DNA from: Elusimicrobiota bacterium
GTDB taxonomy: Bacteria > Elusimicrobiota > Elusimicrobia > FEN-1173
Reading direction: 5' to 3'
Length of the DNA: 64,000 nucleotides
Assembly: GCA_016722575.1 (NCBI GenBank)
Contig: JADKIY010000001.1
Coordinates: 704,810-768,809, forward strand
The notes under the pieces were generated by a model. It had not been told where the DNA came from, ran no database searches, and saw nothing but the letters and a program-made list of their open reading frames with translations. A program made the position numbers and the translations under genes. Positions 1-64,000 of this stretch are shown here, piece by piece. The number at the start of each line of letters is the position of its first letter. Position 1 is the stretch's first letter.

Positions 1-951
1 CACCGGGTGTTTTCCGAATTGCCGGACTTTTTTTCGCCCGGCGACGCCCTGGTGTTGAACGACGCCCGGGTGATTCCCGCCCGGTTGACCGCCCGAAAAC
101 CCACGGGCGGGCGCGTCGCCCTCCTGCTCCTCAAACGGTTTCCACCCGAGGCGGGCGGGGAACGCTGGACCTCCCTGGCGACCCCGAAACCGAAACCCGG
201 CCTTCGTCTCGTCTTGTCGGACGGAACCGCCGCGACCGTTCTGGGCCCCGCCCCCGACGGGGAGCACGAAATCCTCTTCGAGCGATCCATCGCCGGGGAT
301 TTGGACCGGCTGGGGCGTCCGCCGCTCCCACCCTACATCGCCGCGCCGGCTTCGGCCGAAACGGATCAACGGGACCGGGAGTACTATCAAACCGTGTATG
401 CCGCCGACGGGCCCCTTCCCGACGACGGCCGGGCCCACGCTCCCGGCGCCGTCGCGGCCCCCACGGCCGGGCTCCACTTCACGCCGGCGCTCTTGGACGC
501 TCTGCGGGCCCGGGGCGTCCAGGTCCTGTTCCTGACCCTGCGCGTCGGGTGGGGGACTTTCCGACCCATCGCGGCGGACTTCCGGGACCATCGCATGCTG
601 CCCGAAGAATTCTATTTGCCGGCGTCCACCGCCGATGCCGTCAACGAAACCCGACGGCGCGGCGCGGCCGTCTGGGCCTGCGGCACGACCGCGGTCCGCG
701 TGTTGGAATCCCAAGCCGACGAACAGGGACGCCTTCGGGCGGGCGCCGGCGAAACGGGGCTCTACATCGTTCCCGGCCATCGTTTCCGTATCGTCGACCG
801 GTTGATCACGAATTTCCACATGCCCCGCCACACGCCGCTTCTGCTGGCCGCCGCCTTCGCGGGCGTGGATCTCCTTCGGGATTCCTACCGCCAAGCCGTC
901 GATCGCCGTTACCGTTTCATGTCCTACGGCGATGCCATGGCGATTCTTTAG
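1..951 (+). CDS. queA: S-adenosylmethionine:tRNA ribosyltransferase-isomerase QueA, 5'-truncated at window edge
   Basis: Motif PGDALVLNDARVIPARL matches the QueA region about 50 aa into the protein, and the reading frame is open from nt 1. The C-terminal part is QueA-like throughout. The GTG at 7 used in the track is not a real start. Confidence 0.85.
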   Translation, partial: HRVFSELPDFFSPGDALVLNDARVIPARLTARKPTGGRVALLLLKRFPPEAGGERWTSLATPKPKPGLRLVLSDGTAATVLGPAPDGEHEILFERSIAGDLDRLGRPPLPPYIAAPASAETDQRDREYYQTVYAADGPLPDDGRAHAPGAVAAPTAGLHFTPALLDALRARGVQVLFLTLRVGWGTFRPIAADFRDHRMLPEEFYLPASTADAVNETRRRGAAVWACGTTAVRVLESQADEQGRLRAGAGETGLYIVPGHRFRIVDRLITNFHMPRHTPLLLAAAFAGVDLLRDSYRQAVDRRYRFMSYGDAMAIL

Positions 952-962
952 TCCCGCATTCG

Positions 963-982
963 TTTACACAAGATTTACAATT
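963..982 (+). promoter_or_regulatory. Tandem TTTACA direct repeat (TTTACAcaagaTTTACAA) upstream of giant gene 1, followed about 30 nt later by TATCAT-TAGG
   Basis: Near-identical arrangement upstream of giant gene 2: TTTACAaaacaTTTACAA at 60032-60050, then about 30 nt, then TATACT-AAGG. The repeat spacing (11 nt) is the same in both. Confidence 0.35.
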
Positions 983-1215
983 CCCCAAGGGCGCGTTAAC
1001 CTCCCGAAATTATCATTAGGTTGTTCCTAAGATGTTTGCCGATTCCCCGGGAGGGACGCCTTGCACCGATTAATTGCCTCCGATTGCCAATGCGACGCCT
1101 GCCGCCAACGGCGCGTCGCCTATCTGTGGGTTCGCGGCGGCCGACGGGACCACCGGTCTCGGCCCCCCCACACCGAAACCTCGAAACGACCCCCCGAAAA
1201 AACCAAATTGCGCCA

Positions 1216-4200
1216 ATGGTGGAGCAACCTTTTCCGATGCGGATAAACGGCCGATCCTTTTCGACCGCGTTGCGCCGCGGCGCCCGCCCCGTTCTGGGCG
1301 GCGCCCTGGCCGCCGTTTATTTCCTGGTCAACGTTCCGGGGGTATACGCCGTCGAATCCAGCTTTTGGTCGGACCGGCGGGAGCGCGCCGGACGACGGCG
1401 GTCGCCGGACAATCCAACCCTTTTAGCGCAATTGCCGTCGGGGGCTCGTGCGCCGTTGGGGGACGCGGTCCTTCCCCCGGTCGCCGGTCGATTGTCCGAG
1501 GAGTCCCTGGGCGGCGCCGCCCGCCTTCCGGCCAAGACGCCCGCCTCCCCCGCCCTGCAACGGGCGTTCGGCTGGTTGCCCGCCGTGGTCGCCCCCTACG
1601 GGGACGTTCGCGACGTTTATTTGTCGCCCCGCCCCGGCGCGCCCACCATCATCCACCTTCAAGACGCCCACGAAATCGCCGAAGCCCAAAGGAACCTCGC
1701 GGGCCTGACCACGGCCCTGAAATCCGCCCGGGGGCTCTCCCTGGTGGGCCTGGAAGGCGCGGTGGGCGCCTTCGCCCTGGATCCCTATCGCCGTTATCCC
1801 AACGCCGACATCACCCGGGCCTTGGCGGACACCTTTTTGGGATTGGGCTATTTGACCGGCCCCGAAGCGGCCGCCGTGACCGGCGACAAGCCGCCGCTCC
1901 TCTGGGGCGTGGAAGACGCCGGCCTTTACCGGGACAACATTTCCGCCTTCGAAAATTCCGAACGAACCCGGGCTCGCGTTCAAGCCTTGGCCGCGAAATT
2001 GTCGGCCGCCGCCGACGAGGCTCGCGACCGTTATTACTCCCCCGCCCTTCGGGCGCTGGACGACCACCGCCGGGCCTACCACGAGCGGAAAGAAGGTTTG
2101 GCCGCTTACGCCGCGTATCTGTGGGGTCTGCGCAAAGGATCGCGGACCGAATTCGAGAACACGCGCCTGTTGCGGGAAGCCCTGCAATGGGAGGAGCGCC
2201 TCGACTTCGTCCAAGTCGAGAACGAGCGCCGGGCCCTGGTGGAGGGTCTTTCGCGCCGTTTGCCCGAGGACGCCCTGGCCGGACTGGTCCGGGAAAGTCT
2301 GGATTACCGGGCGGGCCGCCTCTCCTACGGGGACTACCACCGGTATCTCCGCCGTCTCTGCGCGGACCACGGGTTGGGGTTGGAGCGTTATCCTCAATTA
2401 AGCGCTTACGTGTCTTACGTCTTGTTGGCCGAGCGGATCGACCGGGACGGTCTTCTTCAAGAGCTGGTCGCCCTGGAAAAATCGGCGGAATCCGCCCTGG
2501 CGGTTTCCCCGGAGGAAAAGGCCCTGGTCTCCGTGCGCCGCGGTCTGACTCTGCTGGACAAATTAACCACCCACGGATTGACCCCGGCCGAGTGGCAGTC
2601 CTATCTGGTCGAAAGGCCCCGGTTGTTGGCCCTTCCCAAAACCCTTTCGACCCTGGTTCCCGGACGGATCGCCGGCGCCGACGCCCTGACGCCGGAAACC
2701 CTCGATTCCTTCGAGCGTTTTTGCTCCCGGGCCCTGGACCGCAACGGCGCGCTGATCAAAAACCTGTTGGAAAAAATGCGGGCCGAGGGCGCCTCGGCCG
2801 CCGTCCTCGTGGCGGGGGGCTTCCACACGGCGGGGCTGGCCCAGCTTTGCCGTCAACAGGGTCTATCCTACGCCGTCGTTTCCCCCCGACTGGCCAAAGT
2901 GCCCGCCGAGACCCGGCCCCTGGACGTGTTCGCCCGTTCGCCGCTCCCCTTGGAGAAAATCCTCGCGGGCGACGTCATCCATCTGGCCTACCCCCGGCTC
3001 GGCCAGGCCGCCGGCGAAGGATTGGCGGCCCAGGGCGCCGCCGCGGCCCGCCAGCAGACGGCCCAAATCCTCTGGGCGTCCTTTCAGGAATTTCTGGGGG
3101 GCCTCGCCACCAATTTTTCCGAAGGCGACCGCGACCGATTCGCCGAATTTGCCCGCCAATTTACCGCCGTGAGCGATTTAAGTGCCGACGTGTTGGAGTT
3201 GGGCGGGGGGATACGCGCTCTCGCCGTTCGGGTCACGGTTTCCAATGGGGACAAGAAGGAATTGGCGCTCCTGAGCGCCCCGGACGGCCGGGAAAACGTC
3301 TACGACCGCTTCGGCGCGGAGCCGGCCTTCGCGGGGCGGGTGGAATTGCCCTCGGGTCCCCTGGCCCTTCGGGTGTATGCGTTGAGCGATGTGTCCGGCC
3401 CGGGCCTGATCGGCCGGGTGGTTTGGTGGGGGGACCGCACACGGGGGTATTGGTCGGCCCACGCTCGGTCGTTGATCCAGCAATTGAATTTCCGGCTCGC
3501 CGGTTTGTCGGCCCCCAAAAAAGCCGTCGTTGAAACGGAGCTCTCCCTGGAGGAAGCCCACGGCCGGGCCATCGCTGAAGTTTCGGCCCGGTTGGGTCTG
3601 CGGACCCGGGAACTGGAACCCATCGCCCACCACATGGTCCGGGTTCGGGACCTCGCCGATCATCTGGCGCGGTCCCTCGGAACGAACGCGGAGGACATCG
3701 CGCTTCTCCGTTTGGCGGCGAGCGCCCACGACATCGGCAAATTCCACGAGGACTGCGTGGAGCACGTGATCACCCCCGATATCTTTCCCAAGGATTCCCC
3801 GGCGTTCCGGGCCCTGGCCGAACACGAACAATTGGTTTTCGACGTTCTGGGCCGGCAAAAACTCGTCCTGTCCGCGGAAGTGGCGATGATCCTCCGCGCC
3901 CACAGCGCCCTCGGGGCCGGGGCGAAGGAATCGCTGGACGCGGTGCCGGGCTTGACGGAGCGGCACGTCCGGCTGGCGTTGATTTTGTCGTTGGCCGACG
4001 TTTCCGACGGGTACCGCGACATGCACCGGCCGTACATTCAAGCCTTGGTGCAAAAAAGCGGTTTCCCGACGCTGGATCAACTTCGCCGCGAATTCCTGAA
4101 ATACGCCGCCAAAGCGGCCGGCAGTTCCTACGCCGGGGCCCTGCCCGACGCGGAGTCGGTGTTCGCCCGGGCGGCGGCGGAGCCCTGGTTCGCCGCCGCC

Positions 4201-7200
4201 ACGGAACGCACGTTGATCGAACACGTCGCCGGTTTGGTGGAAGCCGCCACGGCGGGCGATCCCGACGCGGAAAAAGCCCGGCGGCTTTCCCGGGAGATTT
4301 CATCCCACCGAATTCCCGCGTTGGCCACCCCGCCCGACCGGTGGTGGTCGGCGTTGGTCGAATCCCTTTTTGTTCGAGGCGCGACGGGCGATCAACGGGC
4401 GGCCGTCCTGGAGTCGCTGTTGACCACGCTCCAAACCGAAACGGCGGCGGGCCGCATCGATGGCGGTTTGGGGCTCGCGGGTCTGACCGCGGGCCTCCTT
4501 CCCGCCGGGCGGTCCCGTCCGGCCGCGGCCCGGGAAATTCTTTTGGCGCGGGAATGGACCTCCGAGAAAGCGTTGGCCAAGGACATCGACGCGACGGCCC
4601 AAGCCGTTCGCGAGCTCGCCGCGCAATACCCCGCGGTGGCCCCGGCGGCGTTGTCCTCGTTGACCAGTTACGCCCTGGGGGAAACCGAAGGCCACGGCGC
4701 CTGGGACGGTTCACCGGCCCGGCTGGAACTTTCCCGCCGAGGGAACACCCTGCGTCTCCGCATTGAAAACGACGGGGGGTATCCGCTTCCCAATCGGGCG
4801 CCCAAGAACATCCGCAACCGTTCCTTCACTCCCGCGACCGCGGAGCCGCTGATCTACAGTTCCCGGGGCGTGGAGTCCGGGTCGGGCGCCGGGACCGCCT
4901 ACATCGCCGTTTACTTCCATCAAATCTATCAAGCGGGTCTTCCGGACCAACTCACTTCCCGGGCCCGATTGGCCTGGACCCAGCGGGCCCTGGGCGAAAA
5001 TCGGTACCGCATCGCCCTGACGGTCCACCTTCCCTTGACGTCGGCGGCAACGATTCGGGGCGGCGCCATCCCCGCCGTCGCCGCTTTTTGGGAGCCCAAG
5101 TTCGTCTCTCTCCTGGGCGAACGTTGGGGCCGCTACTTTTATCGCGCGGTGGCCGGGCCCACCCTGGAAGACCTGTTCGGCGGGCTCCGCAACGCCGAAT
5201 CCATCAACAGCGCGCTTCTCTTTCCGCTCCTCGTTGGTTTCTTGATGAATCTCGGGGGCGATCCGGTCCTGGGCGCCTTCGTTCCCGCCTTTATCCTGTT
5301 CTTTAACCGCCTGCTGTTCGTGGCGCGCCATCCCGAAGGCCAGCGAACCGAAGCCGGGTTCGTCGCCGCGCTGGGAGGCGCCGGGGCTTTTGCCGTGGCC
5401 TGGATGGGCGCCTTTTCTCCGGTGGCGGTGGCTCTCGGTTTCCTCGCGGGATGGTCCTTCCACGTCGCGACCAACGCCGTGTTCAATTTGCCCGTCCTTT
5501 TCCAAGGGAAGTCGAAGGAACCGTCGGCGCCCGCGGCCCCGGCCCGAACAAAAATTGGATTGGTCCTCCTGATGATGGGGACCCTTTTCCTCTCGCCCAT
5601 GTACCGGGGCGGGGGGAGCGCCCTGATCGACGCGGCGGCCGACCGCTGGGCCGGGTTGGGCATCGCCGCGATCGGCCTGTTGATGTTGGCGACGTCGGGC
5701 AACCCCTTCGCGAACGCCAAGCGGGGAATCGACCGGATTTTGACCTCGTCCTTTGCCCAGGGCCTTTCCCGGCGCTGGACGGGACTGGTGCGCTGGATCG
5801 GCCGGAACAAAAGCCCCCTGTTGGCCGCGGGCTTCGCCGCCGCCCTGGGGTCCCTTTTCGGGCCCTCCAACCCCGAATTGATGATCGCGGCGGCCGCGGC
5901 CACCGGGACCCCCCTGGTGCGCCGGTCGGAACGCCGGGATCTGAACATCGCCTCGGTGAGCGTCGAGTTGGCCCCGCCCCACGGGGAGGTCAACCGGCAA
6001 ATCCGGGGTCTGATGGCTTTCGGTCACTCGATCCTTCGCCGCAACGCGGCGGGCGGGTGGAGCGCGGAGAACCACCGGGGCGCCCTGTCCCTGACGACCC
6101 GCGACGGGGAGGACCTGTCCCGGGACGGCGTTCTCAACGATTTCGAAATTCACCTGGTGGGCGACGGGGCGTTCCGTTACCTGCACGTTTGGCCTTGGGG
6201 CGCCCAGGAGGGCCACGGCGGGGGTTTAAGCACCGTCGGAACCCTGAACCCCGTCAAACGCGTCTTCATCGCCCGGGGGTTGTGGGAATCCGACCGGGAA
6301 CGGGCCTTGACCGTCCTGAAGCACGAAGCCACCGAAGTTAATTTGTGGTGGGAGCATTCGCTCAAGTTGGGTGACGAAAAACAAATCGTCAGCGTGGACC
6401 GAAAAGCCGAGGCGCTGGCCGCCGTCGCGGCCTTTCGCGGGCGCCCGCGCAAAAAAGCGGACGCGTTGGTCGCGGCCGACGCCAAATTGCCGACCATCCG
6501 CGAATGGATTCGGGCCAACGCCCTGGGGGCCGTGGTGGCCCTCACCAACCGGTTTCACAACATGGCGAACCGCCGCTACCGGACCGAACACCCCATGGAT
6601 TTCATTCCCCTTCCCAACACCCTGAGCGGTTCGGTCGCCATGGTGAGCTGGGAGCACCGGGACTTTTTCAAGAGGGGCGGCTTGGGCGACGCCATCAGTG
6701 AAGCGTCCTTCAATCTGGCCAAGCTGGGCCAGGACGTGGACCTTTACATGCCCATGCACAAGGAAATGGAAAACAAGGTCCCCTGGGTCGACACCCACCT
6801 CACCGTGCCGGTGGCGACCGCGGGGGAACGGGTGGTCTTCCATCTGTTCCGAACCGAGATCGACGTGCCGACCCCGGGCGCCGGCCGCTTAACGGTGTAC
6901 GCGCTGAAAGACGTCACCCCGCGGTCCGGCGACACCGAACGCTGGCGGCTCTTCCAGTACGGGTACAACCCCCCCAACGACCTGCGGTATTACGATTACC
7001 CGCTCAAGGAATCCGCCTTGGGAGCCAAAGCGGTGGTGGAGGCCATGAAATTGGTGAGCGGTGACCGGCGGGGCCGCGTTCGCTACCGGGCCGTCAACGC
7101 CCACGACTGGCAAGCCGCTTTGGTGCCCGTGCTCATGAAAGGGGACGCCTCTTTCGCCGGCGTCGGTCGCATTTTGACCGTTCACAACGGGGCGTACATG

Positions 7201-10200
7201 GGGAATTTCCGCCTTAAAAACGACGACGGGACCGACAGCTACAACCAGGAATTCCTCCGGGGGTTGGGCCTTCCCGCGGGCTACGATCGTTTCGGTCCCG
7301 GCGACCCCATTGAATTTCACGGCCAGATCGTTCTTCAGAAGGCGGCGCTGCTGGCCGCCCACAAGATCAACCCCGTCAGTCCCCAATACCGCAACGAATT
7401 GCTGAGCCCCGATGACTACGTGTTGCCCGGAAACACCCGGGACATGGCCGGGGTTTACCGCGCCCGTCAAGCCGATCTGGTCGGCGTGATGAACGGGTTG
7501 GACGACGACATCTGGAACCCCGAGCGGGACCCCGCCATCGCCGACGCGCCCTACGCCTACACCCCCTTCGTCGCCAGGGACGTGCGCGAGAAAAAACCCG
7601 CCAACAAGTCGAATTTTCAAAAAGCCCTGGGGTTGACCGTGGATCGCGATGCGCCGATGCTCTACACGTGCGCCCGCCTGTCGGAGCAAAAAGGGTTCGA
7701 TTTCGTGGCGGACGCCATGGAAGGCTTGTTGACGGAATTTCCCAAAGCGCAGTTCGTCCTCATGGGGGACAGCGACAACTCGGAAATGGGCAACGACCTC
7801 GCCCGGCGATTCACCGATTTCATGACACGCTACCCGGGCCGGGTTTGGTTCGGGCCTTTCGGGGGCCGCGGGGGGTGGGAACATTACATGGGGGCCGCGG
7901 CCGATTTCGTTTTGTCGCCCTCCCGCTTTGAGCCCTCCGGATTGACCGAGAAAAAGGGAATGCGTTTGGGCGCCGTCCCCATCGTCCGGGCCGTGGGGGG
8001 CCTGCAGGACACCGTCGTCGATCCGCGGGAGGACGCCGACAACGCCAACGGCTTCAAATTCATCGAGCCCACGGGCGCCGCTTTCGGCGAAGCCGCCCGC
8101 CGGGCTCTGCGGGCCTACGAGGCCGGCCACGGTCAACGTTTGGGCGACGAGCCCAACATCGATCTGCTCCAGCAAAACGCCATGCGCACGCCGAAATCCT
8201 GGGAGGACGTGGCGCGGGAGTATTTGGGACTCTATTCGGCCGCCCGGGACGCCGCCCACGACGAATCGACCGCCGAAGTGGCCGCGCGCCGCCACGCCGT
8301 TCCCCCCGCCGCTCCGCTGATCGGCCATTTGCCCGCGGGCGTCGACTTGGGCGCGATTCGCCTGGAACGGGGGGACGAAGTCCGCGGGGCCCTGGCCGAC
8401 CTCGAGGAATGGATGGCCACGGTCGTCAGCGGCCCGCCGCCGACGCTGGCCGGTTCCCGCCGGGGCGAGACGATCCCCCAAACGTTGGATATGCTCCGCC
8501 AGGAACTCGGGGCTTTGTCGTCCGACGCGGACGCCGGCCTTTTCGACGCCGACGCGTTCCAGCGCGAATCGGCCGGGCGGGTCCTGGGGTTCGGTTTCGC
8601 CGAAACCAAAACCGCCACCGGCCGGGCGCGTTTGGGATTGAGCGATGAATTTTTCAACCCCGACTCCGTTCTTTATCCCCACCGTCGGGAGGCCCTCTTT
8701 CACGAAGCGTACCACGTCGTCCTGGGGGTGGCGGACAACTCGACGATCCATCGCGACGCTCTGCGGATTCAGGCGGCCTTGTTTTGGGGCGTGCCGGTGG
8801 AAGAAGCCTACGCCCTTTCCCTGGAGCAATTGGAGGCTCATCCCAAGAACGCCCTCGGTCGAGCGCTTCGGGTGCGGCGCCTCCTCCGGGATTTCCGCGG
8901 CGAAGACGTCAACGGTTTGGCGGACCTGCTTGGGGAAAAACTCGAAAACGGCCAGCTGATTCCTTTTCTGACCGAGGCCGACGACGCGCTCAACGCCCCC
9001 CTGGCCCTGTCCCCGACCGCGTTGGAGCGTCGAACCTGGGAGCGGGTGGACCTCATGCGCCGCCTCGAAGGCCAACCGCCCAGGGGCCGCGGCGACCTGG
9101 ACCCCCGCTTCCTCGAAGCCCGGCGCGCCGAAGAGGATTGGTCCAAACCCCTCATCGAATCGGGTCCCGTGGAAGCCCCGCAACCTCTGCTGAAAGCCAT
9201 CGCTCTTTTAACGACCGAGCAGGAGGATCGCCTCCTGAACGAGTTGAGCGCCGCCGTCGCCCAGGATTCCGCTTTGGCCGACCGGCCCATCGTGGACGAC
9301 ATTTTTTTAATGACGGGACGGATCCCCAAGGGGTGGGCGAAGCTGCACGGAATCGCTTATCAGCGCGTTTACCATCTTTCCGCCGAAGGCCGGAAGGTTT
9401 GGGCGGGAGGGCTCGGGCCCGTGCAGGTGTTCCACAGCGACGCCGAACGGCAAATCACCCGGGATTCCGCATTCGACGTGGTGGACATCGAGCCCGATTA
9501 CACCCACCGTCGAACGGCCGAAGGCATGGTGCCCGCCGAGCGCGCGCGGCCCTCCACCCCGTTGAAGCCCTCCTTGGAGCCGCCCTTTGACCTGGAAGTG
9601 AAGTTCCAGGGCCGGCCCGTCAAAATTCGCGTTCGGCCCATGCGGGGCCCCGAAGGCAATCCCGTCTACCTGTTCCGGGACAATCCCGACGGGGACGCCC
9701 ATTTCACCAAACAGCTTTACGACTATCGGCCCAGCGGCGACAACCCGGCCTCCTGGGAGGAATTCACGGCGTTTTTCGGGGTGGCCACGCTCGCGGTCAT
9801 CGGCCGGTTGGAGGAAAATCGCTCCAAGGCTCTGGGCGCCCAATGGCGTCCGCCCGTGCTGCACGGCAACGACGCGCAAACGGCCATGGCCATCGTTCTC
9901 CTGGCCGAAATCGTCCGGGGGGGAAATCCCCGGTCCGAGGAATTGGTGCAGTCCGTTCCGTTCCTGGCGAAATTGGCTCCCCTGGCGGCCCGTACTTTTA
10001 AAACGCATACCTACGGGAACCGCCAGGGCTACACCTGGGGGAGGCCCGAGGATCACTACGGGGTGGCCTCCTATCTGAGCGGAATTCCCGAATGGGACCA
10101 CCAGCGATTGAATTTTTATTTTGCGCGCCGAGGGCCCGAAGCCCACGGGTATCCGGACGTCACCGCGGCGGCCATCGCCGCCACCCCGGGTCACGCCCAG

Positions 10201-13200
10201 GCGGTGGCCCGCAAGCACGGGTGGGACGTCATGCGGAAATACGACGATCCCCAATCGGTGGTGGGCATCACCAACGGCGCCAACCTGAAGTGGTCGGCGG
10301 GGCTTTTTTGGGATTATTTGGACGAGGTGGGGCACGAAAACGCCGACCGCCTGCGGCCCACCGCGGAACAGGTCCGGGACGCCAAACGGCTGGCGAAGGA
10401 GCGATTTTTCACGGATTTGTTGGTCCATCCGCAGCATGTGGAAGAGCAATTCTACCGGCGGTTTCGATTCATTTTGAACGATCCGGCCAAACGGGGGGAG
10501 CCGACCCCCGCCGTGGACCCCGCCCTGTTGAGCCAGCCGACGGTGGGTTTTGTGGGACGGCTGGTGAATGAAAAATTCAACATGAACCGCGGCTGGACCA
10601 CCCGAAACATTGAAGAACTCGTCAAAGCCGGCTACAACGTCGTGTTGTTCGCTCCGATTCAGCAGAAAAGCGACCCCACCAGCCCCAGCGCCGCCATGGC
10701 CCGGACCCTGGAGGCCCTTTCCGGAAACTTGGATCGGGAGTGGCGGCCGGGACACGGCCGGCTGATTTACATCGATTCCCGGGATTCGGAACTGAAAAAA
10801 TCCGCCCTGGCCTCTTTGGATATCCTCGTCCTCGATTCGGACAAGGACACGGAAGCCAACGGGTACACGGAAGTCGCGGCCTCCGCCTCCGGGGCCCTCG
10901 TTCTGTCGCCGCCCTTTCACAACGGCGAAGGGTTGATTCGCGGCCAAGGAATGCCCATCGATTTCTCGCAACCCGGCCACGGAAACACCCTGATCCCCGA
11001 CAATCAAAAGCCGGAATCGTACGTGGCGGTCTTGAAGAAGGCCCTGGAGGTCTACCAACAGCGTCCCATGGATTTCGCCGCCCACCAGGCGACCTCGGTC
11101 CGTCTAAGCCGCGTGCTGGAAGCGCGTCTCACCGCGGCGGCTTCCCTGCGGGATTTCAACTTGAGCTACTCCCTCCCCCTGGGGGTCGCGACGGATCCGT
11201 TGTGGTTCGGCGGGGTGAGCGTGGCCGAAAATCAACCCGCGAACCTGGAAGCGTGGGTGCGCGTGCGCCCGGGCGTGGATGCCACCCACTTGGACGTCCG
11301 GGCCCGTCTGGGCGAAGTCCCCGCGGGCCCCGCCTGGGGCGGGGAATGGTCCAACGGCCGGGAAATCCGGCTGGAGCCGGCGGGCCCCGCGGTCACGGCC
11401 GCGGACGGTACCGTGGCCCTGCGTTTTGCGAAATCGGTGGAACTTCCCCGCGGCGCCTACGAATTCGTCGTGGAGTCCCGGGATCGCCGGGAACCCCGGT
11501 ATTGGGTCCTTCAGGACGGCATTCGCTGGGGGCAAAACAACCGTTTGCTGGTGGGAACCCCGGCCCCGACCGGCGCTCCCGCGGGTCTTCTGCCGCTTTG
11601 GCGGCCCGTCATTCAGAATTTCCGGTTTGCCGGCTGGTCCGACCGAACCACCGTCCGGGTCCTGGGCGTGGTCGAAGAACTTTTCCTGATGGGCGCGGTC
11701 ACGCTCCTGGGCCGGGTTTTGGAAATGACGTTGGGTCTTCCCAGCGGCGTGAGCTTGTTGCTTTCCGCCGGGACGGCGGTGGCTCTCTTCCCCCTGGGTC
11801 ACGTGGGCGGCGTTCACTTCTTTGAACCCAGCGGGCGCCTGAAACTTTATCAAGCCACGGCGCGGGATTTAACGAAGCTCACGATCCTGGGGGCCGGACT
11901 GCGCACCGTCCACCTCGGTTTGGCCCTGGGTCTGCCCTGGTTGCTCACGGCCCTGGCCGGCGCTCCGATTTTGGGCCCGCCGGGCGCGTGGATCGAATTG
12001 GCCGCGCAACTCCTGCCCTTTTTGGCCGTGCCCCTCCTCCACGGCCGCTACAACGCCAACCCGCCCCGGGGATGGCCGCTGGGGATCCTCTCCTTTCAGC
12101 ACGCTCTTCTGGCCATCCGCTGGGGCACGACGGTCTCGGCCGGATTCTTTGAGCGCTTCGTTCCCCGTCAAGGCGTGCCCGTGGGGGACGGGTACATTTC
12201 AAATCCTCGCCGGACGGCGCTCATCGACCGGACGGTCGCGGCCCTGGCCGGCATGGCCGACGCCCGACTCAACGGCCTCAACCCCCTTTCCCTTAAGGGA
12301 ATCCTCGACATTGTTTTGAAAAACGTGGAGCAACACGGCGTTCCGGGGGCGGACGCCCAGGCCGCCGCGCGGATCGACGGCGGGGATTTTCTGTTGGAAA
12401 TTCGAAACGAAACCATCGCCCCGTTGTCGCCGGAATTGAACGGTGAATTTTCCGTCGGCCGGAGCAACCCCCGCGTGGCGGTCGAAAACCGGTCCCCCGG
12501 AACGGGGTATGGCATCGGGGTGACCCGGTTGCCGGGTTTGGTCCGGGGCTTGTACGACGTCGGCGCCGCCGATTTCGCCGAGCGGGCCCGATGGTCCTGG
12601 ACCACGGACGCCGCGACCCGGGAAGTCGTTTTTCAATTGCGCGCCCCCCTTCCGCCCGCGCCCGCGGCGGGGAAAGCCCACGAATTTGTTTCGGAATGGG
12701 AAATTCCGGGCGCCGTTCCCGAAGCGCCGGCCCCGGTCCCGATCTGGGGGTTGGTCGGCCGTCGGTTCGTGGCCCTGACGGCCTCCGTGGCTCTCTTTAT
12801 GAGCGGATTGGTTTCGGATTCTTCTCGGGCCTGGTCCCATCCGGTTTCCCCGGCGACCCGCGAAGCGTCGGCCGTTCCCGCCGGCTCCGATCAACCGTCC
12901 GCCTTGCTTTCCGCGGGGGCGATGGTCGTTCCCCTGGCCTCCCGCCGTCGGCGCAACGATTTTTGGCATCAAGTCGAAGCCGGGAAACACCCGGGTTGGC
13001 GGCTTCTGCGCGTCCCGGGGGCGAACGGCGAAACCATCGAAGCCGCGGTGAAGGAATCCGGCCAGGGCCCCCTGGTGGTCTGGAATTACGGCGGCGGGGC
13101 GGGTCCCGTTTTGAATCGGCAAGCCGATTGGTTCGCCAACCGGCCCGGGGTGGTCGTTCGCCGGCGGGACGCCGACGCCCACGTCCTGGTGGGTCAAACC

Positions 13201-16200
13201 GCCGGGGACACCGTCACGGTTTTGGAACAAATTCGCTCCCGCGGCGGTCCGGATTGGTCGGACGGCGGCGCCCTCGTCGTGGGGCATTCCTTGGGCGCCC
13301 ACGTCGCCACCACCGTGGCTCTGCGCCTTCAAGCGATGTCGCCGGGGGCCGTGCGGGGGGTCGTTCTTCTCAATCCGCCGGTGCCCAATGGCCTTTGGTA
13401 TTCCATGTTGATCGGCTGGCTCTCCTTCTTGAAGGGCGTCAGCGAGACTTTGGATTCCTGGATGGAGGCCGCGCGCTTCTCCTCCGCCTCCCGTCGGTCC
13501 CTTCGCCAACAGGAATCCCAGTGGTGGGGCCATTTCATCGAAAACTGGATCCCCTCGGCGGACGACGCTCGAACGACGGCCGACGCCCCGCCGGCCGTCC
13601 CCTGGGCCCTCTTCAACGGGTGGGACCACTTGCTGTCCGAGTCCCGGGCCCTGGGGAATTATTTGGAGACGACGCTGGCGGAATGCTTGGCCGAACTTTC
13701 GCGACTGCCCGCTCCGTTGCTGGTGGTCGGATCCCCCCACGATCCCCTGTGGGGGGAATTCGCGGCTTTTTATCGCGCGCTCCACCTTCGCGAGGTCGGC
13801 GAATCCGACGTTCTTCCGGAAACGGCCGCCCGGGCGCCCGCCCGCTTGTACGTCGAATTGTCGAACGGCGGCCAGGACGTATTGGCGGAGCACTCGCCCC
13901 ACATGTCGGCCCGCGCCGATCGGCTCAACGCGATTCTGGAGTCCTTTGCCCGGGCGGCCGACGGCCGCGGCCGCGCGGTGGGAGCCATCGGCCACCGCGT
14001 GGAGTTGGATTCGATTCGCTGGGGTCCCGACGGCTCCCTGATTTTCGCCCTTCAGCGGCCCGGCGGCTTCCCCCGGGACCTGCCCATCCTCTCGGCGACG
14101 CCGACGCGTTTTTCCGTTAAAGAGTCGATCGGCCGCCTGCGCCTTCGGGGCGGGGACCGCGGGACCCGATCCTCCGCGGACCCCCTGCGGCCCTTGGCGG
14201 ATCTTTTGGACCAACGGAGAATGTCGGCGCCCGCGGTCTACCGATTCGAGGATTCCCCCTTTAACCTTCGGGGGCTGGCTTTCGCCGGCACGGGGCTTCA
14301 CAACGCCGCCCTGGCGATTCACCAGGACCTGGCCCAATCCCAAGCGATCCGCGATCTGGCCATCCTCCACGAATTCCTCGAATACCTCTCCGCCAAAGGC
14401 TTCCTGGTCTACCGCTACGCGGCCGAAGAAGGGCTTCTTCGGATGAGTTTGAAAGTCCCGGGGACCTGGAGCGACTTCCAACGCCGGTGGGAGATCGAAC
14501 TGCCGCCGGCCGCCGCCGCTCTGGCCGCCCGGGGGGCGGAACGGGCCCACTACTTCCACCGCGCCCTGACCGCGGCCGCCTTGAACGACCTGGATGGGGA
14601 ATTGACCCGGACCATCCGGGAATCGGTGCGCCGACGGTTGCGGGTGGTGTCCGCGGCGAACGTCGGCGGTCGGGATAGAACCCTTCAGCCCGTTGTTCGA
14701 CGCCTGCGCCGCAACATGGAATCCGAGCATTTCATACCGCTCCTGGCCGAGTGGCTCCTCCACACGGGGATCCCCCGGAAGGACGGGTCCTTCAATTTGT
14801 TGCGCATGGAATTCCGGGCCTTTCCCAGCGGCGTGGTGTTGGAACGGCACGGCACGCTGGAGGAGCTCGACCTGAAAAGCCGCGGTTTTCAAACCGTTCG
14901 GTCCCTCCGTTCCGGGGACGTGGTCGTCCTTCCCTATTTGTTGAGCCAATTGATCGACGGTTACCGCCAACGCGTGGCCGAAACCGGGAAAGAACCGGAC
15001 GACGTTCATCCCAACGCCCTGCTGATGGATTTCCTCACCGCTCTTCCCGCCGGGGTGGTGCTGGCCTCGGTGGAGATGCCCTCGACCCTCGGGCAGTGGG
15101 GCCTGGAGGGGGCGCCCCTCGAGGGCTGGCTTCGCAATCACGCGCTGTGGGACGTGCCGCTCTGGCGGTTCATCCACGACACGGGTTGGTTCGACAACGT
15201 CTTGCCCCGGGCCGTGCCCCTCGACGCCCTGGACGGCGACCGGTTGAATCTGGACAACGGGACGTTCCTCACGCTCCAGGTCAAGCGGGATTCCCGGCTT
15301 CCGTCCGGCGGCCGGGCGGCGACCGGCGCCGTGTTGTCGCTGGCGTCCCCGAAGGGCGGGGACGGCGCTTTGTCCTCCCTCCTGACGCGCCGCTGGACGG
15401 AAAACGTTCTTCGACGGTGGGGGTTCCAACCGTCCGATCGATCCGTTCGCCTCGTCGCCGCCCTGGGCGTGGCCTGGTGGTACGAATTTCCGCGGACCCT
15501 CGCGGCGACCCGATTGGCCGATTTCGTTTACGAACACCCGGGGCCCCGGTGGATTCGTGTCGCCGGTTTGGCGGCGGTTTACGCGACGATGGGGTGGGCC
15601 TTCCTGGAAACCCTTCAATTCATGACCGGTCAAGCGAACCTCGTGCGTTTCGTCGCGGCCACGGCGGCGGCCCTGTTGGCCAATCCCCTGGGTCATTTCG
15701 CGTGGAATCTCGTTTTCGTTTGGACGGGGTGGGAACTGACCCGCGGTTCCGCCGTCCCCGCCCTCCCCATCCGCGCGGCCGGCCGTTCCCGGAGCGGATG
15801 GCGGGTGAAAACGGATTTGAGCGAACTGGAATTCCGTAACCGGAACACCGCGCCCGAAACCTGGACGCCCATTCCCCTTAAAGCCGAAGACAACGGAAGC
15901 TCCGCCCTCCCCTTCCTTCGACGCCCCTACGAACTTTTCCCCCGGTCCCCCCGCCGGGAAGGACCCGACGCCCCGAGCACTTCGGAAGTGGCCTACCTCC
16001 GGGTCGTCAAGGCCCTGGAATCCCTCGGCGCCTTGACGCCTCGATTGCTTTCGTACGACCCCGCCGCCCGGTTCCAGACCCCGGGCAAATCGGAACTTTT
16101 CGGACTGCGGGCGTTCTCCCATTGGATGCAAAAAAGCGACGGGGACTTGGTGGGCACGCCCGAGGGGTTGTCCTTCGTCGTCCTTCCCGCCGAGCTCTTT

Positions 16201-19200
16201 TCGGACCCCGCCGTCGCCCCGGCCGATCGCCGGGAGTATCTCGGAACGGCCGTCCTGATCGAGGCCATAAAAATTTTGCGTCTGGCCGGTCGCCTGACCC
16301 TGACCCTGGAGCGGGACGAACGGGGACCTTGGTTGTTGCTCTCGGTAACGAACGCCCAGGGGCGGGTGGAAACTTCGCGCTTCCTGGTGTACGGCGAGGT
16401 GGCCCGCATCCTAAGCCACCACCGGGATTTCCACCATTTGGCGCGGGCCCTCGTCGCCTATTGGATCCCGACCGCCGAAAAACGATTGAACGATTTTCTG
16501 GTGGCCCGGGACCTTCGCGGCTACGTGGAGATTTCGCCGGCGGCCGCGACCGCCGCCGCCCGCCCGCCGGCCCCGTGGGGCCGGGTCGCGGCGGCGCTTT
16601 TGGTCGGCGCGGCTCTGTCCTTCGGTCTGCCCGGAACGGATTTCATTTCCACGGCCGCCGCGGCGACCTGGACCCCCGCTTCCCCCGTCCGGTGGTTGGA
16701 TCCGTCCTTCGTGGCGACCGCCCTGACCTTGATTTTGCTCGCCGCGGCGGCGACGGTGGAGCCGCTTCGGGCCGGACTCCGCCGGTGGCCGGACCGCCTG
16801 GCGGCCGCCAAGGATTCGATTTTGATGATGGCCACGAGCCGCGGTCCCCCGGGCGGCCGCGGTCGCGGCGGGAATGGAAAACTCGGCGGAGAAGGCCCCC
16901 GCGTACCGGCCCGTGAAAAGGCCGAATTGCTTTTCAAGTTCAATGGGAAAATCGCCCTGGCGCGGAACGCCGGGGATTTTGAAACCCTCCGGGAAATATC
17001 GAATTGGGTGAAAGGCCTATCGCTTCGCCACGATCCCGACCTGGAGGCCGCCGTCCAACGATTGATCGCCGTCCACGACAGCCGCCGGGATTATCACTGG
17101 CGGCGGATGATCGGCAACGAAGAGCCCGCCGCGACGATCCAAGACGAATTGAAGTCCCTTTTGTTGAGTCGCCTGGGTTGGTCGCCCTCCCGACCGGCCC
17201 CCGCCGAAACGGAACGCCGGGCGACCGTTCTGTCGGCGGAAATTTTCAGCCGCGATCCTCGCAACAGCCGGGAATTGGATCAATGGATCGGCGAGGCCGT
17301 AAGATCATTGAGTCGGGACCTCCCCGCCAACGGCGGTTTGGAGCCGGCGATCCCCGTCGTTCCTTCCCCGTGGACGGGCGTGGCCACCGAAATAAAATCC
17401 GCGTCGGGCGAATTGCTGGCCACCATCCAAAAGGACGAGAACCGAAACGGATGGGTTCGGTTCTACGATGCGTCGGGTCGTCTTCGCCGGATGGAAAGCC
17501 GGGATCCGGCCCGTCCCGTCGTGGTTGTGAGGGAAGTCGGCCCCGGGGGCCGGCTCGACACCGTGATCGGCGGGCCGCGCTCGGCGGGGGGCGCTCCCCT
17601 GTCCCCCGTGTCCTTGGAGACGGACCGGTTGATCGAGGCCTTGGCGAATTACCACCGGTGGATCGCGGACTACGCGTCCTCCTTGCGGCGTCAAGGGGTT
17701 TCCGTGGAAGAAGCGACCGAGGCCGTGGAGTCCGCCCTTCGCGCGGGTCGCTACCGTTTGGCCGAACTGGTCGTGCGGAGCTGGCTGGACCTCCCGGGCA
17801 TGTACCGCCGGGCGGTGAACGGCGAAGAATCCTACCCGAACGAATTTCAAAGCCCACGGTTTCAGGGGACTTTTGCCGATTTTGTCAGAACGGTCGGGGA
17901 ACGGGGGGCGGTCCACGGCCTGAACAGCGCCACCTTGAAGGAGAATTCGGACGGCTCCCATTATTTTGTCCACGAGTTGATGCCGTTTACCTTGCTGGAA
18001 AACAGCATCAATTATCACTTTGCGAACATGCGCAATGACCTCAGCCCGGCGGGGGAAAACGAGCGGCCCGTCATCCTCTTCTTCGACATTGAGAAGTTGC
18101 CGCCCTTGTCCATGAAAAACCCGCTGGAAGTCAAATTCCGCGAAATGGTGGAAGCGCCCTTGGTCGCCCTGCGGCCCGAGAGTCGGCGGGTCGCGGAATC
18201 CCTCGTTGGCCCCCTCGAAGGATCGGGGGCGACGGCCGACGTTCGCCGGGCGCTGGACGACGCCGCCGGGTGGGCGCCGACTCCGGGGGCGGGACGAGCC
18301 CAACGGGGATACTCCCTGCCAATCGTTTTGGTGGGTTTATCGTTGGGGACTTTGGTGGCCCTTTCCGTGATTCCGTGGATTGGAATTTTCCCGTCTCTGG
18401 CGGCGGGCCTCCTCTCCGCGATCGCCGTTGCCTTGGCGGCGGAGAATTTGTTGATCCTCCCCGGCATCCGGTACGGACCTTCCCGGGCCGCTTTCGAGAC
18501 CCTGCGCCGGGCGGTGGCGGCGACCCAAACCATTCCCGAGGACGACCGGGCCCTGGCCGACCTTAAGAAATCGTTTACGGAGTTTAAGGCCGCGATGAAG
18601 GAATCGGCGGGCGGGATGCCCGACGCCTCCTCCTACCGCGCCTTCATGTGGGCGTTTTCCGACGGTTTGGACGCCGTGGTTCGGGAAGTGTTCCGGCGCG
18701 CGGCCCGGAAGCACCGCCTCTTGAACCGCACGGCCCTGATGGCCCACGGCAGTTACGGGTCCCGTCGGCCGGGCCTGATATCGGACGTCGATTTGCACCT
18801 TCTGCTTCCGAACGACTTGGCCTACCCGGCCCCGGACAACGAGACGGGCGCCGCCGCCGAGGCCCTGTATTACGGATTGGAAAAAGTCCTGAGCGCCCAG
18901 GACCCCAAGCCGCTGAAGGATTATCAGCACGCCGGCGACGTTGAGCGCGCCATGGCCTTTTGGGAACCCAGGTCCCATGAGATGGGGAGTCTCTACACGG
19001 GCGTGGACGCTCTGCGGGTCTACGGGTTGAACGCGCGCCCGGTGGCCGGCAACGCCCGGTTGTTCGAGGAGGGCGTCCGGCCGGGCTACCGGCGCCTGCT
19101 TTCCCGAAATCGGCGCGAAATCCTGCGCGGGGTGATCTTGGAGAGGGAGGCCCAATTTGAAAGGGCCGATTCCAGCTTGCTGCGCCCGGATTTCAAGGCC

Positions 19201-21474
19201 GGACTCGGGGGGGTCCGAGAATACGACGCCATCACTTGGATGAGCCGGTTCCTCTTTCCCCGGGGGGCCGAGGGGTTGGTCGGCCTTCTGTCGGGCTGGG
19301 CCGTTCTGGCGATTCAGCGTCGGGTGTCGCTCGGGCAACTGCTCCGGGCGCGGCAAGCGTTCCTTCGTCAAGCGCGCCTTCGGGACCGGCGCGTTGAATT
19401 CGAATCATTGACTCGCCCGGAGAAAATCCAATACGTCCAGGACGCCAGCCTCTTGTTCGACACGTTGGTGTCCCTTCAGCAGTCCTTCTGGCTCGAGGTG
19501 CGCCGACCCGAGGACCCGGAATATTTGCCCTTCTTTTTGGCCAGCGCGGGCTGGCGTCCGCCTTCGGCCACGACCGTCCAAGGGGCATTGGACGACGCGC
19601 TTTCGAAACGACAAGGCGGGGTGGTGGCCGTCGGGGCGCGGCGTTCCGGGGCCGACGGCATGGCCGAATTCTCCATCGAAGTCCTTCGGGACCGGCCCGG
19701 CGTTTTGGCCGTGCTTTCGGGCCTCATGGCGTCCCAGGGATTCAGCATCCGAGCGGCCGAGGCCCGATTTGAGCGGGGCCGGATCTTTGACCGGTTTTAC
19801 GTCCATCTCGGTTCCCTCGCCGCGGCGGACAAGAAAGTCCAGGACCGGGAAATCGCCCGTCTGGGTCAAACCGTGGAAAACGCGGCCGCCGATGTTTTGA
19901 GGGGCGAGCGGATCGACCTGGGGCGCGTGGCGGGGGAGTTCCGGGCCGCCGGCCGGGATTACCGCTTCGTCTTGCCGCGCAGTCGGCCGGTGGTCAAAAC
20001 CCTGGCTTACTTCTCCGGAGCGGCGGAGGCCCGGTCGCTCACGGTTTTAACCTCGGACCGGGTGCTGGGCGACGATGCGGGGGAGAAAGAATATCTCGGA
20101 ACCCTGCACGTCATCACCCGGTGGCTGGCGGAAAGGGGCCTCAACATCGTCGGGGATCCCAGCATCCGCACCCAGCGGGGCATCGTGATGGACACCTTCG
20201 GCCTGCGTCATTCGGACGGATCGTCCTTGACGGCCGCGGACGAGTCGACGGTGGAGGCGGTTCTCCAGCAATTCCTGGACCTCCCTGAAATCAGCGAAAG
20301 CGATTTCGGCCGGGACTCCGCGCTTCCCCCGATCCACGGCTCGGGGGAAGCCCCGGCGGGAATTCCGCTTCTTGGGGGGATGCCGAAGGCGACGCTCTTC
20401 GGGTGGAGCGCGCCCCTGTTGGCCGGGTTCCTCCCCGGCGGCCCCGCGTTCTTGCTCGTGGGGGGTATGGTTTTCTTGGCCGTTCACTGGTTCCAAAGCC
20501 GGGCCAAGACACGGGCGGAGAAGCCGGCGCCCGCGACGTCGCCCGTGGGGACGAGGCTTCTTTCCCGGGACCTGCTGAAGAGCGCTCTTTTGGGCGGTCC
20601 CGTCGGCCAAGTCATTGATTTCTCGCGGTACGACCTGGACGCGGCGTCCCTGCGCGCCGACGCCCTGGCCGGCCGCGCGGCGGCCCGGGACCGGCGGGAA
20701 CAGTTGGCCCGGGATTTGGGTTTGGAGCACGGCGCGTCCCTGGACGACATCGGTTATCGCCTGGGCCAACGGCACCGCGCGGGCCGGACGCCGTTGTCGC
20801 GGACGGAAGACCCCACCGCGCGGTTCGCCGACGAAATCGGCCTCTTGGCCCTCCTTTCCGACGGGTGGACCCGCGCCGGCGACCTGCCCGCCGACGCGTC
20901 TTCCGCCCTCGCCCAATACCACCGGGGCCAGGGACTCCTCGGCCTGCCCGCGCGCGTGACCGAGGCCTTGGCCGACGGCCGCCGTTTGGCCTTTGAAATT
21001 CCCACCGATCTGTTGCGTGGAAGAATCGCCGGGGAGCGGGACGCTTCGCTGGTCCGGGCTCTGGCCCTCGCGGCCGCGGCGTCCCCCGAGAACGAACGCT
21101 TGTCCTGGATCCTCCCCGCGGGAGTCGGTCGGGCGGAGCTGGACCGGTTCTTCGCCGAACGGCCCGAATTGGCCGCGCTTCAATCCCGGGGGAACGTGGT
21201 GGCGAAAGACAGCGCCCGCCTGGACGCCGCCGTCGGGCCCGCCTATTCCGTAAAGAGGCTGCTTCTGGAAGTCCAGGGCGTCAAAGACGAGTCCCGCTTG
21301 GCGGCCACGGACCTTTTCCTCTTGAACCGGGGCGAATGGAAGCTGGACTTGAGCGACGGCGCCAAGGGCTTGGTCAAGCTCTTGATCCTCTTGGCCGGCG
21401 ACGTGGTCTTCGACGCCACCGACCGCCTCGCCGACGACGTGAAGCGCCTGAACGTCGTTTCCACCAACGCCTAG
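1216..21474 (+). CDS. Giant multidomain secreted/membrane protein (about 6,750 aa). Domains in order: signal peptide, paralog-shared N-module, HD, GHKL-like, TM helices, GT5 glycogen-synthase-like, GT35-like glucan phosphorylase, alpha/beta-hydrolase, GlnD/GlnE-type nucleotidyltransferase, two ACT domains
   Basis: Single uninterrupted ORF with high GC3 throughout and a TAG stop at 21472-21474. The track start at TTG 1021 is unlikely because 1021-1215 is rich in A-ending codons. ATG 1216 and ATG 1237 (the latter with GGTGGAG upstream) are candidate starts; both give an Arg-rich then hydrophobic signal-like N-terminus. Recognisable motifs include HDIGK, KRGGLGD, AHDWQAA, RFEPSGLTE, WAGGLGPV, GHSLGAH and GSYGSRRPGLISDVDLHLLLP, plus two DRPG-type ACT signatures. 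Confidence 0.8.
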   Translation: MVEQPFPMRINGRSFSTALRRGARPVLGGALAAVYFLVNVPGVYAVESSFWSDRRERAGRRRSPDNPTLLAQLPSGARAPLGDAVLPPVAGRLSEESLGGAARLPAKTPASPALQRAFGWLPAVVAPYGDVRDVYLSPRPGAPTIIHLQDAHEIAEAQRNLAGLTTALKSARGLSLVGLEGAVGAFALDPYRRYPNADITRALADTFLGLGYLTGPEAAAVTGDKPPLLWGVEDAGLYRDNISAFENSERTRARVQALAAKLSAAADEARDRYYSPALRALDDHRRAYHERKEGLAAYAAYLWGLRKGSRTEFENTRLLREALQWEERLDFVQVENERRALVEGLSRRLPEDALAGLVRESLDYRAGRLSYGDYHRYLRRLCADHGLGLERYPQLSAYVSYVLLAERIDRDGLLQELVALEKSAESALAVSPEEKALVSVRRGLTLLDKLTTHGLTPAEWQSYLVERPRLLALPKTLSTLVPGRIAGADALTPETLDSFERFCSRALDRNGALIKNLLEKMRAEGASAAVLVAGGFHTAGLAQLCRQQGLSYAVVSPRLAKVPAETRPLDVFARSPLPLEKILAGDVIHLAYPRLGQAAGEGLAAQGAAAARQQTAQILWASFQEFLGGLATNFSEGDRDRFAEFARQFTAVSDLSADVLELGGGIRALAVRVTVSNGDKKELALLSAPDGRENVYDRFGAEPAFAGRVELPSGPLALRVYALSDVSGPGLIGRVVWWGDRTRGYWSAHARSLIQQLNFRLAGLSAPKKAVVETELSLEEAHGRAIAEVSARLGLRTRELEPIAHHMVRVRDLADHLARSLGTNAEDIALLRLAASAHDIGKFHEDCVEHVITPDIFPKDSPAFRALAEHEQLVFDVLGRQKLVLSAEVAMILRAHSALGAGAKESLDAVPGLTERHVRLALILSLADVSDGYRDMHRPYIQALVQKSGFPTLDQLRREFLKYAAKAAGSSYAGALPDAESVFARAAAEPWFAAATERTLIEHVAGLVEAATAGDPDAEKARRLSREISSHRIPALATPPDRWWSALVESLFVRGATGDQRAAVLESLLTTLQTETAAGRIDGGLGLAGLTAGLLPAGRSRPAAAREILLAREWTSEKALAKDIDATAQAVRELAAQYPAVAPAALSSLTSYALGETEGHGAWDGSPARLELSRRGNTLRLRIENDGGYPLPNRAPKNIRNRSFTPATAEPLIYSSRGVESGSGAGTAYIAVYFHQIYQAGLPDQLTSRARLAWTQRALGENRYRIALTVHLPLTSAATIRGGAIPAVAAFWEPKFVSLLGERWGRYFYRAVAGPTLEDLFGGLRNAESINSALLFPLLVGFLMNLGGDPVLGAFVPAFILFFNRLLFVARHPEGQRTEAGFVAALGGAGAFAVAWMGAFSPVAVALGFLAGWSFHVATNAVFNLPVLFQGKSKEPSAPAAPARTKIGLVLLMMGTLFLSPMYRGGGSALIDAAADRWAGLGIAAIGLLMLATSGNPFANAKRGIDRILTSSFAQGLSRRWTGLVRWIGRNKSPLLAAGFAAALGSLFGPSNPELMIAAAAATGTPLVRRSERRDLNIASVSVELAPPHGEVNRQIRGLMAFGHSILRRNAAGGWSAENHRGALSLTTRDGEDLSRDGVLNDFEIHLVGDGAFRYLHVWPWGAQEGHGGGLSTVGTLNPVKRVFIARGLWESDRERALTVLKHEATEVNLWWEHSLKLGDEKQIVSVDRKAEALAAVAAFRGRPRKKADALVAADAKLPTIREWIRANALGAVVALTNRFHNMANRRYRTEHPMDFIPLPNTLSGSVAMVSWEHRDFFKRGGLGDAISEASFNLAKLGQDVDLYMPMHKEMENKVPWVDTHLTVPVATAGERVVFHLFRTEIDVPTPGAGRLTVYALKDVTPRSGDTERWRLFQYGYNPPNDLRYYDYPLKESALGAKAVVEAMKLVSGDRRGRVRYRAVNAHDWQAALVPVLMKGDASFAGVGRILTVHNGAYMGNFRLKNDDGTDSYNQEFLRGLGLPAGYDRFGPGDPIEFHGQIVLQKAALLAAHKINPVSPQYRNELLSPDDYVLPGNTRDMAGVYRARQADLVGVMNGLDDDIWNPERDPAIADAPYAYTPFVARDVREKKPANKSNFQKALGLTVDRDAPMLYTCARLSEQKGFDFVADAMEGLLTEFPKAQFVLMGDSDNSEMGNDLARRFTDFMTRYPGRVWFGPFGGRGGWEHYMGAAADFVLSPSRFEPSGLTEKKGMRLGAVPIVRAVGGLQDTVVDPREDADNANGFKFIEPTGAAFGEAARRALRAYEAGHGQRLGDEPNIDLLQQNAMRTPKSWEDVAREYLGLYSAARDAAHDESTAEVAARRHAVPPAAPLIGHLPAGVDLGAIRLERGDEVRGALADLEEWMATVVSGPPPTLAGSRRGETIPQTLDMLRQELGALSSDADAGLFDADAFQRESAGRVLGFGFAETKTATGRARLGLSDEFFNPDSVLYPHRREALFHEAYHVVLGVADNSTIHRDALRIQAALFWGVPVEEAYALSLEQLEAHPKNALGRALRVRRLLRDFRGEDVNGLADLLGEKLENGQLIPFLTEADDALNAPLALSPTALERRTWERVDLMRRLEGQPPRGRGDLDPRFLEARRAEEDWSKPLIESGPVEAPQPLLKAIALLTTEQEDRLLNELSAAVAQDSALADRPIVDDIFLMTGRIPKGWAKLHGIAYQRVYHLSAEGRKVWAGGLGPVQVFHSDAERQITRDSAFDVVDIEPDYTHRRTAEGMVPAERARPSTPLKPSLEPPFDLEVKFQGRPVKIRVRPMRGPEGNPVYLFRDNPDGDAHFTKQLYDYRPSGDNPASWEEFTAFFGVATLAVIGRLEENRSKALGAQWRPPVLHGNDAQTAMAIVLLAEIVRGGNPRSEELVQSVPFLAKLAPLAARTFKTHTYGNRQGYTWGRPEDHYGVASYLSGIPEWDHQRLNFYFARRGPEAHGYPDVTAAAIAATPGHAQAVARKHGWDVMRKYDDPQSVVGITNGANLKWSAGLFWDYLDEVGHENADRLRPTAEQVRDAKRLAKERFFTDLLVHPQHVEEQFYRRFRFILNDPAKRGEPTPAVDPALLSQPTVGFVGRLVNEKFNMNRGWTTRNIEELVKAGYNVVLFAPIQQKSDPTSPSAAMARTLEALSGNLDREWRPGHGRLIYIDSRDSELKKSALASLDILVLDSDKDTEANGYTEVAASASGALVLSPPFHNGEGLIRGQGMPIDFSQPGHGNTLIPDNQKPESYVAVLKKALEVYQQRPMDFAAHQATSVRLSRVLEARLTAAASLRDFNLSYSLPLGVATDPLWFGGVSVAENQPANLEAWVRVRPGVDATHLDVRARLGEVPAGPAWGGEWSNGREIRLEPAGPAVTAADGTVALRFAKSVELPRGAYEFVVESRDRREPRYWVLQDGIRWGQNNRLLVGTPAPTGAPAGLLPLWRPVIQNFRFAGWSDRTTVRVLGVVEELFLMGAVTLLGRVLEMTLGLPSGVSLLLSAGTAVALFPLGHVGGVHFFEPSGRLKLYQATARDLTKLTILGAGLRTVHLGLALGLPWLLTALAGAPILGPPGAWIELAAQLLPFLAVPLLHGRYNANPPRGWPLGILSFQHALLAIRWGTTVSAGFFERFVPRQGVPVGDGYISNPRRTALIDRTVAALAGMADARLNGLNPLSLKGILDIVLKNVEQHGVPGADAQAAARIDGGDFLLEIRNETIAPLSPELNGEFSVGRSNPRVAVENRSPGTGYGIGVTRLPGLVRGLYDVGAADFAERARWSWTTDAATREVVFQLRAPLPPAPAAGKAHEFVSEWEIPGAVPEAPAPVPIWGLVGRRFVALTASVALFMSGLVSDSSRAWSHPVSPATREASAVPAGSDQPSALLSAGAMVVPLASRRRRNDFWHQVEAGKHPGWRLLRVPGANGETIEAAVKESGQGPLVVWNYGGGAGPVLNRQADWFANRPGVVVRRRDADAHVLVGQTAGDTVTVLEQIRSRGGPDWSDGGALVVGHSLGAHVATTVALRLQAMSPGAVRGVVLLNPPVPNGLWYSMLIGWLSFLKGVSETLDSWMEAARFSSASRRSLRQQESQWWGHFIENWIPSADDARTTADAPPAVPWALFNGWDHLLSESRALGNYLETTLAECLAELSRLPAPLLVVGSPHDPLWGEFAAFYRALHLREVGESDVLPETAARAPARLYVELSNGGQDVLAEHSPHMSARADRLNAILESFARAADGRGRAVGAIGHRVELDSIRWGPDGSLIFALQRPGGFPRDLPILSATPTRFSVKESIGRLRLRGGDRGTRSSADPLRPLADLLDQRRMSAPAVYRFEDSPFNLRGLAFAGTGLHNAALAIHQDLAQSQAIRDLAILHEFLEYLSAKGFLVYRYAAEEGLLRMSLKVPGTWSDFQRRWEIELPPAAAALAARGAERAHYFHRALTAAALNDLDGELTRTIRESVRRRLRVVSAANVGGRDRTLQPVVRRLRRNMESEHFIPLLAEWLLHTGIPRKDGSFNLLRMEFRAFPSGVVLERHGTLEELDLKSRGFQTVRSLRSGDVVVLPYLLSQLIDGYRQRVAETGKEPDDVHPNALLMDFLTALPAGVVLASVEMPSTLGQWGLEGAPLEGWLRNHALWDVPLWRFIHDTGWFDNVLPRAVPLDALDGDRLNLDNGTFLTLQVKRDSRLPSGGRAATGAVLSLASPKGGDGALSSLLTRRWTENVLRRWGFQPSDRSVRLVAALGVAWWYEFPRTLAATRLADFVYEHPGPRWIRVAGLAAVYATMGWAFLETLQFMTGQANLVRFVAATAAALLANPLGHFAWNLVFVWTGWELTRGSAVPALPIRAAGRSRSGWRVKTDLSELEFRNRNTAPETWTPIPLKAEDNGSSALPFLRRPYELFPRSPRREGPDAPSTSEVAYLRVVKALESLGALTPRLLSYDPAARFQTPGKSELFGLRAFSHWMQKSDGDLVGTPEGLSFVVLPAELFSDPAVAPADRREYLGTAVLIEAIKILRLAGRLTLTLERDERGPWLLLSVTNAQGRVETSRFLVYGEVARILSHHRDFHHLARALVAYWIPTAEKRLNDFLVARDLRGYVEISPAAATAAARPPAPWGRVAAALLVGAALSFGLPGTDFISTAAAATWTPASPVRWLDPSFVATALTLILLAAAATVEPLRAGLRRWPDRLAAAKDSILMMATSRGPPGGRGRGGNGKLGGEGPRVPAREKAELLFKFNGKIALARNAGDFETLREISNWVKGLSLRHDPDLEAAVQRLIAVHDSRRDYHWRRMIGNEEPAATIQDELKSLLLSRLGWSPSRPAPAETERRATVLSAEIFSRDPRNSRELDQWIGEAVRSLSRDLPANGGLEPAIPVVPSPWTGVATEIKSASGELLATIQKDENRNGWVRFYDASGRLRRMESRDPARPVVVVREVGPGGRLDTVIGGPRSAGGAPLSPVSLETDRLIEALANYHRWIADYASSLRRQGVSVEEATEAVESALRAGRYRLAELVVRSWLDLPGMYRRAVNGEESYPNEFQSPRFQGTFADFVRTVGERGAVHGLNSATLKENSDGSHYFVHELMPFTLLENSINYHFANMRNDLSPAGENERPVILFFDIEKLPPLSMKNPLEVKFREMVEAPLVALRPESRRVAESLVGPLEGSGATADVRRALDDAAGWAPTPGAGRAQRGYSLPIVLVGLSLGTLVALSVIPWIGIFPSLAAGLLSAIAVALAAENLLILPGIRYGPSRAAFETLRRAVAATQTIPEDDRALADLKKSFTEFKAAMKESAGGMPDASSYRAFMWAFSDGLDAVVREVFRRAARKHRLLNRTALMAHGSYGSRRPGLISDVDLHLLLPNDLAYPAPDNETGAAAEALYYGLEKVLSAQDPKPLKDYQHAGDVERAMAFWEPRSHEMGSLYTGVDALRVYGLNARPVAGNARLFEEGVRPGYRRLLSRNRREILRGVILEREAQFERADSSLLRPDFKAGLGGVREYDAITWMSRFLFPRGAEGLVGLLSGWAVLAIQRRVSLGQLLRARQAFLRQARLRDRRVEFESLTRPEKIQYVQDASLLFDTLVSLQQSFWLEVRRPEDPEYLPFFLASAGWRPPSATTVQGALDDALSKRQGGVVAVGARRSGADGMAEFSIEVLRDRPGVLAVLSGLMASQGFSIRAAEARFERGRIFDRFYVHLGSLAAADKKVQDREIARLGQTVENAAADVLRGERIDLGRVAGEFRAAGRDYRFVLPRSRPVVKTLAYFSGAAEARSLTVLTSDRVLGDDAGEKEYLGTLHVITRWLAERGLNIVGDPSIRTQRGIVMDTFGLRHSDGSSLTAADESTVEAVLQQFLDLPEISESDFGRDSALPPIHGSGEAPAGIPLLGGMPKATLFGWSAPLLAGFLPGGPAFLLVGGMVFLAVHWFQSRAKTRAEKPAPATSPVGTRLLSRDLLKSALLGGPVGQVIDFSRYDLDAASLRADALAGRAAARDRREQLARDLGLEHGASLDDIGYRLGQRHRAGRTPLSRTEDPTARFADEIGLLALLSDGWTRAGDLPADASSALAQYHRGQGLLGLPARVTEALADGRRLAFEIPTDLLRGRIAGERDASLVRALALAAAASPENERLSWILPAGVGRAELDRFFAERPELAALQSRGNVVAKDSARLDAAVGPAYSVKRLLLEVQGVKDESRLAATDLFLLNRGEWKLDLSDGAKGLVKLLILLAGDVVFDATDRLADDVKRLNVVSTNA

Positions 21475-21512
21475 TCCGGCCCGCCGTTGATTTTTTGTAT
21501 CGTGTCGGTCCC

Positions 21513-22679
21513 ATGACCGATCGAGCCCCCGGGTTTTTCGATCTGGAAACCACCGACGGCGCCGCCCGGGCCGGCCGCTTGACGCTGGCCCACGCGGCGG
21601 TGGAAACCCCGATCTTCATGCCGGTGGGAACCCAGGCCACGGTCAAAACCCTCTCCGCCGACGACCTCGAAACCCTGGGCTATTCCTTTATCCTCTCCAA
21701 CACCTACCACCTTTGGCTTCGTCCGGGGATCGACCTTCTGGAAAAATCCGGGGGGCTCCATTCCTTTATGTCCTGGAAGGGCGCGATCCTGACGGATTCC
21801 GGGGGATTCCAGGTGTTCTCCCTGGCCAACCGGCGCGACGTCTCGGAAGAGGGGGTCGCTTTTTCCTCCCACGTGGACGGCGCCCGCCACCGGTTGACGC
21901 CGGAAACCGTGGTGGACGCCCAGCTCCGGATGGGGGTGGACGTGGCCATGTGCCTGGACGAATGCCCGCCTTACCCCGTGGCCGAAGCCGACGCCCGGGA
22001 CATGATGGAACGCACCTTGCGTTGGACCGCCCGGGCCCGGGACCGCTGGGCGGCCGACGAGCGCCGGACAAAAACCCTCCTTTTTCCCATCGTTCAAGGG
22101 GCGACCTTCCCGGCCCTCCGCGCCGAAAGCGCGCGCCGTACCGTGGAAATGAATTTTCCGGGCTACGCCGTGGGCGGGTTGTCCGTGGGGGAACCCCGGG
22201 CGCTGTTGGGGGAAATGATCGAGGCGAGCGTCCGGGAGCTGCCGGCCGAAAAACCGCGCTATTTGATGGGGGTGGGCCGCCCCGAGGACGTCTTGACCGC
22301 CGTGGAGCGGGGCGTCGACATGTTCGATTGCGTCTGGCCCACGCGCAACGCCCGGAACGGCCAGGTCATGACCTGGGACGGGTCTTACAACGTTCGCGTG
22401 GCGGCCCTCCGGGAGGACGGCCGTCCCCTGGAGGCGAATTGCGCCTGCCCGGTCTGCCGGCGCTACTCCCGCCGGTACCTCGCCCATCTCTTCCGGGCGG
22501 GGGAAACCACGGCCCTCCGGCTCTTAACTTTACACAACTTGGCCTTTATGTTAGACTTCCTCCGTCAAATCCGACGGGCCATCGTCCGTCGAGAATTCAC
22601 CGAATTTAAACGCGCGTTTTTGGAGCGTCAATCCCGGGCCGATGGTGCGCCCGCCGGAAACTCCCAGGGGGTCTTGTGA
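21513..22679 (+). CDS. tgt: Queuine tRNA-ribosyltransferase
   Basis: Full-length similarity to Tgt (LETPIFMPVGTQATVK, DSGGFQ, zinc-binding CxCxxC ... H region). ATG at 21513 is the first in-frame start after the giant gene stop. Confidence 0.9.
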   Translation: MTDRAPGFFDLETTDGAARAGRLTLAHAAVETPIFMPVGTQATVKTLSADDLETLGYSFILSNTYHLWLRPGIDLLEKSGGLHSFMSWKGAILTDSGGFQVFSLANRRDVSEEGVAFSSHVDGARHRLTPETVVDAQLRMGVDVAMCLDECPPYPVAEADARDMMERTLRWTARARDRWAADERRTKTLLFPIVQGATFPALRAESARRTVEMNFPGYAVGGLSVGEPRALLGEMIEASVRELPAEKPRYLMGVGRPEDVLTAVERGVDMFDCVWPTRNARNGQVMTWDGSYNVRVAALREDGRPLEANCACPVCRRYSRRYLAHLFRAGETTALRLLTLHNLAFMLDFLRQIRRAIVRREFTEFKRAFLERQSRADGAPAGNSQGVL

Positions 22680-23065
22680 AACGAATTTCAAGTCTGCTTC
22701 TTCTATTGTCGGCGGCCGTGCCCGCCTGGGCCGACGGTCGTCCCGCCGGCGCGCCCAACGGGGGACTCATGATGATGGTCCCTTGGATCGCGATCCTGGG
22801 CGTCTTTTATTTCCTTCTGATCCGTCCCCAGCAAAAACAGGCCAAACAGCACCAGGCGCTCTTGGACAATTTGAAGCGCGGCGACCGCGTTCTCACCCAG
22901 GGCGGAATTTACGCCACCATCCAGTCCGTCAAAGGGAAAGTCCTGGAAGTGAAGTTGTCCGAAGACGTCAAGGTCCTTCTGTCGCGCAGCCACGTGGCCC
23001 AAGTGGTCCCCAACGACCCGGCCCAGGAAACCGAAACGACCGCCACCAACGGCGCCCATGCCTAA
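22676..23065 (+). CDS. yajC: Preprotein translocase subunit YajC
   Basis: YajC core (FLLIRPQQKQAKQHQALLDNLKRGDRVLTQGGIYATI). GTG start overlaps the tgt stop (GTGA). Confidence 0.85.
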   Translation: MKRISSLLLLLSAAVPAWADGRPAGAPNGGLMMMVPWIAILGVFYFLLIRPQQKQAKQHQALLDNLKRGDRVLTQGGIYATIQSVKGKVLEVKLSEDVKVLLSRSHVAQVVPNDPAQETETTATNGAHA

Positions 23066-24497
23066 GGCTTATTGGAAGTCCCTCGCCATCCTGGCGACGG
23101 TCCTGCTGTCGGGGTGGTACCTTTTCCCGTCCTACCGGTTTTACCGCCTTCCTCGGGAAAAACAACAAGAGTTGCGCGACCGCCGCAACCCCCTCCTCAA
23201 CCGCATTCTCAACCTCGGCCTGGACCTTCAAGGCGGGATTCACCTTCTTTTGGAACTGCAAACGGACAAATTGCCCGATGACACCCCGGAAACCCTGCGC
23301 GAAGCCATCGACCGCGCCATGGAGGTGGTCCGCAACCGCATCGACCAATACGGCCTTTCCGAGCCGTTGATCGTCCGCCAGGGCGACAAATGGATTGTCG
23401 TTCAACTGCCGGGCGTTAAAGACCGCGCGCAAGCCAAGGATCTGATCGGTCGGACGGCGCTCCTGGAATTCCGTTTGCTGGACTCCGACGACGTTCCCGA
23501 AGCCGTGATCAACAAAGCCCGGGAGATGGGCCTGACCGCCGCCCGGTTGCGCCCGGGGAAAATGCCCAAAGAGATCGCCGCCCTGCTTCCCGCCGGCACG
23601 GAGCTTCTCGCGGGCAAGGAATCCGCTTTTTACGTGGTGAAAGCCTCCGCCGCCTTGACGGGCGCCGGATTGGCCAACGCCCGGGTGGAAATGGGCGCCC
23701 ATGAATTTTCCGGCGCTTCGCCCCACGTGTCCCTGGAGTTCAATCCCGAAGGCGCCAAGCGCTTCGCGGATTTAACCGAAGCCAACGTGGGCCGCCGCCT
23801 GGCCATCGTCTTGGACGGCGTGGTGCAATCGGCCCCCTCCATCCGGTCCCGGATTCCGGACGGCCACGCCATCATCGAGGGGAATTTCTCCCCCGAAGAG
23901 GCCAAATTTTTGAAGTCGGTCCTTCAGGCGGGCGCGTTGCCGGCGCCGCTGGAAATCGTGGAGGAACGAACCGTCGGCGCCACCCTGGGCGACGACTCGG
24001 TGCGCGCCGGGGTTCTGGCGGGCGCCATCGGATTGGGCGCGATTTTCCTCTTCATGGCGATTTATTATCGTTGGTCGGGCATGTTGGCCAATCTCGCCCT
24101 GGTGCTCAACCTGGTGCTCCTCCTGGCCGCCATGGCGGCCCTTCACGCCACTTTGACCCTGCCCGGCATCGCCGGCATTATTTTGACCATCGGCATGGCG
24201 GTGGACGCCAACGTGCTTATTTTGGAGCGGATGCGGGAAGAGGTTCGCCTCGGGAAATCCCCCCGGATGGTGGTGGACCAGGGGTACGACAAGGCGTTTT
24301 CCGCCATCTTGGACGGCAATTTGACCACCATCATCGCGGCGGTCTTTATGTTTCAGTTCGGCACAGGCCCTGTCAAAGGGTTCGGCGTCAGCTTGATGTT
24401 GGGCCTCGCGGTGTCCATGTTCACGGCCATCGTCGTCACCCACACGGTTTACGACCTCTGGTTATCGCACCGCGACGTGCAGAAATTGAGCGTGTAA
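23058..24497 (+). CDS. secD: Protein translocase subunit SecD
   Basis: SecD/SecF RND-type membrane protein with an N-terminal TM helix, a periplasmic domain and six C-terminal TM helices. It sits in the conserved tgt-yajC-secD-secF order. Confidence 0.9.
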   Translation: MPKAYWKSLAILATVLLSGWYLFPSYRFYRLPREKQQELRDRRNPLLNRILNLGLDLQGGIHLLLELQTDKLPDDTPETLREAIDRAMEVVRNRIDQYGLSEPLIVRQGDKWIVVQLPGVKDRAQAKDLIGRTALLEFRLLDSDDVPEAVINKAREMGLTAARLRPGKMPKEIAALLPAGTELLAGKESAFYVVKASAALTGAGLANARVEMGAHEFSGASPHVSLEFNPEGAKRFADLTEANVGRRLAIVLDGVVQSAPSIRSRIPDGHAIIEGNFSPEEAKFLKSVLQAGALPAPLEIVEERTVGATLGDDSVRAGVLAGAIGLGAIFLFMAIYYRWSGMLANLALVLNLVLLLAAMAALHATLTLPGIAGIILTIGMAVDANVLILERMREEVRLGKSPRMVVDQGYDKAFSAILDGNLTTIIAAVFMFQFGTGPVKGFGVSLMLGLAVSMFTAIVVTHTVYDLWLSHRDVQKLSV

Positions 24498-25450
24498 TGG
24501 AATTTTTTAAAACCCCCAATTTCGACTACATCAAATACCACAAGCTGTTTTTCGGCTTGTCGGGCCTCCTGGCCGCCGCCACGGTGGCGGGCCTGGTGGT
24601 TCGCGGTCCCTCCCTCCTGAGCATCGATTTCACGGGGGGAACGTTGGTCCAAGGGTATTTTCAAAAAGCGGGCGACGCCGCCGGGGCCGACGCCCAAGGC
24701 GCGGAAATTTCCCTGGACCGCGTTCGGGCCGCCCTCGCCACCGCCGGCCTCAACGGCGCCGAACTTCAGAACGTGCCCAACCACAACGCCATCATTCTCC
24801 GATTCAAATCGAACGCCGGCGAAGCCAAGACCGAACTGGTCGGCAAAGTCACCGAGGCCTTCGCCCGGGCCTTTGAGGGATACGCCTTCGTGACCGAGCG
24901 CGCCGAGTTCGTGGGCCCCGTGGTCGGTCGACAAATGGTGTCCAAAGCCGTGTTGGCCGTCTTCTTTTCCATGTTGGGGATCGTGGTGTACGTCGCTTTC
25001 CGTTTTCGAAACTGGATCTGGGGCGCGGCGGGCGTGTTCGCCCTCGTGCACGACGTCTTCCTGGCTTTGGGGTTCATGGCCCTCACGGGCCGGGAAGTCT
25101 CCATCACGGTGGTCGCGGCCCTGCTCACTTTGGCCGGCTATTCCATCAACGACACGATCGTCATTTTTGACCGTATCCGGGAAAACATCCGCCTGCGCGG
25201 GCGTCATTCCAAGGAGCCTCTGGACGCGCTGATCAACCGCTCCTGCAACGAAACCCTCTCGAGGACCATCATCACCTCGTTGACCGTGTTCATCGTGCTT
25301 CTCTCCCTGCTTTTCCTGGGCGGCGAAGTGATTCGGGATTTTTCCCTGGCGTTGACCTTCGGCGTGATCGTGGGCTCCTACTCCACGATCTTCATCGCCA
25401 CTCCGATGGTTTATCTCTGGCAACGCAAACGCAGCAAGCCCCTCCACTGA
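24497..25450 (+). CDS. secF: Protein translocase subunit SecF
   Basis: SecF-like membrane protein. ATG overlaps the secD stop (TAATG). Confidence 0.88.
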   Translation: MEFFKTPNFDYIKYHKLFFGLSGLLAAATVAGLVVRGPSLLSIDFTGGTLVQGYFQKAGDAAGADAQGAEISLDRVRAALATAGLNGAELQNVPNHNAIILRFKSNAGEAKTELVGKVTEAFARAFEGYAFVTERAEFVGPVVGRQMVSKAVLAVFFSMLGIVVYVAFRFRNWIWGAAGVFALVHDVFLALGFMALTGREVSITVVAALLTLAGYSINDTIVIFDRIRENIRLRGRHSKEPLDALINRSCNETLSRTIITSLTVFIVLLSLLFLGGEVIRDFSLALTFGVIVGSYSTIFIATPMVYLWQRKRSKPLH

Positions 25451-26058
25451 TGGCCGAGACGGTTCTTTCCGTCAAAAAGATCAAAAAGTTTCGTCTCCAG
25501 CCGCGCGCGCAAGCCGTGATGCGGAACCTCCGCGCCCTGTCGGAAAACGCCCAGGCGACCCCCGAATTGGAAAAAGCCGTCGAGACGGAGATCCGTGCCG
25601 TCGCCGGTTTATTGGAAACCGCGGCCCTGTACGCCACCTTCGCGCCCGACGCGTGCCCCCCGGGGTTGACCTCCGTTCGGGCGGCCGAGGGCGAGCGCCC
25701 GCCTCTTTCGTTGACGCTGTTCGCCGCCACCGTCGGCGTGGGCCTCGAGGAGGAAATCGCCCGGGCTCTCTCGCGGGGCGAAGCCCTCCGCAGCCGCGTG
25801 CTGACCGCCTTGGGGGAAGAGCTGGCCGATCAGTCCGCGCAGTTTGTGGCCCGGCTGGTCAACGAAGAAGCCAAAGACGACGCTTTCGAGTTGTCGGACC
25901 GACGTCCCCTGGCCTCGATGGACGAGCAAAAAACCCTTTTGAACACCCTTGACGCGGCCCGAATCCCTCTCTCCTTCGACGCCGGCGGGCACCTGACGCC
26001 CCGGTTTTCCCGCCTGGGGTACGTGTTGTGGTGGCCGCCCTCTAAAAAACGCTCCTGA
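25450..26058 (+). CDS. Hypothetical protein (about 200 aa), translationally coupled to secF
   Basis: ATG overlaps the secF TGA (cacTGATGg). Good high-GC3 coding signature. No family recognised with confidence. Confidence 0.5.
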   Translation: MAETVLSVKKIKKFRLQPRAQAVMRNLRALSENAQATPELEKAVETEIRAVAGLLETAALYATFAPDACPPGLTSVRAAEGERPPLSLTLFAATVGVGLEEEIARALSRGEALRSRVLTALGEELADQSAQFVARLVNEEAKDDAFELSDRRPLASMDEQKTLLNTLDAARIPLSFDAGGHLTPRFSRLGYVLWWPPSKKRS

Positions 26059-26112
26059 GGGCCTGAGTTAAAATACCTTGAACATTTTGCCGGATGCTTT
26101 TGGCCCCGTGCC

Positions 26113-26874
26113 GTGTTGCTCCTCGGTCACAGACGACCGGTATGCTCCCTCGTCGCGCCTTGCCCAGGGCCAAAATCCTCTCGGCAAAACGCTCAATTTA
26201 TTTTGACTCAAGCCCCAAACGAATCCCGCTCCCGTCGCGACCGGTTTTGGCCCTGGGTCGTCTCCTGGTTGGGGTGGCTGATTCTCCAATTCATTGGACG
26301 CACCTCCCGAATGGTGGTCCGTTGGTCCCCCGCCGCCCAATCGCTTCGAGAAAGTTCCCGCCCGATGATTTTTGCCTTCTGGCATCGTTACCAGTTGCTG
26401 ATGGCCTGGGAACACCGGGGCCGGGGCGTGACCGTGCTGGTCAGCCGCAGCCGGGACGGGGAATTCATCGCCGGGGTTCTGGAGCGCCTGGGATATCGGA
26501 CGGCGCGGGGGTCTTCCAGCCGGGGCGGGCCCGCGGCGTTTATGGAATTGCTGGACGTCGTGAACGCGGGCGGCCGGGTGGCCTTCACCCCCGACGGACC
26601 CCGGGGGCCCGCGCGGTCCATTCAGCCGGGCGTGTTGGCCCTGGCGGCCAAAACCGGGGTTCCCATCGTCCCCGTGGCCTGGGCCGGGACGCCGGTCAAA
26701 ACCCTTTCCAGCTGGGACCGATTCATGATCCCCCTGCCTTTCGGGCGGTTCCACGTGGTTTTCGGCGATCCCCTGATCGTGACGGCGGCCGATGGTGCGG
26801 CGGAGGAAAATTTGCGTCGGGCTCTAAATCAAGCCGAAGCCGACGCGGGTGAAGAACGGGAGACCGCGTGTTGA
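26113..26874 (+). CDS. DUF374-family protein (lysophospholipid-acyltransferase-like), of the kind often found next to Kdo transferase
   Basis: Conserved block FAFWHRYQLL...SRSRDGEF...GYRTARGSSSRGG...VAFTPDGPRGP typical of DUF374. Lies immediately upstream of and overlapping waaA. The start is uncertain and may be downstream of 26113. Confidence 0.65.
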   Translation: MLLLGHRRPVCSLVAPCPGPKSSRQNAQFILTQAPNESRSRRDRFWPWVVSWLGWLILQFIGRTSRMVVRWSPAAQSLRESSRPMIFAFWHRYQLLMAWEHRGRGVTVLVSRSRDGEFIAGVLERLGYRTARGSSSRGGPAAFMELLDVVNAGGRVAFTPDGPRGPARSIQPGVLALAAKTGVPIVPVAWAGTPVKTLSSWDRFMIPLPFGRFHVVFGDPLIVTAADGAAEENLRRALNQAEADAGEERETAC

Positions 26875-28166
26875 GCCTCTATTCCTTCCTAACGCTCCTA
26901 CTGTCGCCCCTGATCCTTCTCGTGTTTGTTTGGCGTTACGGCCTTCGACGAACCCTTCGGGGTCTTCCCGAACGCATGGGGTGGGGGCGGGGCGACGGCT
27001 CCCAAAAGCCGACCCTCTGGATTCACGCGGCTTCGGTGGGGGAAGTTCGTGCGGCGGAGGCGTTTTTGCGCGCGGCCCCGGTCCGGTTCCCCGGCCTGGC
27101 GCGCCTGCTCACGACCACCACGGTGAACGCCAAAGAGTTGGCGGAACGGCTGGACCTGGCGGAGTTCGTGCGGCTGGCGCCCGTGGACCGCCCCGGGCCC
27201 CTGGCGCGCTTTGTTAAACGTTGGGCCCCCCGCGCGCTGGTTCTCGTTGAAACCGAACTCTGGCCCCACTGGCTGAAGGGCCTGTCGGAGAAAAATGTCC
27301 CGGTGTGCGTGATCAACGGGCGGATGTCCGATGGGGCTTTCCCGCTTTACTACCGGGTGCGGTCCTTTTGGGAACCCTTGATGGCGAGCCTGTCGCGGGT
27401 GGGCGTTCAAAGCCCCACGAACGCCTCGCGCTTCCTCCAACTGGGGGCCTTCCCGGACGCCGTGGCCATCACCGGAAATCTTAAATTCGACGTGCCGCTG
27501 CCGGACCCGGCGCGGCGCGCGGCCCTGCGCGCCCTCTACAAAGTCGAGGGCGACGCCCCGGTGTGGGTGGCCGGAAGCACCCACGACAGCGAAGAGGAAA
27601 TTTTACTCGGGGCCTTCCTTCGCCTTCGACGGGAGGGCGTCCCCCTTCGCCTGGTCCTGGCGCCCCGCCACGTGGAGCGGGCGGCCGAGGTTCGCCGCTA
27701 CGCCGAGAACACGGGGTTTCGCGCCGCGCTTCGGACTCGCTTGTCCGGGGAAGAGGCGCCCTGGGACATCTTGGTTTTGGACACCGTCGGGGAATTGGCC
27801 GACCTTTACGGGGTGGCGACCGTGGCCTACGTGGGGGGGAGCTTAATACCGCGGGGGGGCCAAAACCCTCTGGAGCCCGCGCGCTGGGGCGTTCCCGTCC
27901 TTTTCGGCCCCCACATGTCGAATTTTAAAGAAATGGCCAAGGGGTTTGAAGAACGGTCCGCGGCGATCCGCGTGACGGACGCCGAATCCCTGTTGACGGC
28001 GTTGCGGGAATTGATCGTTTCGCCGGCCAAACGGGCCGCGTTGGGCGACGCCGCTCGGGCCTTTGCCGACGCTCAGCGCGGAGCCCTGGAAGCGAATTTG
28101 ACCCTCGTGGCCGAGGCGCTGGCGTCGGGCCCGCGTCGCCCCCGAGGCACCTGCGGCGGATGTTAA
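26868..28166 (+). CDS. waaA: 3-deoxy-D-manno-octulosonic acid (Kdo) transferase
   Basis: N-terminal TM helix and the WIHAASVGE signature. GT30 family length. GTG start overlaps the upstream stop. Confidence 0.88.
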   Translation: MLSLYSFLTLLLSPLILLVFVWRYGLRRTLRGLPERMGWGRGDGSQKPTLWIHAASVGEVRAAEAFLRAAPVRFPGLARLLTTTTVNAKELAERLDLAEFVRLAPVDRPGPLARFVKRWAPRALVLVETELWPHWLKGLSEKNVPVCVINGRMSDGAFPLYYRVRSFWEPLMASLSRVGVQSPTNASRFLQLGAFPDAVAITGNLKFDVPLPDPARRAALRALYKVEGDAPVWVAGSTHDSEEEILLGAFLRLRREGVPLRLVLAPRHVERAAEVRRYAENTGFRAALRTRLSGEEAPWDILVLDTVGELADLYGVATVAYVGGSLIPRGGQNPLEPARWGVPVLFGPHMSNFKEMAKGFEERSAAIRVTDAESLLTALRELIVSPAKRAALGDAARAFADAQRGALEANLTLVAEALASGPRRPRGTCGGC

Positions 28167-29185
28167 CCCGGTCCGCTCTCGTTGTCCGCTTGTCGTCCCT
28201 CGGGGACGTGCTTCTCACGATCCCGGTGTTTGAAAATCTTCGCCGGGCGTGGCCCGAGGCGCGGCTCACCCTCCTGGTTAAAAAAGCCTTCGCCCCCGCC
28301 CTGGCCGGCCATCCCGCCGTCGATGAATTGTTGATTTTTGAGGATTTGGGGTTTTGGGGCGTTCTCCGCGAAATCCGTCGCCGACGGTTCGATGCGCTGA
28401 TCGATTTGCACGACACGCCCCGCTCGAGGCTTTGGACCGCGCTGTCAAAGGCCGGTCGCGTGGTTCGTTATCGGAAACGCGCGTGGGCTCGGCGCCGTCT
28501 GGTTTGGTTCAAACGGCCGTCGGCGGAGTTGGCCGGGAAAACGGTCGACCGCTATTTGGAAACCCTGGCGGACCTCGGGGTCGAGGTGAGGGACCGGGTG
28601 CCTCGATTGCCCTCGCCCCCGGACGCGCTTCCGGCCCCCGCGACGACGGTCGCTCCGGGCCCCTGGATCGTCGTGGCGCCCGGCGCGTTGCACGCCACGA
28701 AACGTTGGCCCTCGGACCGCTTCGCCGCGGCCGCCGATCGCCTGGCGGAAGAGTTTCGCGCCGCGGGCGGGCCACCGCCCACGGTGGTCGTCGTCGGGTC
28801 CGCCTCGGACGGTCCGGCGGCCGAAGAGGTGTTGGAAACCCTTCAGGGACCGGCCCTTAATTTGACGGGCCGAACCTCGTTGAGGGAATTGATGGCCCTC
28901 CTTTCCCGCGCGGCGGTCCTTTTGTGCAACGATTCGGGCGCCATGCACCTGGGCGCGGCCCTGGGCGTTCCCACCGTGGCCGTGTTCGGGCCCACGGTCG
29001 AAGCCTTCGGCTTTTTTCCCTCCGGCGAAAAAACCGCCGTGGTTCAAAACGGGGGGTTGAATTGCCGACCCTGCGCCCTTCACGGCGGACGCCGATGTCC
29101 CCAAAAACATTTCCGGTGCATGACCGACGTGACGGTGGACCGCGTGGTGGGGGAAGCCCGACGGCTCCTCCGGGGGGCATCTTGA
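28160..29185 (+). CDS. LPS heptosyltransferase (GT9 family)
   Basis: N-terminus MLTRSALVVRLSSLGDVLL is the typical GT9 start. ATG overlaps the waaA stop. Confidence 0.85.
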   Translation: MLTRSALVVRLSSLGDVLLTIPVFENLRRAWPEARLTLLVKKAFAPALAGHPAVDELLIFEDLGFWGVLREIRRRRFDALIDLHDTPRSRLWTALSKAGRVVRYRKRAWARRRLVWFKRPSAELAGKTVDRYLETLADLGVEVRDRVPRLPSPPDALPAPATTVAPGPWIVVAPGALHATKRWPSDRFAAAADRLAEEFRAAGGPPPTVVVVGSASDGPAAEEVLETLQGPALNLTGRTSLRELMALLSRAAVLLCNDSGAMHLGAALGVPTVAVFGPTVEAFGFFPSGEKTAVVQNGGLNCRPCALHGGRRCPQKHFRCMTDVTVDRVVGEARRLLRGAS

Positions 29186-30231
29186 AGATCCTTCATGTTT
29201 TGGATGAGCGATGGGATTCGGGTTTGACCGCCTACGGCTTGGGCGCGGCCCGGGCCCTGCGGGACCGGGGCCACGCCCTGTGGATCGCCGCTTGTCCCGG
29301 GAGCCCGGCGGACCGGACCGCTCGGGCGGAGGGTTTTTCAACGGTGTCGCCGTCCCTCCTCGCCCTTCGGCGCTCCGTGGTCCAAAATCAAATCGACATC
29401 CTGAACGCCCACACCGGATCCGGGCACAGCCGGGGATTTCTGGCGACCCGTGGAACGCCGGCGGCCTTGGTCCGCACCCGGGCCGAGGCTCGGCGGTTGT
29501 CCCCGCGCCCCGGGCAGGGGTTTTTGTTCCGACGGACCGACGCGGTGGTGGCGGCTTCGCGCGCCTTGGGCGAGGCGTACGCGGCGGCGTACCCCTTTTT
29601 GAGGGAACGAACGCGGGTGATTTTTCCCGGCGTGCCTCTTTCCCCGGCGAGGCCGGAGCCTCCGGCGCCTTGGCGGGTGGCCTTGGTGGGCCGGCTGGAT
29701 CCGGTCAAGGGCCACGACTATTTTCTGGAAGCGGTGGAGCGTTTGCGGGACCATTTCTCTGCCGCGGAGTTTTGGATCGCCGGCGAGGACAAAAACCTGT
29801 CCCGGGCCGACTTGGAAAAGGACGCGGCGCGCCGGGGGGTCGCCGACCGGGTTCGGTTCGCGGGCCGGCTTCCGGACGCGGCGTCTTTTATGCGTTCCTG
29901 CCACCTGGGCGTCGTCTGTTCCGTGGGGAGCGAGGCGGTGTCCCGGGTGGCCCTCGAATGGTTGGCCCAGGGTCGGCCGGTCGTGGCCACGGCGGTCGGC
30001 GCCCTGCCGGAACTGGTGGAGGACGGACAGAACGGGCGCTTGGTCCCGCCCCGGGACGGGACCGCCCTGGCGGAGGCGATCGGAAGCCTGTTGAACGATC
30101 CCGAGGCCCGGCGCCGGATGGGCGCGGAAGCCCGGCGTCGCGCGGAGAATCAATTTTCTTTTTCCCGTTTGGGGGAAGAAACCGAGGAAGTTTACGGGCA
30201 GGCCCTGGGACGACGCCGGAGGTCCGCGTGA
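29181..30231 (+). CDS. Glycosyltransferase family 4 (GT4)
   Basis: Starts with the KILHVL motif and has a GT4 C-terminal region (EAVSRVALEWLAQGRPVVATAVGALPELV). TTG start at 29181 overlaps the upstream TGA (TTGA). The longer track ORF from 28924 would overlap the GT9 gene. Confidence 0.8.
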
Positions 30232-31328
30232 GTTTTCGAATCCTTCACGTGAACACGGAAAGGGGCTGGCGGGGGGGCGAGCGTCAAACCCTGTGGCTCG
30301 CCCGGGAGTTGGAACGGCGGGGGCATGGGAACGTGGTGGCGGCGCGGCCCAAAGGCCCGCTGGCGCGGGCCGCCGCGGAAGCGGGCCTCCGGGTCTTTCC
30401 CCTCGCTCCTTGGTCGGAATGGGATTTTCGGTCCGCCGGCCGCCTTCGGGCCTTTCTGCGCCAAGAAAACATTCAAGTGGTGCACGCCCACACGGGTCAC
30501 GCCGTCGGTTTCGGGGCTTTGGCGCGGCGGGGGACCACGGCCCGTCTGGTGGCGACCCGCCGGGTGGATTTCCCCTTAAAAAATAATTTTCTCAGCCGTT
30601 GGAAATACCGCTCCGTGGACGCCCTGGCGGCCATTTCCACCGCGGTGCGCCGCGTGGTGATCGAAGGCGGCGTGCCCGAATCGAAGATTTCGGTCATCCC
30701 CAGCGGCGTGGACCCCGCCGCCCATCCCTCCGTGGCCGACCGGAATCGGTTTCGCTCTGAGCGCGGGTTCACGCCCGCGGACCGCTTGGTCGTGCACGTG
30801 GGCGCCCTGGTGCCGCACAAGGACCAGGCGACCCTGCTCCGGGCTTTTGCCCTTCTCCGGGCCCGGGGAGCGGCCGATCGATTGCTGATCCTGGGCGACG
30901 GCCCCCGGCGGGAGGAACTGGAACGGTTGACCGCCGCTCTTCGATTGGAGGACGCCGTCTCTTTCCTCGGGCACCGCGGCGACGTGTTAGAATATACGGC
31001 CATGGCGGATCTTTTCGTTTTCCCATCGGTGGACGAAGGCCTGGGGACGGCCCTGTTGGACGCGCTCGTGTTGGGCGTGCCCACGGCCGCCACGGCCGCG
31101 GGCGGGATCCCGGACCTTTACGGCGGCCCCGGGGCCCCGGAACTGACGCCCCCGGGGGACGTCGAATCCCTGGCGCGCAACATGGCCGCCGTTTTGGAAA
31201 ACCCGGAGGAAGCCCGCCGCCGCGCGGAACGCGGGCGGGAGCGGGCCCGGGGTTTCTCGGTGTCCGCCATGACGGACCGTTACGAAGCGTTGTACCAAAA
31301 ACTGTTGGAGGCCCCGTGCCCCGCTTGA
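30228..31328 (+). CDS. Glycosyltransferase family 4 (GT4)
   Basis: RILHVNTERGWRGGE N-terminus and the EGLGTALLDALVLGVPTAATAAGGIPD GT4 motif. GTG start overlaps the previous stop (GTGA). Confidence 0.8.
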   Translation: MSFRILHVNTERGWRGGERQTLWLARELERRGHGNVVAARPKGPLARAAAEAGLRVFPLAPWSEWDFRSAGRLRAFLRQENIQVVHAHTGHAVGFGALARRGTTARLVATRRVDFPLKNNFLSRWKYRSVDALAAISTAVRRVVIEGGVPESKISVIPSGVDPAAHPSVADRNRFRSERGFTPADRLVVHVGALVPHKDQATLLRAFALLRARGAADRLLILGDGPRREELERLTAALRLEDAVSFLGHRGDVLEYTAMADLFVFPSVDEGLGTALLDALVLGVPTAATAAGGIPDLYGGPGAPELTPPGDVESLARNMAAVLENPEEARRRAERGRERARGFSVSAMTDRYEALYQKLLEAPCPA

Positions 31329-32065
31329 GCGCCATTTTGATCGCCCGCAACGAAGAGCGCGACCTTCCCGCCTGCCTGGAAAGCCTGCGGGGCGTGGCCG
31401 ACGAGATCGTTCTGGTCGACAGCCATTCCACCGACCGCACCCGGGACATCGCCCGCGAGCACGGCGCCCGGGTCATTGAGCGGGATTTCGCGGGGTTCGG
31501 CCCCCAAAAACAATACGCCCTGGAACAAGCCGCCGGGGACTGGGTGCTCAACATCGACGCCGATGAGCGATTGACGCCGGAGTTGGCCGACGACATTCGG
31601 CGGGCCCTGGCGTCTTCGCCCACGGTCAACGGATACGAATTGCCGTTTCAGGTTTACTTCCTGGGTCGGCGTCTGCGTTTCGGCGGCTGTTTCCGGGAGT
31701 TCCATCTTCGGCTTTTTCGCCGGGACAAAGCCCATTACGCCGGGGCCGAAATTCACGAGGGCATCTCGGTGCCGGGCCCCTGGGGGCGGCTGGCCCACCC
31801 CGTGCGCCACGAAAGTTACCGAAATTTTCAGGAATATCTGGAGAAATGCGCCCGGTACACGGGCTTGATCGCCCGCAAAAAATACGCCGAGGGCCGCCGG
31901 TTCGCTGTTTGGCAGCACCTTCGCCTGCCCTGGGAGTTCCTGGTCCGCTACGTTTTAAAGGGCGGGTTCCTGGACGGCAACGCCGGGCTGATATACGCCG
32001 TTCTCAGCTCCTATTACGCCTGGTTGAAGCACGTCCGACTTTTGGACGGGGGGGGGAAGGCGTGA
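31316..32065 (+). CDS. Glycosyltransferase family 2 (GT2)
   Basis: LSAILIARNEERDLPACLESL...VLVDSHSTDRT...NIDADE, with the typical GT2 DxD region. GTG start. Confidence 0.8.
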   Translation: MPRLSAILIARNEERDLPACLESLRGVADEIVLVDSHSTDRTRDIAREHGARVIERDFAGFGPQKQYALEQAAGDWVLNIDADERLTPELADDIRRALASSPTVNGYELPFQVYFLGRRLRFGGCFREFHLRLFRRDKAHYAGAEIHEGISVPGPWGRLAHPVRHESYRNFQEYLEKCARYTGLIARKKYAEGRRFAVWQHLRLPWEFLVRYVLKGGFLDGNAGLIYAVLSSYYAWLKHVRLLDGGGKA

Positions 32066-32865
32066 TCGGCGCGGCGTTGGCGGCGGGCGCCGTGGCCGCG
32101 GCGGGATTTTCCGCGCGTTGGAACTGGTGGCGCCCCCGGGCCCCGGGCCTTCCGGTGCTCATGTACCACAAAGTCGGGTTCCCGCCGCCGGGATCCAAAC
32201 TCAAAAAACTGTGGGTGTCCCCGGAGCAATTCCGGGCGCAGATGGCCTATTTGAAAAAACACGGGTACGCGCCCCGGACGCTGGCCGCGGTCGCCGCCGA
32301 CCTCGACGCCGGCTTGCCCCTGCCGGAAAAAAGCGTGGTCCTCACTTTTGACGACGGCTACCGGAACAATTTGGAAAACGCGCTCCCGATCCTGCGGGAA
32401 TTCGGGTTCCCGGCGGTGATCTACGTGGTGGTCAACGCCGTGGGCCGGGACAACTTCTGGCACGACCCGGCTTCCGAAACGCGGATTCCGATGCTCGACT
32501 GGGACGGCGTCCGGGCCCTTCAAAGCGCCGGTTGGGAAATCGGATCCCACACCCTGAACCACGCGCGCCTCTCCCGGCTGTCTCCCGACGCGGTCCGGAC
32601 GGAATTGACCCAGAGCCGGACGGTGTTGGCCGAAAAATTGGGGGTCGCGCCGGTTTCCTTCGCCAACCCCTACGGGGACGCCGCGGACGATCCCGCGGTC
32701 CAGGCGCTCATCCGCGAAGCCGGGTATCGCACCGCGGTGTCCGTCCATCAAGGAAAGGCGGACCTGTCCGGCAACCCCTATTGCCTCCGCCGTCTCTTCG
32801 TCCGCGGGGACGACACCGCCTGGGACTTTCATTTGAACATGACCCGCGGCCGCGCCCGCCTTTAA
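32062..32865 (+). CDS. Polysaccharide deacetylase (NodB-homology, CE4) family protein
   Basis: LTFDDGY...EIGSHTLNH motifs. GTG start overlaps the GT2 stop (GTGA). Confidence 0.8.
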   Translation: MIGAALAAGAVAAAGFSARWNWWRPRAPGLPVLMYHKVGFPPPGSKLKKLWVSPEQFRAQMAYLKKHGYAPRTLAAVAADLDAGLPLPEKSVVLTFDDGYRNNLENALPILREFGFPAVIYVVVNAVGRDNFWHDPASETRIPMLDWDGVRALQSAGWEIGSHTLNHARLSRLSPDAVRTELTQSRTVLAEKLGVAPVSFANPYGDAADDPAVQALIREAGYRTAVSVHQGKADLSGNPYCLRRLFVRGDDTAWDFHLNMTRGRARL

Positions 32866-32870
32866 TCCCC

Positions 32871-33878
32871 GTGAAGATCCTCATCGTCCAGCCCCGCCGG
32901 ATCGGCGACGTTATCGTCACCACCCCCGTCATCGACGCCCTGCGGACGCGGTTTCCCGACGCGCGCATCGAATTCCTGGTGGAAAAAGGCATGGCGCCGG
33001 TGCTCGAAGGCTACCCGGGATTGGACGAGGCGTTGGTTTTCGAAAAGTCCCGGTTTTGGTTTTGGCTTCGGGAAATCCATCGGCGTCGCTACGACTGGGT
33101 GTTGGATTTCATGAACAACCCCCGAACCGCCCAGTTGACCTGGGCCAGCCGGGCGCCCGTGCGGGCCGGTTTTGAAACCCCCTTCTGGGGAATGGTGTAC
33201 ACCCACCGGGTGGAACGCCCCCCGCGCCCGCTCTACGCCGTTCAAATCAAATTCAATTTGCTTCGTCGGCTGGGCCTGACCCCGGCGGACCCAGTCCTCC
33301 CTCGGATCCCTTTGCGCCCGGCGGATTTTCAGCCCGCGGCGGGGTGGTGGGCCGAAAAAGGCTTGGACGCCTTTCGGGAACGGGTCGCGGTCCTTCCCAT
33401 GCATCGGCGCCCCATCCGCCAGTGGCCCGTGGCGCGTTTTTCGGAAACGATCCGACGTCTCTTGGCGGTTCCGGACCGGGCGATCCTCCTGTTCGGCGGG
33501 CCGGAGGAGCGGGGGGAACTTGAAAAAATGGCCGCGGCTTTTCCGGGGCGGGTGTTCGTGATTCCCCCCGGTGGATTGCGTCAGGCGGCGGCCCTCCTGT
33601 CGCGGTGCCACGCGGCGGTCACCAACGATTCGGGGTTGATGCATTTGTCGGTGGCGGTGGGGATTCCGACGGTGACCGTTTACGGCCCCACCTGGCCCGA
33701 GTCCTGGAACCCGCGCGCCGCCCCCCACCGATACCTTCAAGCCCGGGGGCTCTCTTGCCTGGGGTGCAACCGCGATCAATGCCCCTTCGGCCACGAGTGC
33801 ATGGACTGGGTGTCGGTGGATCGGGTGGTCGCCGAGGTCGAAGGCGCCCTCGCCGCGCGGCCCGCCGGGACGCCGTGA
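32871..33878 (+). CDS. LPS heptosyltransferase (GT9 family), second copy
   Basis: VKILIVQPRRIGDVIVTTP start and a GT9 C-terminal region (VTNDSGLMHLSVAVGIPTVTVYGPT). GTG start 5 nt after the upstream stop. Confidence 0.82.
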   Translation: MKILIVQPRRIGDVIVTTPVIDALRTRFPDARIEFLVEKGMAPVLEGYPGLDEALVFEKSRFWFWLREIHRRRYDWVLDFMNNPRTAQLTWASRAPVRAGFETPFWGMVYTHRVERPPRPLYAVQIKFNLLRRLGLTPADPVLPRIPLRPADFQPAAGWWAEKGLDAFRERVAVLPMHRRPIRQWPVARFSETIRRLLAVPDRAILLFGGPEERGELEKMAAAFPGRVFVIPPGGLRQAAALLSRCHAAVTNDSGLMHLSVAVGIPTVTVYGPTWPESWNPRAAPHRYLQARGLSCLGCNRDQCPFGHECMDWVSVDRVVAEVEGALAARPAGTP

Positions 33879-34948
33879 ATTTGCCGTCGATGGATTCGCC
33901 CGGGGGCGTGTGGTGGCGAGCGGTTCTTTGGGGTCCCGCCCGGCTGTTCGGGGTCGCGACCGCGGCCCGGGCCCGGGCCTATCAACGTGGATTTTTCGAG
34001 ACCGTCCGGATTCCCGTTCCCGTGGTGTGCGTGGGGAATCTGACGGTGGGCGGTTCGGGAAAGACCCCGGTGGTCGAGTGGTTGGCGGAACGTTGGATCG
34101 CCGCCGGGCGTCGCCCCGCGATTCTCTCCCGGGGTTTCGGGCGTTCCGCCCGCGCCCCGGCGTTGGTGCCCAATCGTCCGGGGGACGCTCCGCCTTCCGT
34201 CGAGTCGGTGGGGGACGAGCCGCGCTGGCTGGCCGGGCGTTTGCCCGGGGTTCCCCTGGGGATCGGCGCCGACCGGGCCCGGTCCGCGGAGCGGGTGTGG
34301 GAGGAATTTCGCCCCGAGGTCCTGATTCTGGACGACGGTTTGCAGCATCACCGGCTCCATCGCGACCGCAATTTGATTTGCTTGGACGCCCGTCTCGCCC
34401 ACGGGGTGTGGGGGGAAGGGCGGTCGGCGCCGCTTCTTCCGGCCGGTCCCTGGCGGGAGCCCCCCTCCGCGTTGGTCCGGGGGGACGCGCTCCTTCTCAC
34501 CCGCGCCGAACGCCTGGACCCGTCCCAACGGGAGAATCTCCGTCAACGCTTATCGTTTTTTTCCGGGCCGATCGGGGTGGCCCATTACCGGCTCCGTCTT
34601 CGGGACGGCGAGCGGGCCGTTCCCGCCTCCGAAATGACGGGGCGGCCGGTGTTGGCCCTCTCCGGCTTGGCGGATCCGGCGTCTTTCGAGGAAGGCCTCG
34701 CCCGGCTGGGAGGCCAGGTCGTCGGGGAGCGTTTCGGGGATCATCACGCGTTTTCGGCGTCGGAAGCGGCCCGGGCGGTGGAGCGGGCCCGACGGGAGGG
34801 CCGCCTTCTGATCACCACCGAAAAGGACGCCCAGCGACTGCCCCCCGGGTTTCCGGCCTGGGTGGCGCGCCTGGATTTGGAATGGGAGGACACGGCGTGG
34901 ACGACGGTCGTCGATTCCGCTATCGGCTCGAATCCCTCGGCGTCTTAG
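33875..34948 (+). CDS. lpxK: Tetraacyldisaccharide 4'-kinase
   Basis: P-loop VVCVGNLTVGGSGKTP, characteristic of LpxK. Start is either GTG 33875 (overlapping the upstream stop) or ATG 33890. Confidence 0.85.
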   Translation: MNLPSMDSPGGVWWRAVLWGPARLFGVATAARARAYQRGFFETVRIPVPVVCVGNLTVGGSGKTPVVEWLAERWIAAGRRPAILSRGFGRSARAPALVPNRPGDAPPSVESVGDEPRWLAGRLPGVPLGIGADRARSAERVWEEFRPEVLILDDGLQHHRLHRDRNLICLDARLAHGVWGEGRSAPLLPAGPWREPPSALVRGDALLLTRAERLDPSQRENLRQRLSFFSGPIGVAHYRLRLRDGERAVPASEMTGRPVLALSGLADPASFEEGLARLGGQVVGERFGDHHAFSASEAARAVERARREGRLLITTEKDAQRLPPGFPAWVARLDLEWEDTAWTTVVDSAIGSNPSAS

Positions 34949-35778
34949 GCCTCGTCCGGGCCCTGGGCGTTCTGCCGCCGGCCATGGGCCGCCGGATCGG
35001 CGCCGCCTTGGGAACGGCGTTGGGCGCCGTCGCGGGGAAACGCCGCCGACGGGCCGAGGAAAATATGCGCCTGGCCTTTCCCGAGGTCGGCGATTCCCAG
35101 CGGGCGGCTTGGGCCCGGGACCTCTGGCCCCAGCTCGGACGCGCCGCCTGGGAATTCGCGCGTTTGGCCCGCCTCTCTCCCGACGAATATCTCGCCGCCG
35201 TCGAGGTGCGCGGGCTGGACCGGGTCGTGGCGTCGGCGGCCGCGGGAAAGGGCGTGCTGCTCTTCACCGCCCACATCGGCAACTGGGAATACGCCACCCC
35301 CTTTCTGTCCTTGGCCGGCCTTCGCCTGGCCGCGATCGCGCGGCGCATCAAGAACCCTTTCGTGGACGCTCTGGTGACCCGGGTCCGGGCGCGCTTCAAC
35401 ACCCGGGTGATCCTTCACCGGGAAGCGGTCCGGGAATCCCTCCGGTGGTTGCGCTCCGGGGGCGTGCTGGGTCTCCTCTTCGACCAGCGCATCACCGAGG
35501 GGGGATTGTCGGTCCCGTTTTTTGGACGCCCGGCCCGCACGACGGGTCTTCCGGCGCTTCTGGCTCTTCGAGTCGGATGCCCGGTGCACCCCATCCATTC
35601 TTACCGGGAAAACGGCCGGTTGATCATCGAATGCGACCCGGCCTTGGACATCTCGACGGGTCCGCCGACCGAAGACAATCTCCGGGCGCTCATGGAGCAA
35701 ATGACGAAGGTGGTCGAAGGGTGGATCCGTCGTCATCCGTCCCAGTGGCTCTGGATTCACGACCGGTGGAAACCCTGA
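34882..35778 (+). CDS. Lipid A biosynthesis acyltransferase (LpxL/HtrB family)
   Basis: LFTAHIGNWE...GLLFDQR motif of lysophospholipid/lipid-A acyltransferases. Start is ambiguous (ATG 34882 or GTG 34897) and overlaps the lpxK 3' end. Confidence 0.78.
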   Translation: MGGHGVDDGRRFRYRLESLGVLGLVRALGVLPPAMGRRIGAALGTALGAVAGKRRRRAEENMRLAFPEVGDSQRAAWARDLWPQLGRAAWEFARLARLSPDEYLAAVEVRGLDRVVASAAAGKGVLLFTAHIGNWEYATPFLSLAGLRLAAIARRIKNPFVDALVTRVRARFNTRVILHREAVRESLRWLRSGGVLGLLFDQRITEGGLSVPFFGRPARTTGLPALLALRVGCPVHPIHSYRENGRLIIECDPALDISTGPPTEDNLRALMEQMTKVVEGWIRRHPSQWLWIHDRWKP

Positions 35779-35819
35779 GACGGCGCCAATGAACCCGTCG
35801 GCCCCGAATGATATGATCC

Positions 35820-36971
35820 ATGGTTGAACGGCGTTTAAAAATCGCCGTCGCCGCCCGCAACGCCGCCGGGTTGTCGGGGGCCTCGACCCTCCTGTGGGAG
35901 GAAACCCGCCGCCTGGCCGCCCTCGGGCACGACGTTCACGTTTTCGCCGAGCGGGTGGACGACGCCCGTTTCGTCGGCGGCGGGGTCCGCGCGGTTCGCG
36001 TGGCCCGGTGGCCCTGGGGGAGCCGCCTTAAGCGGCGGTGGTTCGCCGGCCGGGTGGGGCGCGCCGTCCGCCGGGGCGGATTTGACCTGGTTCACGGCCA
36101 CGGGGACCTTCTGAATCAGGACGTGCTCAGCCTTCACAACTGCGTCCACACGGCGCACGAACGGGTGTACGGGGCTCCCCTCCCGTCGGGGTCCGGCGTC
36201 GGGTGGATGCACGAACGTCAACTGCGCGGGCGGCGGTTTCGCCTTTTGATCGCCAACTCCCGCCTCATGAAAAACGACGTGGAAAAGCGGTTCGGCGTTC
36301 CGCCGGGGCGGATCCGGGTGGTTTACCCCGGGGTCGACCCCGCCCGTTTTCGCCCCGAGGACCGGGGGGTTTGGCGGGAGGCTCAGCGGCGCCGATGGGC
36401 GGTGGGCGAAGGGGACGTGGTCGTGGGCCTCGTCACCTCCGGGGATTTCGAGAAGAGGGGGCTGCCCATTTTCCTGCGCGCGTTGGCCCAATTGCCGACG
36501 GAGGTCCAAGGTCGTGTGCGGGCGGTGGTGGTGGGGAAAGAAACCCGTCCCGGTCCTTATTTGGATTTGGTTCGGTCCCTCGGCTTGGGCGACCGGGTGC
36601 AATTTGAATCGCCCCAGGTTCACGTCGAAGCCCTCTACCACGCGCTCGACGTCTACGTCCACCCGGCGCCCTTCGAGGAATTCGGCATGAGCGTTCAAGA
36701 GGCCATGGCCTGCGGCGTCCCGGTGCTGACGAGCCGCCGGGTGGGGGCGGCGGAACTCTGGCCGGCCGCGTGGGACGACTGGTTGGCCGACGAGCCGGAC
36801 GCCCCGGGGCTTTCCGCCCGTTTGGCCGCCTTGGCGAAGGACGCCTCCCTCCGCCGGTCCCTGGGCGCCGCCCTGCCGTCCGCGGTTCGCGGCAACGATT
36901 GGGACGCGCATTTTCTGAAATTGCGGGCGTGTTACGACGAGACCTTGGACCTCGTCGGTCGCCCCGAATGA
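35820..36971 (+). CDS. Glycosyltransferase family 4 (GT4)
   Basis: EEFGMSVQEAMACGVPVLTSRRVGAAE GT4 signature. ATG start. Confidence 0.8.
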   Translation: MVERRLKIAVAARNAAGLSGASTLLWEETRRLAALGHDVHVFAERVDDARFVGGGVRAVRVARWPWGSRLKRRWFAGRVGRAVRRGGFDLVHGHGDLLNQDVLSLHNCVHTAHERVYGAPLPSGSGVGWMHERQLRGRRFRLLIANSRLMKNDVEKRFGVPPGRIRVVYPGVDPARFRPEDRGVWREAQRRRWAVGEGDVVVGLVTSGDFEKRGLPIFLRALAQLPTEVQGRVRAVVVGKETRPGPYLDLVRSLGLGDRVQFESPQVHVEALYHALDVYVHPAPFEEFGMSVQEAMACGVPVLTSRRVGAAELWPAAWDDWLADEPDAPGLSARLAALAKDASLRRSLGAALPSAVRGNDWDAHFLKLRACYDETLDLVGRPE

Positions 36972-36987
36972 ACAACGGAGTACGCCC

Positions 36988-38085
36988 ATGATCGGTTCCC
37001 CCATCGGGATCGCGGTTCGCGATTTGGCCTCCAGCGGCGGGCGCGCCGCCCTGGAATTGGCCCGCCGGCTCTCGCCCAACGGGTACGAGCCGCGCCTCGC
37101 CGTCCACCGGCTCGGGAACGAACCGACCGAGGCGTCGGACGGACGATCGGTCGAGGTGTCGACCGTCGCGGAATGGCCCCTTTCGTCGTGGTTGGCGGCG
37201 TACAGTTTTGATCGGAGCGCCCGGGCGCGCCTCCGCCGGTGCGACGCCCAATTGATCCACGGGTACGGGGGTTTGGTCGTTCAGGATCTGTTGACCCTTC
37301 CCACGCTGGAGCGGCTCCGCCAGCGCCACGTGCCGGGGGCGCCGCCGCCGTCGTCGGGGATCGGTTACCTTCGGCGGTTGCAGTTGGGCCCCGGGGGCGC
37401 CCGGGCCGTGACGGTGTTTTCCGAAATGGCCCGCCGCGATTTGGCGGAGGTCTACGAGGTGCCGTTGACGTCCGTTCGCGCGATTGCGCCCGGCGTGGAT
37501 TCGAGGCGTTTTCGGCCCGACGACCGGGGGCCCAGCCGGTTTACCCTGTTTCGGGTCTCGGGGTGGACGGACCACTACAAGATCGTTTTGGCCGTCGTGA
37601 CGGACGACCCCGCCACCCAGGATTTCTCGCTCCTGGCCCGGGCCGTGGACTTGTTGGCGGACCGTGTGCCGTCGGCTCTTTGCGTCCTGGGGCGGGTCGA
37701 TTTGTCGAAAAATCCGGCGGTTCAGCATCTCGCCCGGCGCGGGCGGTTTTTCCAGGTGCCGGCCACCCAGCACGTTGAAAAATATTTTGTCGCCGCCGAC
37801 GTCTACGCCCTCCCGGCCCATTACGAGGAATTCGGATTGCCGGTCCTGGAGTCCCTGTCGTCCGGGACCCCCGTGGTCGTGAGCGGAAGGACCGGCGCCA
37901 AAGAAGTGGTGTCGAACGGGACCGACGGCATCGTCGTCGACGATATGCAGGACCCGAACGTCTGGGCCATGGCGTTGGAGCGCGCCTGGTCCCTGGACCG
38001 GACGGTGTGCCGCCGTTCCGCCGAAACCCGCCCCTGGGACGCCCACGTGGCCGCGATCGTTCAGCTTTACCGAGGGCTGATGTGA
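36988..38085 (+). CDS. Glycosyltransferase family 4 (GT4)
   Basis: YEEFGLPVLESLSSGTPVVVSGRTGAKEVV GT4 signature. GGAG ribosome-binding site 8 nt upstream of the ATG. Confidence 0.8.
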   Translation: MIGSPIGIAVRDLASSGGRAALELARRLSPNGYEPRLAVHRLGNEPTEASDGRSVEVSTVAEWPLSSWLAAYSFDRSARARLRRCDAQLIHGYGGLVVQDLLTLPTLERLRQRHVPGAPPPSSGIGYLRRLQLGPGGARAVTVFSEMARRDLAEVYEVPLTSVRAIAPGVDSRRFRPDDRGPSRFTLFRVSGWTDHYKIVLAVVTDDPATQDFSLLARAVDLLADRVPSALCVLGRVDLSKNPAVQHLARRGRFFQVPATQHVEKYFVAADVYALPAHYEEFGLPVLESLSSGTPVVVSGRTGAKEVVSNGTDGIVVDDMQDPNVWAMALERAWSLDRTVCRRSAETRPWDAHVAAIVQLYRGLM

Positions 38086-39296
38086 CCCCCCGGCCCGCGG
38101 ACGGCGCCGCCTTTTGGCTGGAGCGGGGGCGGTCCTGGGCCCTGGCGGCCCTGGCGCTGGCCCTTCCCCTTTCGTTGGCGGGCGCCAACGCGTGCTGGGC
38201 CCTGGCCCTGGCCTGCTGGTTGGGCCTTTTGGTGGTCGACCCCGCGGCTCGGCGGTTTCGCCCCACGGGATTGGAAATCCCTTGGCTCCTTTATTTGGCG
38301 GTGGAAGTCGCCACCGCGCTTTGGTCGGACCGCCCCGTCCACAGCTTGGGCAAGGTGAAAAGCGAAATTTTGTTCGTGGTGTTTTTGCTTTACGCCCAGG
38401 CGCCCGCGGAGCGGCGCCGCCACCTGGGTTTGTTTCTTCTGGGGGCGGGAATCGCCGCGGCCTTGGGGCTGGTTCAGAAAAGCCTCGGCTGGACGTCCGA
38501 GGGGCTCCACGGGGTCGCCCGCCTGCTCGACACCCACCGGGGGCGGGCCCAGGGGTTTTACAGCAATCCGATCACCTACGCGGAGATGCTCCTTTTCGCC
38601 ATATTCCTTTCCTTGTCCCGCCGTCGGGCGAGCGGCGCCGGTTCCGCGGCCTGGCCTTGGGGGGTTTTCGTCTTGGCCGTGGCCGCGGCCGCGGCCAGCG
38701 CCACCCGGGCGGTGTGGTTGGCCGGGCCGCTGGCGTTGGGGGGGTGGGCTTTTTGGCGGAGAGATCGACGGGTGGCCCTGGCCTTGGGGGCGGTTCTCCT
38801 GGGCGCGGGCGTCACCGGGTTTGCGTCGCCGGCTTTTCGCGCCCGGGCCGCCAGCATCACGGACGCCCGGACCGACACGTCCCATTTGATCCGAAAGGGC
38901 GTCTGGGTCCGTTGCGCGGAATTGATTCGCCAACATCCCGGACGCGGGGTGGGCATCGGGAACCTGCACATCGCCGGCCGCGACCTGCCCTGGGGCGGGG
39001 CAAGCCCGGATTCGGATTGGACGGAAGCCCACAACATATATCTTCAAATGGCGGTGGAGCGCGGGGTGCCGGGATTTCTGGTTTTTCTCGCTTTGCTGGT
39101 CGTCTATTGGCGTTTCCTTGTTAAAGCGGCGGCCGCCGATCCGGAGTTGGACGGATTGCTTTTCGGGTTTTTGGCGCTTTGTCTGGCGGGTTTGACCGAA
39201 TCGTGGACCCACGACTCGGAAGTGGTCCTGTGCCTATATATGTTGCTGGGGGTGGCGGCGGCCCGTCCTCGGGTCCCGCCCGTCGGGGGAATTTAG
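38082..39296 (+). CDS. O-antigen ligase (Wzy_C) family polytopic membrane protein
   Basis: About 10 predicted TM helices and a Wzy_C-like loop (AHNIYLQMAVERGVPGFLVFL). GTG start overlaps the upstream stop (GTGA). The longer track ORF from 38007 would overlap the upstream GT4 gene. Confidence 0.72.
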   Translation: MTPRPADGAAFWLERGRSWALAALALALPLSLAGANACWALALACWLGLLVVDPAARRFRPTGLEIPWLLYLAVEVATALWSDRPVHSLGKVKSEILFVVFLLYAQAPAERRRHLGLFLLGAGIAAALGLVQKSLGWTSEGLHGVARLLDTHRGRAQGFYSNPITYAEMLLFAIFLSLSRRRASGAGSAAWPWGVFVLAVAAAAASATRAVWLAGPLALGGWAFWRRDRRVALALGAVLLGAGVTGFASPAFRARAASITDARTDTSHLIRKGVWVRCAELIRQHPGRGVGIGNLHIAGRDLPWGGASPDSDWTEAHNIYLQMAVERGVPGFLVFLALLVVYWRFLVKAAAADPELDGLLFGFLALCLAGLTESWTHDSEVVLCLYMLLGVAAARPRVPPVGGI

Positions 39297-39423
39297 AACG
39301 GGTTTCGCAAATCCCCTGGGAGCCGCCAACGCGGCTTTCGGCCGGCGCGGCTCGAAATTCGTATTCCCGTTCCGAGTGGATTTTCGGAACCGGTTCTAAT
39401 AAAATGCGTTTAAGGAGACTTGA

Positions 39424-39978
39424 GTGATTGCACGTTTTCGCGTGTTCATGGGTTTTATCGCCGGAGCGTTGTTCCTGTTCCTCTCCCACGCCGGGGGTTG
39501 GCCCCGCGTGGCGCTCGGGCTGGCGATCGCCTTCGGGGGGTTGTTCCTTCGCGGGCGGGCCGCCGGTTATTTGGAAAAAGGAAAACGTCTGGCCCAGGAC
39601 GGTCCCTACGCCTGGATCCGCCACCCTCTCTACGCCGGAAGCTTCCTGATGGCCCTGGGTTTCACCGTGGCGGGCACCTCCTCGTACTGGCCCGTGCACG
39701 GATGGATCCTCTGGGCGGTCTTTTTGACTCTTTTTGTCGGCATTTACCCGCGGCGCATTAAAGAAGAGGAAGCGTCTCTGGAGAAATATTTCGGCGACGC
39801 TTGGCGGCAATTCACCTCTCGGAACCGGCGGTTCCTGCCCCGCTGTTCCCCCGTCCGCCGCGAAAACCCCGACCGCTTCGAGTGGGCGCGCTACCGCAAA
39901 AACAAGGAACACAACGCCGCTTTGGGGTGGTTGGCCGGGGTGGCCGTGGTGCTGATTAAAGGGGCGTTGAATGGCTGA
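39424..39978 (+). CDS. Isoprenylcysteine carboxyl methyltransferase (ICMT/PEMT) family membrane protein
   Basis: GPYAWIRHPLYAGSFL motif. AAGGAG ribosome-binding site 6 nt upstream of the GTG start. Confidence 0.7.
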   Translation: MIARFRVFMGFIAGALFLFLSHAGGWPRVALGLAIAFGGLFLRGRAAGYLEKGKRLAQDGPYAWIRHPLYAGSFLMALGFTVAGTSSYWPVHGWILWAVFLTLFVGIYPRRIKEEEASLEKYFGDAWRQFTSRNRRFLPRCSPVRRENPDRFEWARYRKNKEHNAALGWLAGVAVVLIKGALNG

Positions 39979-40825
39979 GCGGGGGGCGGCGGTCCTCGCC
40001 GCGCTCCTGTTCCTCGGCCTCGGGACGGCCGCCGCCGAGGGGGCGCCCGCGGCGGCCCCGGCTCCTTTTGTTTGGCGGCAGAAGCCCAACACGGTTTTCG
40101 CCGTTGGCGAATCCATCGTTTACGCCATTAAATACGGCATCGTGCCCGCCGGCACCGCCCGCTTGGACGTTCGCGCCGAAGAAAAGATCAACGGCCGATC
40201 CGCTTACCGCTTGGAATGCGTGGCCCGCAGCAACGCCGCCATGGACGCTGTTTTTAAGGTACGGGACCGCAACGAATCCTGGTTGGACCGGGAAAGCCTT
40301 TGCTCCCTCCGCTTTCGCCAGGACATGCGGGAGGGGCTTTTCAAGCGCAAAGTCGAAACCGCCTACGATCCGGTCACCGGCCGCTTCCTTTACCGAAAAT
40401 GGCGGAAGGGCAAGGAGTTTGTTTACGACGGCCCGTCCCCCACCTACACGCAGGACGTCCTTTCCAGCCTCTATTACCTCCGCACCTGCGATTTGATCGT
40501 CGGGGAATCCGTGTTGGTGGACGCCAATTCGGGAAGCAACAACTGGACGCTGCGGGTCCACGTGATCGCGCGGGAAACCGTCGAGGTGCCCGCGGGCCGG
40601 TTTGTCTGCCTGAAATTGGAGCCCGTGTTGGCCGGCGACGGATTGTTTCGTTCCAAAGGGCGGCTCGAAGTGTGGGTGACCGCCGACGCGCGGCGCGTCC
40701 CGGTCCTCCTTCGTTCCCGGGTGACCGTGGGCGCTTTCGACGCCGAAATGGCGGAATACACGCCGGGGGGCGGCGAAGTGCCGACGGTCGCCGGCGCGAC
40801 CAGCGTTCAAACCCTTCGACCCTAG
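39971..40825 (+). CDS. DUF3108 domain-containing protein
   Basis: Signal peptide, then sequence typical of DUF3108 family proteins. ATG overlaps the ICMT stop. Confidence 0.65.
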   Translation: MAERGAAVLAALLFLGLGTAAAEGAPAAAPAPFVWRQKPNTVFAVGESIVYAIKYGIVPAGTARLDVRAEEKINGRSAYRLECVARSNAAMDAVFKVRDRNESWLDRESLCSLRFRQDMREGLFKRKVETAYDPVTGRFLYRKWRKGKEFVYDGPSPTYTQDVLSSLYYLRTCDLIVGESVLVDANSGSNNWTLRVHVIARETVEVPAGRFVCLKLEPVLAGDGLFRSKGRLEVWVTADARRVPVLLRSRVTVGAFDAEMAEYTPGGGEVPTVAGATSVQTLRP

Positions 40826-40840
40826 ACGCCGCGGGCGATG

Positions 40841-40849
40841 TGGTATAAT
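40841..40849 (+). promoter_or_regulatory. Extended -10 promoter element TGgTATAAT upstream of the hldE-kinase/kdsB/pyrG genes
   Basis: Perfect TATAAT hexamer with an upstream TGn, about 70-100 nt before the candidate starts of the next gene. Confidence 0.35.
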
Positions 40850-40918
40850 TCCGTCGTCCCACACACCGTTGGTTCGGCCCTTTAGGATTTTACGCGTGAT
40901 CAACCCGTTGTCCTCCCA

Positions 40919-41928
40919 TTGCCTTCCCCGTCGCACGGACCGACCGTGACACCCCCCCTTCTCTCCCGGGTCGCCCGTTTTTCCGGCATGCCCGTTTTGG
41001 TCGTCGGCGATTTGATGGTGGACCGGTTTCTTCGGGGGGCGGTGCATCGCCTGTCGCCCGAGGCGCCGGTGCCCGTCGTTGATGTGCGGGAGGACAAGTC
41101 CATGCCCGGCGGCGCCGGCAACGTGGCCGCCAACATCGCCGCCCTCGGCGGCCGGCCTTTGCTGGTGTCGGTCGTCGGGGAAGATCCCGAGGGCGACCGC
41201 CTGGTGGACGCTCTGCGCGCCGTCCGGGTGGACGTGGACGGCGTGGTGGCCGACGCCCACCGCCCCACCATCGTCAAAACCCGGGTGATCGCCGGGCACC
41301 AGCAAGTGGTCCGCTTCGATCGGGAAGACCGTGCGCCGTTGGCCCCCGCCGTGCTAAACCGTTTGTTGGAACGAATCCGGGAGAAAATGACCACGGCCCG
41401 GGCCGTCATCCTTTCGGATTACGGGAAAGGCGTTATCGGGCCCCGGCTCTTGAAGGCGGTCCTGACCCTCGCCCATCGGCAAAAAAAATTCGTCACGGTC
41501 GATCCGAAGGTCGAACATTTTCTGCGTTATCGGCGGGTCGATTGCATCACCCCCAACCTCAAAGAAGCCACCGAAGGCCTCCGAGGCCTGCCCCCCAAAA
41601 ACGACGGCGAGGTGGACGCCCTGGGCCGGCGCATTCTTCGTCGCCTCCGCTGCCATTCCGTTTTGATCACCCGCGGCGAGCGCGGCATGAGCCTTTACCG
41701 GGAGGGGAAGCCGCCCCTGCACATCCCTTCCGAAGCGCGCGAAGTCTTCGACGTCACCGGCGCGGGCGACACGGTGATTTCCACCTTGAGCCTGGCCCTG
41801 GCGGCCGGCGCGAATCTCGAAGACGCCGCGCGCTTGTCCAACGCCGCGGCCGGGGTTGTGGTCGGCAAGCTCGGCACGGCCACGGTGTCCCCCGCGGAGT
41901 TGATCGCGGCGCTGAAGGCGCGGCGCCC

Positions 41929-41932
<4 letters not shown>
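40919..41932 (+). CDS. D-glycero-beta-D-manno-heptose-7-phosphate kinase (RfaE/HldE domain I, PfkB family). No domain-II adenylyltransferase is present
   Basis: VLVVGDLMVDRF...SPEAPVPVV...PGGAGNVAANIAALGG matches the HldE N-terminal kinase domain. Start is ambiguous (TTG 40919, GTG 40946 or ATG 40988). Confidence 0.8.
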
Positions 41933-44285
<2,353 letters not shown>

Positions 44286-44894
44286 ATGCGTCGTCGGGTT
44301 CGACGGTGGTTTCGCCCCGTCGGCCTCTACGCGTTGGGTCTTCTGTGGGGGGCCGCGCTGTTGGTGGCGGTTCGTCGACACCTCGACGCCGATCGCCGCT
44401 CCCGTTGGCGGTCCGACGGCCTCCGCGCTCTCGCGCTCGCGGCCGCCGGCTTGGGCGATCCGGGCCTCCCCCCGTCTTTCCGGTCGACGCGGGTCCGCCG
44501 TCTTTCCGGCGAACCGGACACCCGCTTCGCCGCGCTTTGGACGGCCGCGGGAGATCCGGTCGTCGTTTTCGGGCCGGCGCCTTGTTCCCGCGCGCCCGCC
44601 GCGTGGACGGACGGAAGCGCCGACCGCCTCGAAGAGGACCCCGGGGACTCCACGGCGAGCGTGTTCCTGTCGCCTCTCTGGCGGGAGGGGAAAAAAGCGG
44701 GGGTCCTCTCCTGGGGCCGGTGGCGCCCCCTCCCGGGGGCGGCCGGGGAGGCCGAGGGTCGGGCCCTGTGGGCGGCCTTCCTTTGGTGGGCCGCGGCGGG
44801 CGCTTTGGGGATTTGGGGAATCGGCCGTCGTCGGACCTTGGTCAAATCACGGCCGGCGGTCGCCCCCCTGGACAATCCCCCGTTTGAGGGGTAG
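44286..44894 (+). CDS. Hypothetical membrane protein with N- and C-terminal hydrophobic segments
   Basis: ATG lies directly after the pyrG TAA. High-GC3 codon pattern. No recognisable family. Confidence 0.4.
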   Translation: MRRRVRRWFRPVGLYALGLLWGAALLVAVRRHLDADRRSRWRSDGLRALALAAAGLGDPGLPPSFRSTRVRRLSGEPDTRFAALWTAAGDPVVVFGPAPCSRAPAAWTDGSADRLEEDPGDSTASVFLSPLWREGKKAGVLSWGRWRPLPGAAGEAEGRALWAAFLWWAAAGALGIWGIGRRRTLVKSRPAVAPLDNPPFEG

Positions 44895-44977
44895 ATATGG
44901 AGGAAGGACGTTCGCGTTTTGGGCGAACGGCGCGTCCCGGTGACCGTGCCCGGGGCGACAACAGGAGGTAGCGCTTC

Positions 44978-46795
44978 ATGGCCACCCGTGGCAACATCGG
45001 CCGAAAACAGGCCAAAGAAATTTTGTTCGAAGCGCGCCTGGTCAACGCCGACGGTTTGGCGGCGGCGGAAAAAGAAACCCTGAAGTCCGACCGCCCCCTT
45101 CAGCAAGTCGTGGTCGATTTAAAATTGGCCGACAAAGTGGACGTGCTCCAGGCGCTCTCCCGGGAGTGGCGCACCAAAGCCGTCGACTTGGCCGAGATGG
45201 AAATCGATCCCGAAGTCGTCCGCATCCTTCCCGAATCCTCCGCCCGCAAAAGCCTCGTGCTCCCCTTCGCCAAGGAAGATCAGGTCCTGCTGGTGGCCAT
45301 GGCCGATCCCCGGGACTTTTTGGTTTCCGAGGACATCCACCTTCGAACGGGCCTGGAAGTCCAGCGCTATCTGGCCATGCCCGAGGACATCCTCAAGGAA
45401 TTGGACAAAGTCTACGGCGTGGGCGCCGCGGGCAAAGCCGAAGAACTGCTCAAGTCCGTCACCGATTCCGCGATTCCGGAGGGCGAAGGGTTGGAGCGGG
45501 TGCAGGAGAAGTCCGACGTTACCGAGGTCGACGCCTCCGCCCCCGAAGTCGAGAAGATCGTCAACGCCATCATCTTGTCGGCGTTGCAAATGAAGGCCTC
45601 CGACATTCACGTCGAACCGTTTGAAGACCCCGCCGGGAAGCACTCTAAAATCCTGGTGCGGTTCCGGGTGGACGGCTTTTTGCGCATGGCGAATTTTCAA
45701 GTGCCTTGGATGTACCGCGCCGCCGTCATGGCCAAGATCAAAATCATGACCAACAGCATGAACATCACCGAGCGGCGCATCCCGCAATCCGGGCGCATCC
45801 AGGTCATGGCGAAAGGAAGCCCCATCGAGTTCCGCGTTGAAATCATCCCCACGGTCTATGGCGAAGCCTGCGTCATGCGTATTTTGGACCGAAAAGCGGT
45901 CCAAGTGGACATTCAACGCTTGGGGTTCTACCCGGAAACCTTGGACAAATTTCTGGGTCTTCTGAAGGGCGTCGGGGGCAAAAAGAACTTCGGCATTGTC
46001 ATTGTTTGCGGTCCGACGGGGTCCGGCAAATCGACCACGCTGTACGCGGCGCTCAACCACATCAACCGGCCGGACATCAAGATCCTGACCGCGGAAAACC
46101 CCGTCGAATACAACCTGGACGGCATCGTGCAGGTCCAAGTGAACCCCGACCTCCACATGGGGGAAGACAAGTGCTTCGACTTTGCCACCGCCCTGCGATC
46201 CTTTTTGCGGTTGGACCCCGACGTCATCATGGTCGGTGAAATCCGGGACCAGGAGACGGCCCACATCGCCATGGAAGCCGCCATGACCGGTCACTTGGTG
46301 TTCTCCACCATTCACACCAACGACGCGCCGTCGACGGTGGCCCGGTTGGTGGACATGGGCATTCCCTCCTTCATGGTGGCGAGCACGGTCAAATGCGTCT
46401 TGGCTCAGCGGCTTTGCCGCCGCGTTTGCGTCGATTGCAAAACCGCCCGGGCGCCGACGCCGGACGAAATTGAAGTCTACAAGACGGCCAATTTCCCCCT
46501 GCCCGCCAACGCCCAGCTTTATTACGGAAAAGGGTGTTCCACCTGCAACGATTCCGGGTTTAAAGGCCGGTGCGGTATTCACGAGCTGTTGGTGGTGGAC
46601 GATCCGGTCCGCGCCGCGGTGCTCAAAGACGTGAACGCCGACACGGTGCGGGAAGCGGCCACGGCGGTGTCCCCCCAGAAAATGCGGACCATCATTGCCG
46701 ACGGGCTGCAAAAGGCCTTGGACGGCATGACCACGGTCCGCGAGGTTCTGGGCGGCGCCAGCGAAGAAATCGAAGGGAAAGAAAAAAAGAAATAA
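44978..46795 (+). CDS. Type II/IV secretion system ATPase (PilB/GspE family) with N-terminal T2SSE_N/MshEN-like domains
   Basis: Walker A GPTGSGKSTT, Asp box, His box and tetracysteine motif (CRRVCVDCK ... CSTCNDSGFKGR). GGAGG ribosome-binding site upstream of the ATG. Confidence 0.85.
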   Translation: MATRGNIGRKQAKEILFEARLVNADGLAAAEKETLKSDRPLQQVVVDLKLADKVDVLQALSREWRTKAVDLAEMEIDPEVVRILPESSARKSLVLPFAKEDQVLLVAMADPRDFLVSEDIHLRTGLEVQRYLAMPEDILKELDKVYGVGAAGKAEELLKSVTDSAIPEGEGLERVQEKSDVTEVDASAPEVEKIVNAIILSALQMKASDIHVEPFEDPAGKHSKILVRFRVDGFLRMANFQVPWMYRAAVMAKIKIMTNSMNITERRIPQSGRIQVMAKGSPIEFRVEIIPTVYGEACVMRILDRKAVQVDIQRLGFYPETLDKFLGLLKGVGGKKNFGIVIVCGPTGSGKSTTLYAALNHINRPDIKILTAENPVEYNLDGIVQVQVNPDLHMGEDKCFDFATALRSFLRLDPDVIMVGEIRDQETAHIAMEAAMTGHLVFSTIHTNDAPSTVARLVDMGIPSFMVASTVKCVLAQRLCRRVCVDCKTARAPTPDEIEVYKTANFPLPANAQLYYGKGCSTCNDSGFKGRCGIHELLVVDDPVRAAVLKDVNADTVREAATAVSPQKMRTIIADGLQKALDGMTTVREVLGGASEEIEGKEKKK

Positions 46796-46811
46796 ATTCG
46801 CGTTGATTTCG

Positions 46812-46873
46812 GCGCCCGCGGGGTTTTCCCCAGTTTTGGTGGAAACCTGGCCGCGGGCGTTTTGGCTTTTTGG
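46812..46873 (+). terminator. Putative rho-independent terminator after the PilB-like gene
   Basis: Perfect 9-bp inverted repeat CGCCCGCGG ... CCGCGGGCG followed by TTTTGGCTTTTTGG. Confidence 0.45.
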
Positions 46874-46988
46874 GGGGGGCGAAGGACGACCGACCGTGCA
46901 CCCGGCGGGGACTCGTTTGCCCCCGTGGGCCTGGAGCGTTGCCGAAAATCCGGCGGCCAAGCGGAACAAACAGTAAAGACATGACGAA

Positions 46989-47017
46989 TTGAAAAAAAGT
47001 TTAAATATTAGTATTGT
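46989..47017 (+). promoter_or_regulatory. Sigma70-like promoter TTGAAA-17 nt-TATTGT upstream of mdh
   Basis: AT-rich island in otherwise GC-rich DNA, about 45 nt upstream of the mdh ATG, which has a GAGGGAGGG ribosome-binding site. Confidence 0.35.
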
Positions 47018-47061
47018 GGTATCCATTCAGCGCACTGCGCGGGAATTCGAGGGAGGGCATC

Positions 47062-48012
47062 ATGAGGCGGAAAATCAGCGTCATCGGAGCGGGAAACGTC
47101 GGGGCCACGTTGGCTCAGCGGTTGGCGGAAGCGGAGTTGGGCGATGTGGTGATGGTCGACATTCCCCAAACCGAAGGCATGCCGGCGGGGAAAGCCCTCG
47201 ACATTTTGCAGTCCGGCGCGGTGTACGGCTACGACAGCCGAGTGACCGGCGCGACGGACTACGCCCCGACGGCCGGGTCCGACGTGGTGGTGATCACGGC
47301 GGGCATTCCGCGAAAGCCCGGCATGAGCCGCGACGATCTTTTAAACACCAACGCGGGCATCGTGAAAGCGGTGTCGGCCCAGGTCGCGGCGCACTCGCCC
47401 CAGGCCATTGTCATCGTGGTGTCGAACCCCTTGGACGCCATGGCCCACGTGGCGCTGCGCACCACGGGGTTCCCCAAAAACCGGGTCATCGGCATGGCGG
47501 GGGTGTTGGACTCCGCCCGCATGGCCACCTTTTTAGCGGAAGCCTTGGGAGTGTCCGTGGAGGATATTCAGCCGACGGTGCTGGGCGGCCACGGAGACAC
47601 CATGGTCCCCTTGGCGCGTTACACCACGGTGGCGGGCGTGCCGGTCACCGAGCTGCTGGCGAAAGACAAGTTGGAAGCCATTTTGCAGCGCACCCGGGAC
47701 GGCGGCGCTGAAATCGTTAAATTGCTCAAAACGGGTTCCGCCTATTACGCGCCCTCGGCGAGCGTGGTGGCGATGGTCAAGTCCATCCTGCTCGATAAGA
47801 AACGGATTCTGCCCTGCGCGGCCTATTTGGAGGGCGAATACGGGGCGCGGGGTCTTTTTGTGGGCGTCCCGGTCAAGTTGGGCGCCCGGGGCGTGGAACA
47901 GGTTCTACAGCTTTCCTTGACGGCGGAGGAGTCGGCGGCTCTTCAAAAGTCCATCGCCGCCGTTCAAGAGTTGGTGGACGTTTTAAAAAAACAGAACATC
48001 GTCACTTCGTAG
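47062..48012 (+). CDS. mdh: Malate dehydrogenase (LDH-like NAD-dependent MDH family)
   Basis: [11 protein letters not shown] Rossmann motif and LDH/MDH catalytic region. ATG 47062 has a strong Shine-Dalgarno sequence. The track start at 47014 is upstream of the ribosome-binding site. Confidence 0.88.
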
Positions 48013-48045
48013 ACGGCGGCGCCCCACGCGGCGCGCCCGGGGAGA

Positions 48046-48330
48046 ATGGGCATGAGCACGGAAACCGTCCAGTGCGGCAAGCGGGAATACACCTTGGAAT
48101 GTCAAATCACCAAGAACGGCCATCGGTTCCTGATGATCACGGAACGCAGTTTCGGCCGGATGTCCAAGGTGATGGTTTTTCAGGATCATTACCAAGCTTT
48201 CCGGGAAGCCCTGGACCGGGTTTGCCAATCCGCCCCGGGTCCCGCCGGCGAGGCCGACGGGTCCTGCCCACGGGAGGCGTCCCCCCTCGGGGCGGCCCCG
48301 GCCGAGGTTCCCCAGCCGACGTTGAGTTGA
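48046..48330 (+). CDS. Small conserved protein, possibly a PUR-like nucleic-acid-binding repeat protein (DUF3276-like)
   Basis: CGKREYTLECQITKNGHRFLMITE resembles a PUR-type repeat. The start may be the second ATG at 48052. Confidence 0.45.
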   Translation: MGMSTETVQCGKREYTLECQITKNGHRFLMITERSFGRMSKVMVFQDHYQAFREALDRVCQSAPGPAGEADGSCPREASPLGAAPAEVPQPTLS

Positions 48331-48407
48331 CCCCTCCGCGTCTCTCCGGACCGGGCGAGACCGGGGCGAAATTGCTACACTGACCCGCGCGTCCGACGAC
48401 GCCTTCC

Positions 48408-49232
48408 ATGCTTGTCGCCATCGACATCGGAAACACCAACATCACGCTCGGCGTTTTTCCCGCCGATCCGGCGGTGGCCCGTCCCTCGGGCCGTCCCTCC
48501 CCCCCGAAAGCCGTCCACACCTGGCGCCTCTCCACCCGCGCCCACCTGACCGTCGACGACTACGGCCCGTCTCTCCTTTCCTTGTTGAAAAGCGCGGGCC
48601 TCGGTCCGGGCGGGTTCGCCGGCGTGGCCGTGGCCAGCGTGGTCCCGGCGTTGGACCCCGTGTTTCGCGAAGTGTCCGCGCGCTATCTGGGCCGGGAAGC
48701 CCTCTTTGTGGGCCCCGATGTGCTGACCGGGGTGCGGGTCCTTGTGGACGCTCCGGCCGAGGTGGGGGCCGATCGTATCGTCAACGCCGCGGCCGCCTTC
48801 GACCGGAAGCGGCGGGCCTGCATCGTGGTGGATTTCGGCACCGCGACGACCTTTGATTGCGTGTCCCCGCGGGGGGAGTACCGCGGCGGGGTGATCGCCC
48901 CGGGGCCGGTGATGGCCGCCGAGGCTTTGGCCCGGCGAACCGCCAAACTGCCGCACTTGGGCGTTTTCCGCCGTCCCGTCCGGGCCCTGGGCACCAACAC
49001 CCTGGACAGCATCGCCTCGGGCCTTTACCACGGCTACGTGGGCCTCACCCGGGAAATTTTGCGACGACTCGTCCGTGAAATGAAAGGCCGGCCGGCCGTT
49101 TTGGCCACGGGCGGCCTCGCCCCCTTGATCGGTCCCGAAATCGGGGATATAAAAGAGATTGTACCGGACCTGACTCTGGAAGGGCTGTGGTTGATTTGGC
49201 GGTTGAATCAAGGAAAACGCCGCGGGACGTGA
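48408..49232 (+). CDS. coaX: Type III pantothenate kinase
   Basis: MLVAIDIGNTNITLGVF N-terminus and ASKHA fold motifs (GADRIVNAAAA, TATTFD). Confidence 0.85.
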   Translation: MLVAIDIGNTNITLGVFPADPAVARPSGRPSPPKAVHTWRLSTRAHLTVDDYGPSLLSLLKSAGLGPGGFAGVAVASVVPALDPVFREVSARYLGREALFVGPDVLTGVRVLVDAPAEVGADRIVNAAAAFDRKRRACIVVDFGTATTFDCVSPRGEYRGGVIAPGPVMAAEALARRTAKLPHLGVFRRPVRALGTNTLDSIASGLYHGYVGLTREILRRLVREMKGRPAVLATGGLAPLIGPEIGDIKEIVPDLTLEGLWLIWRLNQGKRRGT

Positions 49233-49259
49233 GTCCCGCGACAAACCCGGGAGGGCACC

Positions 49260-50207
49260 ATGCGATTGACGAGTTTAAAGGCGGTTCCCATGGCGGCGCT
49301 AATGTTGGCCGCCGGGACAACGTTGCACGCGGCGAACGCGGACGCCGATCTCTACATCGACGGCGGGACGCTGGCCCACTGGTTCAGCGAGCAATTGTCC
49401 AACGCCAGCGCCTTTAGCGCGGCGGGTTCCCTGCCCCGCCCCGGGGTCGTGCACGACCTGTTGGGCGTCGAAGTCGGTTTGTCCGGCGCGGTGACGTCGA
49501 CGCCTTTGGACGTGGACGGTTTCCACGGACTGCCCTTGACCCGTTACGATGGAACCACCGTTGACCTGCCGAGCCGCCTGTTGATGCCGGTGCCGGTGTT
49601 TCACGTTAAAGTGGGGGTGCCGGGGGGGTTCGACGTCGGCCTTCGCTTTGGGTCCGCCAATTCCAACGAGAACACCAACGACGCGAAAAGTGAATTTAAG
49701 AATCGGGTGGTCGGCGTGGAAGTCCGTCGGCGGCTGTTGGGCGGCGGTTTGACCGGGGTGGCCCTGCCGGACGTGGCCCTGGCGGTCTCCTACGACCGTT
49801 CCACGGGAAAAGTGGATCGGACGGAAGTCTACAACGGTCCCCTGAGCGGGGGCGGTTCCTTGAACGCCACGACCCGATGGAAATCGGATTGGAACACCTC
49901 CGCGCTGGCCCTCCGGGCCACGGCGTCCAAGACGTTGTTGATGTTCACGCCCTATCTGGGGGTCGGTTACGCCAAATACATGGGCGACACCGACACCTCC
50001 ATCAACATCGCCGGCACCGTGTCGGACCCCGCGCCCACGGCCATCGACCAAACGTCGACGGCCAAGGCCAAACCCCGTTCGGGGGAGGCGCAGGTGACGG
50101 GCGGCGTGGAAATCGCCTTCTTCCCGCTGGTCCATTTGAATCTGGGCGGCGTGGTCGGCCAAAAAAATTGGGGCGCCAACGTCGGGTTGGTGGTGGGTTT
50201 TCGATAA
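49260..50207 (+). CDS. Outer-membrane beta-barrel protein (signal peptide plus alternating amphipathic strands)
   Basis: Signal peptide MRLTSLKAVPMAALMLAAGTTLHAANA, glycine/aromatic-rich alternating strands, and a C-terminal GLVVGFR. Confidence 0.6.
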   Translation: MRLTSLKAVPMAALMLAAGTTLHAANADADLYIDGGTLAHWFSEQLSNASAFSAAGSLPRPGVVHDLLGVEVGLSGAVTSTPLDVDGFHGLPLTRYDGTTVDLPSRLLMPVPVFHVKVGVPGGFDVGLRFGSANSNENTNDAKSEFKNRVVGVEVRRRLLGGGLTGVALPDVALAVSYDRSTGKVDRTEVYNGPLSGGGSLNATTRWKSDWNTSALALRATASKTLLMFTPYLGVGYAKYMGDTDTSINIAGTVSDPAPTAIDQTSTAKAKPRSGEAQVTGGVEIAFFPLVHLNLGGVVGQKNWGANVGLVVGFR

Positions 50208-50220
50208 GACCGGATTTTAA

Positions 50221-50262
50221 AAGCCCCCTTCCCCGTCCCGGGGAGGGGGGCTTTTTTTTAAG
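50221..50262. terminator. Bidirectional rho-independent terminator shared by the convergent OMP (+) and def (-) genes
   Basis: GCCCCCTTCCCC-gtccc-GGGGAGGGGGGC hairpin followed by T8 on the plus strand. On the minus strand the def stop codon lies in the run and is followed by TTTTAAAAT. Confidence 0.6.
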
Positions 50263-50779
50263 GGCGGGGGGGTTGTTTTCGGCGGAACAGATCCGTTTTA
50301 AGGTTGGAAACCCGGTCGAGGAACAGTAGACCGTCCAAATGGTCCATCTCGTGCTGAAGGGCGACGGCTTCGAACCCTTCGGCGTCGATGGCGATGGGGG
50401 AACCGTCGCGGTTAAGCGCTTCCACCCTTACGGCGGCCGCGCGACGGACGTCCGCCAGGAATTCCGGGATGGACAAGCACCCCTCCCGGAAAACCAATTC
50501 CCCTTCCCGTTTTACGATTCTTGGATTGACGAGCGCCAGGAGGCCGTGTCCCTTGATGGGGGGGTGTCCTTTTCGGGGGGGATAGCGCGTCGCGTCCACC
50601 ACCACCGCCCGCGTCAGAGCGCCGATTTGGGGCGCGGCCAATCCCACCCCGGGCGAGGCGTAAAGGGTGTCCGTCAGGTCCGTTAAAAGAGCGGCCAGGG
50701 CCGCGTTCACGACGGGGGCTTCCGCGCAGATTTTTTTTAACCCTTCGTCGGGGAAGAGCAGGATGGGGCGAACGGCCAC
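50258..50779 (-). CDS. def: Peptide deformylase
   Basis: GVGLAAPQIG, EGCLSIP and HEMDHLDG motifs. Confidence 0.9.
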   Translation of the reverse strand: MAVRPILLFPDEGLKKICAEAPVVNAALAALLTDLTDTLYASPGVGLAAPQIGALTRAVVVDATRYPPRKGHPPIKGHGLLALVNPRIVKREGELVFREGCLSIPEFLADVRRAAAVRVEALNRDGSPIAIDAEGFEAVALQHEMDHLDGLLFLDRVSNLKTDLFRRKQPPRP

Positions 50780-50789
50780 GAGGAAAAGA

Positions 50790-51326
50790 CTAAAGGGCCG
50801 ACGCGGCCAGAGGTTTGACTTGAACGGTGACGCCCCAGGCGGCGGCGCCGTCCCGGAGGGCGGATTGAAGGGATTCCGGGGTCAAACCCCGCGGCAATTC
50901 CCCCTCGATGTAGAGGATGTACCCGGCGCTTTTTCCGGCGCCCGTTCGGTGGGTCGATAAATCGGTGATGTTGACCTTGGCCCGGGCCAATCGGTCCGTG
51001 ACGTGGTACACAATGCCCGGGCGATCGGCGCCGTAGACCGACACCAACACCCCTTCTCCGCCGGATTTGGGGGACCGTGTTTCCCGGCCCGAAAGCGCTT
51101 TGACGTGGGTCACGAGCCCGGTTTTCTTTCCAAGACGTTTTAGCGTTTTTTCAAGCGGGGCCGTCGAGACCGGGCCGGAGAAAATCAGAAGGATGGCGAA
51201 TTCGCCCTGAAGCCGGGTCATGGCGCTGTCTTCCAAATTGCAACCGTGGTCGAACAAGGAGTGGGTCACGGCGGCCACGAGCCCCGGGCGATCGCCGCCG
51301 GCGGCGGTCAATAAATAGCGTTTCAT
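50790..51326 (-). CDS. Tandem ACT-domain protein (GcvR-like glycine cleavage system regulator family)
   Basis: Two GDRPGLV / GADRPGIV ACT signatures. Lies upstream of def on the same strand. Confidence 0.65.
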   Translation of the reverse strand: MKRYLLTAAGGDRPGLVAAVTHSLFDHGCNLEDSAMTRLQGEFAILLIFSGPVSTAPLEKTLKRLGKKTGLVTHVKALSGRETRSPKSGGEGVLVSVYGADRPGIVYHVTDRLARAKVNITDLSTHRTGAGKSAGYILYIEGELPRGLTPESLQSALRDGAAAWGVTVQVKPLAASAL

Positions 51327-51407
51327 GGGATTTTTTTACCACATTCCCGTCGGAGAAGCAACCGCGTCCTCTGGAACGTTCCCCCAAAAGGGTACAATGG
51401 GTTTTCC

Positions 51408-53432
51408 ATGATTTCCGGTTGGATTGAAAAACTTCGAAAAGCCCTCGGCGACGACGCCGTGCGGACCGCGCCCGGGGACCTCTTCGCGTACGCCTTCGAC
51501 GCGGCGCTGGAAAAAAGGCTGCCCGGCGCCGTCGCCCTGCCCCGCACCGCCGAGGACGTGGCGCTCGCCGTCCGGATCGCCGTGGACCACGGCGTGCCGT
51601 ACGCCGCCCGGGGCGCCGGCACGAACCTCTGCGGCGGCGCCGTTCCCGCGACCGGCGGTTTGGTGATCCATTTGGCCCGGCTGAACCGCGTCTTGTCGAT
51701 CGACCGGGACCGTCGGCGCGCCTGGGTCGAGCCGGGCGTCGTCAACCTCCACCTCCACAAACTCCTGGCCCCGCTGGGGCTCTTTTACGCCCCGGACCCC
51801 GCGAGCCAGAAGGCCTGCACGCTGGGCGGCAACGTCGGGACCAACGCGGGAGGCCCCCACTGTCTGAAATACGGCGTCACGACCACCCACGTCACGGGCC
51901 TGGAGATGGTTCTGCCCGACGGGACGCCGGGGCGTTTCTCCATCGACGACCCCGGGTTCGACCTTCCGGGGTTGCTCGTGGGGTCCGAGGGGACTCTGGG
52001 CGTCGCGACGAAGATTGAATTGAATCTGATGCCCGCGCCGGAAGCGGTGGAGACCTTTTTGGTCGCCTTTCCCTCCATGGAGGCGGCGGCTCAAACCGTG
52101 ACCGACACGATCTCCACCGGCATCGTGCCCGCGACCTTGGAAGTCATGGACCGCCTCACCGTGGACGCCGTGGAGGCTTTCGTCGGCGCGGGCTATCCCC
52201 GGGGGGCCGAGGCCGTTTTGCTGATCGAGTTGGACGGCCCGCGGGCGGTGATCGCCGAAGAAGGAGAACGCGTTCGCGCGATTTGCCGGAAAAACGGCGC
52301 GACGGAATTCCGCCGGGCGGCCAACGAACGCGACCGGGAAAAATTCTGGGAAGGCCGCCGGGGGGCTTACCCCGCCATGGCGCGCCTGGCGCCGAACGTG
52401 CTGGTGGAAGACGGCGTCGTCCCCCGCACCCGCCTGCCGGAGGCCGTCCGCCGAGTTCGCGCCATCGCCGACCGGGAGAAACTGCGCATGGGACTCATTG
52501 CCCACGCCGGGGACGGGAACCTCCACCCCAATTTAATTTTCGACGAGCGGGATCCCGCCGAAACCCAGCGCGTCAAAGCCGCCGGCCACGAAATGCTTCG
52601 GGTGTGCGTGGAGTTGGGCGGGTCCATATCCGGGGAGCACGGCATCGGCCTGGACAAGCGGGAGGCCATGCGTTGGTTGTTCACCCCCCCCACCCTGGAC
52701 CTTTTTCGGCGCCTCAAAACCGCGTTGGACCCGGCGGGCCTCTGCAACCCGGACAAGCTCATTCCCGCGGCGGACCCGGCGTCGGTCGCCGTCGAACTCC
52801 CCGTCGAAGAAAACGAGGTGTTGAACGCGACGATCTCCTCCGCGGTCCAGGCGCAACAATGGCTGCGACGGGCGGCGGCCGAAAAGCGCCCCGTCACCCT
52901 CGTCGGACACAAGAAGCGTTTGGCGGGGGAGGCGCGGGGCACGCTCCTGGACACGACCGGCCTGTCGGCGGTGGTGCGCCACGACCAAGCCAATTTCACC
53001 CTGACGGTGCAGGCGGGGGCCCTCGTTTCGGACGTGCATCGCCAATTGGCCGCGTCGGGCCAGTTCCTGTATGTTTTTGGCGAGGGCACCCTGGGGGGCG
53101 TGGTTTCGCGCAACGCCGGACGCGGGCCGCGCTTGCGCGATCAGATCCTCGGAATGACCGTCGCCCTGCCCGGGGGGGATCTGGTGGCCCTCGGCGCCCC
53201 GGTCGTCAAAAACGTCGCGGGTTACGACGCCGCCAAATTGTTCATCGGCGCCTGGGGTTCTTTGGGGATGATCATCGATTTGACGTTCCGGCTTCACCCG
53301 GTGCCCGCCCCGGCGGGGGAAGTCTCCGACCCGACCCGCCCCCCTTTTTGGAACGTTCCCGCGCTCGGGACCGTCCGGAACGCCTTCGATCCGGACCATT
53401 TGATGAACCCGATGCTGTTTGAACGCCCATGA
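51408..53432 (+). CDS. FAD-linked oxidase, GlcD-GlcE-like fusion (glycolate/D-lactate oxidase family)
   Basis: N-terminal FAD-binding PCMH domain (AARGAGTNLCGG) with a GlcD-like C-terminal domain, then a second FAD-binding domain resembling GlcE (about 674 aa in total). Confidence 0.78.
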   Translation: MISGWIEKLRKALGDDAVRTAPGDLFAYAFDAALEKRLPGAVALPRTAEDVALAVRIAVDHGVPYAARGAGTNLCGGAVPATGGLVIHLARLNRVLSIDRDRRRAWVEPGVVNLHLHKLLAPLGLFYAPDPASQKACTLGGNVGTNAGGPHCLKYGVTTTHVTGLEMVLPDGTPGRFSIDDPGFDLPGLLVGSEGTLGVATKIELNLMPAPEAVETFLVAFPSMEAAAQTVTDTISTGIVPATLEVMDRLTVDAVEAFVGAGYPRGAEAVLLIELDGPRAVIAEEGERVRAICRKNGATEFRRAANERDREKFWEGRRGAYPAMARLAPNVLVEDGVVPRTRLPEAVRRVRAIADREKLRMGLIAHAGDGNLHPNLIFDERDPAETQRVKAAGHEMLRVCVELGGSISGEHGIGLDKREAMRWLFTPPTLDLFRRLKTALDPAGLCNPDKLIPAADPASVAVELPVEENEVLNATISSAVQAQQWLRRAAAEKRPVTLVGHKKRLAGEARGTLLDTTGLSAVVRHDQANFTLTVQAGALVSDVHRQLAASGQFLYVFGEGTLGGVVSRNAGRGPRLRDQILGMTVALPGGDLVALGAPVVKNVAGYDAAKLFIGAWGSLGMIIDLTFRLHPVPAPAGEVSDPTRPPFWNVPALGTVRNAFDPDHLMNPMLFERP

Positions 53433-54739
53433 CCGACCGCGCCGCGCCCGATCTCGTGACCACCAAAGCGGTTCTCCCCGGTGGGGAGGACCGGCGGTCC
53501 TACGACGACACCCTGCACTGCAACCGGTGCGGGTTTTGCACGTCCTATTGCCCCACCTACCTGGCCACGGGGGACGAAACCCTCTCGCCCCGGGCGCGCA
53601 ATCAGTCGTTCCGGGCCCTGCTCGAAAACCGCCTGGCGCCCGAGGACGCCAAGCGGGCCTTCGACACCTGCTTGTTGTGCGGGATCTGCACGTCGGTTTG
53701 CTTCGCCCAGGTGCCCACGGCCAAGCTCATGTCCGCCGCCCGGGAGAAGGCCCAGGAAACCCTGGGCGCGCCGTTTCTGGCCCGCCTGGTGGTCCGGGGG
53801 CTTCTGCCCCGTCCGCGCCTCTTTGAAGCCTTTTTGAAATGGGTCTACGCGCCCAAACGATGGGGACTCTCGGGCCTCTTGGCCCGTTGGGGAATTTTAA
53901 ACCGGTTGTCTCCGCGTCTGGCGGCGGCCGAGGCCATGGTCGAGGAGGTGCCCGCGCGGTTCCTCCGGGCGGAACTCTCCCCCGCGCCGGTCGACGCCGA
54001 GGCGGTTCAATTCATCGCCTGCGGTCCCAACGTCGTTCTCCCCGAGGTGGGGCGGGCGACGGCCCGGCTTTTAAAGAAAACCGCCGCCCGGTCGGGGGCC
54101 GCGCCCAACGTGTGCTGCGGCCTGCCGGGTTTGAGTTTGGGCGACCGGGAAGGGGCCCGGGCGTTGGCGCGCCAAAACATCGAAATTTTGGAGAGGTATC
54201 CCCAAGCGCTGGTCCTGGTGGACGATTCCTCCTGCGCCGCGACGATCAAGGAATATCCCGCCCTTTTTGCCGACGACGCCCCCTGGCGGGAGCGGGCGGA
54301 GGCCTTGCGCGCGCGAACCCGGGACCTCTTGGAATGGTTGGCCCGGGCCGGGACGCTTTCGCCGGAAACGAAGGGCCCGGTGACCTACCACGACGCCTGC
54401 AAGGCCCGCCAGGGCCAGGGGCTCGTCCAGGAACCCCGGCGCGCCCTGACCGGGGCGGGGGTGGATTGGCGGGAGCTTCCCGAGGCGGACCAATGTTGCG
54501 GCGGTGGGGGGACCTACAGTTTCATCCAGCCGGGGATCTCCCGGGCCGTGGGCGCCCGAAAAATCGATCGGATTCTTTCCACCGGCGCGGGGGTCGTCCT
54601 GACCTCCAGCGTGTCCTGTCTGCTGCAGCTGCGGGCGGGCCTTCGGCGGGCCGGCTCCCGCGTCCGGGCCCTCCACATCGCGTCGTTTTTTTTCCCGGAC
54701 CCTTCGGCTGGTTCTCCGGGGCCCTCCGACGATCTTTGA
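53429..54739 (+). CDS. glcF: Glycolate oxidase iron-sulfur subunit-like (Fe-S)-binding protein with two CCG domains
   Basis: CNRCGFCTSYCP and CLLCGICTSVC 4Fe-4S motifs plus cysteine-rich CCG regions. ATG overlaps the upstream stop (ATGA). Confidence 0.78.
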   Translation: MTDRAAPDLVTTKAVLPGGEDRRSYDDTLHCNRCGFCTSYCPTYLATGDETLSPRARNQSFRALLENRLAPEDAKRAFDTCLLCGICTSVCFAQVPTAKLMSAAREKAQETLGAPFLARLVVRGLLPRPRLFEAFLKWVYAPKRWGLSGLLARWGILNRLSPRLAAAEAMVEEVPARFLRAELSPAPVDAEAVQFIACGPNVVLPEVGRATARLLKKTAARSGAAPNVCCGLPGLSLGDREGARALARQNIEILERYPQALVLVDDSSCAATIKEYPALFADDAPWRERAEALRARTRDLLEWLARAGTLSPETKGPVTYHDACKARQGQGLVQEPRRALTGAGVDWRELPEADQCCGGGGTYSFIQPGISRAVGARKIDRILSTGAGVVLTSSVSCLLQLRAGLRRAGSRVRALHIASFFFPDPSAGSPGPSDDL

Positions 54740-54855
54740 CAGCCCCCCGCCGGTGTGGTAAACTGGCCGACAGCGCGTCGCCCCGAGGGAACTTTCGACC
54801 GGTCGGCGTGTTGAAGTAAGCGATCCCCCTTTTCCCAATCCGAAAGGAGCCTTTC

Positions 54856-55176
54856 ATGGAAGTCCAACTCAGCGACAACGCTTTCGACAAAGACGTTTTG
54901 AAATCCCCCAAACCCGTGCTGGTGGACTTTTGGGCTCCCTGGTGCGGTCCCTGCCGCGTCCTGGGTCCGATCGTCGAAGAGCTCGCCAAGGAATACGACG
55001 GCAAAATCGTCGTGGGCAAGCTGAACACCGACGACAACCCAAACACCGCCTCCCACTACAACATCTCCGCCATTCCGACCATGCTCTTCTTCAAGGGCGG
55101 CCAGGTCGTGGACCAAATGGTCGGCGTCTACTCCAAAAAAGACATTAAAGCCAAGCTCGACGGCCTCCTGAAGTAA
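54856..55176 (+). CDS. trxA: Thioredoxin
   Basis: WAPWCGPCR active site. About 106 aa. AAAGGAG ribosome-binding site. Confidence 0.9.
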   Translation: MEVQLSDNAFDKDVLKSPKPVLVDFWAPWCGPCRVLGPIVEELAKEYDGKIVVGKLNTDDNPNTASHYNISAIPTMLFFKGGQVVDQMVGVYSKKDIKAKLDGLLK

Positions 55177-55181
55177 CCCGA

Positions 55182-55748
55182 TTGAACCGCCGCTTCCTCC
55201 CGCTGGCCGCGTTGCCCCTGTTGTGGCCCGCCCTGGGCGGTTGCGGCCGTCCGGAGCACGGCGGCGGGGCGGTCGCGGCCGACGCGGCGCCCGCCGGCGC
55301 GCCGGTCTTCTCCCTGCCGAACCTGGCGGGGAAAACCGTGTCCTTGGCGGAGTTCAAGGGGCGCGTGGTGTTCCTCGATTTTTGGGCCACCTGGTGCCCG
55401 CCGTGCCGGGCCTCCGTGCCCGAGGTGGAAAAACTCTTTGGCGATTACCGGGGACAGAATCTTCAAATCCTCGGCATGAACCTGGACGAAGACGCCGCCG
55501 ACGTCGCCCGGTTCGTGCAGAAAAAGGGTCTGTCCTACCCGGTGATCCTGGCGGGCGGGTCCGGGGTGGCCGACCTTTACGGGGTCCGGGGGATTCCCCA
55601 TTTCGTGCTCATCGACAAAAACGGCAAGGTGGCCGAATGGTGGGCCGGGTACTCCCCCGACATGCCGGCCGCCTGGCGGGCGGCCATCGACCGACTTTTG
55701 GTGGCGCCCCCCGCCGCGCCGGCCCAGAGCGGTCCCCGCACCTACTGA
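55182..55748 (+). CDS. TlpA-like thiol-disulfide oxidoreductase (redoxin), probable lipoprotein
   Basis: FWATWCPPCR active site. N-terminal signal with LGGC. TTG start. Confidence 0.72.
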   Translation: MNRRFLPLAALPLLWPALGGCGRPEHGGGAVAADAAPAGAPVFSLPNLAGKTVSLAEFKGRVVFLDFWATWCPPCRASVPEVEKLFGDYRGQNLQILGMNLDEDAADVARFVQKKGLSYPVILAGGSGVADLYGVRGIPHFVLIDKNGKVAEWWAGYSPDMPAAWRAAIDRLLVAPPAAPAQSGPRTY

Positions 55749-55767
55749 TTTTTCCCTCGGGACAACC

Positions 55768-58572
55768 GTGACAAGTCCCGCCCGCCAAACCCTCTGCCTC
55801 ATCGACGCCCACGGCTATCTCCACCGGGCGTACCACGCCCTGTCGCGGATGGGCCGTCCGATGACGAATTCCCGGGGCGAGCCCACCGGCGCCCTCTTCG
55901 GTTTCGCCAAGCTGCTGATCAAAATTCTCCGGGAGAACCGACCCGACCGCGTGGCGGTTTGTTTCGACGCGCCCGGGCCGACCTTCCGCCACCGGGCCTA
56001 CGCCGAGTACAAGGCGCACCGGAAAGAGATTGAGCCGGACCTGAAGTTTCAGCTGCCCCTCGCCCAGGACCTGGTTCGGGCCTGGGGGCTGCCGATGGTC
56101 GTCAAACCCGGCTACGAAGCCGACGATTTGATCGCCACCCTGGCCGCGCGGGGGGTGCGGGACGGTTTTGACGTGTTGGTCGTCACCGGGGACAAGGACG
56201 CCCTTCAGCTCGTGGACGACCGCGTCTCGGTCTTGAACGAGGCCAAAAACATCGTCTACACCCCGGCGGAGGTGGAGAAAAAATACGGCCTGCGGCCCGA
56301 CCAGCTCGTGGATTATTTCGCCTTGACGGGGGACGCGTCGGACAACGTGCCCGGCGTCCCCGGCGTGGGGGAAAAGACGGCGACCAAGCTTTTACAAGAA
56401 TTCGCCACCCTGGAGGCGATCTACCGCCAACCCGACCGGGTCCCGGAAAAAGTCCGACAAAAACTTCTGGACCACCGGAACGACGCCGAGATGAGCCGCC
56501 GGTTGGTGGTGTTGGACCGGGAGGCCCCCATCGACGATAAACCCGCCGATTGCCGTCCGCCCGAGGGGTCGCGGCCCGCGCTGATGGATTTTCTGCGGCG
56601 GTATGAATTTAATTCCCTGTTGGTCGAACTGGGTGGCGGGCCGCGCCCGACCCCCGCGGTCCGTCCGTCCGGGACCCGGACCGACGGTGTTTCGGCGGCG
56701 GTTGAACTTCCGGCCCGCCCCGCGCCCGCGGCGGCCGCCCCGCCGGTGGAACGGCGGGTCCGTACCGTCCTCACCCCCGCGGATTTAAAAGACCTGGCGG
56801 CGGACATTGGGGGCGCCGATCAATTGGCCGTGGACGTGGAAACCACCGGATTGGACCCCTTCGCCTGTGCGTTGGTCGGGATCGCCCTCTCCACGCGGCC
56901 CGGGGAAGCCTGGTATGTCCCGGTCGGCCATCGCCTTCTGGGGGAGCCGCCCTCCTGGCCCCTGGACAAAATTCGCCCCGTTCTCGGCCCCCCGTTGGCC
57001 GACCCGAAAATTCCCAAAGTGGGACAAAACCTCAAATTCGACGGGCACGTGTTGGAGCGCCACGGGTTGCCCCTGGCCGGTGTCGCCTTCGACACGCTGG
57101 TCGCGTCCTATTGCCTCAATCCGTCCCGCCCGAACCACGGCTTAAAAACCCTGGCGTTGGATTTGTTGGGCGAGTCCATGACGCCCATTGAAAATCTCAT
57201 CGGTTCCGGCGTCAAGGCGCTTACCATGGACCAAGTGCCCATCGAGCGGGCCGCGGCCTACGCCGGCGCCGACGCCGAAGTCACCTTGCGTCTCAAGGCG
57301 TTGATGGAAAAAGACCTTCGAGACCAGAAAATGGAACGGCTCTTTTATGACGTGGAAATGCCCCTGGTGGGCATCCTGGCGGACATGGAAACCGCGGGGC
57401 TGGGGCTCAACGTGCCCTACCTGCAAAAACTGTCCCGGGAGTTCGGCGACGCCCTGTCGGGCCTGGAAAAAGAGATTCACGGGTTGGCCGGGGAAACCTT
57501 CAACGTCAATTCGCCCAAACAATTGGCCGTCGTGCTTTTTGAAAAATTGAAATTGCCGGTGGTGCGGAAAACCAAAACGGGGTATTCGACGGACGAGGAA
57601 GTCCTGCGGAAATTGTCGGACCGGCACCCCCTGCCCGCCCGGATGGTGGCCTACCGGGAACTGGCGAAACTCAAATCCACCTACGTCGACGGACTCCTGG
57701 AACTGGTCGATCCCAAAACCCACCGGGTTCACACGCGATTAAACCAGGCCGTGGCCGCCACGGGGCGGTTGTCCTCGAGCGATCCCAATCTTCAAAACAT
57801 CCCCATCCGAACGGAGGAAGGCCGTAAAATCCGCCGGGCCTTCGTGCCCGCCGAGGGGAATCTTTTTCTGTCGGCGGATTACTCCCAGATCGATCTTCGG
57901 GTGCTCGCCCACATGTCGGGGGACCCCGCGCTGGTCCGGGCCTTCCGCCGGGGGGAGGACATTCACGCGGCGACCGCCCGGGATATTTTCGACCTCGGGG
58001 CCGACGCCCCCGTCACCGATGAGCAACGGCGCGTCGCCAAGTCGGTCAACTTCGGCATCGTGTACGGTCAAACCCCCTTCGGGCTGTCCCAGCAGCTGGG
58101 CCTTCCTCTCCCCCAGGCCCAGGATTACATCCGGCGCTACCTGGAGAAATACGCGGGCGTAAAAGACTGGGTGGAAGCCACCTTGGCGCGGGCGCGGAAG
58201 GACGGCTACGTCACCACGCTTCTCCACCGCCGACGGTACCTCCCGGAGATCAACGCTTCCAACGGCAACCTGCGCGCCTTTGCCGAGCGCACGGCCATGA
58301 ACACCCCGATCCAGGGGACCAGCGCGGACCTGATCAAGGTGGCCATGCGGGAGGTGGCGGCGTGGATGGCCAAAAGCGGCGGGCGGGCCCGCCTGTTGCT
58401 CCAGGTTCACGACGATTTGCTTTTCGAAGCTCCCCCGGGGGAATTGTCGACGTTGGCCCCGGCGGTGAAACGGGTGATGGAGTCCGCCGTGCCGCTCGAC
58501 GTTCCCGTGGTCGTGGACGTGAAGACGGGCCCCAATTGGGCGGACTTGAAAAAAGAGAGAGCCGGCGCGTGA
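55768..58572 (+). CDS. polA: DNA polymerase I
   Basis: 5'-nuclease N-terminus (LIDAHGYLHRAYHA), 3'-5' exonuclease region and a polymerase domain with the RRxAKxxNFGxxYG motif. Confidence 0.95.
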   Translation: MTSPARQTLCLIDAHGYLHRAYHALSRMGRPMTNSRGEPTGALFGFAKLLIKILRENRPDRVAVCFDAPGPTFRHRAYAEYKAHRKEIEPDLKFQLPLAQDLVRAWGLPMVVKPGYEADDLIATLAARGVRDGFDVLVVTGDKDALQLVDDRVSVLNEAKNIVYTPAEVEKKYGLRPDQLVDYFALTGDASDNVPGVPGVGEKTATKLLQEFATLEAIYRQPDRVPEKVRQKLLDHRNDAEMSRRLVVLDREAPIDDKPADCRPPEGSRPALMDFLRRYEFNSLLVELGGGPRPTPAVRPSGTRTDGVSAAVELPARPAPAAAAPPVERRVRTVLTPADLKDLAADIGGADQLAVDVETTGLDPFACALVGIALSTRPGEAWYVPVGHRLLGEPPSWPLDKIRPVLGPPLADPKIPKVGQNLKFDGHVLERHGLPLAGVAFDTLVASYCLNPSRPNHGLKTLALDLLGESMTPIENLIGSGVKALTMDQVPIERAAAYAGADAEVTLRLKALMEKDLRDQKMERLFYDVEMPLVGILADMETAGLGLNVPYLQKLSREFGDALSGLEKEIHGLAGETFNVNSPKQLAVVLFEKLKLPVVRKTKTGYSTDEEVLRKLSDRHPLPARMVAYRELAKLKSTYVDGLLELVDPKTHRVHTRLNQAVAATGRLSSSDPNLQNIPIRTEEGRKIRRAFVPAEGNLFLSADYSQIDLRVLAHMSGDPALVRAFRRGEDIHAATARDIFDLGADAPVTDEQRRVAKSVNFGIVYGQTPFGLSQQLGLPLPQAQDYIRRYLEKYAGVKDWVEATLARARKDGYVTTLLHRRRYLPEINASNGNLRAFAERTAMNTPIQGTSADLIKVAMREVAAWMAKSGGRARLLLQVHDDLLFEAPPGELSTLAPAVKRVMESAVPLDVPVVVDVKTGPNWADLKKERAGA

Positions 58573-58596
58573 ACGGCCGGCCGCGGGAAAGGCCCC

Positions 58597-59430
58597 GTGC
58601 CTGAACTTCCCGAAGTCGAAACCATTCGCCGGGACTTGGCCGCGCTGTTGGCGGGCCAAACCATCTTGGCCGTCCGGGTTCGGGATCCCCGGGCGGTCCA
58701 GGGGTTCGGCCCCGACGGAGCGCCGCGGCGCGCCGTCGAACCCGGGGACTTCGCCGGGCGCCTCGTCGGCCGACGGATCGCCGACGTCCGGCGACGGGGA
58801 AAATACCTGGCGATCGTTTTGTCGGACGGAGTTTTGCTGGCCCATTTGCGGATGACCGGCCAATTGATCTGGGGGCCGCCGTCGGCCCGGGCCCGGGTCG
58901 TTCTCGAATTTCGGGGAACGCCGACGGTGCTCAATTATTGCGACACGCGCCGTTTCGGGGAGCTCTGGACCGTGGACGCTTTGGCCGACGACCCCGCTCT
59001 GGCCGCCCTGGGACCGGAGCCCCTGGAGGATTTCGACGTCGACGCCTGGGGGCGGGCGCTCCGCCGGTCGGACGCCCGCGTGCAATCCGCCCTGCTCGAT
59101 CAACACCGGATTGCCGGGTTGGGGAATATTTACGTGACCGAGGCGTTGTTTTTGACGGGCGTTCGGCCCACGCGCCGTTGCGGGCGACTTTCCCCCTCGG
59201 AGATTCCACCGTTGGTGGCAAACATCCGCCGGGTCCTGTCGGACGGTCTCCGCCACCGGGGCGTGTCGTTTCGGGACTACCGGGACGCCCGGGGCGAGCG
59301 GGGTCAAGCCCGGGCGACCCTGAACGTTTACGGAAAGGCGGGGCGGCCCTGCCCCCGCTGCCGCTCGGTTCTGCGGGGCGTGAAAGTGAACGGGCGGGGA
59401 ACGGTTTTTTGCGCGAGGTGCCAAGAATGA
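58597..59430 (+). CDS. mutM: Formamidopyrimidine-DNA glycosylase
   Basis: MPELPEVE N-terminus and a C-terminal zinc finger (CPRCRSVLRGVKVNGRGTVFCARCQ). Confidence 0.9.
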   Translation: MPELPEVETIRRDLAALLAGQTILAVRVRDPRAVQGFGPDGAPRRAVEPGDFAGRLVGRRIADVRRRGKYLAIVLSDGVLLAHLRMTGQLIWGPPSARARVVLEFRGTPTVLNYCDTRRFGELWTVDALADDPALAALGPEPLEDFDVDAWGRALRRSDARVQSALLDQHRIAGLGNIYVTEALFLTGVRPTRRCGRLSPSEIPPLVANIRRVLSDGLRHRGVSFRDYRDARGERGQARATLNVYGKAGRPCPRCRSVLRGVKVNGRGTVFCARCQE

Positions 59431-60020
59431 AAAAAAAGATTCGCGTGATCGGCCTGACCGGCGGGTTGGGCTCCGGAAAATCCACGGTGGCGGCGGCCCT
59501 GCGGGCCCGGCGAATCCCGGTGGTGGACGCGGATCGAATAGTCCGGCGGGCTTTGGCGCCGGGCGGCGCGGCCCACGCCCGGGTGGTCCGCTTGTTCGGC
59601 CCGGGGGGCGGGGGTCCGGGGCGTCCCCTGGACCGAAAAAAAATCGCCGCCGTTATTTTTTCCGACCCCCCCTTAAGACGCCGACTGGAGGGAATTCTTC
59701 ATCCGCTGGTCGCGCGGGAAATCCGCCGGGCGATCGCCCGGCGCCCCAAGTTGCTTGTGCTCGACGTTCCGCTTCTCTTTGAAAGCGGCCTTCACCGTTT
59801 GGCCGACGCGACCGCCGTGGTTTGGGCGCCTTGGCCTCTGCGGTATCGGCGGGTGGTTCGAAGCGGCCGGTTGACCGCGTCGGACGCTCGCCGTCGGGAA
59901 GCCGTCCAAATGCCCCTGGCGGAAAAAAAACGGCGGGCGGATTACGTGATCGATAACCGCGGGACTCTCCAGGACTTGGCTCGAGAAATAGGACGATTTC
60001 TAGAGGCGATAAAAAAATAA
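59427..60020 (+). CDS. coaE: Dephospho-CoA kinase
   Basis: IGLTGGLGSGKST P-loop. ATG overlaps the mutM stop (ATGA). Confidence 0.85.
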   Translation: MKKKIRVIGLTGGLGSGKSTVAAALRARRIPVVDADRIVRRALAPGGAAHARVVRLFGPGGGGPGRPLDRKKIAAVIFSDPPLRRRLEGILHPLVAREIRRAIARRPKLLVLDVPLLFESGLHRLADATAVVWAPWPLRYRRVVRSGRLTASDARRREAVQMPLAEKKRRADYVIDNRGTLQDLAREIGRFLEAIKK

Positions 60021-60031
60021 AAGCCTTTCCT

Positions 60032-60050
60032 TTTACAAAACATTTACAAA
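60032..60050 (+). promoter_or_regulatory. Tandem TTTACA direct repeat (TTTACAaaacaTTTACAA) upstream of giant gene 2, then TATACT-AAGG 9 nt before the ATG
   Basis: Same motif, repeat spacing and downstream TATnnT-[T/A]AGG box as upstream of giant gene 1. Confidence 0.35.
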
Positions 60051-60094
60051 CCCTTCCCCGGTTCTTTCCCCCGGACCTTCTATACTAAGGCTCT

Positions 60095-63000
60095 ATGAAC
60101 CGCCGTCGAGTCCGCCCCCCCCATCGATCGTTCTCGAACCCCGTTCGGCCCGTCTGGCGTCTGGGGATGGCGGCCTCCGTCTTTTTGACTTCCATCGGGC
60201 CCCTCGCCGCGGACGATTTGTGGTCCGATCGCCGCCGCGCCGCCCGTTCCCGGTTCGCCGACGAGATCGCCCCCGCGGCCGATTCCCTGAAGGCCGTTCT
60301 CCCGTCGGCCGAGGAGGCCTGGAGCGGCCGGATTTTCGGCCCCACCGAGGCCGCGGCCGGTGCGTCGATCCCGGGTCCCGGCCTGTTGCCGGCCTGGGTC
60401 CGCTCCACGGTCGGAATGGACGGCGACGTGCGGGACGTTCGTTTTCCGAATTCAGCGCCCCGGCGGGTCGTCATCCACATTCAGGATTTGCACGACGTGG
60501 AGGAAGCCCAGCGTCGGGTGGCGGGCCTCCTGGAGCAGCTGGCGGCTTCCCGGCCGGGGCCCCTGCCGGTGGTCCTGGAGGGCGCCGCGGGCGCTTTTGA
60601 GCTCCCCGCCTTCCGGGCTTTCGCCGACGATCGGGCCCGGGCCCGCGCGGCGGACCTGTTGCTCCGCCACAACGTGTTGTCCGGCCCCGAGGCCTTCGGC
60701 CTAACCACGGCCCGGGACGCGCGTCTGCGCGGGGCGGAAGATCCGGATTTGTACCGGGAAAACGTCGCCGTCCTGCGGGACGCTTTGCCGCGCCGCGAGG
60801 CCGATGCCGCCCGTTTGGCCGCCGTCGTCCGAGTTTTCGAGGGTCTTCGGGAAAAAAAGCTGCCCCCGGCCCTCCTCGCCCTGGAACGGAATTCCGACGC
60901 CTACGAAGCCGGGGCCCTGCCCCTGGCGGCCTACGTGAGCGCCCTCTCGTCGCCCGAATCGGCGGGGGGGGAAGGCCCGACGGTTCGCCGCCTGCGGCGC
61001 GTGTTGGACATCGAGCGCCGGGTTCGTCCCGAGCGCGTGGCCGAAGAGCGCGTGCGCCTCGTGGAGCGGTTGGCGCCCCTTTTGTCCCCGTCGGAAACCC
61101 GGGATTTGATGCGCGCCGGGTTGGACCACCGCCTCGGACGCGGCGCCCCCGATTTATTTCACGCCGCGTTGACCGCGTTGGCCGCCTCGCACGGCGTTTC
61201 CTGGTCGGAATTCCCCGCCTACGCCGCCTACGAAACCTCCCGAGCCGAGGCGGAAAAAATCGATCCCGCGCGCCTTCACGAAGAACTGGCCGCCCTCGCG
61301 GCCGCGCGGCGGGCCGCCCTCGCGACGGACGACGGGGCGCGTCAGCTCCTGGCGGCCGGGGAGGACCTTCGCTTGATCCGCCGCTTGACGGCGTTCGGCC
61401 TTTTGCCGGGGGATCTGCCGCGTCTGCAAGAACGGCAAAAAGAGTTGGAGCAATGGGCCGAGCGCGTGGCCGACTGGTCGCGGACGGACGTTCCCTCCGT
61501 CGCGGAAAGCGTTCGGCGGAGCGCGTTGTTTTATTCCTTGGCCGAACGCCGGAACGGGGCCTTGGCCGACCGGTTGATCGAAACCTTTGAGGACGCCGCG
61601 CCCGCGGGCGCCCCGTCCGTCGTCGTGCTGGTGGCCGGCGGTTTCCACGGCCCCGGCGTTCGGGACGCCCTTTTGGGTCGCGGGGTGGGTTACATCGGGC
61701 TCGTGCCCCGCGCCTTGGGATCGTCGGCGGCTTCGTTGGACGATTTTCGCCCCGGGTCTTCCCCCGTCGATCGAATGTGGTCCGGCGCCCGTCGGGCCCT
61801 CCACCGCCCGCTCGTTTTGGCGGCCGACCCGCTGGACGACGCGCCCGGCGCCTCGGAGCGGGCCCGCGGACTCTTGGCGGGCGCCCTGGCCGCGGTGTCC
61901 CTCGCGGGGGCGGCCGTGGACGCCCAGGCCGGTCCTCTTGCCCCGGGCCAACGCGTGTCCTTGGCCCGGTTCTCCCCGGAAGGGCGCGATCGATTGAACG
62001 CCCTGGCGCAAACCGCCCAGGAACGGGCCGCCGATCTGACGCCGCCCCTGGATTTGACGGTGGGCGTCGGGGGGCTGACCCTCGTTCGCGCGCCGGAAGG
62101 GGGACCGCAACTTCGGCTGCCCCTGGCGTTGGCCGGGCCCGCGGGCCCGGACCGACGGACGGCGGTGGTGACCTTTTCGCCGGACGGTTCGACGGTGGTC
62201 GATTTGGTTTTCGAGCGGGCCGCCGCCGAATGGCGCGCGTGGGCGAAGGACGAATGGCGGAAATTGATCGGTATTCCGGTTCGCCAAGGGTTGGCGGTTT
62301 TTCGAAGTTCCCTGGTGTCCCCCTGGAGCCCCGGGTTGGACGAATGGATGGGCCGCCGGTTGGCGGCGCTCGGCACCCGGAGCCTCTGGTCCGTCGGACA
62401 AGCCACGGGCGGCGTGGCTTCTTTCGGGTTGCTGGAAATAAACCGCGCCGCCCGTTGGACCGGTTGGAGCGGCCTGGCCCGGTGGACCGAGAATTTGCGC
62501 GAACGCCTTCTTTTGGACGAGGAGCGCCGGTGGGTCGGCCTCCTCCTTCGAAACGCTCCGTTGGGCGTCCGGTCCGCCCTCTTCCACCGCCTGGCCCTCG
62601 CCCACGGAATGCCCTGGGACCGGGCTTGGACCGAAGCCCTGCGGGAGTCGTTGCCGCGCCTGGGCCCCGGCGTGCCGCCGTTGTCCGTCGTCGGCGTGGA
62701 CCTCCGCCCGGCGTTGCCGGGGGACCCCGGCGGGGCCACCGTCCATGTTCTTTTGAACGGGCAACCCCGAACCCTTCAGTTTTCGGCTTCGCGTTCGGCG
62801 GCTCTGGCCGATCGCGCGATGGACCACGCGTTGGTTCAAGTGTCGTGGGGTCGGAACGCGGCCGCTCCCTGGGTGACGCTTCAGGCGGCCGCCTTGGCCG
62901 ACACCACGGTCATGGCCTCGGTGTTGCGCCACACGGTGCGGGAGTGGGACGCGCTCTTGACCGACCCGGACCTTTCCTTCAGCGAAGCCCACGCGTTGGT

Positions 63001-64000
63001 TCGCGAGGAGGGCGAGGATTTGCGCCTGGATTTGGTCCTTGAGCGCCGACGGTGGATCGACCCCGTGCAGACCTTCGAAAACGGTTTGTTGAACGGAAAC
63101 TTGGTGGACGTGGAAATCGATCGGAGCCGCCTCCGGGGCCCCGCGTGGACGCCGGCCGACGCGGCCGCCGCCGTGCGCGTGCGTCCGTTGTCGACCAATC
63201 GGACCATCGAGCAGGGACGCCAGGGATTCTTTTCCGATTTCGGCCTCTCGCCGTATTTGTTGGGAACCACCGGCCCCTCGGCCTCGGAGATTTTGGAGGA
63301 CGTGAATCGTTTGACCGCGCGGCTTCGTTCCCTGGACGTGCCCGAGCCCCGGGCCTGGGCGGAGCGGCTCGCGGAAGTTTCCTTGAAGGAAAAAATCGAC
63401 GCCCTGCGCCTGTTGGCCCGTTATTTCCGGGCCCGGGACCGCCAAGGGGAGTTCTTCCCGTTGGGAAGCAAACGCGCTCCCCGGGTGCGGGCGTTGTCGG
63501 ATTTTGTGTTGGGGCTCGCGCGTTCCGTGGGCCGGGAAGCCGGTCAGCTGGCCGCCCTTCGCGGGGGGGCCGTGCGACCGGCCGCGCCGGACGCGCTCCT
63601 CCGCGCCCGGGCGCAAAGCGCCGTGGAGCGTTTTCCGTCTCTGGCGCGCACCTTGTTCGCTCTGTTGGAAGAAGCCGGCGTGACGCCCGTTCCCGGAAAA
63701 GAAGCGGAGCGGACCGCCTTTGCCGCCGATTTGTTGATGGTCTACGCCCACGCCTTTGACGAGGGCTACGGCCGTCTCGCCGTTTTGACCACGGCGTTCG
63801 CCGCCCGGGAAGCCCCGGACGCCAAGGGCCTGGTCGTGGGGGTTTTCCATGTGCGCGACTCCCTGCGCGATTCCCTGGCCGCCGGCGAACTGGTCCGCTC
63901 CCTGCTCGAGCGTGGGCGTCAAGGGACGTCGGCCGGATTCGCCCCCGTCGTTCTCCTGGACGGGGCGGGTTTCGAGAACGCCACCGCCCGCCAACTGTCG
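60095..64000 (+). CDS. Second giant secreted/membrane protein, paralog of the 1216-21474 gene. 3'-partial: it continues beyond the window end
   Basis: My manual translation from ATG 60095 in frame 2 runs open to nt 64000 (about 1,300 codons) with high GC3. It is not in the supplied ORF track, apparently because it has no in-window stop. Signal-like N-terminus MNRRRVRPPHRSFS...GMAASVFLTSIGPLAA. Conserved blocks shared with gene 1 include VIHIQDLHDVEEAQR vs IIHLQDAHEIAEAQR and VVLVAGGFHGPG vs VLVAGGFHTAG. Confidence 0.75.
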   Translation, partial: MNRRRVRPPHRSFSNPVRPVWRLGMAASVFLTSIGPLAADDLWSDRRRAARSRFADEIAPAADSLKAVLPSAEEAWSGRIFGPTEAAAGASIPGPGLLPAWVRSTVGMDGDVRDVRFPNSAPRRVVIHIQDLHDVEEAQRRVAGLLEQLAASRPGPLPVVLEGAAGAFELPAFRAFADDRARARAADLLLRHNVLSGPEAFGLTTARDARLRGAEDPDLYRENVAVLRDALPRREADAARLAAVVRVFEGLREKKLPPALLALERNSDAYEAGALPLAAYVSALSSPESAGGEGPTVRRLRRVLDIERRVRPERVAEERVRLVERLAPLLSPSETRDLMRAGLDHRLGRGAPDLFHAALTALAASHGVSWSEFPAYAAYETSRAEAEKIDPARLHEELAALAAARRAALATDDGARQLLAAGEDLRLIRRLTAFGLLPGDLPRLQERQKELEQWAERVADWSRTDVPSVAESVRRSALFYSLAERRNGALADRLIETFEDAAPAGAPSVVVLVAGGFHGPGVRDALLGRGVGYIGLVPRALGSSAASLDDFRPGSSPVDRMWSGARRALHRPLVLAADPLDDAPGASERARGLLAGALAAVSLAGAAVDAQAGPLAPGQRVSLARFSPEGRDRLNALAQTAQERAADLTPPLDLTVGVGGLTLVRAPEGGPQLRLPLALAGPAGPDRRTAVVTFSPDGSTVVDLVFERAAAEWRAWAKDEWRKLIGIPVRQGLAVFRSSLVSPWSPGLDEWMGRRLAALGTRSLWSVGQATGGVASFGLLEINRAARWTGWSGLARWTENLRERLLLDEERRWVGLLLRNAPLGVRSALFHRLALAHGMPWDRAWTEALRESLPRLGPGVPPLSVVGVDLRPALPGDPGGATVHVLLNGQPRTLQFSASRSAALADRAMDHALVQVSWGRNAAAPWVTLQAAALADTTVMASVLRHTVREWDALLTDPDLSFSEAHALVREEGEDLRLDLVLERRRWIDPVQTFENGLLNGNLVDVEIDRSRLRGPAWTPADAAAAVRVRPLSTNRTIEQGRQGFFSDFGLSPYLLGTTGPSASEILEDVNRLTARLRSLDVPEPRAWAERLAEVSLKEKIDALRLLARYFRARDRQGEFFPLGSKRAPRVRALSDFVLGLARSVGREAGQLAALRGGAVRPAAPDALLRARAQSAVERFPSLARTLFALLEEAGVTPVPGKEAERTAFAADLLMVYAHAFDEGYGRLAVLTTAFAAREAPDAKGLVVGVFHVRDSLRDSLAAGELVRSLLERGRQGTSAGFAPVVLLDGAGFENATARQLS

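Follow-up and report, generated by a model that had tools for sequence, protein, structure and literature searches.

The two giant genes of the window, as we call the whole 64-kb stretch of DNA analysed here, and nearly all of their relatives in other Elusimicrobia are preceded by one promoter module of about 55 bp, in which four hexamers about 11 bp apart (consensus KTTACA, KTTACA, TTAAGG and TTAAGG, with K standing for G or T) are followed by a -10 box TAnAnT. The module has a fixed geometry, is conserved and specific, and is followed by start codons at characteristic positions. We think it probable, with moderate confidence, that upstream of each giant gene this unit combines phased repeats with an activator-dependent -10 box of the sigma-70 type, and that the genes so equipped form one regulon. 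What we infer from the module is that it activates rather than represses, which protein family supplies the regulator, and the nature of the signal; the argument for activation comes from two features, the way the repeats are oriented and the lack of a -35 box.

Results

Two rare elements upstream of the giant genes

A tandem pair of TTTACA hexamers followed by a TAT box had been placed upstream of both giant genes in the initial annotation, and a readout of the sequence confirmed the coordinates of the pairs and of the boxes. Together with the features located by alignment of related sites, the two regions read as follows.

963-968, forward strand: gene 1 R1, TTTACA, at about -60 to -55 when counted from the predicted transcription start
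974-980, forward strand: gene 1 R2, TTTACA plus A, 11 bp past R1
985-990, forward strand: gene 1 putative R3, CCAAGG, degenerate against the family consensus TTAAGG (alignment of 63 sites)
996-1001, forward strand: gene 1 putative R4, TTAACC (family consensus TTAAGG), with 9 nt between its end and the -10 box
1011-1016, forward strand: gene 1 putative -10 box, TATCAT, 48 bp from the start of R1, with TAGG next to it
near 1023, forward strand: gene 1 predicted transcription start, from the -10 box
1023-1215, forward strand: gene 1 predicted untranslated leader, about 190 nt, from third-position GC and the homologue alignment
1216-21474, forward strand: giant gene 1, 6752 aa, with the family motif behind an N-terminal signal or membrane segment
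60032-60037, forward strand: gene 2 R1, TTTACA (sequence readout and pattern search)
60043-60049, forward strand: gene 2 R2, TTTACA plus A (sequence readout and pattern search)
60054-60059, forward strand: gene 2 putative R3, TTCCCC, degenerate, the leading TT alone being kept (site alignment)
60065-60070, forward strand: gene 2 putative R4, TTTCCC, degenerate, the leading TT being kept (site alignment)
60081-60086, forward strand: gene 2 putative -10 box, TATACT, 49 bp from the start of R1, with AAGG next to it
60095-64000, forward strand: giant gene 2, running beyond the end of the window, with its ATG 8 nt after the -10 box

The window has a GC content of about 66%, and AT-rich hexamers are conspicuous against it. 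The element TTTACANNNNNTTTACAA (TTTACA-N5-TTTACAA) has exactly two matches in the 64 kb when both strands are searched with up to two mismatches, at 963-980 and 60032-60049; 0.11 matches are expected in the shuffled window, and none of 100 shuffles gave two. The hexamer TTTACA occurs nine times in the window, four of these occurrences belonging to the two giant-gene sites. With a position weight matrix derived from 63 related sites, the two sites score 33.1 and 34.0 bits, and the next-best match in the window reaches 15.8 bits at 46989, where an ordinary TTGAAA-N17-TATTGT promoter is found. The identity of the hexamers, their one-turn spacing and their distance to the TAT box, which the initial annotation had described as conserved, are thus borne out by the 11-bp spacing, by the gap of 31 nt (gene 1) or 32 nt (gene 2) between the second hexamer and the TAT box, and by these scores. 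It had also reported nothing similar upstream of the housekeeping genes of the window, and this agrees with what we find, since their promoters are of the canonical kind, with a -35 box, a 17-bp spacer and a -10 box.

54736: housekeeping-type promoter, TTGACA-17-TAAACT
46989: housekeeping-type promoter, TTGAAA-17-TATTGT
22529-22557: promoter TTTACA-17-TAGACT with TG extension, at the end of tgt

In the last of these, one TTTACA on its own takes the role of an ordinary -35 box, and therefore TTTACA alone is not specific to the giant genes.

The giant genes and their genomic setting

Giant proteins 1 and 2 are paralogues, 29% identical across the N-terminal 700 aa. Both carry, after the signal or membrane segment, the family motif A-x-E-x-x-F-W-x-(D/E)-R-R, which also occurs in nine homologues from the database, among them several with the label Elusimicrobia. 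Gene 1 starts at ATG 1216, where the alignment with the homologues begins. An upstream TTG at 1021, the earliest possible start, was considered and was ruled out by this alignment and by the GC content at third codon positions, which is 0.58 in 1021-1215 and 0.75-0.81 in the coding part of the gene. With the start at 1216 and not at 1021, gene 1 encodes 6752 aa behind a leader of about 190 nt. Pfam identifies in its product an HD phosphohydrolase domain (aa 804-929) and a starch/glycogen-synthase-like pair of GT5 and GT1 domains (aa 1807-2299); further stretches are alpha/beta-hydrolase-like and of the GlnD nucleotidyltransferase type, and a Pfam search of the remaining protein gave no match.

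The window comes from an Elusimicrobia chromosome, and its genes follow in the order queA, giant gene 1, tgt, secD secF, a lipopolysaccharide-core cluster, kdsB pyrG, a type II/IV secretion ATPase, mdh, coaX and, further on, polA, fpg, coaE and giant gene 2, which comes directly after coaE. Giant gene 1 (1216-21474) lies between queA (7-951) and tgt (21336-22679), with secD secF at 23058-25450. In E. coli, queA-tgt-yajC-secDF is a conserved operon, and giant gene 1 therefore looks like an insertion into this cluster. The lipopolysaccharide-core cluster occupies about 12 kb (26868-39296) and encodes a Kdo transferase, two family 9 heptosyltransferases, several family 4 and family 2 glycosyltransferases, a polysaccharide deacetylase, a lipid A acyltransferase and an O-antigen ligase.

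A module of four phased repeats and a -10 box

We aligned 63 related sites on the first repeat, the columns of the two KTTACA hexamers having served for the selection of the sites. Counted from the start of R1, the module comprises R1 (KTTACA, 0-5), R2 (KTTACA followed by A, 11-17), R3 (TTAAGG, 22-27) and R4 (TTAAGG-like with a C before it, 33-38), all of them in direct orientation on the strand of the gene. The TTA cores are spaced by 11, 10 and 11 bp, of which the R1-R2 spacing was set by the design of the search and the others were not. Conservation is clear in columns outside the selection, namely A17, T19, the -10 box, R3 (T22 in 56 of the 63 sites, T23 in 61, A25 in 54, G27 in 46) and R4 (C32 in 37, T33 in 53, T34 in 55), the A at +17 being present in 52/63. 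A TAnnnT hexamer stands at +48/+49 in 56/63 sites, with far weaker signals in control windows. The distance from the end of R4 to this box is 9-10 bp, the array spans about -60 to -22, and the DNA flanking the motif holds no information content in the alignment.

As judged from the alignment, the TTTACA pair is separated from the TAT box by two additional degenerate repeats that the initial annotation had missed, and the module reads as four phased repeats, not two. The alignment supports the TATnnT box as the -10 element of both giant-gene promoters. Its earlier description as TATnnT-[T/A]AGG holds for the TAT part, the -10 box of 56/63 sites, and fails for the trailing [T/A]AGG, which is found at 4 of 60 related sites and was rejected as a part of the motif.

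Promoter scans found no TTGACA-like -35 box 16-18 bp upstream of the -10 box at either window site; the TTTACA hexamers precede it by 31-32 and 42-43 bp, not at the spacing of a -35 box. An extended -10 (TG) is not conserved among the 63 aligned sites. A canonical sigma-70 promoter with a 16-18 bp spacer is thus absent at both sites, though each has the TAnnnT of a -10 box. The possibility that R3 or R4 serves as the -10 box for R1 or R2 was discarded, as TAnnnT occurs there in just 12/63 and 20/63 sites, respectively.

Several variations on the module were observed. R3 and R4 together read TTAA-N7-TTAA in 25/63 sites. One locus (L004) has two tandem arrays, at 2827 and 2857, 30 bp apart, and in several loci an additional, weaker repeat precedes R1 by 11 bp. 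A sigma-54-like TGGC-N7-TTGC occurs upstream of R1 in 6/63 sites, all from three related genomes, at a control frequency of about 0.5%, and is absent upstream of both window genes.

17-18 nt upstream of R1: sigma-54-like element in L033, L035, L037 and L050
35-41 nt upstream of R1: sigma-54-like element in L059 and L068

This element suggests that those six loci have a further promoter, whose transcripts would run through the repeat array, and regulation can be more complex there.

Start codons, leaders and predicted leaderless transcripts

Start codons were analysed in 93 loci, and in 79 of them an in-frame ATG follows the -10 box. Between the end of the box and this ATG there are 5-12 nt in 31 of the 79, with a peak at 6 nt (13 loci). 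The usual transcription start is the seventh nucleotide after a -10 box. An ATG at that very nucleotide points to leaderless mRNAs, and the clustering of start codons just after the TAT box argues that the box is a real -10 element with transcription starting there. These distances imply that about a third of the family genes would be transcribed into leaderless mRNAs.

In gene 2 the gap is 8 nt, borderline for a leaderless mRNA (about 7 nt), and its transcript is predicted to begin near 60093-60095 and to be leaderless or nearly so. The AAGG of gene 2 would consequently lie outside the transcript, upstream of the predicted start, and the trailing [T/A]AGG was dismissed as a ribosome-binding site as well. 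Gene 1, with a gap of 199 nt, is not leaderless. Its predicted leader folds no better than shuffled sequences (z = 0.07). Rfam gave no family at gathering score in the window and none at E <= 1 around gene 1, and no tRNA gene was found in the window. A 13-codon open reading frame (MFADSPGGTPCTD, 1032-1073) lies in the predicted leader, in another frame than the giant gene.

The positions of boxes and start codons bear on a different assignment of the hexamers, in which a dedicated alternative sigma factor of the TcdR/BotR kind would read TTTACA as -35 and CTTAAG as -10, with R1/R3 and R2/R4 forming two overlapping promoters 11 bp apart. TcdR/BotR promoters have TTTACA at -35 and GTTATA at -10 (PMC4597214; PMC3610760), and these group 5 sigma factors drive very large secreted proteins, the clostridial toxins; the gaps from R1 to R3 and from R2 to R4 are both 16 bp. 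It leaves unexplained, however, the canonical TAnAnT fixed at +48/+49 in 56/63 sites and the start codons clustered 6 nt after it. The module has no GTTATA: the hexamer 16 bp downstream is TTAAGG/CTTAAG, and CCAAGG or TTCCCC in the window, and CTTAAG and GTTATA share three of six bases. Unlike in the clostridial promoters, TTTACA is doubled in helical phase and a canonical -10 box follows 31-32 bp downstream; gene 2 has lost R3 and R4 and kept the TAT box, and TTTACA already acts as an ordinary -35 with a 17-bp spacer at 22529. A dedicated sigma factor is, on this evidence, distinctly unlikely.

Conservation in Elusimicrobia and specificity for the giant-gene family

When an alignment of the family N-termini was scanned against one genome per species, 79 loci were recovered from 22 Elusimicrobia assemblies of 37-68% GC, with up to nine paralogues from one genome; assemblies with many paralogues include JADKCG01, JAKLIF01, JANQER01, CAYZXT01 and JADJZR01. 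KTTACA-N5-KTTACA is found once per locus, on the strand of the gene and directly upstream of it, in 65 of the 72 loci with upstream DNA (about 90%) and in 21 assemblies. Conservation upstream of related giant genes had been named beforehand as a point on which the proposal could fall, and it withstood this comparison. Of the seven family loci without the element, two carry TTGACT, a -35-like hexamer.

A scan of about 593 kb on both strands with the weight matrix showed that all matches of at least 20 bits lie directly upstream of a family gene and on the same strand, including a second, divergent family gene in one locus. The latter (L062) has two divergent family genes with an array each, at 1997 (minus strand) and 2751 (plus strand). 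The other outcome that could have overturned the proposal, a motif scattered over random intergenic sites, is not what these 593 kb show.

The family N-termini are 25-51% identical and the flanks of the motif are uninformative, which argues that its conservation reflects selection and not recent duplication. We therefore regard as highly improbable that the similarity is an unselected leftover of duplication, or else an element acting at the RNA level within the leader. The two giant genes are indeed paralogues, and at six related loci the sigma-54-like promoter would transcribe through the array; yet the motif positions alone are conserved, and not the flanks, across genomes of 37-68% GC, an ATG 6 nt after the -10 box puts the array outside the mRNA, and neither an Rfam match nor unusual folding was found.

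Other genes behind the module and look-alike elements

Metagenomes were scanned with the pattern TTACA-N6-TTACA-N5-TTAAG-N6-TTAA, which leaves the -10 box and the downstream gene unspecified, and at least 120 loci were recovered. Among the matches listed, TAnnnT stands at +48/+49 in 43/59 KTTACA-type sites, compared with 2/46 sites of the ATTACA type, and a family gene lies downstream in 31 of the 46 KTTACA-type sites that have at least 600 nt of downstream sequence. The remaining KTTACA-type sites precede a second family of large secreted proteins without a Pfam match (L085, L095, L122), a secreted protein of 132 aa in seven near-identical contigs (L114/L134/L138/L158/L169/L183/L189), a methylthiotransferase-like gene and a methyltransferase gene. 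A variant site with CTTACA as second repeat (L100) is located upstream of a 340-aa protein, whose homologues immediately precede family genes in L059, L068 and L019. The module thus mainly serves the giant-gene family and is not exclusive to it.

The 46 ATTACA-type metagenome sites were set aside as a different system. They include a separate conserved element, ATTACA-N5-ATTACAAAT-N2-TTAAGA-N5-TTAAGG, which lies on contigs of 60-64% GC (L083, L088, L096, L108, L112, L121, L126, L143 and about 40 more metagenome loci) and has no -10 box at +48. It stands in reverse orientation upstream of an operon for a membrane-fusion protein and ABC efflux, and in some loci an OmpR-type regulator gene is found about 6.3 kb away.

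Discussion

Relation to known regulator sites

The array consists of direct repeats with 10-11 bp spacing and T-rich half-sites of the TTTACA type, the properties of OmpR/PhoB-type sites, and phased direct repeats at -60 to -22 joined to a -10 box correspond to the classic layout of promoters that depend on a response regulator of this family. The closest parallel is B. subtilis PhoP, which binds four TT(A/T/C)ACA repeats with 11-bp periodicity (PMC11870197). Its promoters likewise combine four direct repeats of 11-bp period with a housekeeping-type -10 box in the absence of a normal -35 box, and its consensus fits R1 and R2 exactly; the pstS site of Lacticaseibacillus, tttacacaatctttaca (PMC11870197), is nearly identical to TTTACAcaagaTTTACA of gene 1. 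The module differs from the PhoP sites in that R3 and R4 are TTAAGG rather than TTWACA, in its targets, which are giant secreted multi-enzyme proteins and not phosphate-acquisition genes, and in coming from another phylum without a linked PhoP orthologue. The E. coli Pho box is positioned 10 bp upstream of the -10 box (PMC1906773) and, similarly, consists of tandem direct repeats of 11-bp period that replace the -35 box, but the half-site is there of the CTGTCAT type, as opposed to KTTACA/TTAAGG here, and the module always has four repeats.

Single parts of the module recur elsewhere. KdpE binds TTTATA-N5-TTTACA (PMC3264566), WalR binds TGTWAH-N5-TGTWAH (PMC4168254), the WalR/VicR site being the reverse complement of KTTACA-N5-KTTACA, and CtrA binds TTAA-N7-TTAA (PMC9437464), which equals R3-R4 in the 25 sites mentioned above. 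These are single half-site pairs at variable positions, whereas the module fuses two different pairs in a fixed register with the -10 box; they also belong to other lineages and control other genes. The CpxR site, which we take to be GTAAA-N5-GTAAA, presumably resembles the repeats too; a search for the CpxR consensus gave nothing and we have kept it out of the evidence.

A specific version of the activator reading would make the module the operator of a Pho regulon and the giant genes induced by phosphate starvation through a PhoP/PhoB orthologue. The layout is that of B. subtilis, with four TTWACA-like repeats of 11-bp periodicity on the coding strand (PMC11870197), and 9-10 bp separate the end of the array from the -10 box, the -35 box being replaced, as in E. 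coli (PMC1906773). The SphR box of cyanobacteria, CTTAACCT (PMC1906773), is similar to R4 of gene 1 (GTTAACCT), and the metagenome pattern retrieved a real pstS promoter array, that of a pstS gene (L124, 421-1398, minus strand) whose upstream repeats are ATTACA, TTTACA, TTAAGA, TTAAAT, TTAACC and TTTACA. By its sequence the latter reads as a Pho box array of the Firmicute type. This lone pstS match lies, however, in an unrelated contig of 40% GC and begins with an ATTACA repeat, while no phosphate-acquisition gene (pstS, phoA, phoU) was found behind the KTTACA-type sites among the metagenome matches listed (at least 120 loci) or in the flanks of the loci. Sites of this type are, moreover, common to many OmpR-family regulators, and we judge the Pho version to be fairly unlikely.

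Activation or repression

The same array could be an operator for repression or silencing, with a protein coating -60 to -22 and holding most paralogues off so that, for example, one or a few giant genes are on. It overlaps the core promoter, it is shared by many paralogues of a genome, and OmpR-family proteins do repress from such positions, as CBO0786 binds the -10 region of the botulinum neurotoxin promoters (PMC3610760). A promoter with no -35 box and no extended -10 would nevertheless be weak unaided, with little to repress. In B. subtilis, PhoP repeats at -60 to -20 distinguish activated promoters, where they are on the coding strand, from repressed ones, which have them on the other strand; the repeats of the module lie on the coding strand, as in the activated class. 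We consider repression unlikely and retain an activator-dependent promoter as the preferred reading.

A proposed mechanism for the giant-gene promoters

We propose that an unlinked winged-helix activator, probably a response regulator of the OmpR/PhoB family, would bind the repeats head to tail, with one dimer on R1-R2 and a second dimer of the same activator on R3-R4. The proximal pair of repeats would take the place of the -35 box and recruit RNA polymerase, and transcription would begin about 7 nt beyond the -10 box. For many family members this start would coincide with the A of the ATG and yield a leaderless mRNA, a situation to which gene 2 would come close, and gene 1 would instead have a leader of about 190 nt. 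As R3 and R4 (TTAAGG) differ from R1 and R2 (KTTACA), two different proteins could bind. A point that speaks against the proposal is that gene 2 has almost lost R3 and R4.

A linked regulator was rejected, as no OmpR-type gene adjoins the family genes: none is encoded in the 64-kb window or in the flanks of loci L003-L081, and the surroundings of the genome loci, to a distance of about 3 kb, contain no full-length OmpR-type gene, stand-alone receiver domains being present near a few sites. Nearly all paralogues, up to nine or more per genome, carry the module, and from this we infer that a single regulon comprises the giant-gene family together with a few further secreted proteins. The suggestion of the initial annotation, that a dedicated transcription-factor site or promoter architecture co-regulates the giant-gene family, gains support from the conservation in 65/72 loci and from the restriction of matches of at least 20 bits to family genes in about 593 kb.

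A more far-reaching version, which we put forward tentatively as a possibility, is a dedicated regulon in a lineage of Elusimicrobia, in which one regulator acting on a four-repeat leaderless promoter would control a whole arsenal of secreted multi-enzyme proteins of 5,000-7,000 aa together with accessory proteins. If this were true, much of the coding capacity would be taken up by the genes of the regulon. The regulator might then represent a new subfamily, or a second factor that recognises the TTAAGG pair might work with it, and it might select which paralogues are expressed.

Significance for the Elusimicrobia

Elusimicrobia are rich in huge proteins and giant genes (PMC11573180). Our literature search found no paper that describes a shared promoter or regulon of these genes. 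The mechanism is of a well-known kind; the regulon promoter for giant genes is genuine, and no description of it was found in the papers that could be searched. To our knowledge, none of these giant-gene Elusimicrobia is in culture. The module defines a regulon in an uncultured lineage, and a matrix scan with it can list the whole regulon in any genome. It also constitutes a concrete probe to find the regulator among the handful of response regulators of each genome, and the predicted leaderless transcription of 20-kb genes can be checked in metatranscriptomes. The regulator and its signal would give the first functional handle on why these bacteria keep up to nine or more 20-kb genes.

Follow-up and report, generated by a model that had tools for sequence, protein, structure and literature searches.

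A giant multi-enzyme protein encoded in an Elusimicrobiota chromosome and the family to which it belongs

A single gene of 6,752 codons

The window analysed here, a stretch of 64,000 nucleotides from the chromosome of an Elusimicrobiota bacterium, carries a giant coding sequence at 1216..21474 (plus strand, as are all features described below), which encodes 6,752 amino acids plus a stop codon. An ORF scan of the window finds the frame free of stops over 1021..21474, or 6,817 codons; the ATG at 1216 is the likely start, with alternative ATGs at 1090 and 1237, and there are no internal stops. The gene is flanked by queA and tgt, and the genes around it in the window have housekeeping roles (queA, tgt, secDF, the LPS core genes and polA). 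No PII gene is found near it within the window. A gene for a type II/IV secretion ATPase lies 23 kb away.

Is such a frame real? It might be an artefact in which ordinary neighbouring genes are joined, be it by a mis-assembly with frameshift fusion or in a pseudogene undergoing decay. At 66% G+C, however, stops would make up about 2.4% of random codons, which gives an expectation of ~160 across the giant frame; none is present in 6,817 codons, so the open frame cannot be due to chance. G+C peaks at codon position 3 in all 600-nt windows bar one tie, a signal that runs uniformly along the gene and is absent from the long antisense ORFs opposite it. Comparison with a close orthologue fragment (L001, 82% identical) gives a dN/dS of 0.12. 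Colinear orthologues occur in independent metagenomes: in one of these, the single ORF L086, at least 7,719 aa long, follows aa 24–6115 of the giant, and L087 (at least 5,791 aa) follows aa 1575–6115, while a further colinear locus, L080, lies directly after queA, as in the window. Identical cassette junctions are also found in the independent proteins P0029, P0111 and P0124. On the side of an artefact, gene calling splits the L080 orthologue into a gene of 968 aa and another of 8,202 aa, which lie in different frames with 12 nt between them, so breaks do occur, whether real or through sequencing error. Overall, an artefact is close to refuted, its chances being vanishingly small, and the giant is a genuine, conserved single-ORF gene and not an assembly chimera. 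The uninterrupted ORF reported by the first-pass annotation is thus borne out, and its concern over mis-assembly is addressed by the colinear orthologues and the low dN/dS.

Cassettes and hydrophobic segments along the chain

The order of the cassettes is an HD domain, a possible ATPase-like block, a glucan cassette, a serine-hydrolase cassette, a GlnD-type nucleotidyltransferase and two ACT-like domains. Pfam and NCBIfam profile searches, the check proposed in the first-pass annotation, support the HD, GT5 and GlnD-type nucleotidyltransferase assignments; for about 45% of the protein, Pfam, NCBIfam and PDB searches allow no domain to be assigned. The HD phosphohydrolase domain (3625..4002, aa 804–929) contains the motif 'SAHDIGK', reaches 30.4 bits against PF01966 (gathering cut-off 22) and 22 bits against HDIG, and matches PDB 4mcw at E 6e-4; what had been noticed as a motif is therefore a Pfam domain above cut-off, and it is common to the giant, P0001, P0003, P0112 and P0124. 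The GHKL-like block that had been proposed reduces to a motif-level resemblance. Two putative blocks can be placed, at 4708..5145 (aa ~1165–1310) and at 12253..12615 (aa ~3680–3800), but no Pfam match to HATPase_c (GHKL) is found in the giant at E <= 0.1, and in hhalign comparisons with the EnvZ catalytic domain the N-box-like and G1-like stretches alone align, at E 0.44 for block 1 (motif-length stretches only) and at only E 0.14 for block 2, with its N-box-like 'LSLKGILDIVLKNVEQHG'. The two blocks align with each other at E 0.022, and block 1 is kept in P0002 and P0030.

The glucan cassette opens with a glycogen/starch synthase domain of family GT5 (6634..8250, aa 1807–2345). It matches TIGR02095 end to end (276.9 bits, E 3e-82, model positions 3–476 of 477), PF08323 (Glyco_transf_5) at 106.9 bits and E 2e-30, and E. 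coli GlgA (2qzs) at E 9e-42, so the GT5 synthase that had been called from the sequence stands, and it is complete. Within the part aligned to GlgA, it carries 'KRGGL', 'ARLSEQKG' and 'SRFEPSGL', which represent the KxGGL loop, the R300/K305 pair and the catalytic E377 (E. coli GlgA numbering). Since its scores fall under the curated NCBIfam cut-offs for GlgA (276.9 against 328.45 bits, and 266 against 459), it is a GT5 domain that cannot be named GlgA by the NCBIfam rule. Downstream lies a helical linker with an HExxH motif ('FHEAYH'; 8623..9003, aa 2470–2596), which an iterated HMM detects in the giant, in L080, in P0029 and, twice, in P0111, and nowhere else; it is thus specific to the glucan cassette. 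The HExxH is retained in L080 and P0111 but is absent from P0029.

The next domain (9313..11145, aa ~2700–3310) had been read as a glucan phosphorylase of the GT35 type. Instead, it is a second, divergent GT5-like GT-B glycosyltransferase, which scores 24.6 bits against PF08323 (cut-off 22.7; aa 2787–2899), aligns with GT5 GlgA in hhalign over 359 columns (probability 90%, E 1.6e-6) and retains equivalents of GlgA D137, H161, R300, K305 and E377. Against E. coli GlgP/MalP, hhalign returns a probability of 0.6% over 49 columns, and the PLP lysine of 'EASGTxxMK' is an alanine in the corresponding 'EANGYTEVA', invariant in three orthologues. With the second glycosyltransferase being GT5-like and not GT35, there is no support for a glucan-degrading half of the protein. 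This domain has no sequence match in the PDB and is the best-conserved part of the giant (66–70% identity with orthologues). The cassette ends with a domain at 11203..11595 (aa ~3330–3460), in the block conserved with P0029 and P0111, that is beta-strand-rich by eye and has no HMM match; a carbohydrate-binding role for it would be a guess.

The alpha/beta-hydrolase cassette (12946..14685, aa 3911–4490) is common to the giant, P0118, P0124, L086 and L087. Its Pfam matches all lie below the cut-offs (Abhydrolase_3 at E 1.8e-4 and Abhydrolase_1 at E 3.5e-4, with families from 2e-4 to 9e-3), and the matches listed by a profile search of the PDB are all esterases and lipases, at weak E-values (0.13–1). 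It has a nucleophile elbow, G-H-S-x-G, in which G123, H124, S125 and G127 (alignment A7) are invariant, and G-H-S-L-G is invariant among five homologues. The serine hydrolase of the first-pass annotation is supported, more weakly than the HD, GT5 and nucleotidyltransferase assignments, as a GXSXG hydrolase-like domain.

Towards the C-terminus, a GlnD/GlnE-type nucleotidyltransferase (18493..19560, aa ~5760–6115) scores 25.7 bits against PF08335 (GlnD_UR_UTase; cut-off 21) and 28–29 bits against the GlnD models NF003467 and NF002837; GlnD models reach 19–29 bits on the giant, against equivalog cut-offs of 519–1255. The region is 46–51% identical in L086 and L087 and includes the pol-beta motif 'GSYGSRRPGLISDVDL', of which G-S-x10-D-x-D is invariant in alignment A8. 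It is followed by two ACT-like domains (19648..20277, aa ~6145–6354), a region also present in P0084. The ACT match in the giant is below the Pfam cut-off of 27 (20.4 bits, E 4.6e-4), and positions 665–849 of TIGR01693 (GlnD), where GlnD has its two ACT domains, align to aa 6145–6354 at E 1.6e-5. No Pfam HD match is found in aa 5750–6752, the sole HD domain being that at aa 804–929. Thus the nucleotidyltransferase holds up, with two ACT-like domains after it, but to call this a PII-uridylyltransferase cassette was an overstatement, since the HD domain that GlnD has between its transferase and ACT domains is missing.

By hydropathy, these cassettes are interspersed with hydrophobic segments, which agree with the nucleotide ranges that had been noted, and several further clusters are found. 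The N-terminal helix (1288..1353, aa 25–46), a signal peptide or signal anchor, agrees with the signal-peptide-like start described before. Transmembrane cluster I, of ~6–7 helices (5200..5874, aa 1329–1553), is partly kept in P0002 and P0030; cluster II (11647..12090, aa 3478–3625) is a conserved module in P0005 and P0124 and is present in L086 and L087, and a further hydrophobic segment lies at aa 3851–3867. The region 15508..16758 comprises cluster III (aa ~4765–4840) and a helix pair (aa 5124–5181), separated by sequence with no HMM or PDB match. Beyond it is a conserved segment (16912..17310, aa 5233–5365) that is 42–45% identical in L086 and L087 and matches no family. Another helix pair, also kept in L086 and L087, is found at 18307..18441 (aa 5698–5742), and the last hydrophobic segment at 20389..20499 (aa 6392–6428).

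A family with a common head and, often, a common tail

The head of the protein, here called the N-module (1285..3006, aa 24–597), resembles TIKI, TraB, ChaN and erythromycin esterases. It has the alpha/beta core fold of the TIKI/TraB/Ere superfamily, interrupted by a predicted helical insertion of ~290 aa, and finds no Pfam or NCBIfam match, Pfam TraB included; an AF2 model (pLDDT 75.7) finds nothing significant in Foldseek. Invariant residues are D150, H152, Q158, N160, E180, R509, N510, G534, G535 and H537 (protein numbering, i.e., the position in alignment A2 plus 23). TIKI catalytic logic is a 2His/2Glu motif (PMC6254334), and in the N-module the invariant D-x-H, E and G-G-x-H follow predicted strands, with Asp in the place of one Glu.

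A profile of the N-module matches 9,843 representative proteins at E <= 1e-3, 6,589 of them at E <= 1e-30. In these proteins, the longest of which has 7,623 aa, the module is always N-terminal; many family members have 3,000–7,600 aa, and there are several copies per genome. GTDB species genomes contain 249 N-module loci, many with ORFs of more than 3,900 aa. Among the loci listed, 77 of 79 come from Elusimicrobia or Elusimicrobiota, at 3–8 per MAG, and the only Omnitrophota carriers among the loci and proteins listed are locus L076 and protein P0027. A second member lies in the window itself (60095..64000, tblastn, 33% identity to the N-module); its ORF, at least 1,301 aa long, leaves the window at its end and has no Pfam match. 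The giant is therefore a member of a very large unannotated family of ~10^4 clusters. The first-pass annotation did not recognise its architecture, which is that of one member of this family and matches the Archaeovorin class of giant membrane proteins considered below.

Many members are closed by a module of ~300 aa, the C-module (20536..21471, aa 6441–6752 in the giant), a kind of family bookend. It always occupies the extreme C-terminus, its last residue is always Ala, and it has a Rossmann-like alpha/beta fold in which catalytic-type conservation is absent. The plan of the family is thus a signal or anchor helix with an N-module head of ~570 aa in every member, an alternation of cassettes and transmembrane segments, and often a C-module tail. 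Between these ends, the enzyme cassettes have been exchanged among paralogues, with ordinary soluble enzymes alternating with transmembrane bundles. P0029 has the whole block from GlgA to the second GT5 (giant aa 1797–3471) together with a C-module, and a UDP-glucose-pyrophosphorylase-type match upstream of the glucan cassette; P0111 consists of an N-module, a second-GT5 cassette and a C-module. The HD domain of the giant recurs in P0112, its hydrolase cassette in P0118 and P0124, and its ACT region in P0084. Other family members carry GDH, PPDK, FBPase, isocitrate lyase, malate synthase, AceK, PGM or PutA.

Possible roles and relation to known systems

What is the giant for? Our preferred reading, to which we assign a probability of about one half, is that it is a membrane-tethered enzyme array that makes alpha-glucan under metabolite control. 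The transmembrane bundles would fix the cassettes at the inner membrane, where the GT5 domains would use ADP- or UDP-glucose to build alpha-1,4-glucan; the ACT domains may sense a small metabolite, and the nucleotidyltransferase may modify a partner or the array itself, by which activity would be tuned. The GT5, nucleotidyltransferase and HD cassettes should face the cytoplasm, since they need a sugar nucleotide or nucleotides. The N-terminus looks like a Sec signal peptide or an N-in anchor, either of which would place the N-module, the HD domain and the first ATPase-like block outside the cytoplasm, and the membrane face of each cassette is ambiguous because the helix counts in the clusters are. 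The earlier description of a ligand-regulated alpha-glucan machine at the envelope is reasonable but unproven, and covers part of the giant.

The N-module keeps a hydrolase-type motif of His and acidic residues, so a catalytic function shared by all family members is probable, as a peptidase or an esterase. If it were a peptidase, it might act in cis or in trans and cut the giant into individual enzymes or into pieces anchored in the membrane, and the single ORF would then serve the co-expression and co-targeting of enzymes in fixed stoichiometry. Consistent with this, the motif (D-x-H, E, R-N and G-G-x-H) is invariant in the family regardless of cargo, the relatives of the fold include the true endopeptidases RRSP and Tiki (PMC6254334), and the free Ala with which the C-module invariably ends could provide a tag for recognition. 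Giants of Omnitrophota often start with C39 or S8 peptidase domains, and processing has been proposed for them. On the other hand, the superfamily also has esterases and the non-enzymes ChaN and PMT, and there is no repeated linear motif anywhere in the giant, in which self-BLAST gives no matches at E <= 0.01 and no pairs of 14-aa windows score >= 42 (BLOSUM62). Such self-processing seems unlikely.

The signal-peptide-like N-terminus bears on another question, that of export. The helix is followed by a conserved small-x-small site ('VYA/VE' in the giant, '[AS]-H-[AS]/x-E' in paralogues, as read from the sequences), and TraB, GumN, ChaN and Tiki, the relatives of the N-module, are usually extracytoplasmic. 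The signal peptide might send most of the chain across the inner membrane, to act on external, prey-derived or host-derived substrates, as was proposed for the Archaeovorins of Omnitrophota. DeepTMHMM predicts much of the metabolic content of Omnitrophota giants to lie outside the cytoplasm, including those with a signal peptide, transmembrane helices and starch-synthase and PGM content, and the secretion ATPase gene at 23 kb would also fit. However, the GT5, nucleotidyltransferase and HD domains need nucleotide substrates, which are unavailable outside the cytoplasm; the genes around the giant are housekeeping genes; and Pfam and NCBIfam profile searches find in it neither adhesin, dockerin or lectin domains nor lytic transglycosylase or repeat domains. 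An exported, surface-exposed effector array is thus quite improbable.

The membrane-tethered, glucan-making array concerns one protein. For the family, a bolder idea, which we hold to be doubtful, is that of a dedicated Elusimicrobiota system, as opposed to a collection of chance fusions, that builds, shuffles and deploys parts of central metabolism as membrane-bound or exported units. Maturation, through processing or through head-to-tail docking, would be the task of the N-terminal hydrolase and the conserved free C-terminus. If so, much of glycogen, gluconeogenic, glyoxylate and amino-acid metabolism would run on giant membrane scaffolds, a kind of scaffolded metabolism undescribed for any cultivated organism.

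How do the parts compare with their familiar counterparts? The first GT5 domain resembles GlgA in matching the E. coli and Agrobacterium structures end to end, but it is embedded in a giant membrane protein, and the GT5-like domain that comes after it is far more divergent. As in GlnD, a pol-beta-type nucleotidyltransferase with GlnD_UR_UTase precedes two ACT-like domains, in the GlnD order, but with no intervening HD domain and with transmembrane helices on the flanks. The N-module resembles the TIKI/TraB/PrgY/GumN/ChaN/erythromycin-esterase superfamily in its invariant acid-x-His, Glu and G-G-x-His after parallel strands; it differs in the ~290-aa helical insertion that splits its core, in the Asp that replaces the first Glu of the motif and in its place at the head of enzyme mosaics of several thousand residues. 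MARTX toxins, too, have interchangeable enzymatic cassettes between conserved ends and a TIKI-fold domain (RRSP). The comparison is by analogy only: in MARTX that domain is cargo, the ends are repeat regions and a cysteine protease does the processing, whereas the giant family carries enzymes of central metabolism, and neither repeats nor a CPD were detected.

To our knowledge, Omnitrophota are the only group from which giant bacterial fusions of ordinary metabolic enzymes and transmembrane segments had been reported, and that recently. They are the closest known class to the giant: multi-enzyme giant proteins described as Archaeovorins (West-Roberts et al. [quoted passage not shown] In both the giant and the Omnitrophota proteins, a single very long ORF encodes a signal peptide, many transmembrane helices or both, and many diverse, ordinary enzyme domains are combined on one chain. 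Starch/glycogen-synthase GT5, GT1, HD and histidine-kinase-type ATPase content recurs in Omnitrophota, and PPDK, FBPase and PGM are shared with paralogues of the giant. The differences are that the giant belongs to Elusimicrobiota, that it has 6.8 kAA against 10–147 kAA, and that the Archaeovorin hallmarks (divergent SecA_DEAD, HEAT and TPR) are not found in it at E <= 0.1, dockerin, C39 and S8 being likewise undetected with Pfam and NCBIfam. Its family is defined by the N-module and the C-module, in a comparison with Archaeovorins made by description only; a TIKI/TraB-like head is not described for Archaeovorins in the part of the 2023 report used here, and TraB and Elusimicrobia are not mentioned in the later one. 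Elusimicrobiota are thus a second phylum with a radiation of its own, much larger at ~10^4 clusters and several members per genome, and with head and tail modules that can be recognised and cassettes that can be exchanged. The giant has 6.8 kAA, orthologues for comparison, a glycogen synthase that looks catalytically intact and a compact family signature; it is far more tractable than the 40–150 kAA proteins of Omnitrophota, and its size and signature permit direct tests of topology, processing and activity.

Reading frame and orthologues

The giant protein is encoded by one open frame of 6,817 codons on the forward strand (1021–21474), in which translation probably starts at the ATG at 1216 and then runs without a stop for 6,752 aa. 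Calculated from the G+C content of 66% across the window, about 160 stops would be expected in a random frame of this length. Third-position G+C (0.71–0.87) is the highest of the three codon positions in all 600-nt windows of the frame, with one tie, so that the coding signal is uniform and in the same frame along the whole gene. The long antisense ORFs around it lack this pattern. (One of 1,310 aa, at 12199–16131 on the reverse strand opposite the giant gene, has no coding-type composition at all; another of 946 aa, at 61154–63994 on the reverse strand opposite a second family gene, passes only a loose composition filter.) Both face family genes with homologue support; they appear to be by-products of the high G+C content and could be called as genes in error.

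Is the giant an assembly artefact? It is not. A metagenome scan with the region of the second glycosyltransferase domain returned two loci, both from JGI sample Ga0268298. The first, L086, holds one ORF that extends over at least 7,719 aa without closing before the end of the fetched stretch and is colinear with the giant, with identities of 40% over giant residues 24–1230, 24% over 1575–1713, 52% over 2054–3880, 27% over 3876–4279, 45% over 5233–5365 and 51% over 5694–6115. The second, L087, has an ORF that spans 5,791 aa or more and is colinear over giant residues 1575–6115. Orthologues have kept both the glucan cassette and the nucleotidyltransferase. A fragment from the Elusimicrobiota MAG AMR_MDS_0494 (L001) is 82% identical over 783 codons, with a dN/dS of 0.12. 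On a 755-kb JGI contig (L080), the order is ruvCAB-spoIID-queA followed by ORFs of 968 and 8,202 aa, both colinear with the giant and immediately downstream of queA, as in the window. These two genes lie 12 nt apart in different frames (12907–12919 of L080), with the break inside the homologous region; sequencing error, a genuine split and programmed frameshifting are all possible causes. Homologue searches with residues 2355–3470 found only a fragment (P0028), and those with the C-terminal 1,550 aa found no match. The stop-free frame, the uniform third-position G+C and the colinear orthologues together confirm the single-ORF domain mosaic described by the first-pass annotation.

Catalytic and regulatory domains

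Scanning the protein in overlapping 900-aa pieces against Pfam and NCBIfam bore out three of the domains read from the sequence at first pass. An HD domain occupies residues 804–929 (30.4 bits against a cut-off of 22), and a glycogen synthase (GT5) domain at 1807–2345 matches TIGR02095 end to end (E = 3e-82) and the E. coli GlgA structure with E = 9e-42; its KxGGL motif, Arg/Lys pair and catalytic Glu are readable in the sequence. A GlnD-type nucleotidyltransferase lies at about 5975–6060 (GlnD_UR_UTase, 25.7 bits against a cut-off of 21), where GlnD N-terminal models match as well and the motif 'GSYGSRRPGLISDVDL' is invariant among orthologues. For the two ACT domains said to follow it, the Pfam match at about residue 6156 is weak, while the GlnD model aligns to residues 6145–6354 with what we take to be the region of its two ACT domains. 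The alpha/beta-hydrolase fared similarly: G-H-S-x-G is invariant across five homologues, the Pfam matches at about 4000–4090 are sub-threshold (E = 2e-4 to 9e-3), and a PDB profile search returned esterases and lipases only, at non-significant E-values. The proposed GHKL block was not recovered, there being no HATPase_c match anywhere in the giant at E ≤ 0.1; neither Pfam nor hhalign supports a GHKL identity for the two candidate blocks, with EnvZ aligned over motif-length stretches only. (An HExxH domain was also considered as a general linker and rejected, being confined to the glucan cassette, where the motif is not always retained.)

The second glycosyltransferase domain had been read as a glucan phosphorylase (GT35-like), which would have paired a synthase with a phosphorylase. 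A Glyco_transf_5 match at 2787–2899 (24.6 bits against a cut-off of 22.7) points elsewhere. Compared by hhalign with a GT5 reference (E. coli GlgA and two GlgA domains), a profile built from this domain together with four homologues gave a probability of 90% (E = 1.6e-6, 359 columns), against 0.6% for E. coli GlgP/MalP. Equivalents of GlgA D137, H161, R300, K305 and E377 are retained, and Ala takes the place of the GT35 PLP lysine. The GT35 assignment, and with it the pairing, is thereby rejected, and by its sequence the domain is a very divergent second GT5-like transferase, not a phosphorylase.

Charge-free hydrophobic segments were found where the first-pass annotation had placed its clusters and at several further sites (residues 25–46, 1329–1553, 3478–3625, 3851–3867, about 4765–4840, 5124–5181, 5698–5742 and 6392–6428). 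By hydropathy, the transmembrane clusters stand between the enzyme cassettes. The N-terminus, which has a conserved small-x-small site, resembles a signal peptide or an N-in anchor.

A bookended family and its loci

Residues 24–597 are common to proteins of 900–2,500 aa that carry differing enzymes, among them PEP-utilising, PutA and protein kinase domains (search with the first 1,500 aa). An exhaustive search with a profile of this N-module, a TIKI/TraB/Ere-like head of about 570 aa, gave 9,843 matching representative proteins, and 6,589 of these reach E ≤ 1e-30; in all of the best 150 matches the module is N-terminal, in proteins of 579–7,623 aa. GTDB species genomes hold 249 confirmed loci. 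Among the 79 listed, 77 are from Elusimicrobia/Elusimicrobiota MAGs, which have 3–8 loci each, partly in tandem; the other two are an Omnitrophota locus and a locus in a 'Planctomycetia' bin. At least 14 family ORFs exceed 3,900 aa and run off the fetched flank. In the window, a second member downstream of polA and fpg (60095–64000, forward strand; N-module 33% identical to that of the giant) has no Pfam match, and its ORF continues past the window end, covering at least 1,301 aa. In the AF2 model of the N-module (pLDDT 75.7), a helical insertion about 290 aa long interrupts a small parallel alpha/beta core, and the family-invariant D-x-H, E, R-N and G-G-x-H come after predicted strands. These residues would match the 2His/2Glu motif that RRSP and the Ere enzymes are described as having (PMC6254334), a reading with moderate support. 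The TIKI-like assignment found no confirmation from Pfam, PDB profile searches or Foldseek, where the insertion dominates whole-module searches and hits are not significant; PDB profiles likewise gave no significant match for the second GT5 domain or the nucleotidyltransferase.

A C-module of about 300 aa, the same as that of the giant, ends about 28 of 166 family proteins, including members of 5,700–6,500 aa, and stands at the extreme C-terminus with Ala as the last residue every time. In all 13 aligned (A5) this final Ala is present, with endings such as '...VVSTNA' (21454–21471 in the giant gene), '...LRINA' and '...IKIQA', which suggests that the free C-terminus itself may be recognised by something. 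Between the bookends, the giant's cassettes reappear singly or as blocks in smaller members: P0029 shares the entire block 1797–3471 and the C-module, P0111 the N-module, residues 2352–3454 and the C-module, P0118 and P0124 the hydrolase cassette (in P0124 after TM cluster II, as in the giant), P0084 the ACT region and P0112 the HD domain. Ten members of 4,571–4,950 aa (A6) were scanned for cargo, and these fuse entire pathway sets. One, P0144, carries glutamate dehydrogenase, 6-phosphogluconolactonase (6PGL), FBPase and a full PPDK; pooled over the ten, there are isocitrate lyase, malate synthase, AceK, PutA and PGM, as well as NDP-sugar transferases, kinases, phosphatases and response regulators. 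Shared bookends, recurring cassettes and varied cargo thus define a family of cassette-shuffling, membrane-associated enzyme mosaics.

The gene order is queA-giant-tgt-secD, the queuosine-pathway genes queA (7–951) and tgt (21336–22679) being split by the 20-kb giant gene. A family member also lies immediately downstream of queA in L080 and in another locus, L081, which indicates a conserved insertion site. Further along, a lipopolysaccharide core/lipid A cluster (26113–39296, forward strand) includes DUF374, a Kdo transferase, a GT9 heptosyltransferase, a polysaccharide deacetylase, two GT4 enzymes and an O-antigen ligase, together with a 705-aa protein in which a 350-aa N-terminal half of no assignment is fused to GT4, and a 622-aa protein with a lipid A acyltransferase in its C-terminal half only. 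A type II/IV secretion ATPase (T2SSE and MshEN domains; 44978–46795, forward strand), 23 kb downstream of the giant, sits between CTP synthase and lactate/malate dehydrogenase, with no further secretion genes seen near it.

A proposed tethered array and the known giants

What could such a protein do? The architecture is modular, and both GT5 domains look catalytically intact from their residues. Domains that use nucleotides or sugar nucleotides depend on substrates found in the cytoplasm, so the simplest model would be an inner-membrane-tethered enzyme array, in which the two GT5 domains might build alpha-glucan at the membrane and the HD, nucleotidyltransferase and ACT cassettes could supply metabolite-responsive control. 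An alternative, in line with the proposal made for Omnitrophota, is an array of exported effectors, which would place the enzymes away from those substrates; the signal/anchor reading of the N-terminus would, for its part, put the N-module outside the cytoplasm, together with the HD domain and the first ATPase-like block. The tethered-array model is least certain in its topology, and helix counts are too ambiguous to place the later cassettes. The giant might also be a polyprotein cleaved by its TIKI-like head, but self-BLAST and a 14-aa window scan found neither internal repeats nor a repeated cleavage motif.

Of the first-pass interpretation, then, the mosaic is real and the synthase/phosphorylase pairing is not; nor is the architecture unique, since the giant belongs to the family of 9,843 N-module matches. 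It belongs to a recently recognised kind of multi-enzyme protein. Elusimicrobia are among the phyla prone to huge proteins in one survey (PMC11573180). Omnitrophota giants, in two preprints (bioRxiv 10.1101/2023.11.21.568195 and 10.64898/2026.06.07.730766), have many transmembrane regions, GT5 glycogen-synthase domains, GT1, PPDK and glycolytic enzymes; there, 94% of long proteins have a signal peptide and/or TM helices, and function is described as unresolved. Judged from these published descriptions, the giant resembles in organisation their 'multi-enzyme metabolic cluster' class, which joins a sugar-metabolism module to a regulatory module with HATPase_c and HD (bioRxiv 10.64898/2026.06.07.730766). 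However, it comes from another phylum, is far shorter, and is without SecA_DEAD, HEAT and TPR, hallmark domains of the Omnitrophota giants. TraB and Elusimicrobia are absent from the text of the 2026 preprint (bioRxiv 10.64898/2026.06.07.730766), and head and tail modules are not described in the passages covered from the 2023 one (bioRxiv 10.1101/2023.11.21.568195). Unlike the Omnitrophota giants as described, the present family is defined by precisely these modules, and the giant is thus both a pointer to a large unannotated Elusimicrobiota family and a compact, comparably conserved entry point to the problem of giant enzyme mosaics.

Follow-up and report, generated by a model that had tools for sequence, protein, structure and literature searches.

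The window analysed here, a 64-kb stretch of DNA from a MAG of an uncultured wastewater (activated-sludge-type) Elusimicrobiota bacterium, contains a giant ORF (Table 1). Translation probably begins at one of two ATG codons (nt 1090 or nt 1216) that lie just 5' of the first transmembrane helix. The frame is open for 20.4 kb, and it is genuinely coding since GC3 is ~0.8 along the entire ORF. Three relatives (L021, L022 and L024) are collinear with it and likewise open-ended. The gene lies inside a queA-tgt-secDF housekeeping cluster and next to an LPS-core/O-antigen cluster; given this housekeeping setting, the closeness to the LPS genes is probably incidental. The remainder of the window showed no glgA, glgB, glgC, glgP or glgX, in line with the original prediction that it holds no stand-alone glgA, glgB or glgC, and their absence from 64 kb tells little about a multi-Mb genome.

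Hydropathy scans of the 6,817-aa protein revealed ~20 hydrophobic helices in 7-8 clusters, with 7 or 8 helices ahead of the GT5 domain. The domains found along the protein are HD, GT5, GT5-like, an alpha/beta-hydrolase-like region and GlnD-like plus ACT. Whole-protein and tiled domain scans, the latter run outside the GT5 segment and TM clusters, detected no GH13, other transglycosylase or recognisable exporter domain, and no SecA_DEAD, HEAT, TPR or dockerin. For PF07517 (SecA DEAD), neither the whole-protein scan (E<=0.01) nor the tiled scans (E<=1) gave a match.

Table 1. Features of the giant ORF (positions in the window; residue equivalents refer to E. coli glycogen synthase).
Feature	Detail	Position (nt)	Strand	Basis
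Giant ORF	6,817 codons counted from first TTG	1021-21474	+	ORF list and translation
Family-defining N-terminal head domain	aa 175-690	1543-3090	+	family profile matches
Hydrophobic helix cluster	~6-7 helices, 5' of GT5 domain	5200-5874	+	hydropathy scans
GT5 (GlgA-type) glycosyltransferase domain	aa 1872-2407	6634-8241	+	TIGR02095, PF08323, PDB, AF2/Foldseek
FKRGGLGDA	KxGGL donor-phosphate loop; K1884 = K15	6667-6693	+	alignments
NAHDWQAALVP	D2029 = D137	7096-7128	+	alignments
TVHN	H2055 = H161	7177-7188	+	alignments
ARLSEQKG	R2219 and K2224 = R300 and K305, phosphate ligands	7672-7695	+	alignments
FGGRGGWEH	aligned to E. coli IGYHEAFSH	7858-7884	+	alignments
C-terminal motif [34 protein letters not shown]	E2304 = catalytic E377; T2308 = T382	7915-8016	+	alignments
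Second GT5-like domain, very divergent	aa 2783-3400	9367-11220	+	PF08323, hhalign
Conserved segment with G-x-YEF motif	3' of second GT5-like domain	11218-11640	+	conserved in L021, L022, P0198, P0263
Second hydrophobic helix cluster	3' of second GT5-like domain	11653-12000	+	hydropathy scans
Family tail domain	aa 6510-6817, ~300 aa	20548-21471	+	match to family tail

A full-length GT5 domain in the giant protein

The segment at nt 6634-8241 is a full-length GT5/GlgA-type domain, far above chance. The glgA model TIGR02095 matched it nearly end to end (positions 3-476 of 477, E=1.3e-82, 278 bits), PF08323 matched strongly (E=7.8e-37, 127.7 bits, cut-off 22.7) and a PDB sequence search retrieved the E. 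coli enzyme 2qzs, a glycogen synthase, at E=7.6e-43. The complete GT5 domain that had been proposed from the letters alone was thus recovered by HMM, and the proposed span of 6560-8240 was right within ~70 nt. The three motifs quoted in support of it all lie in frame 1 of the plus strand, in the single ORF at nt 1021-21474. The domain does not sit in the middle of the protein, as had been thought, but at 27-35% of its length.

The score against TIGR02095 is nevertheless under the NCBIfam glgA cut-off (278 vs 328.45 bits), and every GlgA equivalog model fell far under its own cut-off. The PF00534 match was weak (23.5 vs a gathering score of 26.4). Overall identity to any GlgA was 30-37%, with a maximum of 36% for stand-alone ones, so that the near-identity to the GlgA consensus claimed in the original prediction holds for the C-terminal motif and not for the domain overall. 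In a crude NJ tree the domain branches outside every sampled stand-alone GlgA. An AF2 model of the domain (pLDDT 91.7, pTM 0.92) predicts a closed, well-formed GT-B fold with two Rossmann-like halves. The top Foldseek matches of this model were 1rzu, 3cop and 2qzs (target-normalised TM 0.83-0.87), and the top 17 PDB matches (E down to 4.5e-36) were all glycogen or starch synthases.

Catalytic residues and departures from GlgA

The equivalents of E. coli K15, D137, H161, N246, R300, K305, E377 and T382 are all kept in the GT5 domain. The roles of the E. coli residues (phosphate ligands, adenine contacts) are tabulated in PMC6210743, and catalytic roles are also given in PMC11046441. The Glu, Arg and Lys (E377, R300 and K305) together with H161 and N246 are seen in [16 protein letters not shown], TVHN and GVMNGLD, and G18 of the KxGGL loop is also kept (FFKRGGLGD). 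The C-terminal motif reads [10 protein letters not shown]...GGLQDTV. The key Lys and Glu of the original prediction were therefore borne out on proper alignment (Table 1).

Other positions have changed. Where E. coli has its adenine contacts Y355, H356 and S360, the domain has G, R and E; the relatives P0198 and L022 still have an aromatic residue in place of Y355. At 34 of the 105 columns that are conserved in >=85% of stand-alone GlgAs the GT5 domain differs, among them the loss of DN from DNAERF and the changes R->E, T16->R and Q383->E, and its loops carry ~60 extra residues compared with GlgA. Judged on these alignments, the domain is an atypical GlgA. L021 and L022 are more distant relatives; their GT5 domains have lost the Lys equivalent to K15 and ~60 residues, namely the TVHN...EFxGQ segment that includes H161. 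These losses indicate that activity is not kept family-wide.

Selection on the domain and integrity of the fusion

The GT5 domain is under strong purifying selection, the same as its housekeeping neighbours. Its dN/dS was 0.087-0.092 against the fragments L020 and L023 (88% identical), compared with 0.05-0.095 for secD, tgt, secF and kdtA; the C-terminal third of the giant protein gave 0.29-0.52. Since the catalytic residues are kept, the predicted fold is confident and selection is strong (dN/dS 0.09), the earlier suggestion that the domain may be catalytically competent is a fair reading.

The fusion of GT5 into the giant protein is real and was seen in independent assemblies. P0001 spans the upstream junction, running from GT5 upstream into giant-specific sequence. 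In P0198, L021 and L022 the GT5 domain occupies the same relative position between the same flanking modules, and in L024, which has the same synteny, the gene was called at 6,628 aa or more.

A second GT5-like domain and a head-cargo-tail family

Downstream lies a second, very divergent GT5-like domain. Scanned alone, this segment scored 25.4 bits against PF08323 (cut-off 22.7), and hhalign against 97 GlgAs gave a probability of 98.3% (E=1.4e-14, 437 aligned columns). VWAGGLGPV stands in place of KTGGL, with Lys replaced by Trp; the D, H, R, K and E equivalents are retained. It is conserved more strongly than the GT5 domain, with 70-73% identity in L019, L021 and L022. The G-x-YEF segment that follows had no Pfam match, and a profile of the second domain plus this segment had no PDB sequence match; by eye, we guess that the segment could be a carbohydrate-binding module.

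The giant protein carries both the head and the tail of a large, uncurated head-cargo-tail family in which the enzyme cargo between the two varies. The head (~500 aa) directly follows the N-terminal transmembrane helix. It was matched by at least 7,250 cluster representatives (E<=1e-3, clusters defined at 50% identity), was N-terminal in all 150 of the 150 best matches, and in 5 of 11 members it matched ChaN/Tiki weakly. Of the 150 best matches, 27 also had the tail, which in every case ended within 0-4 residues of the C-terminus. GT5 as cargo is limited to a small sub-lineage. Other cargo includes UDP-glucose pyrophosphorylase, pyruvate phosphate dikinase, phosphorylase, GT2, GH26 and more, and in both P0198 and L022 the GT5 domain is preceded by a UDPGP-like domain (PF01704, with the motifs NVDNLGA and KGG).

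Discussion

We propose, with a probability of about 0.6, that the domain is an intact GT5 (GlgA-type) retaining glucosyltransferase that forms one enzyme module of a 6,817-aa multi-TM protein. Its most likely function, as far as sequence can tell, is that of a membrane-tethered, NDP-glucose-dependent alpha-glucan synthase. The domain would be cytoplasmic and catalytically active, would make an alpha-1,4-glucan and may cooperate with the second GT5-like domain. UDP-glucose appears as plausible a donor as ADP-glucose, because the adenine contacts have changed and a UDP-glucose-pyrophosphorylase-like domain occurs upstream of GT5 in two relatives.

An active GT5 fold could instead serve a role other than glycogen storage, such as synthesis of a different or exported alpha-glucan passed through the adjacent TM clusters (compare the fungal Ags1-type enzymes) or transfer to a non-glucan acceptor (lipid, protein or envelope polymer). 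We consider this rather unlikely, although several features speak for it: the score below the glgA cut-off, the alteration of one third of the GlgA-conserved positions, the missing DNAERF, the changed base pocket and the placement outside all sampled stand-alone GlgAs in the crude NJ tree. The domain also lies between two multi-helix membrane clusters, a better-conserved GT5-like domain with Lys replaced by Trp comes next, and the gene adjoins secDF and the LPS-core/O-antigen cluster. Against this, every glucose- and phosphate-contacting residue of true glycogen synthases is retained, the closest structures are all alpha-1,4-glucan synthases, the scans detected neither GH13 or other transglycosylase nor a recognisable exporter domain, and the LPS proximity is probably incidental.

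Far less probable is a pseudoenzyme, a module without turnover that binds glucan or nucleotide sugar, regulates or serves as a scaffold. All catalytic residues are intact in the window's own lineage, purifying selection matches that on housekeeping genes, and the modelled GT-B fold is closed and well formed; these points weigh against the loss of K15 and of ~60 residues including H161 from the orthologous domains of L021 and L022, the missing Lys in the protein's second GT5-like domain and the frequency of divergent domains in giant proteins. That a stand-alone glgA appears joined to its neighbours because the long-read MAG was misassembled or contains a frameshift error is barely credible. 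The source is indeed a MAG contig, and a related short contig (L019) has an in-frame stop and odd contig ends, but the 20.4-kb frame with uniform GC3 and the same arrangement in independent assemblies (P0001, L024, P0198, L021 and L022) contradict such an artefact.

Beyond the preferred reading of an intact glucosyltransferase module, a broader and more tentative one, which we regard as possible though doubtful, is that GT5 is one swappable cargo of a very large, uncurated inner-membrane superfamily with a ChaN/Tiki-like head and often a tail, which tethers arbitrary metabolic enzymes. Here the GT5 domain, the GT5-like domain and the conserved segment (possibly a carbohydrate-binding module) would together act as a glucan factory anchored to the membrane, with a donor or product unlike that of classical ADP-glucose-dependent glycogen synthesis. 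The head-cargo-tail family, a side observation, may outweigh the GT5 finding itself.

The functions of giant bacterial proteins are almost entirely obscure, and the GT5 domain offers a practical handle on them: it is excisable and confidently folded, has all catalytic residues and would lend itself to a simple assay. It also advises caution in genome-scale metabolic inference. In Elusimicrobia, 'starch/glycogen synthase present' has been scored from K00703 or PF08323 (bioRxiv 10.1101/765248), and pipelines based on these would tally an embedded atypical GT5 as a classical GlgA.

Comparison with known systems

Bacterial GlgA (CAZy GT5; E. coli 2QZS/3COP, A. tumefaciens 1RZU) shares with this domain the two-Rossmann GT-B fold, the KxGGL, HDW, VHN, NG, RLxxQKG, RFEPxGL and GGLxDTV motifs and all catalytic residues. 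GlgA is, however, a soluble protein of ~480 aa, whereas the present domain is built into a membrane protein (residues 1872-2407 of 6,817), lacks DNAERF and the adenine-stacking Tyr355, and stands outside a glgBXCAP-type gene context. Fungal alpha-1,3-glucan synthases (Ags1/Mok1 type) also have a GT5 domain within a large multi-TM protein. They are eukaryotic and pair it with an extracellular GH13 and a C-terminal exporter-like membrane domain; in the giant protein, by contrast, the scans detected no GH13. In plant starch synthases III/IV, GT5 is likewise fused to non-catalytic targeting or binding regions in long N-terminal extensions, and SSIV (6gne) was among the best Foldseek matches of our model. 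The plant III/IV enzymes differ in being soluble or granule-bound and ~1,000 aa long, with CBM53 or coiled-coil extensions, and plant starch synthases retain the adenine-stacking aromatic (table in PMC6210743).

There is also a likeness to the giant multi-TM proteins of Omnitrophota, described as 'Archaeovorins' (West-Roberts et al. 2023, bioRxiv 10.1101/2023.11.21.568195) and as the class of giants termed 'multi-enzyme metabolic cluster' (bioRxiv 10.64898/2026.06.07.730766). Both sets have PF08323 with PF00534 among the commonest domain types, alongside HD and kinase-like modules, and their cargo is interpreted as lying in the cytoplasm, anchored to the membrane. The Omnitrophota giants and the present protein share a very long ORF, many TM helices and tiled unrelated enzyme domains including PF08323/PF00534, and pyruvate phosphate dikinase is cargo common to the Omnitrophota giants and the head-cargo-tail family. 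Our protein differs in coming from Elusimicrobiota and in its length, 6,817 aa against at least 10 kaa (2026 preprint) and >30 kaa (2023 preprint) for the Omnitrophota sets. A divergent SecA DEAD-helicase domain, present in 'most' giants according to West-Roberts (10.1101/2023.11.21.568195), was not detected in it, and we found no mention of the head and tail domains in the portions of either preprint that were consulted. The head-cargo-tail family suggests that membrane tethering of metabolic enzymes in a single polypeptide is widespread beyond Omnitrophota, and if the superfamily reading is true, the giants of Omnitrophota might mark one extreme of a much broader design principle that spans phyla. 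Because the two preprints already report GT5 in Omnitrophota giant multi-TM proteins, the present fusion is a new example and not a new kind, its likeness to them being one of description and shared domains.

A complete glycogen synthase domain lies within a giant protein

The ORF list and translation gave a single plus-strand ORF of 6,817 codons at nt 1021–21474 (window numbering), hereafter the giant. Its third-position GC content is ~0.8 over the full length, which fits a genuine coding sequence at the genome GC content of ~66%. The original prediction had placed a complete glycogen/starch-synthase (GT5) domain inside this protein on the strength of three motifs, all of which are present in the giant's frame (see table). 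Pfam PF08323, the starch synthase catalytic domain, matched strongly at aa 1872–2131 (E=7.8e-37) and PF00534 weakly at aa 2209–2364. The NCBIfam glgA model TIGR02095 matched with E=1.3e-82 over model positions 3–476 of 477, and the GT5 domain at nt 6634–8241 is therefore complete. A PDB sequence search returned E. coli glycogen synthase (2qzs, E=7.6e-43) at the top, followed by the A. tumefaciens glycogen synthase and by plant and cyanobacterial starch synthases. As judged by these profile searches, there is no doubt that nt 6634–8241 encode a GT5 domain, and its embedding in a giant protein is borne out.

The domain was aligned with E. coli GlgA (from NC_000913) and stand-alone GlgAs, with residue roles taken from the table in PMC6210743 and the review PMC11046441. 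All residues assigned to phosphate and glucose binding and to catalysis are kept, including the key lysine (K1884) and the catalytic glutamate (E2304). This full predicted set supports the earlier suggestion that the domain may be catalytically competent. An AlphaFold2 model built from a 97-sequence alignment had a mean pLDDT of 91.7 and a pTM of 0.92. All 17 best Foldseek matches to it in the PDB were glycogen or starch synthases, led by 1rzu, 3cop and 2qzs (E ~5e-36, target-normalised TM 0.83–0.87).

Positions of features in the giant protein and, where stated, in its relatives
Feature	Protein position (aa)	Nucleotide position	Strand	Basis
Head	~175–690	1543–3090	+	N-terminal in 150/150 best matches (local searches)
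HD domain, HD/HDIG-type phosphohydrolase (PF01966)	869–994	3625–4002	+	Pfam
Motif FKRGGLGDA		6667–6693	+	motif in giant's frame
Motif NAHDWQAALVP		7096–7128	+	motif in giant's frame
Motif [10 protein letters not shown]...GGLQDTV		7915–8016	+	motif in giant's frame
E. coli K15, G18	K1884, G1887			alignment
E. coli D137	D2029			alignment
E. coli H161	H2055			alignment
E. coli N246	N2158			alignment
E. coli R300, K305	R2219, K2224			alignment
E. coli E377	E2304			alignment
E. coli T382	T2308			alignment
Alpha/beta-hydrolase, weak match, GHSLG nucleophile elbow	near 4088	~13280–13295	+	profile scan
GlnD-like nucleotidyltransferase with two ACT-like segments	~5825–6420	18493–20280	+	TIGR01693 E=5e-12; PF08335; weak ACT
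Tail	~6510–6817	20548–21471	+	in 27/150 best matches, always 0–4 residues from C-terminus
Helix clusters	90–111, 1394–1618, 3545–3660, ~3916, ~4830–4904, 5189–5246, 5763–5807, 6457–6493			hydropathy
UDP-glucose-pyrophosphorylase-like domain, contig L022	1877–1952 (frame 2)	~5630–5860		PF01704
UDP-glucose-pyrophosphorylase-like domain, protein P0198	~1355–1403			PF01704

The GT5 domain is divergent and its donor need not be ADP-glucose

Identity to the stand-alone GlgAs found is about 37% at most, and a scan of genome contigs matched only stand-alone glgA genes, at 28–35% identity. The TIGR02095 score (278 bits) lies below the curated cut-off of 328 bits, and the domain falls far under the threshold of every glgA equivalog model. 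Columns were counted as conserved when 85% or more of 94 stand-alone GlgAs agreed; of 105 such columns, 71 were kept and 34 were changed. In the DNAERF motif the DN is deleted, at a site that forms the sole low-confidence loop of the AlphaFold2 model, and the invariant Arg is replaced by Glu; T16 is changed to Arg, Q383 to Glu, and two conserved Tyr are also altered. In place of Y355 (stacking), H356 and S360, which contact adenine in the E. coli enzyme, the alignment has Gly, Arg and Glu. With these contacts replaced, ADP-glucose is not to be assumed as the donor; UDP-specific, ADP-specific and dual-specificity forms are all known among prokaryotic GT5 enzymes (PMC11046441).

A second GT5-like domain and the remainder of the giant

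Hydropathy scans gave ~20 hydrophobic helices, with 6 or 7 counted in the cluster ahead of the GT5 domain. From the cluster positions, the domain lies within a long soluble stretch (aa ~1620–3545) flanked by two membrane clusters. A second GT-B domain, at aa 2783–3400 (nt 9367–11220), lies in the same stretch. A first reading of this region as a PLP-less GT35 phosphorylase (GITNG, TEANGY) was rejected, since hhalign found no real similarity to E. coli GlgP. Against GlgA profiles hhalign aligned it in register, at E=2.7e-4 and later at 1.4e-14; the six-sequence profile of the domain matched the 97-GlgA profile with a probability of 98.3% (E=1.4e-14), and the 437 aligned columns begin at the KTGGL loop and reach the C-terminal helix. 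Scanned alone, the second domain passes the PF08323 gathering score. It keeps equivalents of D137, H161, R300, K305 and E377 and has Trp at the K15 position (VWAGGLGPV) in all six family sequences. Its AlphaFold2 model, from a 2-sequence alignment, was too poor to use (pLDDT 39). Within the family it is conserved at 70–73% identity, compared with ~31% for the canonical GT5 domain.

Next after the second domain comes a conserved segment that carries a G-x-YEF motif and for which HMMs of known families gave no support. A carbohydrate-binding module at aa 3400–3540 was considered but found no support: there was no Pfam match, and a profile including these residues found no PDB sequence match. In the linker that joins the two GT5-type domains, HEAYH (HExxH) occurs at nt 8701–8715, in a region common to P0263, a related protein of 2,551 aa. 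Metalloprotease HMMs gave no support there, and self-processing of the giant is purely speculative.

Pfam and NCBIfam recognise little in the giant beyond GT5 (see table), and PDB sequence searches with the rest of the protein gave a weak HD match only. Internal repeats and repeated "HExxE/H peptidase-like" and GHKL-like modules, suspected by eye, were unsupported; BLASTP of the giant against itself found no repeats and Pfam did not support either module.

The giant belongs to a head-cargo-tail family

When aa 150–1349 of the giant were used in an exhaustive HMMER search, 7,250 cluster representatives matched with E<=1e-3. The best 150 of these are nearly all long proteins (0.4–7.6 kaa), with the match at the N-terminus. 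Members that carry both the conserved N-terminal head and the C-terminal tail are 1.7–6.5 kaa long, and among the best 150 matches the middle "cargo" domains vary almost protein by protein. In 15 full-length members the cargo, mostly found once each, comprises PPDK, PEP-utilizer, LMW phosphatase, AAA, HATPase_c, GT2, GT21, GT1, Rce1-like, CofD, VWA, transglutaminase, carbohydrate phosphorylase, GH26, HD and ACT domains. Neither head nor tail has a Pfam or NCBIfam model; 5 of 11 heads matched the ChaN/Tiki family weakly (best E=1.2e-3). Searching a word index of proteins for the head yielded seven short fragments only, and Elusimicrobia is the phylum from which the family is known so far. The accessible portions of two giant-protein preprints (10.1101/2023.11.21.568195; 10.64898/2026.06.07.730766) make no mention of head or tail. 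This uncurated family is a more novel lead than the GT5 finding.

Among the best 150 head matches, P0198 (4,332 aa) is the sole GT5 carrier. Its GT5 domain (PF08323 E=2.5e-48) keeps the catalytic residues and shares with the window domain the DNAERF loss and an insertion after YxG. A metagenome scan with a 2-sequence alignment gave no match, and a second scan gave the contigs L021 and L022 (JGI Ga0268298), in which one frame is open over the entire 16.9 and 21.7 kb and is collinear with the giant. Both are 53–61% identical to the giant over aa 2420–3897, which includes the second GT5-like domain, but only ~31% identical in the first GT5 domain, where the Lys and ~60 residues including TVHN have been lost. 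Upstream of GT5, P0198 and L022 carry a UDP-glucose-pyrophosphorylase-like domain (PF01704 just over the gathering score, with NVDNLGA and KGG motifs); the giant is without it and has HD-containing sequence in its place. P0263 combines head, second GT5-like domain and tail without the first GT5 domain. The short JGI contig L019 carries the second GT5-like domain at 70% identity. Its frame is interrupted by a TGA although similarity to the giant seems to extend beyond it, and its ends are unrelated (1–135 and 2158–2228); either a chimeric assembly or a split gene could explain this.

It is unlikely that a housekeeping glgA was captured recently, since no GlgA exceeds ~37% identity. The derived features common to P0198 also speak against it, as does a crude NJ tree, subject to long-branch effects, in which the domain branches beside those of L021 and L022.

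Genomic setting and constraint

The remaining window genes include queA, tgt, secD, secF, LPS-core glycosyltransferases, an O-antigen-ligase-like gene, pyrG, a secretion ATPase, mdh, coaX, polA and fpg. As originally predicted, no stand-alone glgA, glgB or glgC occurs elsewhere within the 64-kb window, nor does glgP or glgX. Nine neighbouring proteins are identical to GenBank entries (MBL0349377.1 and neighbours, locus tags IPP68_*). On L024, a Logan contig from a related population, a predicted gene of 6,628 aa or more is cut off by the contig edge, and tgt-yajC-secD-secF and LPS genes come after it. This same arrangement places the giant inside a conserved housekeeping cluster, queA-tgt-yajC-secDF, where the 20-kb gene separates queA from tgt (nt 951–1021 and 21474–22679), a synteny repeated in L024. 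Downstream of secDF, an LPS-core/O-antigen cluster (nt 26868–39296) encodes a Kdo transferase, two heptosyltransferase-like GT9, several GT4 and GT2, a lipid A acyltransferase and a Wzy_C ligase. Two minus-strand ORFs, of 946 aa (61154–63994) and 142 aa (60701–61129), have no Pfam match; GC3 is coding-like in the shorter, and the longer failed the GC3/GC2 coding filter.

The GT5 domain shares 88% identity with P0001 and P0002 (contigs L020 and L023), two fragments in GenBank that come from Elusimicrobiota MAGs, and P0001 extends upstream into giant-specific sequence, indicating that the fusion is present in an independent assembly. Compared with these fragments, the GT5 part has a Nei-Gojobori dN/dS of 0.087–0.092. 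Against L024, neighbouring housekeeping genes gave 0.05–0.095 and the C-terminal third of the giant 0.29–0.52. dS was similar across these comparisons (0.45–0.9), as it could be if L020 and L024 were one lineage, though this falls short of proof. On this evidence, the GT5 module is among the constrained parts of the giant. The C-terminal third (nt 15751–21474 against L024 1–8422) is 61% and 40% identical and evolves far faster than its neighbours, with a ~1,000-aa insertion/deletion ahead of the tail; SecD is 96% identical (dN/dS 0.05).

Discussion

The finding is real and its original interpretation supported. The GT5 fold is complete, has all its catalytic residues, is strongly constrained and is permanently fused into a multi-transmembrane protein; in relatives a sugar-nucleotide-forming domain is fused near GT5. 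We propose that the domain would elongate an alpha-1,4-glucan from an NDP-glucose. It would probably act on the cytoplasmic side, because the GT5, HD, GlnD-like and second GT5-like modules all have cytoplasmic substrates. Just behind the first helix, a conserved Arg-rich stretch (family consensus FW..RR.A..R) fits a head predicted to be cytoplasmic. The GT5 domain, the downstream GT5-like domain and the conserved segment may work as one cassette.

Alternatively, the enzyme could be active on another acceptor or make another product, which might be exported as in fungal Ags1. The domain could also be a pseudoenzyme, as its counterparts in L021 and L022 may be. That the fusion is an assembly artefact is very unlikely, as the independent assemblies speak against it. 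Glucan elongation by an active domain is the reading we prefer.

By fold, motifs and Pfam match the domain is a divergent member of the GT5 family; it differs from GlgA in falling short of the NCBIfam naming threshold and in the absence of the ADP-specific adenine pocket. In the "Archaeovorin" giants of Omnitrophota described by West-Roberts et al. (bioRxiv 10.1101/2023.11.21.568195), only one domain class is commoner than glycosyltransferases, and GT5 glycogen-synthase-like domains are the most prevalent among the latter. A 2026 preprint (10.64898/2026.06.07.730766) reports PF08323 in 153 of the 779 Omnitrophota proteins that measure 10 kaa or more and have Pfam matches, places it in the "sugar metabolism" module of a "multi-enzyme metabolic cluster" class and considers a reading that has the cargo anchored in the membrane on the cytoplasmic side. 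The window protein differs in coming from Elusimicrobiota, in its size of 6.8 kaa and in having no detectable SecA-DEAD, HEAT, TPR or dockerin domains. The likeness is a GT5 domain in a giant transmembrane protein, recognised through shared Pfam domains. Since this combination has already been described, the present protein is a further example of an architecture with clear precedent.

Follow-up and report, generated by a model that had tools for sequence, protein, structure and literature searches.

A giant ORF carries two GT-B domains

The window (the whole 64,000-nucleotide stretch of DNA that was analysed) contains a single ORF of 20.4 kb on the forward strand (1021..21474) that encodes 6,817 aa and encloses the domain under study. 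Its product is a multi-domain, membrane-anchored protein in which hydrophobic helices form several clusters. The following features were located on it:

aa 869-994, +, HD domain (in-frame Pfam match)
aa 1872-2364, +, GT5 plus GT1 (in-frame Pfam matches)
6634..8239, aa 1872-2407, +, canonical GlgA-like GT5 glycogen/starch synthase domain, upstream of the domain under study
downstream of GT5 plus GT1, +, second GT5-like in-frame Pfam match
8701..8715, +, HEAYH (HExxH) motif from a regex scan, in the ~310-aa linker separating the two GT-B domains
9166..11166, aa 2716-3382, +, domain with the GT-B fold, from an unnamed family related to GT5 and GT35 (the domain under study)
11167..11640, aa ~3383-3540, +, all-beta segment directly after the domain, followed by a transmembrane cluster
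about aa 4063-4157, +, alpha/beta-hydrolase (in-frame Pfam match)
about aa 6040-6126, +, GlnD_UR_UTase (in-frame Pfam match)
ACT domain, + (in-frame Pfam match)
aa ~91, 1399-1472, 3545-3650, 4666, 5226, 5766-5816, and 6470, hydrophobic segments

The upstream GlgA-like domain matches TIGR02095 (glgA) across model positions 3-476 of 477 (E 2e-82) and PF08323 (7e-30), with the motifs KRGGLGD, AHDWQ, TVHNG, RLSEQKG, and FEPSGL. A preliminary description of this DNA had placed a phosphorylase-like domain at 9330-11100, about 1 kb downstream of the synthase domain in the same polypeptide. The measured distance is about 0.93 kb and the location was correct, but the conserved domain is somewhat larger (nt 9166-11166), with a length of ~665 residues. 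An AF2 model of it was of moderate quality (pLDDT 73).

Conserved motifs and the PLP-lysine position

Alignments to E. coli GlgA and GlgP, together with conservation across the family, located the following elements in the domain:

9385..9423, +, N-lobe motif E2789-x6-GGLGPV (conservation and hhalign to GlgA)
9856..9900, aa 2946 onward, +, VLHGNDAQTAMAIVL, containing N2950-D2951-x-Q2953 (alignment and conservation)
9997..10023, +, FKTHTYGNR, with H2996 aligned with GlgA H161 and GlgP H359
10267..10278, +, ITNG, with N3085 invariant and equivalent by alignment to GlgA N246 (LNG) and GlgP N466 (TNG)
10540..10578, aa 3174 onward, +, TVGFVGRLVNEKF, equivalent of the phosphate-binding Arg-x4-Lys
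10834..10908, +, C-lobe catalytic loop DSDKDTEANGYTEVAASASGALVLS (alignments and conservation)
10876..10878, +, GCG codon of Ala3286, equivalent of the GT35 PLP Schiff-base lysine (alignments)

The four GT35-like motifs listed in the preliminary description are all where it put them, in one frame of the single ORF (1021-21474, +); WAGGLGPV starts at aa 2794 (nt 9400) and TEANGYTEVAASASGALVLS at aa 3277 (nt 10849). In the N-lobe motif, the Glu and G-G-L-x-x-V are invariant across the family and align with E9 and T16-GGL of E. coli GlgA and with GGLGRLA of GlgP; where GT5 has Lys15, family members have Ala, Gly, or a gap, and the window copy has Trp. N2950-D2951-x-Q2953, of which Q2953 is invariant, aligns with H136-D137-W-H139 of GlgA and N320-D321-T-H323 of GlgP. 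H2996 and T2997 of FKTHTYGNR are invariant, and N3000 and R3001 nearly so. R3180 and K3185, retained in 151/151 sequences, align with R300/K305 of GlgA and R551/K556 of GlgP. In the catalytic loop (DS-x4-TEAxG[YF][TS]E), S3273 and E3284 are invariant, E3278 aligns with GlgA E377 and GlgP E654, and the S-x4-E spacing matches that of GT35.

GT35 enzymes carry their PLP on a lysine of the C lobe, which in MalP is K646 (PMC11046441). Profile alignments paired Ala3286 with this residue and with K662 of GlgP (both E. coli), as well as with the PLP lysine of two phosphorylase structures, 9l6i (..TSGEK..) and 4l22 (..TGNMK..), so that every alignment made gave Ala3286 at this site. The family column holds D in 103 sequences, N in 28, A in 8, and K in none, and none of the 151 members has a lysine at aa 3277-3287 or, on either side of the site, up to 5 residues away. 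The reported absence of the PLP lysine was thus confirmed in the window and its homologs, all of which keep the phosphate-binding Arg and Lys.

Comparison with GT5 and GT35 enzymes

A 16-sequence family profile searched against the PDB had as its best single sequence match a GT35 enzyme, alpha-glucan family phosphorylase 9l6i of S. copri (E 2.8e-7); rice GBSS1 also matched, at 3.2e-6. Matches of this significance show real homology rather than chance resemblance, and with the GT35 spacing of the loop they uphold the proposed relationship to bacterial/archaeal alpha-glucan phosphorylases. In hhalign comparisons, the 151-sequence profile aligned with GlgA over 488 columns, corresponding to full-length GT5 (score 106, 97.9%, E 4.2e-13), and with GlgP/MalP at a score of 80 (96.2%, E 2.7e-9). 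The N half scored 69.5 for GT5 versus 42.9 for GT35, and the C half 46.1 versus 50.0.

PF08323 (Glyco_transf_5) was the only Pfam model to match the window domain (a partial match of 25 bits, threshold 22.7); it matched 11/16 members (best 1.5e-21), and PF00343 matched 1/16, at 0.007. The NCBIfam glgA model matched 10/16 members (best 3e-22) and the NCBIfam alpha-glucan phosphorylase model 2/16 (best 9e-5). No match of the window sequence to PF00343, PF11897, or TIGR02093/4 was found. The preliminary description had favoured a GT35-like over a GT5 assignment and had named a better GT5 score as evidence against it; by Pfam, NCBIfam, and hhalign the segment scores better as GT5. Because a 151-sequence family HMM gave 24 bits for E. 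coli GlgP and no match for E. coli GlgA, and because the best PDB match is GT35, "closer to GT5" is a majority verdict and not a unanimous one. These comparisons indicate that the family shares homology with GT5 as well as GT35 and stands between the glycogen synthases and the glycogen phosphorylases, with GT5 likeness strongest especially in the N-terminal acceptor lobe and a C-lobe catalytic loop that has GT35 spacing.

With GT5 (GlgA, SSI-IV, GBSS; PF08323 plus PF00534; TIGR02095) the family shares the full-length profile-profile alignment, the lack of PLP, the N-lobe opening [SA]-x-E-x5-7-GGL, the strand H-x-[HN]-D-x-[HQ]-[TA]-[AG], and the elements T-x-H (H161), N-G (N246), R-L-x-x-[QE]-K (R300/K305), and E-x-x-G-[LY]-T-[QE] (E377/G380/T382). 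It differs from GT5 in its length (~665 versus ~480 aa, with a helical N-terminal extension and insertions), in not conserving Lys15 of K-x-GGL, in separating the conserved Ser from the catalytic Glu by four residues rather than two, and in its invariant E3284, which is Gln in GT5. No PF00534-type C-lobe match was found in the family, and TIGR02095 scores range from 14 bits (the window sequence) to 80, far under the 328-bit cut-off. With GT35 (Segatella copri GlgP 9l6i, of the TIGR02094 type, and classical glycogen/maltodextrin phosphorylases) it shares GGLG[RV], N-D-x-[HQ], [FY]-T-x-H-T, T-N-G, R-x4-K, and the identically spaced loop [DQ]-x-S-x4-[TK]-E-A-x-G-[TY]-[ST]. In contrast to GT35, all 151 members have the Schiff-base lysine replaced (D, N, or A), and the N lobe is much shorter, GT5-like, and free of the long insertion between the first-strand Glu and GGLG. 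Structural similarity to the PLP-independent retaining GT4 enzymes (GlgM maltose-1-phosphate synthase, trehalose phosphorylase) is clearly below that to GT5 and GT35; by inspection the family spacing is E-x5-E versus E-x7-E in GT4, and no GT4 Pfam matches were found for the family.

Distribution and conservation of the family

The family comprises 272 cluster representatives, found mostly in proteins of 800-7,335 aa from Omnitrophota (including MAGs), Elusimicrobiota, and Planctomycetia, and as stand-alone proteins in ANME archaea. Members are already labelled 'glycogen/starch synthase' by the Pfam and NCBI pipelines. Like the giant Omnitrophota proteins ('Archaeovorins', bioRxiv 10.1101/2023.11.21.568195; sugar-metabolism 'Module 2', bioRxiv 10.64898/2026.06.07.730766), carriers are TM-anchored, reach several thousand residues, and mix HD, ATPase-like, GT5, GT1, hydrolase, and regulatory domains, with PF08323 as the sole Pfam label of the family members. 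Both papers used Pfam labels only, did not split this divergent family from canonical GlgA, and did not discuss the GT35-like loop or the PLP site (bioRxiv 10.1101/2023.11.21.568195; 10.64898/2026.06.07.730766). Unlike the Omnitrophota giants, the nearest relative of the window protein (P0002, partial, 93% identity) comes from an Elusimicrobiota MAG.

The 151 aligned sequences share ~25-35% identity (median 31% to the query) and a conserved, helical N-terminal extension (PVExxYPxLKAVxLL). Invariant positions include E2789, GGL2796-8, Q2953, H2996, T2997, N3085, R3180, K3185, S3273, and E3284, aligned with GlgA E9, GGL, H161, N246, R300, K305, E377, and T382, which indicates that positions aligned to the active site are under strong purifying selection. 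The loop Glu is at +1 in 108 sequences (TEAAGYTE) and at +4, with Gly swapped in, in 43 (TGA[AS]EYTE); a carboxylate that has moved but been retained is what a functional residue would show. In about 145/150 members the domain is the only GT5-like domain of its protein and so is not just an accessory to a canonical synthase. The domains fused to it are those of alpha-glucan enzymes: GH77, GDE_C, ROK, and UDP-glucose dehydrogenase, besides a weak match to UDPGP. In the window's own clade the otherwise conserved S3049, G3051, and R3053 are all Ala, as is D/N3286, suggesting that the copy in the window could have lower activity than is usual for the family.

Predicted activity and alternative explanations

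On these comparisons, nt 9166-11166 probably encode a catalytically competent, PLP-independent, retaining GT-B glycosyltransferase of a large unnamed family that falls among the alpha-glucan GT-B enzymes, closest overall to GT5 and with a GT35-like loop. Our best reading is a new GT5-like subfamily of retaining alpha-glucan glycosyltransferases; the domain is most likely not a broken phosphorylase but an active enzyme that builds glucan without a cofactor. The C lobe would bind a glucosyl donor whose leaving group is a phosphate, most likely NDP-glucose, its phosphate(s) gripped by R3180 and K3185 with a contribution from the N-terminus of the G3281-Y-T3283 helix. E3278, and possibly E3284, would act with H2996, N3085, D2951, and Q2953 to hold in the interdomain cleft both the glucose being transferred and the terminus of the acceptor, an alpha-1,4-glucan, and transfer would be retaining, as in GT5. 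The donor and acceptor proposed here come solely from homology and fusion partners. Because the GT35 PLP lysine is missing from every member, the domain is expected to bind no PLP, and given the higher GT5 scores its absence is what a synthase-like enzyme would show rather than a GT35 loss. The earlier suggestion of a different mechanism survives as PLP-independent chemistry. The domain and the preceding canonical GlgA domain may work sequentially on one glucan.

GT4 includes PLP-free retaining phosphorylases, and the domain could, like the GT4 trehalose phosphorylases, use orthophosphate and glucose-1-phosphate as GT35 does but without a cofactor, as a phosphorylase of alpha-glucans or as a glucan synthase that depends on glucose-1-phosphate. 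This corresponds to the different mechanism raised in the preliminary description. We consider it unlikely, even though the loop resembles GT35 in spacing and sequence (S-x4-T-E-A-x-G-[YF]-[TS] versus S-x4-[KT]-E-A-S-G-T-[SG]), stand-alone members have weak precomputed matches to PF28476 ('GlgP_C'), and both the best PDB match and the family HMM point to phosphorylases. Published sugar modules of giant Omnitrophota proteins also join PF08323 to ROK kinase and phosphoglucomutase (PGM), makers of glucose-1-phosphate, and NDP-sugar pyrophosphorylase is absent among the domains listed for them (bioRxiv 10.64898/2026.06.07.730766). However, curated GT5 models outscore those of GT35 for most members, the margin being many orders of magnitude; the N lobe clearly resembles that of GT5; and no substitute was identified in the domain for the PLP phosphate that is the GT35 acid/base. 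The weak UDPGP match and UDP-glucose dehydrogenase domains of some carriers suggest that NDP-glucose may arise on the same polypeptides. That the domain is a genuine GT35 phosphorylase with its PLP on another lysine is very improbable: the C half offers the invariant K3185 and, in about 93% of members, K3122 and K3126, but the former aligns with the phosphate-binding Lys of both GS and GP, the latter align with the K-x-x-x-K helix ahead of the C lobe that GT5 also has, no member has a lysine near the PLP site, and no GT35 model matches the window.

An active retaining GT-B transferase with a substrate other than alpha-1,4-glucan (a protein, lipid, or polymer of the cell wall, which might be that of prey, or a non-glucose sugar) is given a similarly small chance to that of the PLP-free phosphorylase. 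Giant 'Archaeovorin' proteins with GT5 domains have prey cell envelopes or glycoproteins as proposed targets (bioRxiv 10.1101/2023.11.21.568195), the archaeal stand-alone genes lie outside glycogen operons, no glg genes were found in the window neighbourhood, and GT5 Lys15 and other family-specific residues differ. Nevertheless, alpha-glucan enzymes take all the top places in both structural and sequence comparisons, with GT4 behind; the sugar-binding His, Asn, and Asp positions common to GS and GP are invariant; and the family is fused to GH77, GDE_C, and canonical GlgA, with a GlgE N/S-like domain following in P0003. Still less probable is the non-catalytic glucan-binding module of the preliminary description, a degenerate GT35- or GT5-like pseudo-enzyme that would only bind glucan or scaffold the neighbouring synthase. 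Both the PLP lysine and Lys15 are missing, family membership scores fall under threshold, and in the window's clade a canonical GlgA adjoins the domain and three conserved residues are Ala. In alpha-glucan GT-B enzymes, Arg, Lys, and Glu are conserved for catalysis (PMC11046441), and invariant residues aligned with these and with the sugar-binding His and Asn, in GT5 and GT35 alike, make a dead module unlikely. In all, 15 invariant and about 20 near-invariant positions in 151 sequences align exactly with catalytic residues, the relocation of the loop Glu is compensated, most carriers have no other synthase domain, and the window copy keeps every family-invariant residue.

Segments flanking the domain

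A Pfam scan of the ~310-aa linker between the two GT-B domains gave no match, nor did one of aa ~3383-3540. The latter segment is possibly a beta-sandwich, as single-sequence AF2 predicts 6-7 strands (pLDDT only 49). A weak GlgE_dom_N_S match lies at the equivalent C-terminal position of P0003, a stand-alone archaeal homolog.

A second GT-B domain in a giant membrane-anchored protein

A single ORF of 6,817 aa (window 1021-21474, + strand) encloses the domain under study, which spans aa 2716-3382 (window 9166-11166). Domain matches fall in frame along the whole ORF and are accompanied by clusters of hydrophobic helices; the ORF is therefore a genuine membrane-anchored multi-domain protein, about two thirds of which has no Pfam match. 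The G+C content of the window is uniform, at about 62-70%. An antisense ORF (9307-11085, 592 aa) was discarded as a shadow frame of the GC-rich coding strand, since every homology is on the + strand.

Features of the giant protein (amino acid positions)
869-994, + strand: HD domain, in-frame Pfam match
1872-2364, + strand: Glyco_transf_5 and Glycos_transf_1, in-frame Pfam match
2794, + strand: motif WAGGLGPV, in frame
2852-2964, + strand: second, weak Glyco_transf_5 match, in-frame Pfam match
2946, + strand: motif VLHGNDAQTAMAIVL, in frame
3174, + strand: motif TVGFVGRLVNEKF, in frame
3277, + strand: motif TEANGYTEVAASASGALVLS, in frame
near 4063-4157, + strand: alpha/beta-hydrolase, in-frame Pfam match
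near 6040-6250, + strand: GlnD_UR_UTase (GlnD-type nucleotidyltransferase) and ACT domains, in-frame Pfam match
~91, 1399-1472, 3545-3650, 4666, 5226, 5766-5816 and 6470: hydrophobic helix clusters

Upstream stands a canonical GlgA-like synthase domain (TIGR02095 E 2e-82, model positions 3-476 of 477), in which a motif scan located KRGGLGD, AHDWQ, TVHNG, RLSEQKG and FEPSGL. Its end is near nt 8239, and conservation in the second domain begins at nt 9166. The preliminary description had placed a GT35-like domain about 1 kb downstream of the GT5 synthase in the same polypeptide, and this arrangement was confirmed; the four motifs quoted for it are all present in one frame of the giant ORF. The ~310-aa linker separating the two GT-B domains gave no Pfam match and contains HEAYH, the sole HExxH of the giant protein (window 8701-8715, aa 2561-2565).

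A widespread family shared by archaea and giant bacterial proteins

A word-indexed search for relatives of the domain found three proteins: P0001 (70% identity to the query domain), P0002 (93% identity, an Elusimicrobiota MAG protein that NCBI calls 'glycogen/starch synthase, partial') and P0003 (33% identity, a stand-alone protein of 849 aa). A homologue search with a diverse alignment returned the same three and none further. The giant protein is similar to TM-anchored Omnitrophota giants, and the partial P0002 is its closest relative. An exhaustive HMMER search with a profile built from these three relatives yielded 272 cluster representatives at E<=1e-3, of which 201 passed E<=1e-30, with carriers almost all between 800 and 7,335 aa in length. 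Alignment of 150 full-length copies of the domain to the query gave identities to it with a median of 31% and a minimum of 25%. The family is recognizable as a domain of about 620-740 aa with a PVExxYPxLKA start, followed by E-x5-6-GGLG[RP]V, N-D-x-Q, T-H-T-[YF]-x-N-R, T-N-G, R-L-V-x-E-K, S-x4-T-[EG]-A-x-[GE]-x-[TS]-E and E-G-x-x-x-x-Q-G. The window domain falls within this definition and retains all 15 columns that are invariant in the 151 sequences.

With a 4-sequence alignment as query, relatives in the genome collection were found as stand-alone genes in ANME-1/Methanophagales and Methanosarcinales MAGs, and also in Planctomycetia and Omnitrophota. Because the archaeal contigs bearing the gene also carry Mrp/Mbh, MCR_C and CdhC genes, they are genuinely archaeal. 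The stand-alone genes, of ~830-890 aa, lie on archaeal contigs L004-L008, L010, L011, L016, L097 and L099 (ANME-1/Methanophagales, Methanosarcinales); the domain is embedded in giant proteins at loci L012-L015 (Omnitrophota) and L009 (Planctomycetia) and in Elusimicrobiota. The family is thus common to ANME/methanogen-related archaea and to giant proteins of these three bacterial groups. Transfer between archaea and Omnitrophota is conceivable, since Omnitrophota are reported predators of methanogenic archaea.

Two further arrangements recurred. About 40 representatives besides relatives P0029, P0034 and P0040 share an architecture of ~1,750-1,900 aa with the domain at residues ~400-1,100, flanked by conserved N-terminal (~400 aa) and C-terminal (~700 aa) regions that both lack a Pfam match; conserved patches in these flanks include HET.F...STG.GHFQG..DIK. 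On the archaeal contigs listed below, a small ORF (116-169 aa, no Pfam match) stands immediately upstream of the stand-alone homologue and abuts or overlaps its start, which suggests translational coupling and a conserved partner protein.

Small ORFs upstream of archaeal stand-alone homologues (contig, positions)
L002, 9646-10029
L003, 127-510
L097, 9649-9999
L098, 934-1284
L099, 9472-9981

We found no published description of the family as such in the literature searched. Of two preprints on giant proteins from Omnitrophota and relatives, one ranks GT5 'glycogen synthase' domains second in frequency among the domains of 'Archaeovorins' (bioRxiv 10.1101/2023.11.21.568195) and the other describes a sugar-metabolism module of PF08323, PF00534, phosphoglucomutase and ROK, interpreted as cytoplasmic enzymes on TM-anchored giants (bioRxiv 10.64898/2026.06.07.730766); neither separates the family from canonical GlgA. 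Annotation pipelines likewise merge it with GlgA as 'glycogen/starch synthase' through a marginal PF08323 match, which conceals a family in its own right, numbering at least 270 sequence clusters.

The PLP-lysine position is devoid of lysine throughout the family

In GT35 enzymes PLP is carried on a lysine of the C lobe, K646 in E. coli MalP (PMC11046441). Using hhalign, both MalP K646 and GlgP K662 aligned to query residue 536, Ala3286, and HMMER alignments placed the lysines of ..TSGEK.. (9l6i) and ..TGNMK.. (4l22) on the same family column. Across the 151 sequences this column holds D in 103, N in 28, A in 8 and K in none, and no lysine occurs anywhere in aa 3277-3287. The Schiff-base lysine of the GT35 loop E-A-S-G-T-x-x-M/E-K is therefore absent from the window domain, as the preliminary description had proposed, and its absence extends to the homologues. 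We also considered PLP bound to another lysine and rejected it, as the conserved lysines align to residues that are present in GT5 too.

The same C-lobe loop aligns equally well to GT5 (DS--/RF, E3278-E377, G3281-G380, T3283-T382, E3284-Q383 and A3286-Y385, GlgA numbering second), and to our knowledge GT5 enzymes never have a lysine at the PLP site. For these reasons the missing lysine would be expected in a synthase-like enzyme and, as judged from the alignments, is not a sign of decay.

The domain shares homology with GT5 and with GT35

That glycogen synthases and phosphorylases are homologous is textbook knowledge, and curated models were used as the rich-profile test of which the domain resembles more. 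The only Pfam match of the window segment was PF08323 (Glyco_transf_5; E 1.6e-5, 25.2-25.4 bits against a gathering threshold of 22.7), covering model positions 62-149 only. PF08323 matched 11 of 16 diverse family members (best 1.5e-21), near full-length in P0003 (2-229 of 239), and whole carrier proteins showed PF08323 but never PF00343 (Phosphorylase). Against NCBIfam the window domain had nothing at E<=0.01: TIGR02095 glgA reached 14.4 bits (E 0.011) against a trusted cut-off of 328, and its matches to 10 of the 16 members (best 3.1e-22) were all far below that cut-off. The GT35 models PF00343, PF11897, TIGR02093 and TIGR02094 gave no window match at E<=10 (Pfam) or E<=0.1 (NCBIfam). Among the 16 members, TIGR02094 (alpha-glucan family phosphorylase) matched two (best 8.9e-5) and PF00343 one (E 0.007), all below cut-off. 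The C-lobe model Glycos_transf_1 (PF00534) had no match in the window and one among the members (E 0.003). A newer model, PF28476 (GlgP_C), has weak precomputed matches on stand-alone members, unplaced on the sequence; these are weakly consistent with a GT35-ward lean of the C-lobe loop region.

Searches of PDB sequences with the single sequence or a 4-sequence profile retrieved nothing relevant; matches to GT35 and GT5 appeared only with the diverse profile of 16 sequences. The top match of this profile was the S. copri alpha-glucan family phosphorylase 9l6i (E 2.8e-7, profile 291-537), followed by rice GBSS1 (3.2e-6, profile 211-513), S. mutans phosphorylase (7e-5), a cyanobacterial GS (1.2e-4), 2c4m (6e-4) and liver GP (1.3e-3). 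We then compared the 151-sequence family alignment with a GT5 pair (E. coli GlgA and the window's own GT5 domain) and a GT35 pair (E. coli GlgP and MalP), so that each comparison profile consisted of two sequences; a metagenome scan for diverse GT35 sequences gave only E. coli-like GlgP (78-100% identity).

Profile-profile comparison of the family alignment with the GT5 and GT35 pairs
Full domain, GT5 pair: 97.9%, E 4.2e-13, score 106, 488 columns across all of GlgA
Full domain, GT35 pair: 96.2%, E 2.7e-9, score 80
N half: score 69.5 (GT5 pair), 42.9 (GT35 pair)
C half: score 46.1 (GT5 pair), 50.0 (GT35 pair)

A plain family HMM gave the opposite order, with E. coli GlgP (24 bits) and MalP (15) ahead of the window GT5 domain (8) and no match to GlgA. 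An AlphaFold2 model of aa 2751-3410 (pLDDT 73, pTM 0.73) retrieved S. copri GlgP (5.5e-14), Arabidopsis SSIV (3.4e-13) and many glycogen phosphorylases (about 1e-12) with Foldseek.

Taken together, these comparisons show that the family shares homology with GT5 as well as GT35, yet it passes as a member of neither when judged by the thresholds of those families. Its N lobe and overall profile are nearer to GT5, and the region around the C-lobe catalytic loop is slightly nearer to GT35. The original GT35-like reading is thus right in that the resemblance is real and the lysine missing, but not in the domain's closer affinity. A better score as GT5 than as GT35, which had been named as grounds for abandoning that reading, was obtained with Pfam/NCBIfam and in the full-domain profile-profile comparison, while the C half, the plain family HMM and the best PDB match favour GT35.

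Invariant residues argue for catalysis

Fifteen residues are invariant in 151 of 151 sequences: E2789, G2796, G2797, L2798, V2801, Y2900, Q2953, H2996, T2997, V3062, N3085, R3180, K3185, S3273 and E3284. Others, among them N2950, D2951, N3000, R3001, D3046, E3184, T3277, A3279, E3303, G3304 and G3310, are conserved in at least 90%.

Residues of the window domain aligned by hhalign (window; E. coli GlgA; E. coli GlgP)
E2789; E9; -
G2796-G2797-L2798; G17-G18-L19; -
N2950; H136; N320
D2951; D137; D321
Q2953; H139; H323
H2996; H161; H359
N3085; N246; N466
R3180; R300; R551
K3185; K305; K556
E3278; E377; E654
T3283; T382; S659

Equivalents of the GT5 active-site residues His161, Asn246, Arg300, Lys305 and Glu377 are present in the window domain; of these, we take H161, R300, K305 and E377 of E. 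coli GlgA to be functionally important from the mutagenesis literature. The GT-B fold with a phosphate-binding Arg-x4-Lys and a catalytic-loop Glu, as expected of GT35, is likewise found. Lys, Arg and Glu are catalytic residues conserved across GT-B alpha-glucan enzymes (PMC11046441). The lysine of the GT5 K-x-G-G-L motif (E. coli K15) is replaced by Trp2794/Ala2795 in the window, with GGL invariant; across the family the position is mostly Ala, Gly or a gap, and Lys in only 8 of 151. K15 presumably matters for E. coli GlgA function, as indicated by mutagenesis.

The catalytic loop occurs in two forms. In 108 of 151 sequences it reads TEAAGYTE (aa 3277-3284, window 10849-10872), with E3278 present, and in the remaining 43 TGA[AS]EYTE, with Gly at E3278 and Glu at the G3281 position. 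Glu and Gly have thus traded places at a distance of three residues. The exchange resembles a compensated relocation of a carboxylate, whose retention in both forms argues for function.

The preliminary description had offered a non-catalytic glucan-binding module as one explanation for the lost lysine. A canonical GT5 domain stands upstream only in the window's closest relatives (P0022 and P0024, same order, linker about 300-370 aa), and the family domain is the sole GT5-like domain in about 145 of 150 carriers, so a purely accessory, non-catalytic role is unlikely. Together with the invariant residues aligned to active sites, this points to a domain that is probably catalytic. The window copy itself may have a shifted or attenuated function compared with the rest of the family: in its clade (the query, P0001, P0022 and a few others) DVTAAAIA replaces the family D-x-x-S-x-G-x-R (S3049, G3051 and R3053 to Ala; aa 3046-3053, window 10156-10179), and the conserved D/N at 3286, the PLP-lysine-equivalent column, is Ala (window 10876-10878). 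The AlphaFold2 model is least confident in the DVTAAAIA region.

Proposed activity and relationship to known families

Established for the domain are its fold, its homology to both families, the lack of a PLP lysine, the invariance of active-site-aligned residues and the fusion with alpha-glucan enzymes. Beyond these, we propose that it would be an active retaining alpha-glucosyltransferase that does not need PLP. A donor with a phosphate leaving group would be bound through R3180, K3185 and the helix end at G3281-T3283, and the glucosyl unit and acceptor would be held by E3278 (possibly E3284), H2996, N3085, D2951 and Q2953. Since GT5 and almost every other GT-B enzyme use such donors, NDP-glucose would be the likeliest one here; in view of the GT35-type loop, a phosphorylase-like chemistry with glucose-1-phosphate/Pi and without PLP is a less likely but more novel alternative.

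In the proposed glucosyltransferase, the domain would act as a GT5 synthase while resembling a GT35 phosphorylase in part. It differs from GT35 in lacking the PLP lysine and any GT35 model match, and from GT5 in lacking Lys15, a PF00534 match and a trusted glgA score. On sequence grounds the most fitting description is a new GT5-like subfamily, deeply divergent and with a catalytic loop of GT35-like type, which is possibly separate from GT5 as a family of its own. An NDP-sugar-dependent, PLP-free 'proto-GT35' that recruited PLP later has been hypothesized (PMC11046441, section 6.3). The family has the properties expected of such an enzyme, but similarity alone does not fix its evolutionary position. 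We consider it rather unlikely that the family is a surviving PLP-free lineage bridging GT5 and GT35, whether as a 'proto-GT35' NDP-sugar-dependent enzyme or as a cofactor-independent alpha-glucan phosphorylase or glucose-1-phosphate-dependent glucan synthase; if it were, it would merit its own CAZy family.

The family bears on the transition from a nucleotide-sugar enzyme to a PLP enzyme, or the reverse. Its synthase-like acceptor lobe, phosphorylase-like loop and lack of a PLP lysine make it a concrete, abundant and testable candidate for an intermediate or a new cofactor-free glucan enzyme, and its importance would be higher if cofactor-free phosphorylase chemistry, or a phylogenetic place at the GT5/GT35 junction, proved true. 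It is also the main GT5-like component of its carriers, many of them giants of debated function from Omnitrophota, Elusimicrobiota and Planctomycetia, and is available as a simple, expressible 850-aa protein in ANME-1 archaea.

Fusion partners and gene neighbourhood

Carriers also contain GH77 4-alpha-glucanotransferase, GDE_C amylo-1,6-glucosidase, ROK kinase, UDP-glucose dehydrogenase, APH-type kinase, glpX-type FBPase and receiver domains, and a weak UDPGP match. The C-terminal end of P0003 has a weak GlgE N/S-like domain match, and with the carrier domains this points to alpha-glucan metabolism. At the equivalent position of the giant protein, directly after the domain and before the transmembrane cluster, lies an all-beta segment (window 11167-11640, aa ~3383-3540). 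Its single-sequence AlphaFold model has 6-7 strands at low confidence (pLDDT 49), it had no Pfam match, and BLAST showed no similarity to the C-terminus of P0003; a carbohydrate-binding beta-sandwich is one possibility.

Neither the window neighbourhood nor those of the stand-alone archaeal homologues contain glycogen (glg) or NDP-sugar genes, and they gave no clue to the donor. The rest of the window carries chromosomal genes that are ordinary for a diderm bacterium: tgt, secD, a GT4, a lipid A acyltransferase, a T2SS ATPase, a GlcD-like oxidase and polA. Three long ORFs on the - strand, either genes or GC-rich shadow frames, have no Pfam match at E<=1e-4:
39956-41305, - strand: 449 aa
42468-44381, - strand: 637 aa
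61154-63994, - strand: 946 aa

The giant gene is directly followed by tgt (queuine tRNA-ribosyltransferase) and then by secD/secF-type genes (window 21336-24497). Because the listed tgt ORF shares about 140 nt with the end of the giant ORF, the true tgt start is probably further downstream.
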